Positions 1 through 64,000 are shown, counted from the first letter of the stretch. The stretch: 64,000 nucleotides of DNA from Ostrea edulis (GCF_947568905.1 NC_079164.1:109306001-109370000), one strand, 5' to 3'. The notes: generated from the sequence alone by a model not told the origin. Made by a program: numbers and translations.

Positions 1-907
1 CGTGTGATGCATGTCTGCGAATATTCTCGAGACCATTCGGATGATCCCGAGACTTAGCAATGTCTTTGCGAACCAATCACACGGCGCATACAACAAACGA
101 AACCGGGACCCCCTGTTTGTTTACAAATTTTTGTTTCATACCTTGTGTATTTTATAGACCGGAAATTCACACATTTCAGAGAAATTATTGCCACCAAATT
201 TTTTTTTATAAATAAATAAATAAAAAAATAAAAAAGAATAGGGGGGGGGGGGTAGTGATATTCATACTTCAGTTGCCTGTGGTCTTACCCCGGATGTTTT
301 AGTAGTTATATTTCATTAATATTTGTTTATCACATTTCTGCAATTATAACCCCCTCCCCCACCCCCACCCCCAGTTAGAATGAAACCACTTTTTTAAAAT
401 TCCTATTCCCTACCCAATATAAATGCGGCTTTGGATATTGTTTGATATCCTAACAATAAGATTGATTAAGCATTCCACTTGTTATATGAATGCTCGTCCT
501 TCTTTCTGTGGGACATCACTTTGATGGTTGATCCGATACGAAAGAGTGTAAAAATAAAACCGGAACAAGGTGACAGTTTGAACCCGTTTATGAATAGCTA
601 GGCAAATGTTTTGAAGAGTACGTTTTGTACGGAAGTTTGATTATAATTTTATTCAAAATATTATAAGTAATAATAAGTAAATAAATAATAAAAAGACTAA
701 GGATTTACATGTCTTGTTGAATATCCAGCTGTCCTCTTTCACCCATTCTCAATGATGTCGCTCCATTATTACTTGAGAGAATTAACCTCCGAGCTATATT
801 TTCATCAACAATATGAATATCTTTATATGATTAAAAAAGAAAATACAATAGAATTGGTTTGGAAGGACATTTAACTGGTTTCAAATTAGAAAATAGTAGC
901 GTATTTG

Positions 908-3900
908 AAATGTACGTTACTGTCTCCGAGTAATACTTTACGTCTGATCATGTCTACGAAATCCCCGTTTATGAATTTTAGGTTAAAATGTCCTGATAAA
1001 ACAAACCAAAATATCGTATAGATGGCATTGCTCATTGTTTCTATCCGTCCTTGTGATAATAAATGATTTATCTAGTATAATGTACCTGTCGCATATTCTA
1101 TTTTCGCCCAATTTTTTAATAATCGCAAAGATTAGAGACCCGACTTGTCGTTTTCTGTAGGTACATTGATATGCTAATTGTATCTTACCTAAACGTTGAT
1201 ATACTTTCTGTCTCATTAAGTTTAGCAATTTGTTTTCAAATTCTTGACTGAAAATTGATATTTCATAACGTAGAGATAAGAAAGAAATGTACGTTACCCT
1301 AGTTTTTTCCGTATTCAATATGCCGAGTGAAAAATGTCAAACACCCCCGAGTTATTGACTATGTGCATCTTGGACAAAAATAATTTAAAGTTGCTTTATC
1401 ACTTTAAATACTTTCTTTTAAGTAAAAAATTCCTGGTAAAAAATGTACGTTACCGAAATGTACGTTACTATAAAATTCGGAACTATGATATTACGTTCTT
1501 GTGTAACGTATTTACATTAACTTCTGGGATCGTACCTGGTCAATTCCAGGGTTTGGGGTATTCAACAATAACTAATTTAAACTAATTGGTATGATTTTAG
1601 TGGACTGCCAAAATATACAAATATGTCCTAACCTTATCTAGGTAAATTATCATCAAACAGAGAATCACTATATCAATCAGAGGCAAGCAACGATAACGGG
1701 TAGTGCTAACTTAACAAAATGTAGAGCCCAGTCGCCCTCGGATTACCCCATATACTGTAGGACGCCTTATTCAGGACGGACAGTATATGTGGTAGCCCTT
1801 CAACCACTACACTCACTGTAGGATGCCTTATTCAGGACGGACAATGAGTATAGCGGCCTGGACGACGGTCTGTTCAGCCAATGCGGACGACACCAAAGAA
1901 AACAAACTATGGCTAGCCTCTTTACTGGAGGTCAACCTCTTCGTGGCAGGTCATACTTCTGATGGCCTTCCAAATTCACTCTCTAACTGTAAGAACAGGC
2001 GAGGAATTGTTTACTATGAATACTTTATTAACACCCATACTCTCGTCCTCTCAACTTGGCTGGATCTTCTATCTGAATGACACTGACGACTGCGTAGTCT
2101 CGGTATTTATACACAAATGAGATCACGTGATGTAAAGTAACTAATTGAGAACTCCGCATGGTCGTACCTCAAATATCCGGAATCATTACACTTGTTTTCA
2201 TATTTTACAAATTCTAATAGTTACACGAATGACGATTTTGAAGGTTAAATATCGTCTAAGCGTCAGAAGTAAAAGAAAACTAAAGTTTCTCCTGTGCACG
2301 AGGCTGGTATGACGGGTTTTCATCTGCAATGTGATTTTGAATATCGTGCACTGGTTTATAAATATTAAACATGTGTGATGCACTTCTTGAACAATCCATG
2401 TTAAGGTATAAACCAGTGCATTACGTCTGTAACATATGGTAATTGTGGAGTATTGATTTGAAGAAATGAAATGTACGTTATGTATAGGTAACGTACATTT
2501 TGCATATTTCCAGCTCACATTTTTAGAAAATTAATCAAAGAATTAGTGACAACATCAATACCAAATATTATATTAGAATTGTCTTAACAATACTGCACAC
2601 TAAAAGAACATTTCAACGGCATAATTATCCTACATCACTATGTTAAAATGACTGATTATAAACATTAGCTAAATATGTTACATGCGATGTTCTATTACTA
2701 TTTTTTCACATTTTATGAACATAATTTTGTTATATTGATAATCCTTGACAATTATTTCATATTACCGTGTATGGATAAAATAAATGTGCTCTATTAAGAG
2801 GTCACTGCTGCAATGAAATTGGAAAAACCAGTACATCCATAACGGTAACGTGCATTTCAATAATTGAAATGTACAAATGATTCCGTTTTAGCCTTGTCTT
2901 CTTTCATCAAATTAAATATGTGTAAGACTTCCACACCGTACCACTGCCAGAACTTATTAATTTGTCCCTATATCTCTTATATATGTTTCTTACTTAAAAA
3001 AAAAACAACAAACAAATAACAAACGAAAAACCCCGCAGATACGATGTTTACTGTCTTGGAAAAGCGACAAATAAGAACATTACTTGAAAATGTTTCTTTG
3101 ATGAAGATATTAATGGTGTTATATAAAGTAATTTCGAATATTTCCAATCCTTAACGGAATTGGAATAAAAAATCTATACAGTATAGGAAAATTTTATCAG
3201 GTTTAAATTAACTGTGGAGTTAAAACTAAAACACTATTTTGTCAAACACAAAGAAAATGATTTAATAGTATATGCATTTATTCCAGCTTATATTACGATG
3301 TCCTTCCTCAAAGCTACATTAAGTTTAAAAGGAACAACTATGCTTTTGGGGCTATTTATTTTAAAAACAAAACAATATGCATCACTACTGTAGTTGTCAG
3401 TAGATTAGAGTGAGAGATGGGGGACAAGCAGGGGGTCCTCGTTTGTTTCAGCAGATATTCAAGTTTTCGTGGGTATCCACTACGATTAATTGCCGATTTT
3501 ACTGGAAATTCTCTGCAACTTTTAAATCTATATTTGAAAAAAAAATAATTGTCTTCTTCTACTGATAGTGAAAATCGTGTTTCCATATGCAATGTCCACA
3601 CGTTGTGCTTTAACTTTCTTCGTTAAAATCTTCGAAATGTATGTTACCAAACATTCAATTTTGAAAAAGAAAAACCACCAAAATATTACTATCAACATTA
3701 TAATTTCTTAATACTGTCTGGAAACATTTCTTCAAACGGATTTTTATTTCTTTACAGTTGATTTATTGACATTTATTTGTGTGTTATTGAAAGTTGGAAA
3801 TGTACGTTACCAAATCACATTTCGCATGTTTTTTTTATATTTAAATTATATATTCTTTTGGGTTTGCGGTAGTTTTGAACACGCTTCCTTTCAATAAGAT

Positions 3901-4054
3901 AGTGTTTACAAATATATTGAAACAAACATTAATGATGCTTTCAGTTTTTCTTACTGACAATAATCATGAAATGTACGTTACATTTATACCAGGTATCTAA
4001 ATTGCCAATTGTTAATAGGGACGGACCGACTGTGGGACGGAACGACCTGCTACC
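908..4054. repeat. Decayed repeat region carrying the recurrent motif AAATGTACGTTAC; probably a degenerate ~165-bp satellite inside a Helentron-like element
   Basis: Motif at 908, 1285, 1441, 1456, 2469, 3635 (1 mismatch), 3798 and 3969; inverted copies at 2488 and 2845. The last three spacings are 163 and 171 bp. Region ends in GGGACGGACCGACTGTGGGACGGAACGACC (~4018-4048). Family call is from recall. Confidence 0.45.
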
Positions 4055-4940
4055 GTAAATTTCATATCCCGGAATTTTACAAGTTGTACCGTAACCTTAT
4101 TTGAGAGTTCAAATTACATTTTCGCGCCATGCTAGAGTTGCAAGAGCACGAGCCAGTTGAAAGAGCGTGGACCCTGTGTGGCCTGCATGAGCTGCGGAGA
4201 AAAGGCTGACAATGCACCAGTGCTGAATTAGAGGTGGGCATGCATATTTTTATAAAGTGCACAAAGCTACCATATTGAAGCAATGCATTGAACATCGACT
4301 TCATTTTGTCTACTATAGGAGATGTCAACACACAAACACAGCGCCATTTGTCCAATGATTTGATCCGAGCAGAACGAGAAGATGCTATTATCGTACATGC
4401 AACTACTGGCGGTCGGCAGATAAGTATACCATTTATTGCAAGTTATTTAGGTATTACTTTTCAGACTACATGTGGACATTGATGAGCCAGGCCTGGTGGA
4501 CTGCAATTCTTCATTTAATTCTGTAATCTGGAGAAGTGGACAGGCCTGACATGGCTGGACACATGACTGTCGATCTGCAGTGGTAACACAACGCATCATT
4601 CAGCCTTATTTAAGTTTAAAGCAACATTTTTGTCAGATGAATTTTGTTTATAATATGTGAGATAATTATTTATAGTACAATCTTTTGATTTAGTTGCATG
4701 CAGCTTTATTAAGCTGTAAAAAGCTCAATTTCATGGTTCATGGAATTGAATATAAACAGTTTACACAGGCTATTAAATCAAATAATCTTTAAAGATGGAC
4801 TTGGTATAACAATATACAACATTAGCTTTAAAGAGCTATTAACCGACTTGTAACATAAAATTGCACAGCTTCTCCCTATGAAAAAAAATGCGAGTATTGC
4901 TCTAGCCCCTTGAGTAAATTTCATATCCCGGAATTTTACA
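4055..4940 (+). repeat. Pair of identical 27-bp direct repeats bracketing ~830 bp
   Basis: GTAAATTTCATATCCCGGAATTTTACA at 4055-4081 and 4914-4940. Confidence 0.85.
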
Positions 4941-5808
4941 TGTGCTGATCGATGTCTGTTTAACAGTCTGATAGAGCACAGTATCTCTAAAGATCCCTTT
5001 TACCATTAAGAAAAGTTCCAAGTCTTGCTGTTTAGCAGTACTTAACATTCGGAAGTGTCTATCCTAGAACCTAGCAAAGTCTGTCAACTTTGTGAGATGA
5101 TGTCCAGCATGGTCCTTTCAACTGTCTATGAAATATGTGAACATTAGAATGGTAACACAAAGTATAAAATGATATTATAAACACTTGATACTACAAATAT
5201 GCGAAAAGAAAAAAAATTATTAAATAAATATGAATTTTTGTAATATTCCCATGAATATGTAATTCTTTTAAGAAAGAGAAGTTTTGTAGTTTAAATTGAT
5301 AATGGGTTTATTCTATAAAAAACAAAACAAATTTACCAAATACTGAGATTTATATTACCAATTTAAATTGTGAACTAGTCTAGCATCCTTGTCTCAACTG
5401 GTAATAATTTTAACCAGTAATTTAAGTGACTAGTAAATTTAACTAGTAATGAATTCAAGAGACTGGTAAAGTCAACCAGTAATACATTTAAAAGACTGGA
5501 AAATTTAACCACTGGCAGTAATAAGGATAAGAAAAGGGGTTATATTGGCCAGTAATATCAAACTACTATAATTTAATTCTTATTGTATCCTTGTCTCTGA
5601 TTGGTCAAATTCCAATTGAGGAACGCAGGTTATTTTTGTATAACCTGGTTTGGTATGGGGACACACCCCCTTGACAACCAAAAGCAGGACTATTTTTTTC
5701 TCTCTCTCTAAATTTACATACAGAACTGTTTTCAGCCTTCTGTGGAATAGAAAGTTTATAAAAATGCTTGATAATTTGCTCATACTTGTGAACATTCCTT
5801 ATGGATGA

Positions 5809-6205
5809 CAGTCTATGCGAAAGTTTTTTGGACCACGCAGGACATTCGGTCCTGTGTAATCAATGAACACACCGGACCGAACCAAATTTTGTCAGACCGT
5901 AAAACCTAATGTAAAAAAGTGAAACACGTGAAAATGCAAAACAAAGGAAATCTTATTTATTATACTAGTAATACTATACCAGGGATCCTTTCCATGCGGT
6001 TTAATCATATTCATTTACGTATTTGAATTTGTGTGATACTTTTTACTTATAACAAACATTTAAATGACTCCGCGTCAAAATAATAAAGCTTAAAACCGGA
6101 TACTGAGACATCGGACATTCCGGTGCGGTGTAAAAAATGACACATCGGACCTGAGGCACTGCACATCGGTCAGGTCCGACGGTCCGATGTCTTTCGCATA
6201 GACTG
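5809..6205. mobile_element. MITE (397 bp) with 15-bp perfect TIR and 6-bp flanking direct repeat
   Basis: CAGTCTATGCGAAAG (5809-5823) / CTTTCGCATAGACTG (6191-6205); GGATGA on both flanks (5803-5808, 6206-6211). Confidence 0.8.
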
Positions 6206-6284
6206 GGATGAAATAAATCTGTATTTACATATAGTTCTAAAAAAAAATGTATTTACACAGAAAATCACTGATAAACTGTTATTT

Positions 6285-6800
6285 AATCCACATTTTGGTT
6301 CCATTTCTTGAAGCAGTCATTGTCCTCACAAAGGAAGACCACACTGGTTGCTTTTGACAATCACTTCATGTCTTCTTTTGTTTTTTTTGTGTGCACTGAC
6401 TCCTTTTCTCTATTTTTAATTGGCCAGTGTGAATTTTCACAGTTGATGACATTGGACTGAATTTTCCTCCTCCTACTCTCTCTATATCCACCAATGAGAA
6501 GTTTTGTCAGCTCCGTTCTAAAGCTGAGCTTGGTCCTTGGTAATTCTCTTCCACTTTTGGCGACAATTTTGTTATTTTTGGACTCTTTCACAGAGATGAA
6601 ACTGTTTACAATCGCTATGTCCACACAAAAGCAAAATATATATTTCCACCATTTGAGGGCTTTACGATGTGTCCTGTAGATCATTCGGAGTTGGTCGGCT
6701 TGATCAACCCCAAATGTGTAACGATTGTATATCTGTCCAACCGAAAGACAAGGAACTTCTTTGATCATGCCATCTTCCTGTTTTCTTTGAACAACCAATG
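6285..6800 (-). pseudogene. piggyBac transposase 3' fragment (third-Asp region to cysteine-rich domain)
   Basis: ORF 6361..6798: YNRYTFGVDQADQLR...KWWKYIFCF...AIVNSF. A frameshifted CRD follows (...RHEV...NQCGLPLCEDNDCFKKW). Clearly similar to the intact element at 23.1-24.8 kb. No termini found. Confidence 0.85.
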
Positions 6801-7214
6801 TTTTTTTTTTTTATATAATTTTTTATTTTTGTGCACATACCGGTATATCAGATATATAATAATATTATATCCAGAGAAGAAAAAAACAACAAAAAAAGAA
6901 CAAAAGAAACAAAGCATATGAGCTGAAGGTATGTGGGATTTGAGAGAGAAAGAAGAAGAGGAAGAGAGAGAAGTTGAGAAAACAGAATTGTGATTGAGAT
7001 GGACCAAATTGTCTATGCCGATTTTCCAGATTTTAAGCACTAAAGTTATCCCAAAGGACCTTACAAGTTACATGATCAGTCGATGTATGATAAATGTTAT
7101 GAGGAAAAGAGGATATTGTTATGGAAATGGAAAGAAAATATACTTTCTAAGTACATTAGAAGTTAGCTGCAATAATGTAGCCCTCTCTGATTTGATTTTT
7201 TTTTTTTTTTTTTA

Positions 7215-7947
7215 GGGAGAGGGCTACAACTCCTTAGGATCTCCGTAATGGTGCAAATGCGGGAGTGATTCACTCCCGCAACATTTGCGCTCATTCTAAA
7301 CATTTCCTGACTTTCTTTACGTAAATAAAATGATATTCTATGTTTCTTAGTCAATATATAAATTTACAACCTGCAACTTTAGATTTGTGAGGCTCTATTC
7401 TACCGTTTTCAACAATTTTGATAAATTCCAATTTCTCGATTCATATTTGTGCGCCATGTTTGATGTACTGAAGTTTCAACTTCCGGTTGTCAAGTCATTT
7501 GCATATGCCATATAAGGTAGTATTTACATCAATGGACAAGTATGGAGGCGAAAGCTATTTTGTCGGTATTGAAAAAGGTTTGAATTTAATATCAAGTTAA
7601 AAACCGAACAGCAGAGTGTAAATTCTTTCTGCAACAATATGATTTTCCTTTATTTGTCGAAGTGGCTCGAGTAACTACATTTTCGCGCTGATTGTCAATG
7701 TTTAGGCTTTTCATTATATCCACCTACGAGATCTCGCGATAACAAGCATGGCGGAGCAGACGAAGAATTTTGCATGCTGTACATTATATTTAATGAAAAA
7801 CACCTTTATTAGACATGCCCGAGCACAAAGTTGGTACTCCTTTTGGTGTAAACAACATTTGGAACTAATACACAGAGTTTATTATCGTTTATTCATGAAA
7901 TTATTTTGCACCATTACGGAGATCCTATGGAATTGTAGCCCTATCCC
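7215..7947. mobile_element. Non-autonomous DNA-transposon-like element with ~43-bp imperfect TIR
   Basis: GGGAGAGGGCTACAACTCCTTAGGATCTCCGTAATGGTGCAAA (7215-7257) vs reverse complement of 7905-7947 GGGATAGGGCTACAATTCCATAGGATCTCCGTAATGGTGCAAA (3 mismatches). No TSD identified. Confidence 0.7.
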
Positions 7948-8175
7948 GAAAACGTCAGAATAAAAAAAAAATTGGATAGGGCTACATTATTGCAGCTAAT
8001 TAGAAGTAAATGAAAATGTTTTTTGTGATATTTCTTTTCAATGTTGCAGTCTATGCCAATTCGATGAGGTCTATGTCATCTTGTTTTGGCATAGACTCGT
8101 GGTCTATACCAAGTTTAAAATCAATTTCAAACACTGAAGTCACTGTCATTTTTCTAGTGATCCTGAAAACTCCCT

Positions 8176-8236
8176 TGTTTTTATGCCTCCGAGATAGAAG
8201 TGTTTTTGTCCTGTCTGTAATTGTCATTCTGTCTGG

Positions 8237-8268
<32 letters not shown>

Positions 8269-8269
8269 A

Positions 8270-8303
<34 letters not shown>

Positions 8304-8340
8304 ATATTAGGGGAACATACCTGGTTGACCTCTGGTGTAA
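8176..8340 (+). mobile_element. Helitron/Helentron-like non-autonomous element, 5' fragment
   Basis: TTTTTATGCCTCCGAG...GTCCTGTCTG...AACTTTAACCTTGCTAATAACTTTTGAACAGTAAG; near-identical to 18440-18545. Confidence 0.65.
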
Positions 8341-8359
8341 GCATACAGAATCTGAATTA

Positions 8360-8470
8360 CCTGCAGGGATTGACATTAACGGTTGTCCGATGGCCTGAGG
8401 CAAGTGAAAACCCAGTTTGGACAAGTGAAACTCAATGCACACTTGCCCTATGGGGCAAGTGATTATTTTA
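8360..8470 (+). repeat. Dispersed repeat (transposon-end-like); inverted copy at ~39645-39755
   Basis: GCAGGGATTGACATTAACGGTTGTCCGAT...CACTTGCCCTATGGGGCAAGTGATT matches the reverse complement of 39645-39755 (AATCACTTGCCCCATCGGGCAAGTG...ATCGGACAACCGTTAATGTTGATCCCTGC). Confidence 0.7.
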
Positions 8471-9914
8471 GTATTAAATGTGATTAAATTGATTGTGTTA
8501 GGTTGATGAATATTAGATATTAGAAAATAATGTCTAGCTACTTTTTGATTTGTTCTTTACGGAATTGATTGTTTAGGCCCCTTTTTAGTAGATCATAACA
8601 TATTTTATCAGTAAGTCGTTTCTAATAACATAACTATCTGACATACAACTTATCTTGGAGAAAATGGGGGCTTCACAACCGTATCTCTAATATTTAGAAA
8701 GAAGGCAATGTTGAGAAGAAAAATAAATTGTAGATCGCTACACAAGGATCTGAAGTAACCCAATAGAGGGTCATGTCCATATAACCTTTCGTTTGGAATA
8801 TTAATGAGAACTATCAGCGAATTAGATTGCGCCATACAGATAACGGCACACGTACTCGCTAATTCTGTACTTCTGCTTTGGATTTCATCATTGTTTTGTT
8901 CTGGCTCATCGCCTTTGTCAAGTGTCGATCAGCTAAGATGCGCTTGCATTTCGATTTTGATTTCTGATCAATTTGTTTCCTGTAATACTTCGCATTGTGC
9001 GACTTTTTTTTTTTCATCAGTTCGTACGCGATTTCGTACTGGTCATGTTTTCCTTGCGAGAACACAAAACACGCTGTAACATGTACATAATGTAATACCT
9101 AAATTCTTAAAAGTTAAATTAATGGTTTAGAACATATTCAGGCCAATACCTATTTTTCAGTCAAAACTCGGCGTAATGTTTTATATCTGTTAAACGAATT
9201 CTCCTAGTACAATTTGCTGTATTATCAGGACCACTCAAACGCTTCAAATAAAACGCATCTCGGTCATTTAGACGCCGAGAAGATAAACACGATACACCGA
9301 AAAGATAAACACGATACAGGGTGTGTTTTTTTTTTATTTCTTTTTTTCCCGAGTTCGAGGGTTGTTCGAGTTGGGAATTTTTTACTTATAAATTGGGAAA
9401 AAAGGGCACTTTCTGGGATGGGAATGGGGCCGAATATCGGACCCAATTCAGGTAGATTGACGGCATTGATGATCAATTGAATGGGTACTGGTACCAGTAG
9501 CAGTGGGTAGAAAAAAATCGCTGAAATAAAAGTCGTCAACATCATTGACCAAACAAAATCGGAAATCACTTCAAATTTTATTTTCTGTATGTCAAACCCG
9601 ATCAAACATAAGTAAACAAAATGGCGAGAGATATGAAGGACGGTAACAGCGACATTCAGCAGTCAAATAAATGAGTCTTATCTCTGTGAGATTATAGATA
9701 AATTCCATTACTTGATATATTGAAATTCTGATTTATTCACCTGTGAACAAAATGAAACAAAGAAGTCTAATGTTGTTTCCATACATTTAATGATTCTGTT
9801 ATTTATTTTGAGGGGAAAACACTTAAATGCCAATTCCGATTATCGATTACATGTGTCCGATTATTGCCAATAATCGATTATGGTTTTTGGTCCGATTGCC
9901 CATCACTATGTAAT

Positions 9915-10178
9915 AGAATCCGGTTAGAATAGGTCCTCAGTACCCCTTGCATGATGTAAGAGGTGACTAAATGGGGAGGTCCTTTGGATGAGACCGCAAA
10001 AACCGATGTCCCGTGTTGCAGTAGTCGTGGCACGATAATTAAGGATCCCACCCTGCTCAAAGGCTGTAAGCGCCAAGCATAATCCTAAATTTTGCAGCCC
10101 TTCACTGGTAGTGGTGACATCTCCATACGAGTGAAAAATTCTCAAGCGGGATGTTTAACAACATTCAATCAATCAATT
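9915..10178 (+). mobile_element. SINE-like element (5'-truncated) with (CAAT)n tail
   Basis: GATGTAAGAGGTGACTAAATGGGG...AAAACCGATGTCCCGTG...TTTTGCAGCCCTTCAC...CAATCAATCAAT resembles mollusc tRNA-derived SINE bodies (recall). A related fragment lies at ~55022-55070. No intact A/B-box head visible. Confidence 0.55.
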
Positions 10179-10396
10179 AATGGACTTGGTCGATAAAAAA
10201 ATTTCTAATTTAAAGCTACTTTGTAATTTAATACTTAGAATATTTGCTAAAATAAAAAAAGTACTCCAAATTTGGTGCAACAGACTGTGCCAATCTTTCT
10301 TTCAGTTACCTTCAGGATTCTGTTGATGTGGACTTTGATTTGCTCTTTCATAACATGACGCAATGATGTAACATTATCTCCTGTACCATACATTAA

Positions 10397-12659
10397 CTCT
10401 TTCCCCTCAGGGCTATAAAGATAACACTGGTTTATATACTATGTACTGTTTGGCTGCTGTAGCCTTATCTCCTCACAGATCTGCAGTACTGATAAGACTC
10501 ATTTCCTCAGGCAGTTTCAGAAATAAACAAATAAATGATGGTGCATCTAGTTTTAATGCTATATATTCATAATTATTTGATAAATGTATAGTAAACTATA
10601 TATTTTCTTTTTCAGAATAACCTCACCTTCAAATTGATGTTATTAAAAGTCCATTTTTCAAATTACACACAGAGATACTTTAATGTAAATTTGTCAACAC
10701 ATTTGAAAAACACAGATATATTTCATATTTAAATGCCATACAAAATCAAATTTAATCCAAGTCTTTTCATTTTCATTGTCAATTATGGTATGTAAAGTGG
10801 CATCCATCTTTACACAAATGTACATTACATACTTTGCACCCATAAACAGTTTCTTTTCTTTCCTTTCTGCTGGTGTGAACATGGCACCTACGTTTTGAAC
10901 CCATGTGGGTAGATTCATGTCCAGCAAAGTTTTGAGGGTCAACAACAGCATCTGCACCTTGTGTAGATTTCCTTTTTCTTCCACAAAGCTAGCTATCAGA
11001 TGGTGTGCCAATTCCATCCTAAAATCCACATGAGTGAATCTTTTTTGTGAATTTCTCCTTTGGGATGAGCTTGTAAACATGATAAATGCGTTTACAATTG
11101 CACAGTTCATCATGAAATGAAATATATACTTCCAAGCTTTTTTGCTGTCTCTTTCCAAAGGATATTTCATCGTAAGCTGGTCGTGTCTGTCCACACCGTT
11201 CATATATTTGTTATACTCATTTGCAGCATGAGGTTGGGTCAATTGCAAGACTTGCCTTCCATTTTGTCTTGTCATTGGCACTTGTAGACGTGGATAACTG
11301 AGGGTACTTAGAAACGCAACTGGCTTTTTATCCTGCCACACAGAGGCTGTCAGATTCCCTTTTTGACGGATTTTTGATTCGCCTCTCTGCATGCGTAAGC
11401 GGCCTTTCAGGTCATTTGGAAAACCTCGACGATTCGTCCGTACTGTCCCACAAGGGTAAATTTTCTGGGCTAGGAGGTCTTCCATGAGTTTCACACTGGT
11501 GAAGTAATTATCAAAGTAAACATGATAATTTTTGAAACATCAGCTGATTTCCCCAAGTATATGTTAAAGTCTGTCAAAAATGCACTCTCGGAGTCGCAGC
11601 AAACTTTGATGCCACGTTTGATTGGTTTGGCAGGCAAGTACTGTTTGTATGATAGCCTGCCAGTCCGCTTGATCATCGCTTCATCAATGGCCATATTTTG
11701 GTGTGGTCTATAGTTGTTTTTGAAATTCCCATGGGCCATTGTCAAAACTTCACGAACTTTATAGAGTTTGTCAAAGTTCCGGGCACCCATGGCTGGTTCA
11801 CTGGCTCTGTCACTGAACATGAAAATATTCAGTTAATTTTTCGTACCTGCGTACCGTCGTTATAGATTTAATTCCCTCGTTTCCAAGGAATACATCTTTG
11901 GACCAGTAATCTTTGTAAGATGGTAGTTCATTGATCCCATTACAATTGTCATGCCTTCATTTCTTGCTCTGTAGTACGATACCAAACGGGATCGTCTTGC
12001 TCTTTCTGGTTCATTTTCCACGTTGCATAATTATTAGTATGTCTAACAAAGTCTGCAATCATTCCATCACTAAACATTAGATAGAAATAGTCCTTGGCAT
12101 TTGCATTTCCTGCATCAAAATTATCAGGAAAAACGGGTCCAGTCTTTTGACTAAAACGATCAACAGTGACGCGACGGAGGTCGTCACTCCATACTTCATT
12201 TTCTGTCTCAGATTCGCTTGATTCATGGTCATCTTCATCACTGCTAAATACATCCGAAAACCTTCAAACTCGCTGGAATCGTCATCTGAATCAAAATAAT
12301 CTCGCAATATATCTGCATTTGTCGGCAAGTCCGCCATGTTGGAAATCAACTTTCGTTGTTCTTACCATGCATGGGAATAAACCTATTTATTATTAGGTAC
12401 ACATACTTTGATGACACTACACACACTTTATTTTTATTGACCAATGGTATTACTTCAACATTGCACCTACTCCGAATTTGTCTACGTCATAGTCTCGATA
12501 TCATTTGATCTTAAAATAGAGAGTCATCAAAAGACGCTTGTGAGGAAATACCGAAGAGACGTCGAGAGGCGCTTCTGTGGTAATAACAGTCGGGTGTCGA
12601 GAGACTCTTGTGTGGAAATAAGGGATAGGCGTCCAGAGGCACTTGTGAGGGGGAAAGAG
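10397..12659 (-). mobile_element. Full-length but decayed piggyBac element (2263 bp)
   Basis: TTAA at 10393-10396 and 12660-12663; TIR CTCTTTCCCC(C)TCA. Frameshifted transposase from ATG 12337 to ~10779: AIDEAMI, Y(F)DNYFTS, YNKYMNGVDRHDQ; CRD CKVCNVHLCKDGCHFTYH. Confidence 0.92.
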
Positions 12660-12682
12660 TTAAAATCCTAGAACATAACTTT

Positions 12683-13897
12683 CACACATGCCAACTTTTA
12701 AAAATCCCCATGGGGGATTTTGCGCGCTGTGACCTTTTTTCAAAGCTCTAAATTCACGACATTTTACCATGAAAATAAATATTTGTCTTTTCAAATAAAA
12801 TATCTATCTAATCATTGTACATGTATCATATATTAACACAACATCAAGTGTGTTTGACCATTAACTTTAACAAAACTATTTTTAAAAAAAACCACTTTGA
12901 AAGATATACATAATTATTTTATTAAAATCATCTAGCTATTCAGCAAAACACCCTTTCCAAGAGCAAGTCACATACATTTTATCAAATAATACTTAAAGTT
13001 GCATCCTTTTACACCATATAAACATTGGCTGATCTATATATCAAAATTTAAATTAAGCACATGCATTTAGGCACGACTACAAAGACGATCTTGCTTGTCT
13101 GTAAACATGGGCTTGCAGAGTCTGATGGAACAATCTGCATTGCAACCAGAAAAGGAGTGATCTGCCATGCTATGAAGTTTGCGAACAAAACCTTTGCACC
13201 GATGAAATCTGAAATAAATACCAGGGAAAAAACCCACATCAAAATATACGTTTTTACTTTTAAATTAAGGCTACTTGCTAATATAAAATTCAGTAGAGAC
13301 TTGTGCGAATTACTCATCACAAAGACTATATAATACATCGCTGTATACAGATAGATTCGGATAGCCTATATTATTATAGTTGGAAAAAAATATATTTGAC
13401 ATACCTATTGCATATTTTGAATGCTGTCAGCGAGAGGCAAAAATCAGGAATGTCCGATTGTTTGATGGTGACACTCATCGTTGTCATTCACGTTTGTGTA
13501 AAGGATATGTCAATTTGAAATCCGTCTTCCCTATTAATTACTATCAAAACATGCTTCCCACTATCCAATAAACATCCCGACATAGGCAGACCAGGTAAAT
13601 TACACCACCTGATACCACGCGACACAGCTAAACAGCAATGACTGACTATTAGGTAAACAGCAATGACTGACTATTGTCCCGATTTCTGATTTACCAGTTC
13701 AGAAATGACTCCGAAATGATGCGGGATTTCAAATTCCGGTTGGAAATCAGGGTTTGTTGTCGTAAAATGGGAGATAGTTTTAGAAAATCAGGATTTCAGG
13801 GGTATTTTTGCAATCATGATCGGGATATCTGGATTTGTCTTTTCAACTGCTTCAAATCAGGAGAATCCCGCACAAATCAGGAAAGTTGGCATGTATG
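12683..13897. mobile_element. hAT-like MITE ends
   Basis: CACACATGCCAACTTT (12683-12698) / AAAGTTGGCATGTATG (13882-13897), 15/16 inverted match. Flanks show no 8-bp TSD, so the two ends may not be one insertion. Confidence 0.45.
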
Positions 13898-16800
13898 TAC
13901 TGTTCTCATTAAAGTGAGGTCGTCTTTACTAGTATAATTTATGTATAACTTGGATTGGTGATCCAGATACATTCAGAGATTATATATCAAACTGTTCACA
14001 ACCGTGATGTGATGATAATGAATTTGCAAACACTGTTGATGTCTTCTGAATTTTGATAAATAATTAGGAATAGAAAAATCATTTGATAATTTAAAGTGAT
14101 GACTTACTAACAACAATGCTGATTGGATGAAAAACTTGTTATAAAAAATTTTTTTTTTTGTAAATTGCCACTGCTTGAATTTTTCACTCTCAACATAGTT
14201 CCACACTCCTGTGTATAGTATTTTGCGAAGTCAATGATTTAATGACAGGAACATAAATTTTGTTGGAGCCTTTTTCAATAGTTATTGTAAAAAATCTTTT
14301 TATAGCCATAAATTATTTCAAAAGTCTTGGTTATATTGAATAGCCAATGATGTGTTTCAAAATATTGAATCCAAGGACAATAGCTCTGTTTTCATTAAAT
14401 TATTTATCAAGTCTATTATGAGATAGATTTCCTTTATTTTTGACAAACATTTTACCAAGGTGAAAAGGAATCATCTGTCTTTTCATGAAATTGTGTAAAA
14501 TTTTAATCCTGAGCCAATTTTTAATGGCTCAACTGTATGGCGCTAGAAATCGTTTTTTTATGGGGGTATATACATACTCTGGAAGCTATAGATTTGAATT
14601 TACAGTATATACTACCACACAAATGATTATTGATCACAAATATCTAGACATATCGTATTGTTTATGTATTTTAAAATTATGTATGAAGTACAAGTATTTA
14701 CATATTTTTATTTATTTTAAGTATATATTATTTATTTTGAAAATTATTTTTACCGGTAACTGATATTCTTTCAATTTCAACTAATCTATCGTTTATTGGT
14801 AAAATTGAACTACGAACCCAATTTAATATTGAAATATTCATATGTATACCGGTGAAATATATTTCATAAAAGATTGAATATTGTTAACAAATAATAATTT
14901 AGATCATCATTCTTGACTCTTAAAAACTCGATTGTTGATACAATGAATTATACCTGAATCCCACAATAACAGTTTTTACCACTAAGTAAACATGGTGTCA
15001 GGTACTAGTAATTAGGAGACCATTAATAATTGCTTAGGTAACCAAGTGATCATTGCCCATACATGTAATAGATCAAGGGTTGCATTTAAACCCCAAACAG
15101 ATATGGCTTGGATATGGAGCACCTCATAATTATTAATTTCTCAAAATATTTTTTGAAACATAGATAAAAACACTAGAGCATTGACTTGAAATTGTCAACC
15201 GTTTCTGACAAAAATGTGTACCAACTTAAAAGCGGGTCAATGGCAAATTCCTACAAAATAACCTTTAAAAATACAACCGACTTATAGGTGGACCGACTTA
15301 TAGGCGAGTATATACAGTATTAAGGAAAGGTATGGATTTTTTTCTCATAAATAACTATAACAGATGTACATATACTAATATAAACAGAAAAAATGATATT
15401 TAAACCATATGCTATAAGGAAAATGCGTCCACATTTTTTTTTTTTTTTTTTTTTATAACATTTTGGACATGTCATTCTAAAACTCGAACATATTGAAAAT
15501 GACATGTGTTTTAGTTATTAACATGTTTCCCAATAAATAAATGCAATTCAAAAGATATTTTGTTGTTTTTATTTTAAAATAACAACAAATAACTGTTTCC
15601 AATGAATTTCATAAAAATCTACATAGGGGTACATGACTTCAGTGGTGTCTGTAATAAAAATCAATATGGAAATCCTTAACTGTTTTGCCTTTTTTCATTA
15701 CTCTGAATGTTAATTTATTGATTCCAAACAAAAAAAATGCTTCCTAAACCCCAAAAAATCCAGGACCAAGGACCCACCTTAAACAACTTTTAGATTAATT
15801 GCTTTAGAGTTTGTTATGAATCCATTGATAAGTGAATGTGTATTTAGAATTTTGGCTCAATTGGAGCTGATGTAGAATTTGTTGTGCTTCTTGAAAGTAT
15901 CAATAAAGAATGTAGAGTGATTTTCATATTTTTAGATAATCCTAGAGTTGCACTCTTATTTCACTGCTAAAGTTTACACTTGATAAACTTTTCTTCATGG
16001 GATGTCATATGGTAAGACCTTTAACTTGGGTTGTATTATATGAAAAATATCCATAAAATGAAATAAAACAATCAAAATTCACATTTCATATGTGAAATTA
16101 AATTATTTATAAATTTACATTTCCAATTGTTTTCTAGAGATGTGATAGCCTTTTGAAGCTCAATGTGTTATTTCTCCAAAACTTGCATCCGGATGTAAAT
16201 TTCTCAGTTCATGAAAGGTCAGTGGTTACTGGTCAGGGACTTTGGAAATTAACATGGATTGTCGCATATTTTCTATTCTGCAGTATTTTTGATATGTCAG
16301 TTTTATATTTTCATTTTTATTTCAAATATAGATGTATAGGAGTCACTGTTTGGTTTGTTGGGTGTGTGAGGTGATTAACAACATTGGAAAACAAGATAAA
16401 TAGTGCCTCTTCAAAGTATGATAAAGAAATTTTATAGTGATTTTCATATTTTTGGATAATCATAAATTAGTAATTACTTTACTGCCAAAGTTTTTGCTCT
16501 TCAACTCTACCCTTCAAAGCTGTTCTATAAATTAATCTTGTTTCCACTGTAGTTTATCACCTCGCATCCTTGTAAACTAGACAGCGATTTCTTAGTGAAA
16601 AAATGTAACAACTATAGATTGTTGCTGTGACATGTAGTTTATAAAGATTTCTTTTTATGTTGTATAAAAGAATTTTTAAAAAAAAGAAAAAGAAAGAAAA
16701 AAAATCATAAAAAGGCCAAAGGAAAAAAACAACCCTTGAAGTAACAAAGATTTATGAAATAAAAAAAAAAAACAAAACAAAAGGAAGAGAAAGAATGCAA

Positions 16801-17313
16801 GAAAATTTGAAATGAAACAATGAATGAACGTCTTGTTACTTTGTAATATTGTTGATTGGTGAAGTGACAGTGATACATGAAGCAAGATTTAGATTTGAAA
16901 TGTGCTGGTTTAGTGTGTATTGAAAGTAATATTCAGAACTTTTTACTGAAATAATGTCAGAATGATGTGTTTCAACATGATTACTAAAATGTATTGTACT
17001 TTGTACCTTTTAATTAATTAAGAATGAATGTCAAATTCCATAGTTCAGTGCTCCTGGCAGTACACTACATACTTTTTTGAGCACTTAGAACAGTCGGGCC
17101 ACTTCAAATGATTTTTACTAGACCTACCTAACATCTGTGGTTTATAAACGTAAACTGCCTCAAACCAATTTATATCGTATAAAATAATTTTTTTTTTAAA
17201 AATACATTCCTTAATTACATTTATATCTATTTATTGGAAACTAAACTTTCTACACATTCACATTTTTAATCAGCAATGAGTAGATGTTGTACAACATCAC
17301 TTCTGGCTGCAAC

Positions 17314-17472
17314 TTATTTATTTACAACTAAAAATACACATTAAGTTGTCATGCGGTTTAGAATTATTTATTTACAACTAAAAATACACATTCAGTTGTC
17401 ATGCGGTTTAGAATTATTTATTTACAACTGAAAATACACATTCAGTTGTCATGCGGTTTAGAATTATTTACA
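17314..17472 (+). repeat. 50-bp tandem repeat, ~3.2 copies
   Basis: TTATTTATTTACAACTAAAAATACACATT(A/C)AGTTGTCATGCGGTTTAGAA starting at 17314, 17364 and 17414. Confidence 0.95.
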
Positions 17473-17787
17473 AAGATTTTGCAGTTATTTCTTAGAATAA
17501 AATAAAGTTTCTTGTTTATTTTTCCAACACGATCAGTTGGACTAGAAAACTGACATTTTACCTGGCTGCAGGACTCGTCATTTAGTAGACTTGGTCAGTC
17601 AGATGTGCCTTTGTGTCAAACCCTGGTTTTGCACAGTTTGAGAAATCTGTCCCTTATTCACATATAACAGATAGTGTTCATTTTCAAGTGTAGACATGCA
17701 CTTATAGTCAAAAGATACTGATTACCAGAGACGGGGAGGGGAATCTTAGCTTTTTGAAGTGGGTTCAAATTCTCTTGGAGACTATTA

Positions 17788-18471
17788 CACGCCCGCACCT
17801 CAGATCTCCAGATTTTTTCCGCATTGAAAATATGGAAAAAATGCGGATGGGAGTATTGGGACTCTTTTTTCCGGATAAATTTTTAAAATATGGAAATGAG
17901 GGAATATGGAAATCTTTAACAGAAATGCAGAAATACGGTAATTTGTAACAAATATGCATAAATACAGAAATCTGCAATAGAAATATGGAAATCTGTAACA
18001 GAATTAAGGAAATCTGTAACAAATGCTGAAAAAAGAAAACTCTTCAATAAACCTCATTTAAATTCTTATGGGAATAATTATTACATCCTAATGAAACTGT
18101 AAGGGTTACAATTAAAAGCTCTGTCAACAAATAAACAGATAAATTGATAAAACCAAACATCTGCAACCATGTGCAGTTCTTTGAATTGTCCACTTCGAGG
18201 CTTGTTCAATATTTGGTCATAAAATCACTCGAGTTTCATCCGCAACTCCACTGGCTACCGTCAGTCCCATCCATTTTTTATGCATTTCAAAGGATCTGTA
18301 CTCATAAACACATTGTTGTAGTCAAAGTAAACTCACTTCGAAAGTCACGGTTGAAGGTACAAATTGGATTAAACTTTTTAAAAATCCTCATTTTGGAAAT
18401 ATTCACAATCATTCATGAAGAACACTCTGAAAAAATATTGTTTTTGTCCTGTCTGTCATTCTGTAATTCTG

Positions 18472-18508
<37 letters not shown>

Positions 18509-18514
18509 AAGTGA

Positions 18515-18546
<32 letters not shown>

Positions 18547-18614
18547 GTGACAAAACCTTTCCGTGGGTACCAACATTTTTGACCCCGTGACCTTGACCTT
18601 GGAGTATGACCTAC

Positions 18615-18654
<40 letters not shown>

Positions 18655-18843
18655 AAGAGATAGAGCTTTGATATTTCACATGAGTATTCCATGTGACAAG
18701 ACCTTTTCTTGGGTACCAACATTTTTGACCATGTGACCTTCTAAATGGTAAATATTAGAGCTTTCATATTGTACATGAGCATTTCTTTTGACAAGATCTT
18801 TCTACTGGTACCAAGATATTTGCCCTTGTGACCTTGGCCATCT

Positions 18844-18895
<52 letters not shown>

Positions 18896-19091
18896 CCAGA
18901 TGAAGTTCTGCATTCCTATAGCGTTTCTGATTGAAAATAGACTAAGTCCAACTTTCCGTATTTTTTCCACATATTTTTCAGATTTTTTCCTCATTTCTTT
19001 ACTTTCTTAATTTCATCCATTTTTTCTGCATCTAAAATACGGAAAAGATACGGATATACATGGAAATCTGCAGATCTGAAGTGCGGGCAAG
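17788..19091. mobile_element. Non-autonomous TIR element carrying a nested Helentron-like insertion
   Basis: GCCCGCACCTCAGATCTCCAGATTT (from 17791) vs reverse complement of ~19063-19088 GCCCGCACTTCAGATCTGCAGATTT; internal GAAATCTG/CAGAAAT repeats; no TSD seen. Confidence 0.55.
18436..18895 (+). mobile_element. Helitron/Helentron-like non-autonomous element with internal ~145-bp tandem repeat
   Basis: AACTTTAACCTTGCTAATAAC monomers at ~18478 and ~18623; 3' end GGGGGCATTTGTGTTTCACAAACACATCTTGTTT with a GTGTTT/AAACAC hairpin. Confidence 0.7.
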
Positions 19092-19639
19092 TTAGCCTCT
19101 ACTCTACCAAATCTAGGGTTTCTGACACTTTTTCCTTGTAAAAACCAGCATGGATACCCTATTAAGTTTTGTTATTAATGGTATAATGTTTTAGTGTTGG
19201 TGACGTTAGGCATGAGTTTACTGCCAAGAAAACTTTTTTTGGTCCTTAATATATGTAGTGATTAAGGAGGTATGCTACACCAGAGAATTTTGATATGGCT
19301 GAAAGTGGAGGGTATGTACAACAATATTTGAAATCGAAAACTTTCAAATTTACTTTATTTAGTCAAAAAATGCAGTTTTAGTAGAAAGCAATCTGAAAAA
19401 AAATTAAAACCTGTTAGACTTGAAACTGTGATCTACAGTTCAGCAGTCTATGTGCTAACCTACTGAGCTACTCGGCTAATCAATGGTTTTTGAATGAATA
19501 GACAAATATTGCTGATATTTAAATATAATATTTTCATCCATGTTTTGAAACGAAGTCAGGCATCGTGACAATGTAGAGTACCTCCTTAAACAGATTTTTT
19601 CCCCCCCAAGTGTACTGCTAAAATTATTTTATAAATCTA

Positions 19640-21450
19640 GCAATATGTATGCTTTTTATTTGCTTTGTTCAGTTTGTTGAAATGGGGGTTTACACACTTG
19701 TATTCCATTTCAGGGAGTTGAATTGGGCTCATATAAAATGTACAAACTGGAATATACATCATACTTCTGTAGAATGTTAAAACAAAATGATGTGAAATTT
19801 TAGTGCTGGATTAACTTTCCGTGAATAGACAACTATTGTTCAGTGGTTGCTTTCTGTTTTAGTAAATTGACTTTTGTCAGTTTAATAGGAGAAAAAGCAA
19901 AACATGTTGGATAATGTGTTGTCATTACAAAATAATAGAAATTAGAAATTTTTGTTGAAAAATTGTTTTGAGCGTTTATATTTTCTGAAATGAAAAGGAC
20001 TGCATGGAAAAGAAATTCAGGAAAGACATTCATATACTTTAAGAAAAAGACTGTTAGTTTAAATTCAACATTTTGCAAAGAACAGAGGAGATGAACATTG
20101 CTTTCTCTTTGTGTTTCAAAAGTTATTTGTATACATGAATGAAAAAGCTGAGAAGGAAGATGCTGGTGAAGAATCGACAAAGATAAGACTCTAGCTGGTT
20201 CTAATCACTTCATACTGTCACCTTATTCTTCCTGATCGATGTGAAGTGAAATGTGTTCCTAGAACCAGATTAGACAGAAATCCAGCTATATATCGTAAAC
20301 ACTTGTATGCACAGTCCTTCATTTTAAGTGATGATTAGGATGGAGTGAAGAAGATATTTTAAGTGATGATTAGAATGGAGTGAAGAAGACATTTTAAGTG
20401 ATGATTAGGATGGAGTGAAGAAGACATTTTAAGTGATGATTAGGATAGAGTGAAGAAGACATTTTATGTGATGATAAGGATGGAGTGAAGAAGACATTTT
20501 AAGTGATGATTAGGATGGAGTGAAGAAGACAGAAGAACAGTGAACATTGTCAGTCAACCTCAATGTGAAAAACAGATTAACTTAACTTGTGTGTAGAAAA
20601 GAAAACGTTCAATTTGTGTCTGCCATTTGAGTGCCTATCTCTCCTTATCATGGAATCTTGATGTCCATTGTGCTGCTGTGGGAACATTCGGTGCATTAAA
20701 TTGGACTGCAGTAGCCCTTTTTGGTTTCAAGTAACTTAGTAACTGCCAATTTGCGTGCTGTCATAGAGGGTACAGTACAGGGGGCAGCTAGTTTCTCTAG
20801 TATACTCCATGCCCTGCTATACCTCAATGTTTGCATTGTGTGGACAGAGAATACTTGATCATTCTGAAACAGATTTCTGGAAAAAGAAGACATTCCTTTG
20901 TAGGGATTTGGAATGTTTCATGGTGATGTGCAGTTAGATACAAAAATGAGTAAAGGAGATGAAAGTGTTACACAAGGATCAGCAAATACTATAAAATCAC
21001 TTATTTTCATGTTGATGTTATTTTCATTGAATAGAAATAAATGTACAAGTCAAATATCTGAAGAGGAAGAATTCAGCCCCTAAAAGGAAACTATGCTATC
21101 ATTTTCAAGTTGTTTCATAGTTTAATCCCATAAAAATAATTATTTGTATGTCGGAGTTCGATTAGTTTTTTAGTTTCTATATACAGGTATTTTATTTTAT
21201 AACCTTCGTGGAAAGCCTTTTATCTTTTTCTATACATATTTGGTTGCAAAATCTTGATCTATAATCACTTGTCCATGCTCACACATCTGTTTTCACAATA
21301 AACACCAAAGAATTGATCGAAGTTTACTGCTATAAGGATAGAAACAGGTGCAATACATTTTTTATTGTACGTGTCATTGGGTCATTGTAAAGTAGTGATA
21401 ATTTAGAAATTTCATTTTGGAAAATACATGAAGTTATGAACTGCGATGCT
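19640..21450 (+). repeat. Segmental duplication, copy 1 (copy 2 at ~35730-37250)
   Basis: Colinear high-identity blocks in both copies, e.g. TGCTTTTTATTTGCTTT..TCAGTTTGTTGAAATGGGGG, AACCAGATTAGACAGAAATCCAGCTATAT and GGACTGCAGTAGCCCTTTTTGG. Identity decays after ~20890/36920. Ends approximate. Confidence 0.85.
20322..20531 (+). repeat. 35-bp minisatellite, 6 copies
   Basis: TTTTAAGTGATGATTAGGATGGAGTGAAGAAGACA units at 20322, 20357, 20392, 20427, 20462 and 20497. Confidence 0.95.
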
Positions 21451-22501
21451 TTATGCCAGGATACTTCACGAGGTGCGTGTGCGTTAGCATTTAATGAAAA
21501 GTATGCTGATGTGAAGACTTCAGTTCATGCCCCATGTATTTTTCAAAATGAATTAATTTGAAATTTTTAAAATATATCTAAATTTTACTTTCATTTCTCT
21601 TGGAATTCCCAGCCATTATACTAGGCATATTATATTTGTGAAGATGTTCACAATTGCATCGTATTTATGAGGAAATGGCTCTCATTACAATTTGTAAAGA
21701 CATCGAAGGGAAAAACATTGGAAATGTAAATATACATGTGTGTGTGTTCTAAACAAATGTCGGGAAAATTCAAGAGTTATTTGGGATATTTTTATCCACT
21801 TTTATGTGTCAATTTTATTTTCATTTATTAATTATGTATTAGTAATCCTTTACAATTTTTTTTCTTACTCAATTTAGTTGATCCCTGATTTTGGCTCTTT
21901 TCACCACAGCCTCTTTTTGGAAAAGTTTGCAAAGAATTCTTAAAAAGGTGAAATTATGTTTGCCCATTTCTCACAATTCAATCTTCTTGAGATATGCATT
22001 AACTTATCAATGGAAAGAAATGAGATTAACTCCTCTCTACAAGTGTATTCTGTTGAATGTCTTAAATTGTCTCAATGCATAGGAATTATTTCAATTTTTG
22101 TAGAGTTCAACAGCATTGATTTAGATATTTTTAGATTTACTGCAAATTAAGTAACAGTGGGCAAATTTTCCCCAATCAATCAATGTACAGCATATATCTT
22201 TGGGATTTACTACTAACACCCCCCCCCCCCCTACAATAATTGGTTGATGGCTGGTCTCACCAACAAGGGACTGCACAGGTTTCTTTCCCCAATTTGCACA
22301 ATGTTCTTTGTATAACAGGTAGGCATCAGGGTGATGAGTTAAAAAAAATACCTCTATGTCTCATACTATTTCCTTTTCAAGAGGACAGTTCACCGAAGCT
22401 TGTTTTTGCTTTAAAAATCAACACTGTAAAACTGTATGAGAATGAAATATGTCATTTATTTTAGACAACAAATGATGAAGATAAAGATTCATACAAAGAA
22501 G

Positions 22502-22689
22502 GGGGGAAATCAGCGATCCACGAACACTGTCATAATCTTGCACAATATGTCAACCCATCATTTCTGATTTCCCCCATATAGATAATTTCACAAATAAATA
22601 TGGTACTGACCAGTTCAAACAGGGGAAAATCAGTAGATACATACAATGTAATTACACAGGATTTCAACACATCTGTCCTGATTTTCCCC
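22502..22689. repeat. Two tandem ~120-bp units, each a 12-bp perfect inverted repeat around a divergent loop
   Basis: GGGGGAAATCAG (22502-22513) / CTGATTTCCCCC (22564-22575); GGGGAAAATCAG (22622-22633) / CTGATTTTCCCC (22678-22689). Confidence 0.8.
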
Positions 22690-22808
22690 ATACGTGATTA
22701 TCACAAATAACAAACAATGACTAGTTAAAATACAGACCTTGGAAACTTGTTCCAAAATGTACAACAATCAAAAAGATGGCGAACAAAAAGGGCCAAAGAT
22801 ATGATTAA

Positions 22809-25158
22809 CTTCTTATCTACCACAGCTGCTCTGGCCATTCACTACTATACACAGTTCTTATCTCTCACTGCAGCAGCAGTGTGAGGGTTAATTACCAGAG
22901 ATATTTTGCAGCTGAGGAGATTTGCTGCTGGAATGAATGGTACACACATAAAACTCTCAATATCTCATTTATTTATTGGAATATTTTAAAAATTCAAAAA
23001 GTTTTTTATTCAGTGATGTTTCAATTTTATAAATTCAATTTTATAAACCCCAAAAAGTTAATTATTTCAAAAATGGCTTTCATTTACTATATTTACATAG
23101 CATTCCTTGAAATATACACAATAAGTGTAATTAATTCATTTTAACAGTTCTTGGTGGTACTTGAAAAAGCAGTCATTCTTTATGCACAGTCTAACATTAC
23201 ATTGTCTGCATCCAGTAGAGACTTCGTGTCTCTTGTTCTGCTTTGCACATCCCTTACATCGTCCAGCTTTTTCAAATTGAATGGGCCAATGTGCATCCCC
23301 ACAATTTCCCGTCACTCCAGGTGCCCTACGCTTTCTACTTCCTCTGAATGTTCCGATCATCTGCTGCGCCAATGCCATTCGGAAGTCCAACTGTGTTCTC
23401 TTTTTTTCCTTGTTTGTTTTGGTCAGCAACTTATGATTTGGCGATTCTTGCATGCAAATCAAGGAATTGACAAGTGCAACATCAAAACAAAACCAAAACA
23501 AGTACTTGTACCATTTTTTGGCTTTTCTGCAAGTGGAATACTGCATCCTCTTTTGGTCAGCCAAGTCTACACCAAACATATATTTGTTGTATAGCTCAGA
23601 GACACTTGGAGCTGACACATCCTTTAGGGTCCCATCCTTTTGACGTCTTTGCACTACTCTGGTCTGTGTAGGATCGCAGTTTGTGCTTAGGTAAGTCACA
23701 ATCTTCTTGTCTTTCCATGCTGTTGCTACTAGGTTGCCTTTCTGCATTGTAAGGGATTCTCCTCTGTTCTTTAATTTGGCACTTTTGATGGCTTCTGGCA
23801 TTCCACGGCGATTTATTCGGACAGTGCCACAAGAGTAGATCTTTTCACGTAACAAGCGTTCAAACAGTTCTGGGCTCGAAAAAAAATTGTCCATGTAAAT
23901 CACATGCGATTTTCCAATCAATTTCCGAGTTAGGTCCTTCACCACACGTGCCCCCAACCCTTCCTCTGGTCTTCTCTCTGCGACTCTTCCGGTGTACACT
24001 TGAAATTCATGTACGTATCCATTGTGTGGTGAAGCACGCTCCCACACTTTTATTCCAAATTTTGTGGGTTTGGCCGGTAAGTACTGTTTGAATGACAGTC
24101 TTCCTTTGAAGGCTATCATTCCTTCATCAATGGACTGTTCTTTATGAGGACTGTAGTTTTCCAAACATGTCTCAGAAAGTTTGTCAATTACTGGTCTAAT
24201 ATGACACAGTTTGTCATGTCCTTGGCGTCCCTTAGGTGGATTTTGTCTGGTATCGTTCATGTGAAAGTATTTGGAAATTCTCTCAAAACGTGTCCTTGTC
24301 ATAATGGAAGGTATACTTGGAAGCTCAAAGGGCCACAATGACTTCCATGCAAGGGTGTACGAAGGAACTCCTATGACGGAAAATACTACATGAATTCCCA
24401 AAAACGCCATCATTTCAAGAAAGGTAGTAGGGACCCACACTTTATCCGGCCTTGTTTCAATGCATCGCGCAGCATACTGATTTGTTTCCTCTACAATTTT
24501 GTCGATTAAAGAAACAGGGAAAAATTTGTGAAAGAAATCTAATTGTTTCTTATGTTCTTCTAAAACAAAAGCTGCTCCAACTTGCTCATTAAACTCGGCA
24601 ACGTTTGGTCTGGAGAGCGTTCTTGTCCAAGTTTCTTCGTCTATTTCCTCTTCTGATTCTTCGGACGAGGAGGAATCATCAATATCGGAGAAAGAAATAT
24701 CACTTCCAATACTTCTTGTCTCCGTTCCATCTATTTCTGAATTTGTAAATCCCTCAAATTCAAAATCTTCATCGTCTGATAGAAATATATCGAGAATGTT
24801 TTCCGCCATCTTGACTTGCTTCGAATAGTGTAAACAACGCTTTGGAAAGCTCCTTTGTACTTGTTAATAGATAACCTAATATGGAAAACTGACGTATTGT
24901 ATTACAGATATACCTTTCCTAAAACTAATTTTCATTGGTTCAGAGATGGGAAATCTCTCCAATCTAACCAATCACATTTAATGTAACATGTGTAAAAAAG
25001 CGGATATATCAGTCAGTACGATTGCGCATGTATTTGTTTACAGCGGATATATACGACAATGCGGTTTAGCTAGTGGTAATATCAGACGGGTTTATCCGTC
25101 ACTGCGAGCACAGAGAAGATAAAATAAGCGTGTATATACGTCAGTGGTAGGGAAAGAG
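22809..25158 (-). mobile_element. piggyBac element with intact transposase; 3' terminus degenerate
   Basis: 5' end TTAA (25159-25162) + CTCTTTCCCTACCACTG. Best 3' end is TTAA (22805-22808) + CTTCTTATCTACCACAG, a 12/17 match; the left boundary is therefore less certain. Confidence 0.8.
23136..24809 (-). CDS. piggyBac transposase (PGBD4-like), 557 aa, uninterrupted
   Basis: ATG in CAAGATGGCGG context; acidic N-terminus; DDD triad SIDEGM / YMDNFF / GVDLADQ; C-terminal CRD CKGC...CRQC...LC...CFFKYH. Confidence 0.96.
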   Translation of the reverse strand: MAENILDIFLSDDEDFEFEGFTNSEIDGTETRSIGSDISFSDIDDSSSSEESEEEIDEETWTRTLSRPNVAEFNEQVGAAFVLEEHKKQLDFFHKFFPVSLIDKIVEETNQYAARCIETRPDKVWVPTTFLEMMAFLGIHVVFSVIGVPSYTLAWKSLWPFELPSIPSIMTRTRFERISKYFHMNDTRQNPPKGRQGHDKLCHIRPVIDKLSETCLENYSPHKEQSIDEGMIAFKGRLSFKQYLPAKPTKFGIKVWERASPHNGYVHEFQVYTGRVAERRPEEGLGARVVKDLTRKLIGKSHVIYMDNFFSSPELFERLLREKIYSCGTVRINRRGMPEAIKSAKLKNRGESLTMQKGNLVATAWKDKKIVTYLSTNCDPTQTRVVQRRQKDGTLKDVSAPSVSELYNKYMFGVDLADQKRMQYSTCRKAKKWYKYLFWFCFDVALVNSLICMQESPNHKLLTKTNKEKKRTQLDFRMALAQQMIGTFRGSRKRRAPGVTGNCGDAHWPIQFEKAGRCKGCAKQNKRHEVSTGCRQCNVRLCIKNDCFFKYHQELLK

Positions 25159-25379
25159 TTAACTAATCATATTCAGAGCCATCCAAGGTGAGCTGTCCTT
25201 TAACTTGTGTAACAAATTCAAAACATTTATACATAAGTTGTGAAAAACATTACTACAATTCAACCATCGCGGAGGTAATTAATGGATATTTCGGTTGGAC
25301 CCTGTTGGTGAATCAGCACGCAAACATGCCTAAAACAGGTACTTTAAAGTGGGAAGGGAAATGGATTGGAGGTTTTTCC

Positions 25380-25630
25380 GTAGCAGTTAAACACTGACCT
25401 GCATGGTAACCCCGTTGTTGCAGCAGTTAAACACTGACCTGCATAATGACCTCATAATTGCGACACTTGACTTGCATGGTAAACCCCATTTTTAGGGAAG
25501 TAGAACACTGGCATCTTTGGTAAATGTTATAATAAGGTGAAAAATTGGCCTGCATAGAAAGATACCGGGTACAGCCAATGAGTGAAATAAGCCAACAACT
25601 TGATGCAGCAGTTAAACACTGACCTGCATA
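25380..25630. repeat. Short direct repeats downstream of the DIRS recombinase
   Basis: AGCAGTTAAACACTGACCTGCAT at ~25383, ~25423 and ~25607, plus a degenerate copy at ~25463. Confidence 0.8.
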
Positions 25631-25681
25631 AAATATTTGAACTTCACTAACGAATGAGCTGATTCAGGAGAGGTGAATTGA

Positions 25682-27010
25682 TCAAAGAGAGAGTGTAGGG
25701 ATGCTATAGCGTTTCAAGGCATTAAAGTTCCAGCGACCTAATTGTTGGATATAATTCTCCGAGTACCCTTTTTGTGCTGCATATGTTGTTGCCCCAATGC
25801 GAAAACTTTGACCTTTGTATAGTGCAGGATTGAGACCCACATACTTAATGATGTTTGAAAGCTCTTTGGAAACATAATTGTATGTAATTGGAGAACCATC
25901 TCTATATTGAAAAAGTGGACCAGATGTATGACCTGAATGCGACAGATAACGGTGTAATGTTTTGACGGGGCAATGGTCCAGTTCGGAGGAGCTCTCTACA
26001 CAAATTGTGACAGGCTTATTCATTTTTTGGGTTTTGAAATAGCGCAATACTAATTGCACTCTAGAGGGAGTTGAGCCATTGTATTGAAACTCTACATCTT
26101 GAAGGTGAATGACTTTATCTGATGTGATGCCTTGTTTCACTGTGACCTCACCAAGTCTAAGCAAAGCATGAAAACAGAGAAAAGGGCTTCTAACATGATA
26201 CAATAATCCAAAACAGAAATGGTATGGGGTATAGCCTTGATAATCTGAAGCAAGGTATCTCTGGTAATTGGCAGGCGTGAATCCACTGTGGGAGACAACC
26301 TGTGACAACCCCTAAGTATCTTTTTCACAATAAACATCTGTGTAGGGTGCGGTAATGCAAGTATCTTGTGTACCATAGCCTATGGCAGAAATATGGGAAG
26401 AAATTGTACTTGCACTAAAATGGGATGCATGCTAGTGGGCTATAAAGTTGCATATGTCAACCACACGCAAGGGTAAAGCTCCCTGACCTTGAAATGTTTG
26501 CAGGAGTTGCCATGATCGCCGGTACGCTAATTGAGTTGATGATGCCAAGGATGCAGATAAAAGTGTCCCTGCCCCATGTGCTAAATGTGTAAAAGAGAGT
26601 ATGGAATGGGTGTCTGACATTCCTCCAGATGCGGTGCTAGCTGCCGAGCTGCCCTGAAATACTGCGTCAAGGATGGTGTTGACATTGTCACTTGAAATGG
26701 CTTGGTTGGAAGTGGTGGGTATGTCCTCACAAGTCCCATCCATTTGGTGCAGTGAATTGGGAGGCGTCTGTTCTGGGGGAACGTTTGCATTTTGGGCCCG
26801 TGCCTGCTCCTGGACGATGTGTCTCGCCAGTTTTTTGTAGTCTATGGTGGGTGTCAACTCTGCAGGCTCTTGTTCCGCAGACGGGTTGTGTGGTGCTACA
26901 CTGTGACGGCTGGACTTCTTTGGAGCGGGCCGGGGTGAAGCTGGTCGCTTCCTTGAAGTGGCTTTGCCCTTTGTCATGTTTGCTAAAACAAAAATAACCA
27001 CAGTAAATCT
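25682..27010 (-). pseudogene. Internally deleted DIRS/Ngaro-type retroelement: gag N-terminus joined to a decayed tyrosine recombinase
   Basis: YR motifs LRLGEV, YFKTQK, CPVKTL, PLFQ, G(Q)SFRIGAT, LGRW..ALKRY; N-terminal SAM-like segment LLSASLASSTQLAYRRSW; gag-like IDYKKLA..IVQEQ upstream. RT/RNase H absent except the tail ARQLAPHL..PIP. Several stops and frameshifts. Confidence 0.8.
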
Positions 27011-27691
27011 GGGCATCAAGGAAAAAGGGGCATGTTTATATATTCTCCTTTGAATCCACAGATCATCAAACTCTGAATCTTTGAGAAAAGCTCATAGGCT
27101 AAGAGTGTTGAGATTTTGAATAGCACAGTCATCATTATTAGAACAGTTGATCCAAAACCTCAAAGAATTACATTCGAAATTTTGTTATTTGGCACAAACA
27201 CACGAGTATGACACTAGGGTTCTTTCGAGTTGCTTACTCGCACAGGCTTATTGTAACTGCAAGGCTCTGAGGTGTTGCTCATCTTGACTGTTAAGTACAA
27301 TTGAGTTATTGTATGGCACAAACACACGAGTATAGCAGGATTCTTTCAAGTTGCTGACTGGTACAGGTGTGTTGCTGATTGATGAAGTCTTGAGCATACT
27401 GCTAGGTACAGAAGTGTTGCCGACGGGTACTGGAACATTTGAACCGCAGGACTCTGGCAATTAATTACTGCTGGGTTCTACATTCTTGCATTTTCAAAGA
27501 TTGCTGGTTTGAGGTTATTATTACTTCTTGTTTTTGGCTTGAATTTCTGTTGAATAAAGATAAAAATATAAAAAATGTCAGCAAACTTTTCTAAATATAT
27601 TTGGTTTAAAACCTAACTATACGTTCTTATGCAGAAAAAAATGCAAAGAATGCATTGTCTATCTAGATACATTTGTTTACATCATCTAACA

Positions 27692-28266
27692 TCGAAGTCA
27701 GTGAGAAAAGCGTTCTCTGTGTCACAACTCATCCACACTTTGATACCTCTCTTAATTGGTTTGGCTTGCAAATACTGCTTGAATGATAAGTCTTCCAGTC
27801 CATTTAATCATGGCCTCATCAATGGCCAATTTTCCATTTGGTTTGTAGTTATTGTTGAAATTTCTTCTTGCCATTGTAATGACTTCTCTCACTTTGTAGA
27901 GTTTGTCAAAATTCCTGGCTCTCCTAGCTGGTTCATTTGCCCTGTCACTTACATGCAAATACTCGGTAATTTTTTCATACCTTCGAACAGTCATGATGGA
28001 TTTTGTTCCTTCATTACCAAGAAATAAATCTTTAGACCGGTAGTCTTTGTAGGATGGCAGCTGATTGATCCCCATTACGATGTTCAACCCGAGGTAGGCC
28101 TTCATTTCTTCCTCCATGATGTCATACCATACTCGGTCTTCTTCACCTTTCTGTTGCATTTTCCACCATGCATAATTGTTAGTGTGTTGCACAAAGTCAT
28201 TAATGATCTCAGGACTGAATATTAGATCAAAATAATCCTTTGCTGTAAAAACGTCTGACTGTACTG
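27692..28266 (-). pseudogene. piggyBac transposase internal fragment, related to the 10.4-kb element
   Basis: DVFTAKDYFD...EEEMKAYLGLNIVMGINQLPSYKDY...FDKLYKVREV...AIDEAMIKWTGR...FLTDFDV; both ends truncated. Confidence 0.9.
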
Positions 28267-28664
28267 AGAGAGAGCTGTTTCAGCGTTTGCTTATTCAACC
28301 TGTTAATATCAAAGTATATGCATAGATTTTTGAGGGTCAAATTTTCATGTTTTAAGCTATATGAGTTTGATTTATACCATCCTTTTCGTCTCGAAAAGAC
28401 AAAAAAGAATATGTAGTTAAAATAAATGTAGGATGGATAATGAAAATGTTACGCCCCAACCCTTCTATAATTTGAATTGCTAGTCCCAAGGGGTAGAACA
28501 TTAAAAAAAATCGATAATTTTTAAGCCCGGAAAAATTCTTAGTTCGTAAGTCACTTTTTACAACGTTTGTCATTTTTACACTTTTTGGGTTTGGTCGAGT
28601 CGTTGGTCGAGTCGTTTTTTACACTTTTCCAGTACTTAGAATAGTCCGAACTATCTACAGTAGA

Positions 28665-29330
28665 AAAGACTCACTCTATATACAGGGGACTCACTCTACA
28701 GACTCACTCTATAGACAGTCTACAGGAAACTCAATCTATATTCAGACTACAGGGGACTCTCTCTATATATACACTACAGGGGACTCACTCTATACACAGA
28801 CTACAGGGGTCTCGCTCTCTATATACAGACTACAGGGCACTCACTCTCTATAGACATACTACAGGGGACTCTCTCTATATACAAACTACAAAGGACTCAC
28901 TCCATATACAGACTACAGGGCACTCGATCTATATACAGACTACAGGGGACTCACTCTATATATAGAGCGAGTCCCCACTCTACATACAGACTACAGGGGA
29001 TTCACTCTATAGACAGTCTACAGGAAACTCACTCTATATACAGACTACAGGGGACTCGCTCTATATACAGACTACAGGGGACTCACTCTATACACAGACT
29101 ACAGGGGACTCACTCTCTATATACAGACTACAGGGCACTCACTCTCTATAGACAGACTACAGGGGACTCTCTCTATATACAAACTACAAAGGACTCACTC
29201 CATATACAGACTACAGGGGACTCACTCTATATACAGACTACAGGGTACTCACTCTATATATAGACTACAGGGGACTCACTTTATAGACAGTCTACAGGAA
29301 ACTCACTCTATATACATACTATTACATTGA
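28665..29330 (+). repeat. ~27-bp minisatellite (CTACAGGGGACTCACTCTATATACAGA) with ~298-bp higher-order duplication
   Basis: Variant ATAGACAGTCTACAGGAAACTC at 28711, 29009 and 29283; variant ACAAACTACAAAGGACTCACTCC at ~28881 and ~29179. Confidence 0.92.
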
Positions 29331-29514
29331 AGATAAATTTCTAATGGTATCTACTTCTGTATTGAGTATTTATATTGTCAGTTTCAAATAAAACATCACA
29401 AGTAAATCGGATTTTCTCAATGTTTTTATCTATATTATTATATACTGGATTTGTAAAATAAATTTAAAAAACGGAGCGGACCATTTCCGCCCGCGATAAA
29501 CACTCCCCCTCGCC

Positions 29515-29817
29515 CTAGTTGGTAATGATTTGTACATCTTGTCCAAACAGTTCACGCCGCAGGTCTTTAATAGTGTGGGCTTTCATTAGAGCATAGTTGT
29601 GGTACATGCTGGCGATATCCTCTAAAACCGCAGTTCGCAGTTTTATGTTGTACCTTAATGAACGACGGTTTCCCATGTTGTATCTCATCTGCAAGCTACG
29701 CAGTATTCTGTTCAGGTGTACTATCTGCCTGCAGGCTATTTCGAAACGTCGCTCGCACTCCACCAGGTACTGTACTTGGTTGTCTAAGGTATTCCTGTAG
29801 GGACTCGTCGCACTCAT
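29515..29817 (-). CDS. Orphan 100-aa, probably helical/coiled-coil protein
   Basis: Clean ATG-to-stop ORF with natural composition (MSATSPYRNTLDNQVQYLVECERRFEIACRQIVHLN...LRYNIKLRTAVLE..MYHNYA). It resembles small hypothetical bivalve proteins (recall only). Confidence 0.55.
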   Translation of the reverse strand: MSATSPYRNTLDNQVQYLVECERRFEIACRQIVHLNRILRSLQMRYNMGNRRSLRYNIKLRTAVLEDIASMYHNYALMKAHTIKDLRRELFGQDVQIITN

Positions 29818-29969
29818 CTTGGTACCTGTAATTTAACAACAGCACTAGTGGTATAGTTCAGATTTGTAATGTCCTTGTCTATTACGTAATATATGATATG
29901 AAATATAAGTTACACATTATATGATATCGGAACTTATCTGTAACCTGCAGATATATTTATGTATACTAC

Positions 29970-30574
29970 ATAAGTTCGTTTGGTTAGCAATCAGAGCCCA
30001 CATCTCATTTTTAAATAGCATGTTAAAAAAATCTATAGGTTCAGGATTCTCTGTAATCGGTGTGTTTAGCCCTGGCGTCTCTGTAAATGGAGCGCAAGAC
30101 GGCATTGAATCATAACAAGTCCAACCAAACTCTTCATCTTCGCGAACATTTATATCCTTCACTGATTGATCAAAGTCTATTTCTCTAACGACTTCAATAA
30201 TATTTGATATATTTTCAGGCCCGAACCCTTCAAAGTCGCTCTCATCACCGGAATCTTGTAATAATTGCATTAAGTCATCATCAATGTCCGATTCATTTTC
30301 ACTTCCCGCCATGATTGTGTGTCATTCTCTTTTTGTCACTTCGTCTAAGTTATTTTTCTGTTTAACATTTATATAAAAGTTTTCATTATTTCAAGCGCAA
30401 GAACGACCTGATTCATATATCTATAGGTTAAGGATAATTGCTGAGTTGTTCAGAACATCTAGCAATTGCAGTGCAATGCTTTATTTACGTCTATACAAAA
30501 ACGACATATGCCGCGATCAGCAGCAATGGACAAAAAAGTCAGTGCGGCTTAAGCCGCGAATAGCGTAGTAAGGG
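29970..30574 (-). mobile_element. piggyBac 5' remnant (terminus plus transposase N-terminus)
   Basis: TTAA 30575-30578 + CCCTTAC terminus; ORF MAGSENESD...SDFEGF...PFTETPGL...PIDFFNMLF...ANQTN, truncated at ~29970. Confidence 0.88.
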
Positions 30575-30719
30575 TTAAGTTATATTCTGGCCCAACCAAT
30601 GAAAGGTGAAGATAACCAAGCAATATAAATTATCATTGGCATAAAAAATAACCGGTTGATTATGGAAAGCCGTAGGGTACCCCCACATTATTATTATTTT
30701 TCCCTATATAAAATACCGA

Positions 30720-31326
30720 AATTATAATCTCTTCCTTTCTGAAAAAGCGATGTTTCTAGGTTGTCTTAGATCTCGCCACCTTGCATCATATTCATCATCC
30801 TCATTTTCACTCTCAGCATCCGAAGATAACGGAGACAAACTAGGTGAAGACACTAGTGATAAAGAAATGTCACTTTCAATATTTTGTTCTGCGTCATCTT
30901 CATTATTTTCGTTAACAAAGTTAAAGAAAGCGAAGAGTCGCCATCACTTGAATCCACCATTTTGATAACTGATGTGTAAAGAGATCAGTGGAAAACTCTC
31001 AACTATTTTTGCTTGGCTTTTAATAATACTTTGCTAAATATAGACAGAAACCCCTGAATGATGTAATCTAATGTAATGTCTCACTGATTTTCAATGGCTG
31101 TTGACATCTGACATCATGTTTTTAAAATACAGACCAATCAGCCATTATTTTACGTCGGAAGTATGAAGCACATTTATGCGACATCAAGTATACAAACATG
31201 GCAAAGTCCAACATATCCTTGCATTATCAGGGATACTATGGTGCTAACTGTGAGCGCTTATCAGCAACGCTGGGGATACTAGCAATAAAAATTAAGTGTA
31301 TATGTGCGTCTGCAGTAGGGAAAGAG
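30720..31326 (-). mobile_element. piggyBac 5' remnant related to the 25158 terminus
   Basis: TTAA 31327-31330 + CTCTTTCCCTACTGCAGACG; frameshifted acidic N-terminus (NENNEDD...ESDISLS...SDAESENEDDEYDARWRDLRQPRNIAFSE). Confidence 0.75.
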
Positions 31327-31870
31327 TTAAAAGTATAGGGCTTAAATAAATTAGGATATTTCTGAGTGCTAGGATGCTGTTGATTTACAAATATCTTCAG
31401 AATAATCTTGACAATGAAATCAAGCTTGCATGACTTGAGTCTCCATTTTGGTTTTATTCTGTGTGAAATAGATGCTTATAATTCCATGAGAAGGCTTAGC
31501 AGTGTCAAACGTTCTGCTGCTTTTATTTAATAAAGCTGATTTTGAAAGCAAAATGAGTGGATGTGAAAATACCAGGTTTTTCTGTTTTTGTTTTTTTTTT
31601 GAAATCGGAAGAAAATGAGTAAAATGAAAAATTCTATTTCTTTCGCCTTGTATGTAAATATTGTACTGAATAGAAATTGGCTGCACATGTAGTTTTCAGA
31701 GTGAATAATTTTAAAACCCATATCAGTTTTAGTATTATTTTATACCTTTTTCTATGTATTGTTGTTTGTTTTTATTGTTTTACATGTAAGGCCAATTCAA
31801 TTTACTTTGTAGATTATCATGCAGGGTCACCAAAAAGTATTGCACGGGTGGGAGGATTTTATTTTTTAAT

Positions 31871-32574
31871 TTTTATACGCCCGTCTTTAGACGGGACTCC
31901 CGTATTATGGTACAGCGATGTCTATGTCCGTCCGTTCGGGGTTTTCTCTTTATAATTTCATTTCCCTTTCACATATTATGCTGAAACTTGCTGTGTAGCT
32001 TCTTTGTTGGTCACTCTAGATCATACTGTAATTTTGATCCATTTCGACCTTTTTTCCAGGAGTTTTGCCCCTTTATTTGGAAATAATTATTATATGGAGG
32101 GTACATAATTTGCCCGCCCTACTCCTCCCACAGTTTTCAAATGAGAGCCTTCTTATTTTGTGGAGTGTTTGTATGGGTATTGAAGATGTGCATGTGGGAT
32201 GGATTTTGATTTTCTACAATTTTTGAGAAAATTACAGGTTGTTGGACTTGTCTATTTGGAAATTAATATTCTATGGAGGGTACGTAATCTGTCCGCCCAA
32301 CTCTTAGCTCCCACAGTTTTCAAGTGAGGACCATCTTATTTTGTGGAGTGTTTTTATGGGTATTGAAGTTGTGCATCTGGGGAAGGATTTTGATATTCTT
32401 CCATTTTTGAAAAAAATTACAGTTTGTTGAACTTGGTCCATTTTTAGGAAATCTTAGATTTTTAAGCTAAGACCCTTTGTTCATATGAAAGTTTGTCACA
32501 TCCTCATGATGGCTGATACTACCTGAAGCAAGCATTTCACAGGCATATTATGTATCGTTTGCGTTACTCTTGTT
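31871..32574 (+). mobile_element. Helentron-like (HINE) element with two ~180-bp internal repeats
   Basis: 5' TTTTATACGCCCGTC...GACGGG; internal units GGGTAC..AAT.TG.CCGCCC at ~32099 and ~32278; decayed 3' end. Confidence 0.65.
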
Positions 32575-32689
32575 ATTTTCTGAGAAAAATATTAATGACA
32601 AACTAGTTTTTGTCAACAGAAGTGCATCATTTAATGCCAGATCGATAGATATCAATCTGTGGTTATTTCACAGACGAATTCCAGGTTAA

Positions 32690-34979
32690 CTCATTCGGCC
32701 CCAAGCACCCTTATCTACACAGTGCCTCAGCAGCTGTTATCAGCTTGTGCCCCAGACAGATTTTGGGAGAGATGCTAAGTGATGTTGATAATATGCACAT
32801 GCTTTATATTTACCTTTGTATCTCCTTAATTATTCCACTGATCACTTTGAAATTTTCACAACATAGAAAACAAAATTTTCAATCCATTGATATAATTTTA
32901 TAGGAAACAATAATTATTTATATTTGTAATAAGTCCTTGTAAATATAAATTACTGCTTGAAATTAGTTTATTGTCAGAGATCTGAGGACATTTCAGGGAA
33001 TTTTGACACATGATATGGCTTGAAACACTTCCCACATAGGTTCACATTGCATTGTTCACAACCATAGCCTGGTTCTGATCTAATTTTTTTAGTTGCACAA
33101 TGTTTACAAGTTTTTTTCTTCATCACAGTTGGCCAATGGGTCTCGTTAGGTTGGACTGGTATCTGCACATCTGATTGTCTCTTTCTCTTGGACATAAATG
33201 CTCCAAGCATCTGATGTGCCAACTTCATTCTAAATTCCATTTAGGTCCTCTGTCTAGTTCTGTTGGTTTTTGTTTTTAGGGAATGTTGGTGAGATTCTTT
33301 CATAAGGAGGTAGGAATTTACAATGGCAACGTCGAATAGAAAGAAAAATAAATATTTCAACCATTTTAGTGCTTTCCTCACTGTGTTGTAAGCAGATCTG
33401 AGCTGATCTGTATGATCGACATCATTCATGTACTGATTGTACAATTTCACAGCCTTAGGACAGGGTACATTCTTGGTGGAGCCATCCTTCTGCTTTCTAT
33501 TCACTGACGTATCTTCACCATTTGTATGAAGAATTGTTATATTCTTTTTGTCTTGCCAAACATTTACACGCATACTTCCTTTTTGTTTTGTAACATTTCT
33601 TCCTTGCTCCTTCAACTCGGTTGTTCCTATGTCCTTTGGGAGGCCTTTCCTATTGGCCCTCACTGTGCCGCAAGCATAGGTATCCTCACGCCACAGCTGT
33701 AGGAACAGATCCGGGGATGTGAAGAAACTGTCACAATATATGTGGTGTCCAAGTCCTATTATTGGTCTTGCAAGGTCTAACACAACACGAGAGCCCAGGT
33801 CCTTCTCTGCAACATTATTATGACGTCCAGTGTGAACCTGGAAGTCATTTATATATCCATTGAAAAGGTCGGCTTTGACCCACACTTTGATACCCCTCTT
33901 TGTAGGTTTGAGAGGCACGTACTGCTTGAACCCCAGTCTTCCTGAGAATCCTATCATCGCCTCATCTATGGAAACTTCTTTGTGTGGATGATACTCTTGT
34001 TTGAAATTTGTTCTCAGGAGCTCCAGTAAAGGTCTGACGTGAGCCAACTTATCGTGGGCAGGATCCTCTTGGGCTGGATTTGAGGTTGTGTCTGCAACAT
34101 GAAAGTATCTTTGTAATGTCTCAAATCTAGTCCTGGTGAATTTTCCTTCTATGCAGGATGGGTGGAATAACTTGTCCTTGTACCAATACATAACTTGTGC
34201 AGGAGCTGGTAAAATACCCATGACAATTGCCACCCCCAAGTATGCTTTTATTTCTTCTCCATTTGTTGGATACCAGGCTGGATTGGGATTCACATTAATG
34301 ACTCTCTCGGCATATGCATTTGTCTGTTGCGCTATTTCTTCATAATAATTTGATGGAAAAAACAAGTGAAAAAAATCCATTTCTGTTTTTGAAGACTCCA
34401 TTACCGTTGTTGGGCCTTGGATTGGTCCAGTGAAATCTTTAATATTTATTTGACGTAAATTGCTAGCGGTTGGTCACCTTCATCCTCGGATTCATCAGAC
34501 ACATTGGCAAAGTCCGACTCATCGTCTGATATATCGGACAAACTAATATCAGATTCAAGTTCCCTCATAATCTGTAGTTGTTTCCTGACATTTCTTTCTT
34601 CTGCTACTGTACATTCTTCTACAGTAAATCCCTCAAATTCGCCATCACTATCTATCGAGTCAAATATATCCGCCTTGTTTGTTTTCAAAACCCACGCTTG
34701 AATGAAACTATATACTTTTGTTTCTCATTGTCTCTAATGTTATGAATATATATTAGGTAAAAGTTGACAAAGACTTAAACAACCATTCTGATTGGTTGTA
34801 TCATTATTGTTCAGCACAAAATGAGACATTTTCAGCCAATCAGAGGCCTTTTCTCAACCCTATGTCAGCACCTTCAGTAGACGTGATCGGCCAGAGAGAG
34901 CATTGTAAACACTACGTTTCCAGACGTTACTGGCCAAACAATGTACGATATTTAGACCGCCTGATTGGGGCCGAATGAG
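32690..34979 (-). mobile_element. Full-length decayed piggyBac (2290 bp) with perfect 15-bp TIRs
   Basis: TTAA 32686-32689 and 34980-34983; TIR CTCATTCGGCCCCAA. Transposase ~34680-32974: SIDEAMI / YCDSFF / NDVDHTDQ; CRD CKHC...CEQC..LC.KCFKPYH. One frameshift near 34420, a stop at 33241-33243, and no ATG at the start (AAACAAGGCGG). Confidence 0.95.
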
Positions 34980-35729
34980 TTAAGCTTTAATTTCAAACAC
35001 AGAAAGATACCAAACTTCTTCATGATGAAGAACATTAATCCCTTCCTTTCATATACGCCCGTAAGAAATTGAGAAAACCATATGATCTATTTTTTTTCAC
35101 GTTACAATACCGGAAATGTATAAAAAGAAGTGTAAATACTGGAGTCGGGCATGAAAATTTTTCTGGAAATCGCAACTTCTGCAAAATAAAAAACTTCCGG
35201 GTGGGCTGATTAGTGAGGGGCGGGTGGGGATGATAATCTTGAATTGGCCTAAATCACTTTAGGGTAATTTTCTTAATTAGATAAAGTGCTATATAAATGT
35301 ATACTGATAATCATAATTTTAAATGTATAGAGAGGGGAAAAAAGAAAGAAGAAAAAGTGCAAGAAAAAAATATTTAAAAAAAAAAAAAATGAAATGAAAA
35401 GGAAGACCAAAAAAAAAGAAAAAAAAAAGAGTGAATGTTGGTGTTCATCAGTGAAGTGATTGTGTATAAATGTTCATACAGCCATACTTTGATGTGAATT
35501 CATGTTGGTTGGATTGTTTAAAATGTGAATTGAAAATAACTGTCAGTGGCTTTTTATGTGTTTGTAAAAAGATGCAGATTTTTGAACGAGATGTTTTTCT
35601 GTAAAACAATAAATTGTATTTTCTAGCTTTCAATTAACTAATGATGGATGTCATGATTAGTTAACATTTAATATGGATTTAATAATTTCATGTGTACTTG
35701 GAAAATTGATTTAGAAAGCCTTTTTGTGT

Positions 35730-37250
35730 GCTTTTTATTTGCTTTCTTCAGTTTGTTGAAATGGGGGTTTACACTCTGGTATTCCATTTCAGGGAGTTGA
35801 ATTGGGCTCATATAAAGTGTACAAACTGGAATATACACCATACTTCTGTAGAATGTTAAAACAAAATGATGTGAAATTTTAGTGCTGGATTAACTTTCCG
35901 TGAATAGACAACTATTGTTCAGTGGTTGCTTTCTGTTTTAGTAAATTGACTTTTGTCAGTTTAATAGGAGAAAAAGCAAAGCATGTTGGATTAATATGTT
36001 GTCATTTGTTTATGTTATGGAAATTCCAAAGTTAAATTGAATTTTGGTTGAAAATTGTAGTGATGGTACATGTTTATATTTTCTGAAATGAATTGGACTA
36101 CAAGGAAAAGATGTTCATATGTTTGAAGATAAAGACTTTGTAAATGAAATTTGTCAAAGTTTGGAAAGATAATGCCGTGGTTCGAAGATCTGCTCTATGC
36201 CAGATGGTTGGATGAACAGTGCTGTATCTCCGTTTCTTAAGTTATTTATTTACATAATGGGAATAATCATTAAATGGAGATCATCACCATGTTCTTTCTC
36301 ATTAACTTCAAACTGTCACCATATTCCTACTGAACCAGATTAGACAGAAATCCAGCTATATCATGAACACTTGTATGCACTGTCCTTCATTTTAAATGAT
36401 GATTAGGATGGAGTGAAGAAGACATTTTAAGTGATGATTAGGATGGAATGAAGAGGACATTTTAAGTGATGATTAGAATGGAGTGAAGAAGACATTTTAA
36501 GTGATGATTAGGATGGAGTGAAGAAGACATTTTAAGTGATGATTATAATGGAGTGAAGAAGACAGAAGAACAGTGAACATTGTCACTTAAACATCATTGT
36601 GAAAAACAGATTAACTTGTGTGTAGAAAAGAAACCATTTAATTTGTGTCTGCCATTTGAGTGCCTATCTCTCCTTATCGTGGAATCTTGATGTCCATTTT
36701 GCTGCTGTGGGAACATTCGGTGCATTAAATTGGACTGCAGTAGCCCTTTTTGGTTCCAAGTAACTTTAAGTAACTGCCAATTTGCGTGCTGTCATAGAGG
36801 GTACAGAACGGGGGCAGCTAGTTTCTCTAATATACTCCATGCCCTGCTATACCACAATGTGCAACACGTTTGCATTGTGTGGACAGAGAAAATTTGTTCG
36901 ATCTGAAACATATTTCTTGAAAAACTAGACTTCCATTTTAAAATTTAAATCTACCAAAGATCTGGAGTGCTACATATTTCATGAAATGTGAATATGATGG
37001 AAGGAAAGTGTTGCACAAATGTCGATCAGCAAATGTTAAAAAATCGGTGCCATCATATCCAAAGTATGCTGTGAAAATTGGTTATTTTTGCCAGTTTGCC
37101 ATCATAATATTACTATTAATAATATTGTTTATATTGTTTAAACTTTTTAAAAAAGTTTTTAATTTCTGTATACAGGTATTTTATTTATAATCTTTGTTGA
37201 ATGTAAAAAAAATTCATTTCTGAAAATACATGAGGCTATGATATGCAGCC
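35730..37250 (+). repeat. Segmental duplication, copy 2 of 19640-21450
   Basis: Same colinear blocks; contains 5 copies of the 35-bp minisatellite (36390-36564) versus 6 in copy 1. Confidence 0.85.
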
Positions 37251-37859
37251 TTCATGTCTGCACACTTTGTTTTAAGCTTTTTAAAATCTTCTTTTAGTAT
37301 TCTGGTTATGTTCATTGCATTCAGAAATCTGTCTCTACTTTGAAAGCAAAGCAATTTGTATAAGCATATAAAAAGAAGTAATACCCGTTTTTGAAATTCA
37401 TGCTACCTTCGTATCAGTCGGGGCCATAACGCCAACAAGTGATTTCCAAAAATAACTCAAATGAGTTATTTTTTTGGTCACAATGAGTTTTTAGTTTTGA
37501 TAATTAACAGAGAAACAAATAATAAAAGAAGTAACGAATCGCAACAAAGTCTGAAAACAACATCTGTGTCCACACCCCTTCAACAAATTTGTAAAAAAAA
37601 TTCTAGAACCAAGGTTCTCCAAAACAGGGTATTTGATTTTCCCTTTAATTTCGCTTTCAAAGATGAAGAATTCTTTTTCTTCAAGCTTATTACAAATGCT
37701 TCCCAGCTTTGTCATGCTTCTTGAAAAAGCAAACCCAATATCCAATTGGGCTTTTTAGATGATTGGACGGTCTGAAAGAGAAATCATTCAACCCAACTTA
37801 ACTGGTAACCATGTGTTAACTAATATTATTTAATTAAAGTAAATGTTTATTTACTTTGT

Positions 37860-38320
37860 GAACAGCTTAAAATCTACATATCTCTATACTTGTGGGGTAT
37901 GAGAGGCCCTGTGCCCCTGAGATGCAAAAGGCTGAAATTTTGTAGAAGGCTTTTTGGGGTGGTTGCATGGGTCTGAGACAGACGTGGCTTCAGAAAAACT
38001 GTCTGAATGTCGGGAATATCTGTCCCCCATCTGAATTTATGCAGTTGTTGCAGCTTTCTGGCTTGACAAAAGCTGATGAATTGTTGTCGTACATGACAGA
38101 TAGTCTAAAATCTTACTTTGAGCAAGCAGATTCTCGCCTAAAAGTTTTTGGAGGATGGCTAAATTTGCAACTGACCACTGCGAAATATGCAGATTTTCTA
38201 ATTTAGGTTTAACAGGACCAGATTCGAAAATAAGCTGACCGTCCTCATTTTTAGATAACACCCTCTCTGTTTGCAATAAGGATGCATTATCTACAAAATC
38301 TACAATATCAAAATGTGCAG
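37860..38320 (-). pseudogene. DIRS-type gag fragment
   Basis: FDIVDFV...SGPVKPKLENLHISQWSVANLAIL...DYLS.TT.IHQL, then frameshifted RWGTDIPDIQTVFLKPR; resembles invertebrate DIRS ORF1 proteins (recall). Confidence 0.65.
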
Positions 38321-39804
38321 AAGGGCCAAGTATTCCCCGTAAATTTTTTTTTTTTTAAAGTTACGACTGAAGGTTCAAAGAATATTTTGAAAGTGACGCT
38401 AACTTGAGATCTGCTTAGGTAAAGAATGATAATAGGCATTTGATTGGTCAATTATTTGTTAGTTTTTGAAATTTGGCACAGATAGAAACTGATTGGTTAT
38501 TAATTACATATATAAGTGGCACTCTTGCTTGGACAACTAATCCGATAGGTTGTTGATTACATAAATAGGTGGCGCCCTCAATTGCCCCTAGGGGGATCCC
38601 TATCAAGGCTTAAAGGATCTTGATTAAAAGGACAAAAAGGGAGGCTTTGTTTGATTGGTTAAGAATCATAACAATCAAATGGGGGTAATGGTGTCCAGGC
38701 AAATACATGATGGCCACAGTCATAAATTAATAACAATTAAATTACATTGGATATTACAATACATGTAATTTGATTTACAGAATTTTATAATGTCTTAACA
38801 TGTCACAGGAACACGGAGAATATCTTCACTCTTACATGTCGTAACATATCTCAGTATCAACACTTCGAACAAGTTACGTCCCTTGTCTGCCATTCTGCAG
38901 TTATAAAATGTTGGCCTTTATAATTTTCAGATCATTTACATAAATGTCCAAATGTGGTCCCCTTGCAACCCATAACTTATTAAATAATGTTGGATAAAAT
39001 TCACAGTAGTAATCTAGCTATTACATTAATTGAATTGTTATGGACTTAGCCTAGTGATTTTTCACCATATTGACCTTTGCCTGCTCCCGCAAAGGGAATT
39101 AACTCGCCGTGAAGTGTTGATAATTAACGAATTAACTGATAACCTGACTTCTTCATGAATTTGATTTCCTTTCTCTTCTTAACTTGACATGCTGATGATT
39201 CAGTACTCTAATGGCCAGTACCTTAGAATTAAATATATGCACACAGTATCACCTCTAAACGTCAACAAACTTATAGCGAGCGCAGCAAGCCAGCGCGGAC
39301 TACGAGCTCTATTAACTAAAGCATGCGAAATAATCCCAGCAAAATCTAAACCTTTAACAAGAAAAATTTTTTGAAGCCAATCCCAGAAGTCCCTTGTCAA
39401 AAATGGCTGAGATCTCGCAAAGTCGCACCTTGGAAAATGATTGTGAACCTGCGTGGATTATCATCCTAATCTTGTGATCTCGGATTTACTGATAGGATAA
39501 AATACGGTATGATCTATTAGAATGGGTCTTCACCATAATCTGATGATTCGTTAAAGAAATCAATAATATATATGGAGTTGGACTTTACTTTCTAATGTTT
39601 GATATTCACAAGCCAATTATTATGATAATCACATTTCCTACTGAACAAAATCACTTGCCCCATCGGGCAAGTGTGTATTGAGTTTCACTTGTTCAAACTT
39701 GCATGGTTTTCACTTGTCTTGGGCAATCGGACAACCGTTAATGTTGATCCCTGCCTGGGGCGGGGCCAAATTTAATTTATGGTGTTTATATGTAAAACAT
39801 TTAA

Positions 39805-42396
39805 CTCTTAGACTGCTGCTTAAAATTTTGCAAAGATGGCTGAATTAATTTGTGGAAATCCTTGACAAATACTTGTTTTGTTTGAATGCTAATATCTCGG
39901 CCATTTTTTCAACAACATATTTAAAAGATTTATATGAAAATTCATTATAAAAAATAAGGGATTTGAATTATGAGTTTCATTTTCTCAGATTTTTGATATT
40001 TACTGGTACAGGTAAGTCTAAAGGTGAAAAATACCAGAAATGGATACCAGGTTGAATAAATGCATAATTCTTCACCATTTTGTACTTTTAGGTACAAGCA
40101 ATGAAGCAGAAATTGTTCAATGTTTATGTCAGGAATAATAACACATTTTTTTATGAGTTTATTTACACATTATGGACAGGTAACACAATTCATATCAAAG
40201 TAACAAATTGAAAAGAAAATGAAATGCAGTTTCAAAAGAAATCAATGGTTATCACTGTTATTTTTACATGATAATGTCAATGTAAGGTGGTGCAGAACAA
40301 TAATAATCAAACATGATAATGTTCATTTCACTGTCTGTGTCACTGGTGTCTTTGTACCTGTGCCAGGTAACAATACAGCTTCGTATTGCTGTAGCGAATG
40401 GTACGCATGAAAGCAGTCAGGAACACGGGATTTTTGCAATCTGGGCACCAGAAAGTAGTTTGTTTTCTTTTGAAGCCATGCCTGTCAGTTTTCTTCGGAT
40501 TGCAGGCATAACAATCCCGACACGGCTTAGCTCGCTTAGCGCCTGGCTTGGCGGGAATGTGGTCCGGAAAGTGATGTACTGTAAGACGAGCTGCTTTGTC
40601 TCCTGTGTGCTTTCTTCCTTTGCTGGTGGAAGGCTTAGGAACATCAGGAGCTTAATTTATCAAAGCTGTAACAGGAGCCATCTTGAAGTCATGACTGCTT
40701 AGTTTCTTGTCATCAGTGTTGAATTTGGTGTACAAGAGGTAGGCGTTGACAACACATAGGTTGAAGAGATGGAAGAATAACTTCTTATACCATTTTGTTG
40801 TCTTTCTCAGGCAAGTGTTGTATTGGCCCATCTGATCAGACAAGTCTACTCCTCCCATTAAACTAATGTATTCCACAATACAAGTCGGCTTCACAATATA
40901 CTCATTCGTTGTCCTGTCGCGTTTATCGAGTACTGTCATGTTGGCTTCGTGAATCGTAGTTAGCATATTCACATCTCGTTTGTTGTGGTACTTGACTGCC
41001 AGCATTTCTTCACCTTCATTCCTTTGGAAAATAACTTGGGAAGGTTTCAGCTTAATGTTTCTTTTCAGAGCTTCTGGCACATGTTTTCTGTTTTTTCTGA
41101 GTGTATCACAAGCGTAGGTGTTGTGCAGTAGCAACTTCCCGAACAACTCAGGTGAGGTGTAATAGTTGTCCATGTAGACATGATGTCCATTGTCTAAAAG
41201 TCCACATCTTGTAAGTAGCCCCATCACTGTTCTGGTTGTTACAGTGCAGTCTTCATTCACTCCAATTGCATCAGCATACTGTGTACAAGGTGTACTGCCG
41301 GTATGGATATCAAAGCCAATGCAGTAACCTGACTTCACCTCACAAACTTGGTAAAGCTTGATTCCAAACTTTGTGGGCTTTGCTGGATTGTAAATGCGAA
41401 ATCTTAGTCATTCTCTCCATGCACATGTGGTGTCATCAAAACTAAGGTCTCTTTCTGGTGAATACACCTCACTAAATACAGTCAATAATTGGTTTACAAA
41501 TGGTCTCACCTTGAATAATGGATCGAAGCCCGCCTGTCCTCTCGCACCCATTGTTTGTGAGGTGTAAGTTGCTCAGTATAAGTAAAAATCGATCCCTGGG
41601 CATCTGTTCATGGAACAATGGAGTATCCTAAACATCGTTGGTCGCCCAATAATCGCTGACATTCTTTTGCACTAATCCCATGCAGATAATCAAGCTGAGG
41701 AAAACTTTCATTTCCGCCATGTTGACTGGACACCATTGTTTGATCCGACTGAACTGGCTTACATTCCTTGCTTCTATACTCGGCTTTGAGCATACAAATT
41801 TGTTTGCTTAACTAACAAATTTATAAAATCATCATCCACAAACAGCTTCAGAAAAGTTAAAGGCCAAAAATCATCCATGTCCATGTTTAATTTCATTTCT
41901 CCAACGAACGTTGAATTCACAGGTGCGACATCTTCCCGAGACCAACATCCTCTAAGTCTACAGGAAAATCGCGGTTATTGACAGGTACAAAATCCACCAT
42001 GGGTACTTGTGCATGTGTAGTTCTGTCCCCTAATTGTATTTCTGCAAGATTGAAACCCTCAAAGTCCGATCCATTATCGCCATCGTTGTTAAAAAACAAA
42101 ATACTTCTTCGTCATCATTCCAATTCACATTTGCCATTTTACTTCAATTCAAAATATTTCCCCTAACTTTAGGCTTCTGTATTTGCCATTGTATTGTAAT
42201 AAAAAGTCTTAAGAAAGTTTCCTAACGTATAAAGTAACCAAACATTCGTACAAGTTCATTTGGGGTTGTCGCACAACCTTGACAAATGGAATTATCCCCC
42301 AAAGTCACTCAGGAATGTAAAACGACAATAGTCGCGCTCAGCAATGACGGCCCGATAAACACAACGCAACAAAAATCGCATGTAACAGTCAAAGGG
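39805..42396 (-). mobile_element. Full-length decayed piggyBac (2592 bp)
   Basis: TTAA 39801-39804 + CTCTTAGACTGCTGC versus TTAA 42397-42400 + CCCTTTGACTGTTAC (11/15). Broken transposase from ATG ~42136: SFDDTTCAW, YMDNYYTSPELF, MGGVDLSDQ, KWYKKLFF. Confidence 0.9.
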
Positions 42397-42829
42397 TTAA
42401 AATCTTCTTTGTCTCGAAAACATCTTGAAGATATGCTGTAACACTGACAGATTTCCACGCTCCATTGACAAGCTTTCAGCAAAGCTGTTGTAACCTTGGG
42501 CTTGGTATGGGTAATTCTTTTTGTGTCAAGCCTCCTTTCCTGGGAAGGAGTGCCAATTGTCTGTGTTTGGACTGCAAGTTCCTGTCTGGGGTTCTAACAG
42601 GTGGCTTTGGTATTGATTAGCCGGTTATATGGTGATGAATTAAGCAGATTTCGGTGGATTGAAAACGCAAACTTTTGGCAAGTAATTGGTCACTTCTGAT
42701 GTTACAGAAATTGATTAGTTCGTATCGATAACACTCTCACCAGGCAGTAGCAATTGAACGTAAATGTTAGAACAATGTAACACTGTGCCCAAAATTAATT
42801 TGGAAAATAAAATCAAATAATCCCAATTA

Positions 42830-43872
42830 TGGCAAGCCCTTTTACTATTTATTTGAAAAATAAGATATCTCTTCAAATTAAAGAGATATCTCTTATTTCA
42901 AAGAAATATCTCATTTAAGATGAGAGATATCTCTTAATTTTAAGATATTTCTCTAAAAAAGGAGATATCTTTCACTTAAAGAGATATATATCTCTTACAC
43001 TTAGAGATATATCTCTTTCACTTTGAGAGATATCTCTTTCACTTAGAAAGATATCTCATATGCTTTAAGAGATATCACTTTCAATTGAGAACTTTGAGAT
43101 ATCCTTTTCATTTAAAGAGATATCTCTAAGAATTCCTAGAGAGATGTCTCTCAAAGTGTAAGATATCTCTTTAATCGTTGAGAAAGAGATCTCTTTCCAA
43201 TATTTTTTTTTATTACTTTGAATACTTAAAGAATTCTTCCTAAGCTGGAAGGCCGCCAAAGACTGAATGCCCGAATGTTAGAAAAAGGACTAAAAAATCA
43301 TCCTTAAGGCTAATAGTTTTCTATTAAACAAAAAATAAACTTTCTTGGAGTCCTATTTCCTCTGAAGTTTTGTATGGTTTCATTATACCAGTGGCTAGAA
43401 TCAGCCTCTTCACAAATTGATAATGTTACCCCAACCACCTCTAAACCTTTTCCACCATTTTTACACTAGTAGTATTTTAGTTTGTTAAAAGCAGGGTTAC
43501 ATCATATTAATAGCGATACAACAGGGAGAAGTCATTATGATTACTGGGGGAAAATATCTGTTTAATTTAAAAGAGATATCTCTTTGAAAATTGAAAGAGA
43601 TATTTCTCTAACTTTGAGATATCTCTGTTTTTCATTGCTTCAAGAGATATCTTTCAAAGAGGAAGAGATATCTCCCTACCATCAAAATATATTTCTTTTG
43701 TTTAAATAGATATTTCTTTTGGTTAAAGAGATGCCTCCCTAGCTTAAAGAGATCTATTTAACTTACAGAGATATCTCTACAACCAATAGAGATATCTTTC
43801 TAATGTACAGAGATATCTCTCTCATTTAAAGAGATATCTTATTTTACGAATAAGTAGAAAAAGGGCTTGCAA
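42830..43872. mobile_element. Foldback-like MITE with arms built of AGATATCT palindromes
   Basis: TA|TGGCAAGCCCTTTT...AAAATAAGATATCTC vs GAGATATCTTATTTT...AAAAAGGGCTTGCAA|TA. Dozens of GAGATATCTC variants at 42865-43200 and 43570-43840, around a unique core. Confidence 0.75.
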
Positions 43873-44961
43873 TATCTGTTGATTGCAGATACTCTACAAA
43901 GACATAGAATTTCTCTGAAATATGTCTGAAATTCTGGATGCATGATGCCCCTCATAGTTTGCAAGACTTGAGGAGAAGGATCTCTTTATAAATGATTTAA
44001 ATTGTTAAAATCATAAATTACCTCATTTTGCTTTATAAATTAAATCACGATTACGACATACATAACAAGAGGCCTATGAGCCACAACACTTGCCCGAATC
44101 CCTTGATCTTTATCAAAAGATTTTTTTTAAGATTCCATCTTTATTCACATGAGAAATTCTTGCTTCATATAGTGGCACTGCCTCCTAAAGAGTCGTGACG
44201 TTGCCTAACTTGAACCAACACATCATGGGAAATTCTTCATTTTAATTAGCACGGCATTGTTATTCGGAAGAAGTCAACATGCACTAGGTAGAAACAGTGC
44301 TGCCAGTAATCCAACCCCAGACTGAAGAAAAACCAAAGAAAAGCAGAAATCAGTTCAGTATTGAAAAGTGGACCCATGCTGCTATTATATGTAATTTCAG
44401 AATATTAACTGCTTCATTTAGTATACAGTAATCAATAATTTGTATAGCTTTACGCACACTTACTTCTATTAAAAGCTGATCCCCAGGAAGTACAATTAAA
44501 TGAAATCAACTTAGACTTCATGAAATAACTTACATGTACTCGGCATTGAGGTAGATGTATATTTCCATTCTCCATACAACTCCGATTCAAAATCCCACAA
44601 ATACGAGTAAAACCTTTATTGCTGGGTAAGAGATGGTGGTAGTGGTCATTTCTTTAAAAGATGGATTTGCACATCAGACAATGTATGTATTGGAGATTTA
44701 GGAGTTTCAGTAGAGGCAATGGTTTAGGATGTTGTGCGTGTGGTAGAGTTGGTTGTAGATGCTTGTTGTAGTGATGGTGGAGCATGCTGTGTGAATTCTT
44801 CTTTCCCATTTATCTACCTGTCATTAGATAACAGGTAGATGAGATAAAAACTTTTTAAGTGTTTATGATTATTTTAATTATTTGCAAGCAAGTATACATG
44901 AAACAACAGTTATTATAATTTTATTTGTATCAGTCTCTTGGTATATGTTTCACATTGTCGA

Positions 44962-45636
44962 GGAAGCCCCTCCTCCGATGTTTCTCCAAGAAATTCTGAA
45001 ACCAAATGTGATGATGTCACTGATAGATTTGGAAATTTTGAAATTAGAGAAGAAATTGAAAGAGTAGAAACAAAGTCTACATTAAATGATGCATGGGGCA
45101 CTGATGTACTGGCCAGTGGTTAAGAACCTCCACCAGAATCAGTATGACAGGCTTGAGGAACTTGTGAGTACCAGCTTCCTTCCACAGTGAGACCATGCAT
45201 CTGAGATATCAGACGACCAGCGATACTTGGAGTACAGATGTATTCACTAGTGGCGTGGAGGACAAGCAAGCTGTCTGAATTTGACCAGGATGATGTGTGC
45301 AGTTTTACAGACTTGGTCTCTATAATGTCTGGAGATGCTGGGAACCTTTAAAATGCTGGAGGTGACTGCAGCCCAAGTGAGAATCAACAATTTTGGCAGG
45401 GACTAGAGGCAGATGGTGGTGCAGAAGTTGTCCCTCCCCCACTCCCTGGCAAGGTCAAGATCAACCTATAGCCCGAGAATTACTATCTAACCACAATGTG
45501 TATTTTGAGGACTCATTTCACCTCAATGAGTCTAATGGAATGTCTTTGCCTCCACCTGCCCCACGTTTACACTCAGTCTTGGCCAAGTCCAGCAATCTCT
45601 TGGCTGTGCCAGAACGCAGTTCTAGTCAGAAACCAG
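44962..45636 (+). pseudogene. GAPVD1: Decayed host-gene exon resembling the central region of GAPVD1/Gapex-5
   Basis: Frame-corrected DDVTDRFGNFEIREEIERVETKSTLNDAWGTDVLASG*EPP..QNQYDRLEEL...SEIS.TTSDTWSTDVFTS. This resembles the twin 'WSTDVL.SD' / 'ETTSEAWS' motifs of GAPVD1 (recall). Ends at a CAG|GTATAC donor; several stops and frameshifts. Confidence 0.5.
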
Positions 45637-47874
45637 GTATACATTCCTGCACACAAACGTCTAAACATCTGTTCCAGTCCAAAAAAAAAAAGGACACAGG
45701 CTTTCACACCCTCTGGCCAGTATATCATCTCCTCACTTAGAGTGCTTCTCTCGGGACTCTCAGCTTGACCAAAATGACAGTATTCAGTCAGTAAATGGAC
45801 AGATCTTGCACAGTTTTGCACAATCACTCTTTTTCCTCCTAAACCAAATTATGATCACCAGGATCATACAGCCTTTGTTCCAGTGTCTGAATCAGATGAT
45901 GCAGATTTTCTGGCATTTGAAAATGCAATGTTTAATGGTTGAAAATCTAAAGTGCAAGAAAGCTGTCTAGCTATGATTAATAACCCTTGTACTGCCAGTG
46001 ATGCTATAGATAACAGTGTCTGTGTGTGCCAAGCTGATAAGGAGCTCCAGCCACTGACTGTGCCAGGCTGATTTGTTTATTTCTGCTCAAATTACACATG
46101 CTGCAAATTATCTTAATTATCACCTCTTTCTAATCCTTTTTGCTGATAACAATCTGTGAATTTTTTTTGTAGAGAGAAACAAAGAAAAAGATTGTGAAGA
46201 ATTATTTTGATATATTGATTTGTTTAAAAGATATAAAGAAATGAAATATAGTTATTGACATAAAAAGCAGTAAATTCCCAAAATTTATTCTTAATTAATT
46301 CTGTTCAAATTGACAGCACCATTTTTATATTTCTTTATTCTACAATCATTCCTTTGGATATTTATGTTAAATTACCCTCAAATACTTGTTAAATTTGCCC
46401 ATAAAACACAATTTACACAGGGTGGTATGCAACCAAAAAAATGGAGAACAACTACACTGAATGTTCCATTGAATTTAAACTCAGTTGTGAGTGAATTGTC
46501 TTAATCAGTTCATTCAGAGTCACTACTTTCCACATTTTGGTACTGAAGACGGTTGTAAGCCTGTTTATAGTCCTTCGACGTGTGATACAACTTAAAACAA
46601 GGGTCAACACACAGTCCAATATCACATATTTTGCACTCGTATGACGACCGCACAGTTTTCCTGCCATCTCCAACACTTTTCCGTTTTCCTGTGGTTGTGG
46701 AACACACTGGACAGGTCCTCAAAGGTTTAGACTTCTGTCCTTCCTTTTGTAAAATTTTGGTCAGAAAATGACGACCAGTCAAGCGTTCCACATCCCTTGG
46801 ATCGGCTGCTCCTCGGACTTGAGTTGGCTGGGGGTTGGTCTCACCTACTAGAGACTTGATGATTTCTCTTCTAAACACACGATGCAAGACTGGTTTTTTC
46901 CCCAAGTCTTGCACAATGTTCCTTGTACAGGAGGTACAGTACACGACACGAGTTTTATACACCCCACCGTGGAGACACGGTGGAAAATCCACGGAGATAC
47001 ATGTGCACGTCTCTTTTGTCCTTCCATTTAAGCAGCTGAAGTGTACCATTTGTCATTGCTACACTTTCACCCTTCTTCAGTTTGACTGTTTTCAGGTCTG
47101 CAGGAACTCCTTTGCGGTTGACACGCATGGTCCCACAGGCTCCTGTCTGCCGCTGGAACAAGTCGTGAAACAATATTGGGGACGTATAATAATTTGTCCA
47201 CATAAAGTTTATGTCCTCGTCCAAGATAGGGGGTGATCAGTCGCATAACAAGATCATATATCTTCCCCTTGTCCTGATTCTCCTGGCTACCATGGTACAT
47301 TTCAAAGCGAGAGCAGTACCCATTGCTGGAGTCGCACAACATAAACAACTTCACTCCAAATTTATCTGGTTTGTTCGGCATGTACACCCGAAATGAAAGG
47401 TTGCCTCTCCATGCAATCATCCCTTCATCAATTGCAATATTTTCACCAGGGGAGTAAAGTTCCTCAAATTTTTGACGAAATTGATCGTATACTCGGCGCA
47501 CTTTGAAAATTGGATCATGTCCATCTTGTCCACGGGGAACTTGATTGTCATTGTTGTTCAGGTGAAACAATGACATAATCAACAAAAACTTGTTTTTTGT
47601 CATTGTGTTTCCAAAGAATGGAGTCCTCAGCATTTCATCTTTGCTCCAATAGTCATGAATGTCTTGGTGTTGTACCAGTCCCATTCCTATCACGATGGCT
47701 ATGAAGCGCTTGATATCATCAATGTCAACATCTACCCATTTCCGAAAACGAGATTGCGGCTTCAGATTTCTTCCTTGTGGCGAGTTAAAAAAGTCGGCCG
47801 CATATTTGTTTCTTGCACCATAACATTTTCAAGAAACTGTTCTGTGACGATGAGTTTAAAAAACTCTACCATTT

Positions 47875-48024
47875 TGTTGATAACGGCCAGAACGGACACT
47901 TTAGTACACGAGCATACAACACAGACTTCACAGGAAAACAGATTTATATAGAACTGCGCATGCGTGCATTGCACTAAACTACGGAAACACATAATGAACA
48001 TAATTACGATACATAATATCAACA
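47875..48024 (-). repeat. 3' LTR
   Basis: 150 bp; differs from the 5' LTR at one position (TTATATAG vs TTATAAAG). Confidence 0.97.
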
Positions 48025-48037
48025 TCCCTTTTTCTTT
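48025..48037 (-). other. Polypurine tract
   Basis: AAAGAAAAAGGGA on the minus strand, directly before the 3' LTR. Confidence 0.85.
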
Positions 48038-48432
48038 AAAGAGCTATCAAATTAGTGCAAAATAAACATATAATATAAGAGAGCATTTGACTAGAAATAA
48101 AGACTTTCTTATTATTGGATTAAACTTTTCAAATATATTAGACTGTCTTTTGTTATGTTTCATCATAAGAAAATAATCAAATTAACATTTAAAGATATTG
48201 AATCAACAAACAGTCAATCTGGAACATGATCAATGGCGAACATAGTCTTTTAATTTTACAGGTTCCTTGCGAGCACGGATAGATCTACGCAATGTTGGTT
48301 CCGGATTGTTTGTAGATAATGTTTCTTGCACAGGACAATCACTTGCATTCACTATTTCGCGAGGTGAACCGATTACAGCTGTGGTTTCAATTGGCTTTTT
48401 CTTTTCTGGAAGATTTGCTGGTTCTGGGCTGG

Positions 48433-51400
48433 TCATTGTTTTCTCAGGGGTGTATTTTGAAACGGTTTCCTCTTGTTTTCCAGGCGCACTGGGGACTTAT
48501 CTCTTATTACTGCTTCAATTTCAGTGGGTCTAATATGAAGACGATTTCTGCGATAAGTTGTTCCATCCTGTGACTGAATTATGTAGGTCTGGTTATGAAG
48601 ACAGTCAACAATTTTGCCAAGAATCCATTTTTCCTTTTCTTTCCTTTCAAAGAAAACACTTTGGTTCTGCTTCAGTGTAGGTTTGTCATAAGCCGTTTTG
48701 TTATAGTAACGTTTCACCGACTTCTTTCGTTGTTCACGTTTTGGATTGCGACTCGTCTTAGAGAGTATTAGTTTTGGAAGTCTTGTTCGAGTTGGTCTTC
48801 CAAACATCATCTCGCACGGACTAAGACCTGTATCTTGTCGAGGGGTATTTCTCTGTTCCATGAGTGCCTCGAATTGGTCTGTTCCTTCCTTGTCGCATTT
48901 AATAATCATGTTTTTGATGATTTTTACAGCCGATTCCGCCTTTCCGTTGGCTCTCTGATGGTTTGGTGAGGAGGTAACATGTCGTATTCCCCATTCCGTG
49001 GTGAATTTGCTGAATTCATATGAAGTAAATTGGGGTCCTCCATCCGAGACAATAATTGAAGGAATTCCGAAATGTGAAAATTGTTTCTTCAACGTTTTAA
49101 TCAGTTTCACTGAAGTTGTTGTTGACATCAGATCAACTTCAATGTGATTTGTGTAATAATCAACACTAACAAGGTAAGTATGATTTTTCACTTGAAAAAA
49201 ATCCAATCCAATCTTGTTCCAGGGTTTGGTTCCTTCATCATGTTGAGTAAGCATGGTTTTTGTTGGTCTAGCTTTCATCTGCTGACAGGCATAACAGTTT
49301 TCAGCAATCTGTTTTATGTCACTTTGCATGTTTGGCCAAAATACTGTTCCACGAACACGTCGAATCATAGAATCATAGCCAAGGTGAGCTGAGTGAAGTC
49401 GACGCTTAACATCAGATCTAAGAGATTTCGGAATCACTATGGCTTCTCCCTTAACGATAATGTCATTATGGACACTCAATGTATCTCGTAAGTCATAATA
49501 ATGTTTCACTGGTTCCTCTACCAAATTCTTTCTCTCTGGCCATCCAGTAGTGATGTATGCAATTAAACTTTGCAATTCAGGATCCTTTTCTGTTGCCTTG
49601 CTAATCTCTTCAAGACGAACATCTGATATATCTGGATCAAAACATACATTCATAATTCGTGGGCGATCATCTGGATCTTCTACTGTTGCTCTGCTCAATG
49701 CATCTGCAATGACAAGGTCTTCACCTTTGATGAACTTGAAAGTAATATCGTATCTGTTCAATTTCATCATGATATCCTGTAGTCTACGTGGAGCAGCTGA
49801 TAAGGGCTTTTTCAGAATAACTTCTAGAGGTTTGTGGTCATTCTCATTAATCACTTTTCTTCCATAGGTGTACTGGTCAAACTTTTCCAGTCCGAATAGA
49901 ATAGATAAGGCCTCTTTCTCGATTTGAGCCCATTTTCGTTGTGACGAAGAGAGCGAGCGCGAAGCGTATTCAATTGGCTTTCCACCTTGTAAAAGAACAG
50001 CTCCAAGACCATCTTTACTGCTGTCTGTTTGTACAGTCAATTCCAGATCAGGATTGAAGTAGGCTAGAATAGGAGTACAGGTTAGCTGTATCTTGATATC
50101 AGTAAATGCCTTTTCACACTTGTCAGTCCACTTCCAGTGAGTGTCTTTGCGTGTGAGTTTTCTAAGTGGTTCCAGAGTTGTGGATAAACTCGGTATAAAT
50201 TTGGCCATGTACTGCACCATACCACAAAATCTTCTTACACCTGACACATCAGTTGGTCTAGGCATGTCGACAATGGCTTTCACTTTTCCATCGTCTGCTT
50301 TCACTCCATTGCTAGTTACTTTGTGCCCATGAAAAGTAATTTCTTGGAGTCCGATTTCTTTTTTTTCGTCATTCAGGATGATCTTTGCTTCATTACATCT
50401 TGAGTACAGGAGTTTCAGTTTTTCCTTGTTGTCTCTTTCAGCTTCTAGAATAGTATCTCCACATCCAGTAACAATGATATCGTCCGCTATGGTAAAAACA
50501 CCTTCAATATCACCCAGAGCTTCAGTCAACTTTCTCTGAAAAATTTCACTAGAAACTTTTAATCCAAATGGGAGTCTCTGCCATCTGTATCGACCAAATG
50601 GGGTGATCATGGTTGTCAATAAACTGGATTCATTATCCAACTTAACATGCCAGTATGCCTCTTTTACATCTAACTTGCTAAACAGCTTTGCATTTTGTAG
50701 CTTGGGTAGCACATCATCAAGTACAGGTAGTTTATAGTGTTCACGCAATAATGCTGAATTTAAAGCTTGTGGATCAAGACAAATCCTCAATTTGCCATTG
50801 GCTTTGTGTACTACTGCCATCTGATTTACCCATTTTGTAGGTGTTGTAACTGGAATAAGGATTCCTCTGTCAACTAGACTGTCAAGTTCTGCTTTCACAC
50901 GGTCTTTGATAGCGAGAGGGAGTTTTCTACATGGGAGAGTTTTTGGTTGGATCTTGCTATCTATTACAAGGGTAGCTTCTCCAAGGTCACCTAATTCTGA
51001 TTTAGATGTGGTATTCAGCTTCGAGATAAACTTTTCACCATTCACTGTGATGAGATTCATTTTCTTTATAACATCAAGTCCTAATAAACTCTGAAGTTTA
51101 TTGCTTACAACTGCAAATGTCACATTCACCACTTCTCCAGATTTTGGGTTTGTAACACACAGGTCTACTTCTCCTAAAGTTTTCAAAGGTGCTGCATCAT
51201 ACACGCGCAGAGTCGATGAGGACGGACGAACTTGTTCCTTTCGAACATACTTCTTTTGGATCGTATTGGTTTGCGCACCACTGTCCAATTGGAAACGTAC
51301 GTCACAATTGTTCACATTCATAACTGCCGTTAATGAATTATTATTACAGTTCAGCGAGTTCACAGCATTCAGCCAGTGTTCATCTTCATCAGATGACTCG

Positions 51401-52251
51401 TCATACCGATTTCTCTCTACCAGGTGCACTTTCTTGCATTTCACACTGAAATGATTTCGTCCATGACATTTATTACAAGTTTTTCCCCATGCCGGACATA
51501 ATTCTTTCTTCCAGACATGTTTGTTTCCACAAAATTTGCACATTTTCTCTCCTCTGTCTTGTGGTGTACTTTGTGCTGTTTTCTTGTAAGGGAACTTGTT
51601 TGTACTTTTTCTGTTTCTTGGAGTTTGATGCTCACTAACTTTATGTACACTAGACTGGTTTTCCTTCTTCATTTTTTCTGCTTGTCTATTCGCTTGTTCA
51701 TAAGACTGACAAATTTTGATTGTTTTCTTAAGGTCCAAGTCATCATCCCTAAGAAGAAGCTGTTGCATTTTTCCTGAGCAACTGAATACAATCTTGTCTC
51801 TAATCATTCGATCCTCTTCTTTGAAATTACATGATGCCGCTTTTATTCTTAACTCAGTAAGAAACTGGTCAAAAGGTTCCACATACTTGGTACTCCAGAA
51901 TTTGTGCAATTCTGCCACTTCATTTCTACGAGGATTACAGTACTGTTCGATCTTGTTAAATACATCACCAGGCTTGTTTTTATCTTCATCTTGCGTCCAC
52001 TCAAAATGATCATAAATTTTAAGAAGTCTCTCACCTCCACAATTGATAATCGTCGCCGTCTGAATTTCCTCCGGTAGTTTCGTCGTACCGCTAGCAATCA
52101 GGTAAATTTCCACTTGTCGCTTCCATGATTTATAATTCTCCACTATATTACCAGTGAGAAGGTTTAATTCCGGTGGTAATCTTAAATTAGGATTTATCAA
52201 AGCACATGCATTTGCTTGAGCAGGAACTTCATTATCCTCAGGGGGTGCCAT
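48433..52251 (-). CDS. Gag-Pol polyprotein (K02A2.6-like Gypsy), 1272 aa
   Basis: Gag Cys/His knuckles (CKFCGNKH...C; CNKCHGRNHFSVKC), protease LDSGA, RT (IADDII), RNase H (TDSSKDGLGA, EKEAL, DHKPL), then integrase (HSAH...CYAC, GLDFF, SDGGPQF, NGKAESAVK). Domain order is Gypsy-type; no env. Confidence 0.97.
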   Translation of the reverse strand: MAPPEDNEVPAQANACALINPNLRLPPELNLLTGNIVENYKSWKRQVEIYLIASGTTKLPEEIQTATIINCGGERLLKIYDHFEWTQDEDKNKPGDVFNKIEQYCNPRRNEVAELHKFWSTKYVEPFDQFLTELRIKAASCNFKEEDRMIRDKIVFSCSGKMQQLLLRDDDLDLKKTIKICQSYEQANRQAEKMKKENQSSVHKVSEHQTPRNRKSTNKFPYKKTAQSTPQDRGEKMCKFCGNKHVWKKELCPAWGKTCNKCHGRNHFSVKCKKVHLVERNRYDESSDEDEHWLNAVNSLNCNNNSLTAVMNVNNCDVRFQLDSGAQTNTIQKKYVRKEQVRPSSSTLRVYDAAPLKTLGEVDLCVTNPKSGEVVNVTFAVVSNKLQSLLGLDVIKKMNLITVNGEKFISKLNTTSKSELGDLGEATLVIDSKIQPKTLPCRKLPLAIKDRVKAELDSLVDRGILIPVTTPTKWVNQMAVVHKANGKLRICLDPQALNSALLREHYKLPVLDDVLPKLQNAKLFSKLDVKEAYWHVKLDNESSLLTTMITPFGRYRWQRLPFGLKVSSEIFQRKLTEALGDIEGVFTIADDIIVTGCGDTILEAERDNKEKLKLLYSRCNEAKIILNDEKKEIGLQEITFHGHKVTSNGVKADDGKVKAIVDMPRPTDVSGVRRFCGMVQYMAKFIPSLSTTLEPLRKLTRKDTHWKWTDKCEKAFTDIKIQLTCTPILAYFNPDLELTVQTDSSKDGLGAVLLQGGKPIEYASRSLSSSQRKWAQIEKEALSILFGLEKFDQYTYGRKVINENDHKPLEVILKKPLSAAPRRLQDIMMKLNRYDITFKFIKGEDLVIADALSRATVEDPDDRPRIMNVCFDPDISDVRLEEISKATEKDPELQSLIAYITTGWPERKNLVEEPVKHYYDLRDTLSVHNDIIVKGEAIVIPKSLRSDVKRRLHSAHLGYDSMIRRVRGTVFWPNMQSDIKQIAENCYACQQMKARPTKTMLTQHDEGTKPWNKIGLDFFQVKNHTYLVSVDYYTNHIEVDLMSTTTSVKLIKTLKKQFSHFGIPSIIVSDGGPQFTSYEFSKFTTEWGIRHVTSSPNHQRANGKAESAVKIIKNMIIKCDKEGTDQFEALMEQRNTPRQDTGLSPCEMMFGRPTRTRLPKLILSKTSRNPKREQRKKSVKRYYNKTAYDKPTLKQNQSVFFERKEKEKWILGKIVDCLHNQTYIIQSQDGTTYRRNRLHIRPTEIEAVIRDKSPVRLENKRKPFQNTPLRKQ

Positions 52252-52377
52252 ACTTTCGCAATGCGGTCAAACGTGGAGTGGTACAACTGTAATTATTTTC
52301 AAATAATCACACATACATACAGTTTTTCTTCAGGAAACTCAAAGAAATAAATGTTCCATATCCTGTGACACTTTTTG

Positions 52378-52391
52378 CACCGCTGCCACCA
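52378..52391 (-). promoter_or_regulatory. Primer-binding site, tRNA-Leu type
   Basis: TGGTGGCAGCGGTG abuts the 5' LTR; complementary to the 3' end (...CACCGCTGCCACCA) of metazoan tRNA-Leu(AAG/TAG). Confidence 0.85.
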
Positions 52392-52541
52392 TGTTGATAA
52401 CGGCCAGAACGGACACTTTAGTACACGAGCATACAACACAGACTTCACAGGAAAACAGATTTATAAAGAACTGCGCATGCGTGCATTGCACTAAACTACG
52501 GAAACACATAATGAACATAATTACGATACATAATATCAACA
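52392..52541 (-). repeat. 5' LTR
   Basis: 150 bp, 149/150 identical to the 3' LTR. Confidence 0.97.
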
Positions 52542-53226
52542 CATTTCACAGTCATCGTCTAAAACAATGTTCATTTTCCTCTCACCTCGGAAGATGGGGG
52601 CGTTTACATGGAGATTACCCTGAATCCATGTGTCTCCAAACTCCGCGGTTCCTTCATCGTTCTCCAAATCTTCCCGGTTAAAACCTAGAAATTCTTTGTC
52701 TGAATCTTCATTTAGAAATATTTCTCTTTAAAAAAATCTCTATTCTCGGCATCTACTTGGTCTAAAATAGCGTTTCCATCCATCACATCTTCTACAACCT
52801 CCATCTTGTTCAAATCTCGTAACAAAGCACTCTACTCGGGTTTCGTTTTCTAATAATATGATATTAGTAATTCCCTGAATAAGCCAATCAACACAAAGAA
52901 ACAAAAATAAATTCTTCTGTTTTTAGTATTTCAAGTCGGGGTGAATAGATTCTCTTTATTTCATTGGTTAAAATAAGAAAGAAAACGTCATATGTTGAAA
53001 GTCGAAATATTGACGACCGGCAGTGAATGAAAAACATGGCGGTGCTCACTTTATCGACGACCGGCACTGTGAGCGTGTTATCTGGGTCGCCGATTTATCG
53101 ACGACCGGCAGTACAAGGGTTAAGAAATCGCAGACAAATCATTGATTTGAAGATGATTTGTAAGTGATGCAAATTCCCATGCAAATGAGCTAACAAATCA
53201 CTCTTAACAAATTGCAAGCAAATCAC

Positions 53227-54360
53227 TTTTTATACGCCCGTCTTAGGACGGGACGTATTATGTTATGGCCTTCATGTCCGTCCGTCTGTTAGCTTTTTCG
53301 TGTCCGGCTCATAACTTAAATACTATGAGGCCTAGAATAATCAAACTTTGTCAGATGATGCATCTTGGGTAGAAGGTGTGTCGCACATTAAAACCAGGTC
53401 GCTGTGACTTTTAATTAAGAAGATATGACCAAATATGGCAAAACCCTGTCCGACTCATAACTTGAAAACTATGAAACCTAGAATCACCAAACTTGGTCAA
53501 ATAATGCATCTTAGGTAGAAGGTGTGTCACACCCTACTTTAGGGTCACTGTGACATTTAATTAAGGATATTGTTTGTTTTTTTTTTTATAAAAAGTGTAT
53601 GTTTTAATGGGTACAATCCCTTCTGATCTAATGGTTTTTTTAGTAACCTTATTCAAAAATGTTACATCAAGAAAATACATATTTTTTAAGATATACTGTA
53701 CAGTTTTTTAAAGCCTTTATAATGTTTCTTTTGTTTCTAACAGTAACAAGAGAAATTCCACTTGTCCCATGGGGGTAGCATGCAAAGGGCATTTTGATAA
53801 GATTAATTAATGGGTTTAGTGTAAGAAGACTGTCTTAATCACTTCTGGTAGAGCATCTCTGATCAAGCAGGTGTTATCTATATCTCTAGGGAATTGGGCA
53901 GAAGGAATCTAAGCCTCTTAATTAGTAGTGATCTGTCTTGGTGGTTAGCCTTTATTTTCAAAATGAAGTTATCAAAATTAATTTGACATTGTACAATATA
54001 ATTTTTTAATTTTTTCTTTTCTTAGCAACCAACATGCAGAGTGTCATTTCTGAGTAAGATGAACAGATGGTTGCAATATGTATATAGGCATATTTTAATG
54101 ACAAGTAATTTGATGTTTTATTAAGATGTGGCAATAAAAAGATATACAATGAGCAAAGCTGCAGATTTGGCATTTGTTTAAATCCAAAACTACCAGTTGA
54201 AAAAATATAAAAATGCACTATTTGTTTTCATTAAAAAACTACAGCAGAGAGAAGTACATATAGCATTATGAATGATTTTCTTTCATCCACTCTTCTCTGT
54301 TTTGTGATAATTAAATAATGATTGACGGGCGTATCATGTGCTGTGGCGATGCACTTTATT
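53227..54360 (+). mobile_element. Helentron-like (HINE) element
   Basis: 5' TTTTTATACGCCCGTC..GACGGGACGTATTATG; 3' subterminal GACGGGCGTA (54324-54333) followed by a GTGC...GCAC hairpin and a T-run; internal tandem unit at ~53310 and ~53450. Confidence 0.75.
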
Positions 54361-54404
54361 TTTATTTTCTAGAATGTATAGACAATGCATGTATATATAA
54401 CTGC

Positions 54405-54640
54405 AAACAAATCACAACCAAATCACTCTGAATAAATTAACAAATCACTTCTGATTAACAAATCACTACCAAATCACTCTGAATAAATTGTTTACCATTC
54501 TCTTCTGTTTAACAAATCACCACCAAATCACTTAGAATAAATTGTTTACAAATCACTTCTGTTTAACAAATCACAACCAAATCACTTGGAATAAATTGTT
54601 TACAAATCAATATCAAATCACTCTGAATGAGTTGTTTACA
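54405..54640 (+). repeat. Degenerate AAATCAC-based tandem array
   Basis: More than 10 copies of (C)AAATCAC in units like AACAAATCAC(A/T)ACCAAATCACTCTGAATAAATTGTTT; the same motif occurs at 53135-53226. Confidence 0.8.
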
Positions 54641-55949
54641 AAATGCATATCATGCATTTTCATTTTACAATTAAACCACAATACTAGCTCCTCCTATAGC
54701 ACCACAATGTAGCAATGAAACAATTTTTAAAAAATGCATACTTTATAAAAATGACTTATGTGCAGTTCATACGTAGTTCTTATCAACTACATGCTCACAA
54801 TTTCCTTCAACTTGAGGCATATATATATTGGTTACAAAAGGAGATTTTTATGTCAACTTATTTACACAGAATAGGTGCATAAAACACATACTAAATGCAT
54901 GGCGCACAACAATTATCTAAAAATTATATTAAAAAAATAGGCATCATGCAACTAATCCCTGACCAAGGGCTTAATTGGCTAAATAAAGTGAAAGTTGCAT
55001 GTTTTTGGATGAATTAACCTTAAAAACCGAGGTCCCATGTTATGGCAGATAAAGACCCCTTGGTGCTCAATGAGGATTGGCCCAAGTGCAGAGTACAGTA
55101 CACAACACGAGTTTTATACACCCCACCATGGAAAGACCACAGTGGAAAATCCACAGAGATACACTGTGTCCTCCATGTTCCATGGTGTGTGTTATTTGCG
55201 AATACACACAGCTGCTAAGAGCTTTGTTCTGGCCATGGGCACCTTGTGGGAGATGTGAAAATGTGCTGCAGGCCAAATAATCAAGATAAGGGTGGAATTT
55301 TAAGAAAAGAAAAAAATGTCAATATTTTCCCCCCTGATACTTATATTGTTTTCCAGCATTTTGAGCCAATTCCAACGATACCAAACACTATATATTATGT
55401 TTTTAAGAAAACCTGGTTTTGAATTTATTTTTTTTAGTCTTCTTTTCTTCCTTAAAATATTCTTAAATTCTATGTTTAAATAATGCGTACTTGCAGGCAA
55501 TTCTTGTTTGAATGCGAATTAGTATATTCAGTAAATGAAAAACATACATGTACAACAGGTGATAGGGATATTTAATAATTACCGATGTGCTCTCTCTCTC
55601 TCTCTCTCTGACAAATGCGCTGTTTAACATAATTACTTTATTAGTAAAGGGGGTAGCAGTCTGAAACTGTCTCAATTCCCCCTTCCGACTTCAATTTCTT
55701 AAATCGTGCAGTGGGTAGGTCCTAAGCTAAATCCTTAACTTTCAAGCTTTTAAATTACACACTCTCCGATTCTACGTGCTTGTAATCAATATTTAAGGAT
55801 GTAAATCCTCGGTGTCAAATACATGTACAACTAGTTCATGAAAAAAGACTAATATCAATATAGACAGAAATAACTTAACGATTATTTGCTTTTATTCATA
55901 TACGCTATCGATTATTAAAATCTTTAATTTAATCTTTAGATACATTAGA

Positions 55950-55953
<4 letters not shown>

Positions 55954-55991
<38 letters not shown>
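55954..55991 (+). repeat. (GA)n microsatellite
   Basis: Uninterrupted GA run of ~19 units. Confidence 0.97.
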
Positions 55992-55993
<2 letters not shown>

Positions 55994-56743
55994 ATTGGTA
56001 ATCATTGATTATAATATTCATGAAAGTATGCAGATACGGGAAGTTTAAAACGTTCAGTATAAATCTTGAAAGGACAATATCTTTCTGATTAATTATCCAT
56101 CCCCTTTCATTCTGATATTTTTTTTTTAATTTCCCATTTTGCTTTCTTTACATGTTAAATTTTTCGGCTCGACCGGGTTAGGACTAATGAATTAGCACCC
56201 CCCCCCTTACAACGATGTTACGTGCTTAGCTGTCTATCTCTTTCTCAGTCAAAAATAAAATAAATACATGCTATATATACTGCAACATCATTGGATTTAC
56301 TGGATAATTCTTCGACTTCACTTTCATAATACATGTTAATGCAAGCGGGCTATCTAGGAATTTTTTCCCCATCTTCGCTAGCCAAGATTATTTGTACACG
56401 AAGGCACAGTTGACCCAAAACCCATTGCTAGTGGAGATGAGATGAATTTTACCCCCGTATTATGTTATAACTGACCAAAACCTAGTACGTTTGTTTTTCA
56501 ACTTTCATTCAGAGGACGCGCGTTTGTGAGTCACTGAATAAACGAGAAAACGTCTGCATTTTTATTTCAATCGTTGTCAACTCTATACTTTGTGATATTT
56601 CAAGACTACGGTACATGTACTGAATTCAATTTATTGGATCTCATCACCATTATGCAGTGGTATACAAAAATATAAAGACAAAAAGCTGTTTTATATACAT
56701 TTAGTAAATAATACATGCGTGTAATAAAGTATTTATCAAGTTA

Positions 56744-59700
56744 GGCCAGCATTTTTTTATTTTTAGGTTTACGAACCCAAGAATTATTAAGTCCCAGAGG
56801 AGGAGGAAATAAAAAAAAAAATAAAAATCCATATTTTGATTCATTATCGACTTTATTCTGTAATGTACATTTATTTTCGCTGTTTCTTTGATGCTCGTGT
56901 AACCGGCTCCTTTCCACTGGCTACACAGTGGTTACAAATGGGACGAACAAGATAGTTCGACCTTAAATTGTTTATTTCATCGTTATCAGCCAAATCTTCG
57001 TCTTTGCCACAATGAAAACACACAGACTCAAACACCTGGGCAGTTCCTGTTATAAATAATGAACTATTTTGATATTATGTTTGTCATAAGTTACCAACTA
57101 CCTCCATAGAGCATATATATTGTGAGGCTGTAGAATTGTAGACAATTTTCAAAATTCTCATAAAATGCATCAATTAAAATGAGTACCAGAATAGTATGTG
57201 GTCTCCATGGGGCTCTGACAATTCATCCCCTCCTTAACGATGATAATATCTTGGTAAGCACCACCAGGGAAAAGAGGGTTACCACATGAGTAAAGCAGCT
57301 CTTCCTTCACACGAGTGACTGCGGTTTCTTGCTCCCTAGTTAGTTTTGCAGCAGAATACACAACCCGTCTTTTTCCACAGTCATGGCAGACAACATAGTT
57401 GCGAACTTTGGCTATTAAATAAAAGAACAACATATGATGGATGAAATAAATAAAAACTTTACCATTTTTGATGTTACCAACATCGAAAATGGTAAAGAAT
57501 ATCAAATGAACTTGTTTTGAACACATTTTTTTTAAATATCAGATTGAACAACATTTAACAACTTAAAATGTACCCAGCAGAAGTTTAAACTTTGTTAACT
57601 GACACCATTTAAAATGATTTTCAAGTAAACATGTAACAAACCAGCAACAAGCATGGTCTTGAATTTTTTGTCTCTCTCTGTAAGTTCAGGTTTTTTGTGC
57701 AAAGAGGGTCTATCTGAATCTGATGTTTCAGTGCCATAAACTTCAGTAAATGGTTTGAATCTGCCATCACATCCCAATACTGGGTCAGGTAAGAAAGAAA
57801 GCTGTTCAAACACATCATGAGGAAGTCTAGGTGGGTTAATTGTGCAATATGAGCAGCAAGCATCCTTGCACTTCTTCAGCTGAAATTTATGATCCAGTGT
57901 CCTAGCCATATTATATTAGCAAGCAGGTAGAGTGTGCAATAGGAAAGTTAGTATACTAGCTGAGTATGAAAAAGCATGAAAGAATGAGTGTTCGTTACAA
58001 GATTAGTACATGCACTGTTTCTTTGATCAAGCTCAATTTAATGCATATCTAAGCTTCATAAATAATTAGGATACCAAAAGCTAGCAAGCTATTATTCTAC
58101 GAAGGGACATTAACTAATACTTCACACCATTATATGTCATTTTAACATGCAAAAATTACAATGCATATTACCATACCTGAAAGGAATACTGGCGAAACCT
58201 TGCATGTGACTTCATGAATGCATGAACCATCCTAGATTTTTCAAAGTTTGAAATATCTTCTGTTTTGTAGTCTTGATCGAGCACATGAATAATTTCAAGC
58301 AGATCTTTGATTTCTCCATCTGTTGCTGCACTGTGCACATGAGCAGGTTTTCCTTTTAGTTTAAGTTTCTGAAATCGTTCAGAAATAATAGTGATAGGCT
58401 CCTGAATAGAATCTATATAGTCAGTTTTGAAATCTGGATTTTTCTCAGCATATCTTCGTATGGAAGCAAGTGATGTCAATCGCTTTGCTTGTAGCTCTCT
58501 TCCCTCAGACATGGCTGTACGACAAAGGGCGGTATTCTGCAATGCAATATTCAAAATTGACATCATCCTCTCTGCAGGATTATTATAGCTTTGGTTTGGG
58601 GCTGTTCTAACACAGACTAGCAAGTCTAAATCCAAACTTATAAATTCCAGCAAAGCAGCAACTTGAACAGAGCGAAATGTTGTCCTGTGGTCAGGACCAC
58701 CATCTGTATAACGGAAGAGTATTGGCTTATCCAAATTCACATCATCATGACTATGAAACTCCCGCAAAATGTTGATGGTTTCCATACCATGCCTAAATGG
58801 AGTGGAGCTCTGGAATACCTTGTCTTTCAGTGTAATATGTAAGGTTCCTGAATGAAATGAATCTCTGGAATTTTCAGGAATAGACACTTGAAAGCACACT
58901 CAAGGTACCATCCCAGCAATGCTGTAATCGTGATCGAGACAAAGTAGGCCTTTGCTATTGCTAATTGTCAGTCCTTGATGATGTGCCCTAACACCAGTGG
59001 AAACAGGTCGGTATGGTTCACCTATGGGTACGATTGCTTTATCATCAAGACACTGCATGTGAGCAAATTCCCTGTACTGGACGGCCATGTCTTTCAACAT
59101 GTAGAACTGATGTAAGGCAAAGGATGCATCATCATGTTGTGCACGCAGCAATCGTTGCTGTACAGCATATTTAACATTGAATCTGCCGGTGTAGTTTGCT
59201 GCCGTTTTAGCCATTGGGTTAGATGGCATGAAATTCAGTCTGATCCAGGAATTTGAAGGAGTCGGATCACCTGGAGGAAGTCTTGCTTTCACTTGTTCTC
59301 GTAAATCATCAATAGAAATTGCAAATGGAAGATAGGATGTTGAATGCTGGCGGCGATCATCCACTGTTGAAACCTCCTCCAGTAACTTGGCAAGTTCATC
59401 CCAAAATGGTTGTAGCTTCGGGTCACAAGGACGGCCATTGTTTTTCCTAAGGTCCACTATTAAGTCTTCATCATCACTAGATAAAATAAACTTCAAGAAT
59501 CGTTCATCAACAGCTGCAGTGGTTTGATTCTCTGCACAGTATTCAAAATTTGTAAGCTTGAAGAACATATTTCTCAGTTCATATGGTTTCAGATTCGGAT
59601 ATCTTTCAAAAAACTCTTTCCTTATTGCTCTGGTAGAAAACACAGGCATTTTGTCCTTAATGTGAGTCACTACTTCAAGTTCTTTTTCAGCACTTCTTTC

Positions 59701-61564
59701 ATTTGCACATGGTATTTTCCATAAAAAAAGTGAATTGCCAATGTAGTTCCCAAAACTGATTGAAAACAATGATACTGGAAATGGTAACACGCTCTCTATC
59801 TTCATTCTCCATTTGCGCCTATCACTCACCTCACTAGGTTCAAAATTGTCTAATGGGACTGCTTCGTAAGTATCCAAGGTTTCAAGTTTTGAAATAAGGG
59901 ATTTACAGTCAGTTGGTACAGACTGACCTGGATTACCTGAAATATTAAATATATTTAACAAATTTTGTTTGTGAGAAAATGATGAAAAATTGTCAGATGC
60001 CTTTTATTTATATATTAAAGAAATCTTTAGGCCTTCCTTGTATTGAAATTTCTTTGATGACACGTACATTGTACCATTATTTTGGCCCTTGCTATTCAAA
60101 ACTTTGACCTTGTGATGATGTTTTAAATACTGACCCTCTATAGACTTTAAGGACCAATTGTCGTTGAGAGATCTAACAGGTGTAGGGGATGCATGGTTTT
60201 GGTTGGTACGCTCCTGCTGATTTGCTAGAAATTTATGGTATTTCTCCAATGCCTTGTACAGACCATTCACACATTTGTAAAATACTTGAAAGCGAGGATT
60301 CGTCCACCATGGATACATCAGTACCTCTGCTAAGGCATCTAGACTGGCCTTAAGTTCTGGCTCTTTCATCTGTAAAAACAATTTAGTCACTGTATGTTGT
60401 TGTTATCCTATTTCTAAATAAAATATTGAAGTATTTCAGTAAAAACTAAGACACCCTGGACATGTTTGTTATTTTTTTTTTTTTTTTTCAAAACAATAAT
60501 CCAAAATATCAAATATCATTTTCACATAGCAATCAAGTTTACCTGTACACCAACATATTTTTTATGACACTTTTTCAAATCTCTGTATCCACAAAAGTAG
60601 AGCTCGTCTGGGATCTTGCAGGATCTTTCCTTCATTTTGTCAAGAAAAGGGTCAATAAACCAAAGAGTTTCCACTAGAGTGTTGATGATCTTTGATCCAA
60701 TATCCTGCTGTTGTCTACGAAAACCAACTTGAAAGGTATCCATACATTTCTGAAGAACATCATTATAGAGCTTGTCCTTATTGTTTGATGGTGTCCTTCT
60801 ACAAAATTTTAACAAAAATTCAAAAACTTTGAAATAAAATTTCAAGAGGAACACTATAGCTATATACATGTAAAGTGAAAGTAGCTCAAAAAGAGGATTT
60901 GCTCGTACATTGCATTTTAATATTGCCGACTTTTAAAATTACATGGTTTTTTGTTGTTGTTGTTTTCTTTTTTTTTTTTTTTAGGGTTTTTATTACTTGA
61001 TAAGAACTTACTTGGGTGGGGGCAGCCAGTCATAAACTCTGTTTACATCATGGAGCACATCAAAAGCATTTCGTTTAGTTGGTTCGGGAACTGCCTTGGC
61101 GTTGTTTTCATAGTATACCACTAAGTATCGCACCCCAAATGCAGCGACAGTATGCATTGGCATGTCGTTCGGTATTTGCATCGCATTTTCACTCTGCCTT
61201 GAATTTGCTTCATCTGGGTCAGTCTTAAAACCCTCAATTTTCACCAAATGCCTCATCTCACCAACATACCCCTGAACAACAAATTCCCCAGCAAGTTGGG
61301 TGTCCTCCGATCGAGCGAAAACTTTCCGAACGGCACTCCCGTCGATATATTTAATACTAAACCAGGCCATACACGTTTTCTCCATCAAAGCGCCATGTTT
61401 TCATCAACCGGAAATACGAGTTCGTAAATTCAAAATCTCGATCCCGATACAAATTTGACATCGGAAAGAAAAAAAATCCCAATTTTCTCAATTTTATTTT
61501 TTTTCTGAAAATTCGAAAAAGCGAGCGGCGGGTTTGTAAACCTAAAAATAAAAAAATGCTGGCC
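56744..61564 (-). mobile_element. Zator-like DNA transposon (4821 bp)
   Basis: 35-bp TIR GGCCAGCATTTTTTTATTTTTAGGTTTAC(G/A)AACCC, 34/35 match (56744-56778 / 61530-61564); TTA TSD on both sides. GG termini with a TWA TSD are Zator hallmarks. Confidence 0.88.
56871..61385 (-). pseudogene. Spliced Zator-like DDE transposase, 7 exons, 1087 codons, one in-frame TGA
   Basis: Exons 61385-61012, 60798-60543, 60369-60135, 59936-58177, 57879-57642, 57411-57187 and 57046-56871; all introns GT-AG with matching phases (2,0,1,0,1,1); total 3264 nt. Motifs LDDKAIVP, LDHDY, YTDGGPDH, TAP..S..NPAER; Cys-rich C-terminus. TGA at 58900-58902. Confidence 0.85.
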
Positions 61565-63551
61565 TTAGGGGAAAAAACGTGTTATTATTAATGTGAAGTA
61601 TGGGCATTCTAGGTAGGGGACCACATTTTATTTTATTATTTTCTTAATGAAAGTATGGAGTTTTCTAAAGGTTTGTTTAAAAGGAAAGATATTTGTCGTA
61701 AGTTGCAAGAACTTGTTTCTAATCCTTTTGTATATAGTATATACAATAAAATATGTTCAAATCAAATCATTTGTTTAGGTGATAAAAATTTCATTCTTTG
61801 CTCACATTGCTTCACTGTTGAATACATAATGAAATTCATTTCCAATGTAAACATGTACATGTATATAGCTGACATTAATCACCTATTCCTAATTACACTG
61901 AAAACCTTATGTTAAAATTAAACCATTGCTTATGGTACACATTTCTTTGCACTGCTATTTATCAAATTGAAATTACTGACATGTGATTGTCGTTGTTCAT
62001 GACCCTTCTTTTATTTCGTGAAATTGTGCTGCACGTGCCATGAAACAATGTATCGACGAGTGGTGGAAATAACAGAGGTGTTTACATACAGGATGTCGAG
62101 AATTTGGGCGTTTCATAAAAAGGTGTGAACGTCTGCAGGGAAGTCTACATACGGATATATATGTACCGAAAACACCAACGTATCATTGAACAACAATTAC
62201 AACAATTGAATGATTGATAGCTAATTTCTAAATAATGAATGGGGTGGGGGCATGCATGCTGGCTAAGCGAACAGTTTTTTGGGTGAATCATTTCGGAAAT
62301 TATTTCTTTGTTTTATCACACGGAGGTACACGGTGGCATCGACGGAGTTACAGGTGACATTCACGGAGATGCGCGGTGGCATCCACGGAGATCCTCCGTG
62401 GACTTCAATGTCTAGCTCTCGCGGAAAAAATAGGACTTCAAAGGTGCCAACAATTTTTAAGGTCCACTGTGTTTGGGGCAAATTTGTTCCACCGCGTTGA
62501 GTGGAACACGCATAAAACTCGTGTCGTGTACTGTATATGTCTAAATTTGAAGTTCTTAATCAGCATACAGTGAAGTCTCATGAGTGAAATAATCTTGCAA
62601 GGGTTGTAAAACTATACACAAAATCTATATGTATAATCTAACCATAATCTTAATACATTAAGTTTCCTAAAAAACAAACAAACCAAAGAAAAAACTTGCA
62701 TATTTACTTTGTTGATAGGTAATTTTTCTCTTCAAATATTTTATGTTAAATTGATTCTCCTGAGTATATTTAGGGAATTATTCAATGTCAATAAAGTGCA
62801 AAACCACAGGTTGAATGTTAATATAATAGCTCGATCAATCTGAGTTAAGTAATAGATGCAACTCAAAAGAAAAGAAAAAATTATTACAAGTAGAATCAAG
62901 TTGAGCTATATGAAATATATCTAAGATAACAATGGAACTGCACGCCTATAATAGTTTGAAATTTACAATCAGTGCAGAGAAAACTAATTAATTACTGGTG
63001 TGATGGAGAGGATGTACTGGTGTTGTCCTTTTGGAGTCGTTTCATTGTCAACCTTGACGCAGACATCTTCTCCATCCACGCACGATTGAAGGTTGGTAAA
63101 TCCATGTTGAGTTTATGCTCTGCATAGCATACAAAAGGCAAAATATAAGTATGATAAATTTGACTCTTTAAACAAATGAAATTCCTATGAAAATATTTTA
63201 GGTTGCATTTAGTTTGGCATGAATCAAATGCATATCTATAGGCAATAATTCTCTGAAGTGCATTAAAAATACATGTATACACACAAGATACATGCAATAT
63301 CATTTGGTTACTAATGGTTTTCAATAAGGGGAGGTAGGAGGTGCTTTTTTAAAGGTTTTAATGACTTGAATTTGTTGTTTAAAATTTCATGACAAGCAAA
63401 ATAAACTTTTGGAAATAGTTAAGTCTCTTCAATGCATAAATTTACCCATTCACTTCAAATTTATTGTAAACCCTGGGTTATCATGATTATTAAACTACAC
63501 CTTAAGTAAAGAGGTATATTTCGAAAACATAAAGACTGCGGCAATACTTAC

Positions 63552-63806
63552 ATTTCAAGGATTTATGAACGGGAGAGTCCTTGAAGGGGGTAATGCCACC
63601 CTTCACGGCAAGATCCCATGGTTCATAAAAACCATCCATTAATCTTTTAATTATTTCAAAACCTGTTGACTTCTTTTTTTTTTTTTTTTTTTTTTTGAGA
63701 GTGATGAAAGGATGGAGTGCAACCATAGGGATGAGACCGCTATACTTGCACCTGGTGCCAAAACAGAATAGCCCTCTTTTGGGCTTTCATCATTCTTTAG
63801 TTCATA
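63552..63806 (-). other. Candidate exon of an unidentified spliced gene, frameshifted at a 23-nt homopolymer
   Basis: TTTACAG acceptor and GTAAGT donor; reads YELKNDESPKEGYSVLAPGASIAVSSLWLHSILSSLS[K-run]STGFEIIKRLMDGFYEPWDLAVKGGITPFKDSPVHKSLK. Confidence 0.35.
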
Positions 63807-64000
63807 CTGTAAATAAAAATAAATAAATAATAAATTAAAAGATGTAACAGTGTTAACCAATGATAGATGTGCTCGAATCTAACACAATAATCTAGAACTC
63901 TTAATTGAAAACATCTTCTATAAAAACATGCTCCTGTAAAGTACTGATTTCATTAATATGTACTTACATAATCTGCCAACTCAATGCTTGGCCTGGTTTT

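What the first reader, a model, noticed from the sequence alone, without database searches (positions are those of the whole stretch)
6285..61564. All recognisable transposon genes face the same way: candidate uni-strand piRNA cluster / transposon trap
Seen: nine piggyBac pieces, one Gypsy, two DIRS remnants and one Zator (13 of 13) are all on the minus strand, as is the orphan ORF at 29.5 kb. For independent, orientation-neutral insertions the two-sided chance is 0.5^12, about 1 in 4100; nesting makes independence approximate. Established: cut-and-paste elements insert at TTAA/TWA in either orientation, and near-uniform antisense orientation of diverse TEs marks uni-strand piRNA clusters such as Drosophila flamenco. 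Inference: a long plus-strand precursor here would yield antisense piRNAs against four TE superfamilies, and, unusually, mostly against DNA transposons rather than LTR elements. The non-coding SINE (9.9 kb) and the GAPVD1-like exon are plus-oriented exceptions.
Basis: partly seen in the sequence, partly recalled or inferred. Interest (0 to 1): 0.82.

Follow-up and report, generated by a model that had tools for sequence, protein, structure and literature searches.

The report
Co-oriented piggyBac-rich transposon trap candidate
About 75 kb next to a housekeeping gene has collected at least 13 unrelated mobile elements, nine of them piggyBac, all pointing the same way. This is the layout of a one-strand piRNA-producing "transposon trap", but no RNA data exist here to prove it.

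Summary
At equal thresholds, 13 of 120 minus-strand ORFs hit transposon Pfam families and 0 of 123 plus-strand ORFs do. The same-strand run continues 17 kb past the window, to about +81 kb. It holds 13 classified elements, all minus: nine piggyBac, a tyrosine-recombinase element, a Gypsy, a Zator-like element and a hAT. Beyond +81 kb orientation is mixed. To the left lies a minus-strand G-patch gene that points away.

The piggyBacs are separate families with TTAA duplications and nearest relatives elsewhere, so these are independent insertions.

About 27% of the genome's roughly 84 piggyBac loci lie in four co-oriented clusters covering 0.02% of the genome. One of them, on contig C4, also holds hAT, Zator-like and Harbinger elements in the same orientation. 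Another, on C5, starts 1 kb downstream of a convergent UTP25 gene.

The best reading (about 0.5) is a unistrand piRNA-type source locus acting as a trap, unusually rich in DNA transposons. No RNA run was available, so piRNA production and the direction of transcription are untested. Rivals are an unseen long plus-strand gene or lncRNA, and an insertion hotspot.

The scan's first stage had already noted this same stretch as a piggyBac hotspot.

The parts
6289..6801 (-). piggyBac transposase C-terminal remnant
   Evidence: PF13843 E=4.7e-9; tblastn 45% identity to the 23-kb copy.
10697..12257 (-). piggyBac remnant, frame-broken. An orphan family whose best relative elsewhere is 45% identical.
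   Evidence: PF13843 E=2.7e-26 and 1.6e-16; tblastn; own-genome search.
22804..25164 (-). Full-length 2.36-kb piggyBac with an intact 557-aa ORF (23139-24809), TTAA on both sides and imperfect terminal inverted repeats. It is nested in a repeat that carries the tyrosine-recombinase ORF.
   Evidence: PF13843 E=3.6e-84; copies at 98-99% identity elsewhere define the ends; the ends were read.
25685..27091 (-). Tyrosine-recombinase element remnant (DIRS-, Crypton- or Ngaro-like), two ORFs
   Evidence: Phage_integrase hit E=0.009, below the Pfam cut-off. ESM Atlas: 21 named eukaryotic Phage_integrase clusters, best score 0.98. Multicopy repeat.
27673..28246 (-). piggyBac remnant covering the N-terminal half of the DDE domain
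   Evidence: PF13843 E=8.7e-28; tblastn.
29920..30312 (-). piggyBac transposase N-terminus with an acidic D-F-E-G-F motif, probably the same element as 27673-28246
   Evidence: Read from the translation. Inference; no Pfam hit.
32677..34985 (-). 2.3-kb piggyBac with TTAA on both sides, about 15-bp perfect terminal inverted repeats and a 410-aa open frame
   Evidence: PF13843 E=2.4e-85; copies at 94% identity on C1:13.2 Mb and C10:8.57 Mb define the ends; the ends were read.
40655..41735 (-). piggyBac remnant. Its nearest relative, at 94% aa identity, is on C2:54.14 Mb.
   Evidence: PF13843 E=8.3e-34.
46513..47738 (-). piggyBac remnant (DDE domain plus zf-Tnp_2). Its nearest relative, at 96% aa identity, is on C5:33.12 Mb.
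   Evidence: PF13843 E=5.3e-46 and PF13842 E=4e-6.
47866..52541 (-). Gypsy-type LTR element with 159-nt LTRs (97% identical, TG..CA ends) and a 1272-aa gag-pol ORF. A young family of four copies.
   Evidence: Protease, RT, RNase H and integrase domains; LTR pair; copies at 98-99% identity.
56745..61571 (-). Zator-like DNA transposon, 4827 bp, multi-exon, with a broken frame in this copy. It is inserted in a very high-copy repeat.
   Evidence: ORF run; no Pfam hit; atlas lead to the ISAZ013-type DDE family at 0.78; six other copies at 99-100% aa identity; a contig joint from 56744 to 61572 in all four DNA runs.
6289..64000 (+). Inferred plus-strand transcription unit, antisense to all the elements above. 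It continues to about +81.05 kb beyond the window end.
   Evidence: Inference only. No RNA evidence. Extent taken.

Best explanation
The stretch from about 6.3 kb to about 81 kb (window coordinates) is a unistrand piRNA-type small-RNA source locus that acts as a transposon trap. On this reading a long plus-strand precursor starts near the unmethylated-looking region between the divergent G-patch (GPATCH3-like) gene and the first piggyBac. It runs through the minus-oriented insertions and yields antisense small RNAs against each trapped family. Insertions in the opposite orientation are not retained, because they give no antisense guides and carry terminators and splice sites that would truncate the precursor.

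Shown: the co-orientation, the independence and diversity of the insertions, the bounded domain, the extreme piggyBac enrichment, and the recurrence at other loci.

Inferred: transcription, its direction, small-RNA production, and selection on orientation.
For: 1. 13 of 13 classified elements from five superfamilies are on the minus strand between 6.3 and 81 kb. No plus-strand ORF has a Pfam domain, against 13 on the minus strand.
2. The insertions are independent. TTAA duplications and terminal repeats were read. Nearest relatives at 94-99% identity are dispersed on other contigs, while copies within the cluster are only 30-48% identical.
3. Ages are mixed, from 99-100% identical families (piggyBac at 23 kb, Zator-like, Gypsy, hAT) to an orphan remnant. 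A long-lived trap would look like this.
4. The domain is bounded. The first plus-oriented elements lie at 81.5 and 83 kb and the right flank is mixed. On the left is a minus-strand G-patch gene whose 5' end faces the domain.
5. The pattern recurs. About 23 of roughly 84 piggyBac loci lie in four clusters, and adjacent pairs less than 100 kb apart are 19 same to 1 opposite in orientation, P = 4e-5. C4:6.995-7.096 Mb holds hAT, two Zator-like, Harbinger and piggyBac elements, all minus. The C5 cluster, all plus, begins about 1 kb downstream of the stop of a minus-strand Utp25 last exon, so read-through from that gene would be antisense to the elements.
6. Precedent: in Drosophila, strand-biased transposon enrichment in 100-kb windows predicted clusters that small-RNA data then confirmed as unistrand (PMC10643416). 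Mosquito core clusters are read-through-driven traps with antisense inserts (10.1101/2022.08.22.504762).
Against: - There is no RNA evidence at all. The four runs that hold this DNA are DNA-like contigs.
- The bias is seen only for protein-coding elements. A/T homopolymer runs (26 to 26) and AATAAA hexamers (96 to 103) show no strand asymmetry in the domain.
- Among non-piggyBac DNA-level repeat pairs within the domain, four are direct and one is inverted, too few to weigh.
- CpG depletion in the domain (o/e 0.55) does not differ from the unbiased right flank (0.59).
- piggyBac is over-represented relative to Gypsy (at least 3487 Gypsy candidates genome-wide against about 120-250 for piggyBac). 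A passive trap does not explain this, so an insertion preference is needed as well.
Confidence: 0.5

Rival explanations
1. The domain is a giant intron, or the body of a long non-coding RNA, of an unrecognised plus-strand Pol II gene. That gene might share a bidirectional promoter with the G-patch gene. Autonomous elements inserted in the sense orientation act as gene traps and are purged, leaving only antisense copies. No small-RNA function is involved.
For: Antisense bias of transposons in introns is established knowledge, and piggyBac prefers transcribed regions. The region from -8 to +4 kb has a promoter-like CpG o/e of 0.7-1.0, next to a gene body at 0.2. Exons shorter than 62 aa would have escaped my scan.
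Against: - No plus-strand Pfam domain lies in the window.
- The G-patch gene is on the other strand and runs away.
- No VPS9 exon lies within reach, so this is not a real GAPVD1 gene.
- The domain's CpG o/e of 0.55 is not the 0.2-0.4 of neighbouring gene bodies.
- Ordinary introns do not explain 9 of about 84 piggyBac loci in 75 kb.
- The C5 cluster lies downstream of a stop codon, not in an intron.
- Known intron biases are about 2-3 to 1, not 13 to 0 (my knowledge).
Confidence: 0.2
2. The locus is an insertion hotspot for cut-and-paste transposons, caused by open or tethering chromatin near a housekeeping promoter. The uniform orientation would then be chance or an unknown mechanistic bias, with no role for transcription.
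For: The enrichment is extreme and specific to DNA transposons (piggyBac, hAT, Zator-like, and Harbinger on C4) against the far more numerous Gypsy elements. The same young families land in several clusters. A first-stage note (s1-302093) reports a shared acidic motif in the transposases, which I saw in two copies.
Against: No mechanism is known that would orient DDE transposases, a retroviral-type integrase and a tyrosine recombinase the same way. Orientation is uniform in all four clusters (19 to 1, P = 4e-5). A piggyBac copy 27 kb outside the domain is inverted.
Confidence: 0.2
3. The co-oriented copies arose by local tandem or segmental duplication of a piggyBac-derived gene array. Tandem copies share orientation automatically.
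For: Direct repeat pairs outnumber inverted pairs across the whole 264 kb.
Against: Copies within the cluster are 30-48% identical, while their nearest relatives at 94-99% sit on other contigs. Two copies have their own TTAA duplications and terminal repeats. The flanks are not shared. Other superfamilies share the orientation.
Confidence: 0.03

Closest known systems
Drosophila flamenco and flam-like unistrand piRNA clusters (PMC10643416)
   Same: A domain of tens to hundreds of kb. Nested fragments and intact copies of many transposon families lie almost all in one orientation. The domain is bounded on one side by a host gene. It can be detected from sequence by strand-biased transposon coverage.
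   Different: flam is dominated by Gypsy-family LTR elements. Here nine of 13 elements are piggyBac, with hAT and Zator-like elements and only one Gypsy. No small-RNA, promoter or tissue data exist. At about 75 kb the domain is smaller than flam.
Mosquito core piRNA clusters driven by transcriptional read-through (bioRxiv 10.1101/2022.08.22.504762)
   Same: These are traps placed next to conserved genes, with inserts antisense to transcription leaving the gene. The C5 cluster here starts about 1 kb downstream of a convergent Utp25 last exon.
   Different: The window's own cluster abuts the 5' end of a divergent gene, not a 3' end, so it would need a divergent promoter or one of its own. The mosquito clusters trap viral fragments. 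Nothing is known here about transcription.
Antisense orientation bias of transposons in introns of host genes (established knowledge)
   Same: Sense insertions are selected against inside a Pol II transcription unit, which gives a same-strand excess.
   Different: The known biases are moderate and weakest for DNA transposons. No plus-strand host gene was found here. Introns in general do not concentrate a quarter of a genome's piggyBac copies.

Membership tests
Unistrand (flamenco-like) piRNA cluster | Abundant 24-32-nt, 1U-biased small RNAs mapping to one strand | not testable with these tools
   No RNA run holds the stretch. The four holders are DNA-like contigs.
Unistrand (flamenco-like) piRNA cluster | Transposon fragments overwhelmingly in one orientation across a bounded domain | tested here: met
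   13 of 13 classified elements are minus from 6.3 to 81 kb, and the flanks are mixed.
Unistrand (flamenco-like) piRNA cluster | Many unrelated families of mixed age, inserted independently (trap) | tested here: met
   Five superfamilies, at least seven piggyBac families, TTAA duplications, and dispersed nearest relatives.
Unistrand (flamenco-like) piRNA cluster | A single long precursor from a defined promoter, antisense to the inserts | not testable with these tools
   The only context available is a divergent G-patch gene and a zone of CpG o/e 0.7-1.0 from -8 to +4 kb. AATAAA is not depleted on the plus strand.
Intron of a plus-strand host gene | Plus-strand exons on both sides, joined by splicing across the domain | tested here: inconclusive
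   No plus-strand Pfam domain in the window. The left neighbour is on the minus strand. No VPS9 hit nearby. Short exons and lncRNAs were not detectable.
piggyBac superfamily (the nine elements) | DDE_Tnp_1_7 transposase, TTAA target duplication, terminal inverted repeats | tested here: met
   PF13843 hits well over the cut-off in all nine. TTAA and inverted repeats were read for the two complete copies. The other seven are truncated and their ends were not examined.
Ty3/Gypsy LTR retrotransposon | LTR pair flanking gag-protease-RT-RNase H-integrase in that order | tested here: met
   Domain order in the 1272-aa ORF; 159-nt LTR pair with TG..CA ends.
Zator superfamily | Transposase related to the bacterial TP36/ISAZ013-type DDE family; 3-bp target duplication | tested here: inconclusive
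   No Pfam hit. The atlas gives a lead only, at 0.78, to PF07592. It is a discrete 4827-bp multicopy insertion. The target duplication was not examined.
DIRS / tyrosine-recombinase elements | Tyrosine recombinase together with RT and RNase H; characteristic terminal repeats | tested here: inconclusive
   The recombinase is supported (Pfam E=0.009, below the cut-off; atlas 0.98 with 21 concordant clusters). No RT was found beside it, so Crypton or Ngaro is equally possible.

The most novel reading that the evidence does not exclude
The genome holds a small set of gene-adjacent unistrand trap loci to which divergent piggyBac families, and other cut-and-paste families, are actively drawn. One route would be tethering of their transposases to the chromatin or transcription machinery of piRNA precursor loci. 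New invaders would then 'home' into the trap and be silenced at very low copy number (three to nine copies per family here). This would be a piRNA defence centred on DNA transposons, with targeted rather than chance capture.
Probability: 0.15. Interest if true: 0.85.

Novelty: new member of a known kind. Interest (0 to 1): 0.6.

Why it matters
If small-RNA data confirm it, this would be a flamenco-style unistrand cluster outside insects, filled mainly with cut-and-paste DNA transposons rather than retrovirus-like elements. It would be one of several such loci that together hold about a quarter of the genome's piggyBac copies in 0.02% of its sequence.

That would make two open questions directly testable. 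One is the trap model of transposon control: does each active family have a copy in a cluster? The other is whether capture is by chance or targeted. The test needs only one small-RNA library and one stranded RNA library.

If the locus proves to be a long intron or an insertion hotspot, it still marks an unusually strong filter on orientation or target site for piggyBac.

Tried and rejected
- **RNA evidence.** The one run search found only four DNA-like contig sets. Laying them on 56101-62100 showed that the Zator-like element is a 4827-bp insertion in a very high-copy repeat. The 'empty' joints come from other copies of that repeat, so they say nothing about allelic polymorphism or expression.
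- **Control windows and the other clusters.** There is therefore no random-window control, and only about 4-kb glimpses of the C4 and C5 clusters. The C7 cluster is known only from hit coordinates.
- **The 'GAPVD1-like exon'.** It was not found. No plus-strand ORF of at least 62 aa hits any family, and no VPS9 hit lies near the window.
- **Local duplication.** Rejected.
- **Annotation-free orientation test from self-BLAST pairs.** Direct pairs dominate everywhere, but the count is inflated by tandem arrays and there are too few independent families.
- **Strand asymmetry of A/T runs and AATAAA.** None was found.
- **CpG o/e as a methylation footprint.** The domain does not differ from the right flank.
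- **Rfam and tRNA scans.** Nothing was found.
- **Calls on record for the piggyBac protein.** Only two short Logan contigs, with no gene context.
- **Species identity.** Not established. Run ids were not found in any paper.
- **Costly searches.** The large protein searches were not used, and no structure or complex job was needed.


Full report
**Where the window lies.** The window is G000:C1:109,306,001-109,370,000 of an 895-Mb animal genome, about 3 Mb from the end of a 112-Mb contig. It has no N runs. I did not establish the species; run and organism names are coded.

**Checking the observation.** Pfam scans of all ORFs of at least 100 aa and tblastn with the window's own transposon proteins place the following on the minus strand:
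- piggyBac DDE remnants at 6289-6801, 10697-12257, 23139-24809, 27673-28246, 33010-34679, 40655-41735 and 46513-47738;
- a Gypsy gag-pol ORF of 1272 aa at 48436-52251;
- an ORF at 25685-26311 with a weak Phage_integrase hit, which the ESM Atlas places among eukaryotic tyrosine-recombinase clusters (score 0.98, 21 concordant hits);
- a run of seven ORFs at 57173-61388 with no Pfam hit.

The last has only an atlas lead, at 0.78, to the ISAZ013-type DDE family to which Zator is said to be related. It is clearly a mobile element, with six other copies at 99-100% aa identity.

The ORF at 29920-30312 reads as a piggyBac N-terminus and probably belongs with 27673-28246. The window therefore holds seven or eight piggyBac loci and about ten independent elements, not thirteen.

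As a symmetric control I scanned every stop-to-stop ORF of at least 62 aa on each strand. 13 of 120 minus-strand ORFs hit transposon families: 11 the piggyBac DDE domain, one the piggyBac zinc finger and one the Gypsy pol. None of the 123 plus-strand ORFs did. The only long plus-strand ORF, at 28715-29260, is a minisatellite read in frame.

**Extent of the bias.** I fetched 100 kb on each side. Long ORFs stay on the minus strand to +81 kb. Pfam names piggyBac at 69.9-70.6 kb, hAT at 74.7-76.0 kb and piggyBac at 80.1-80.9 kb, all minus.

Beyond that the first elements are plus: a pogo-type DDE_1 at 81.5 kb and a THAP domain at 83.1 kb. The rest of the right flank is mixed: a tnp2-type transposase (plus), a piggyBac (plus), a Copia (minus) and a Zator-like element (minus).

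On the left, a G-patch domain lies on the minus strand at -15.96 to -15.57 kb (Pfam E=1.2e-11). Two further coding-looking minus-strand ORFs lie at -10.4 to -9.8 kb and -7.95 to -7.53 kb; the latter looks like the N-terminal exon by my reading. The gene that a first-stage note calls GPATCH3 therefore runs away from the window, with its 5' end about 14 kb from the first piggyBac. Between them are LINE and Penelope-like fragments in both orientations.

The co-oriented domain is therefore about 6.3 to 81.05 kb. It holds 13 tool-classified elements, all minus (P = 2.4e-4). The flanks hold 4 plus and 3 minus (Fisher P = 0.007).

**Independence of the insertions.**
- The element at 22804-25164 has TTAA on both sides and imperfect terminal inverted repeats. 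Copies at 98-99% identity lie on C1:55.7 Mb, on C3:97.4 Mb, and in inverted orientation at +107.7 to +110.06 kb.
- The element at 32677-34985 has TTAA and about 15-bp perfect inverted repeats. Copies at 94% identity lie on C1:13.2 Mb and C10:8.57 Mb.
- The 40.7-kb and 47-kb remnants have nearest relatives at 94% and 96% aa identity on other contigs.
- The 10.7-kb remnant has no relative above 45%.
- Within the cluster the copies are only 30-48% identical.

Local duplication is therefore rejected. The Gypsy element has a 159-nt LTR pair and three other copies at 98-99%. The hAT family has about nine copies at 95-99%.

**Is it more than chance?** Orientation alone is not genome-wide significant. 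About three 75-kb windows with 13 of 13 would be expected if every window held 13 oriented elements.

The piggyBac concentration is significant. A whole-genome scan with PF13843 gave 248 candidates and 119 matches, which I merged by hand into about 84 loci. Nine of them lie in this 75 kb, where 0.007 are expected.

The same scan shows other clusters with uniform orientation:
- C5:75,128,049-75,148,183, five elements, all plus;
- C7:13,165,328-13,208,770, six elements, all plus;
- C4:7.02-7.06 Mb, all minus.

Counting neighbouring piggyBac elements less than 100 kb apart across the genome gives 19 pairs in the same orientation and one opposite, P = 4e-5. The merging of hits into elements was done by hand, and the independence of the C7 copies is not verified.

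**Other superfamilies in the other clusters.** The C4 locus also holds:
- a 98% copy of the hAT family, at 6,995,193 (minus);
- Zator-like genes at 7,010,468 and 7,095,409 (both minus);
- a Harbinger/PIF transposase at 7,051,310-7,052,071 (minus; PF13359 E=3.5e-19);
- pieces of the 23-kb piggyBac family (minus).

That is eight of eight minus over 100 kb.

The C5 cluster also holds a deleted copy of the 23-kb family. About 1 kb to its right lies the last coding exon of a minus-strand Utp25 gene (PF06862 E=8e-24). The plus-oriented elements therefore lie just downstream of, and antisense to, that gene's transcription.

**Interpretation.** Uniform orientation shared by DDE transposases, a retroviral-type integrase and a tyrosine recombinase points to a filter acting after insertion. 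The simplest such filter is a one-strand transcription unit.

Two architectures are seen: divergent from a housekeeping promoter (this window) and downstream of a housekeeping gene's 3' end (C5). In both, transcription leaving the gene would be antisense to the inserts. This matches unistrand piRNA clusters. In Drosophila, strand-biased transposon coverage alone predicted clusters that small-RNA data then confirmed (PMC10643416). Mosquito core clusters are read-through-driven traps next to conserved genes (10.1101/2022.08.22.504762).

I put this reading at about 0.5. It does not explain why piggyBac is so over-represented relative to Gypsy, which has at least 3487 candidates genome-wide. An insertion preference of cut-and-paste elements for these loci is probably also at work.

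**What weakens it.**
- No RNA run holds this DNA. The four holders are DNA-like contigs, and laying them showed only element boundaries.
- A/T runs and AATAAA hexamers show no strand bias in the domain.
- CpG o/e is 0.2 in the G-patch gene body and 0.7-1.0 from -8 to +4 kb. It is 0.55 in the domain and 0.59 in the unbiased right flank. This speaks mildly against a long-methylated gene body but does not single out the domain.
- A plus-strand gene with short exons, or a lncRNA, cannot be excluded.

**Limits.** I could not sample random control windows or read the other clusters in full. Rfam and tRNA scans of the window were empty.

**Verdict.** The piRNA-cluster reading is the best-supported explanation but is untested. 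If true, it is a new member of a known kind with an unusual cargo rich in DNA transposons.

Noticed in passing
L030:3352-3732 (= C5:75149870-75150250, minus) and C5:75128049-75148828: The last coding exon of a Utp25 gene lies about 1 kb from a cluster of five plus-oriented piggyBac remnants. The cluster is convergent with the gene, so read-through from it would be antisense to the elements.
   Followed up: partly
C4:6995193-7096404 (L031, L035 hold parts): A second co-oriented cluster of several superfamilies: hAT, two Zator-like, Harbinger and three or four piggyBac, all minus. It shares two young families with the window locus.
   Followed up: partly
Own-genome hits of L015:684-2009: The nine closest copies of the hAT family all lie on the minus strand of six different contigs. 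Two of them are a duplicated pair. This is odd and unexplained, and may be chance.
   Followed up: no
window 56745-61571: The Zator-like family has seven copies at 99-100% aa identity. The window copy has a shorter open frame (367 aa against 611 aa). The interior of the element has contigs in run X2 (and its 3' 1.5 kb in X4) but none in X1 or X3. This may be a presence/absence difference between samples, though holes in contig coverage prove nothing.
   Followed up: partly
window 56101-56744 and 61572-62100: The flanks of the Zator-like element belong to a very high-copy repeat, with summed contig depths of 1e3-1e5. Uninterrupted copies, joined by an A-run, are abundant in all four runs.
   Followed up: no
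L012:4037-4426 (minus), L013:2049-2468 (minus); -20 kb to +4 kb of the window: The G-patch gene is on the minus strand. CpG o/e switches sharply from about 0.2 in its body to 0.7-1.0 between -8 and +4 kb, as at the edge of a germline-methylated gene body.
   Followed up: partly
window 28518-29327: A minisatellite that yields overlapping plus-strand ORFs in several frames, including the longest plus-strand ORF in the window. It sits between the two pieces of a piggyBac.
   Followed up: no
window 29518-29817 (minus): An orphan 100-aa ORF, coiled-coil-like, with only a non-significant CA109-like hit (E=0.003). It lies between the two piggyBac pieces and its nature is unknown.
   Followed up: no
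window 8201-8303, 18435-18895; flanks at -94 kb, -34.9 kb, +115.1 to +115.8 kb: A repeat with internal tandem units of about 140 bp occurs at five places over 210 kb, always in direct orientation.
   Followed up: no
window 5805-6205 and flank +78816 to +79230: A 415-bp direct repeat at 94.7% identity lies just downstream of two different piggyBac remnants (at 6.3 kb and 79.6 kb). It may be the shared 3' end of one family.
   Followed up: no
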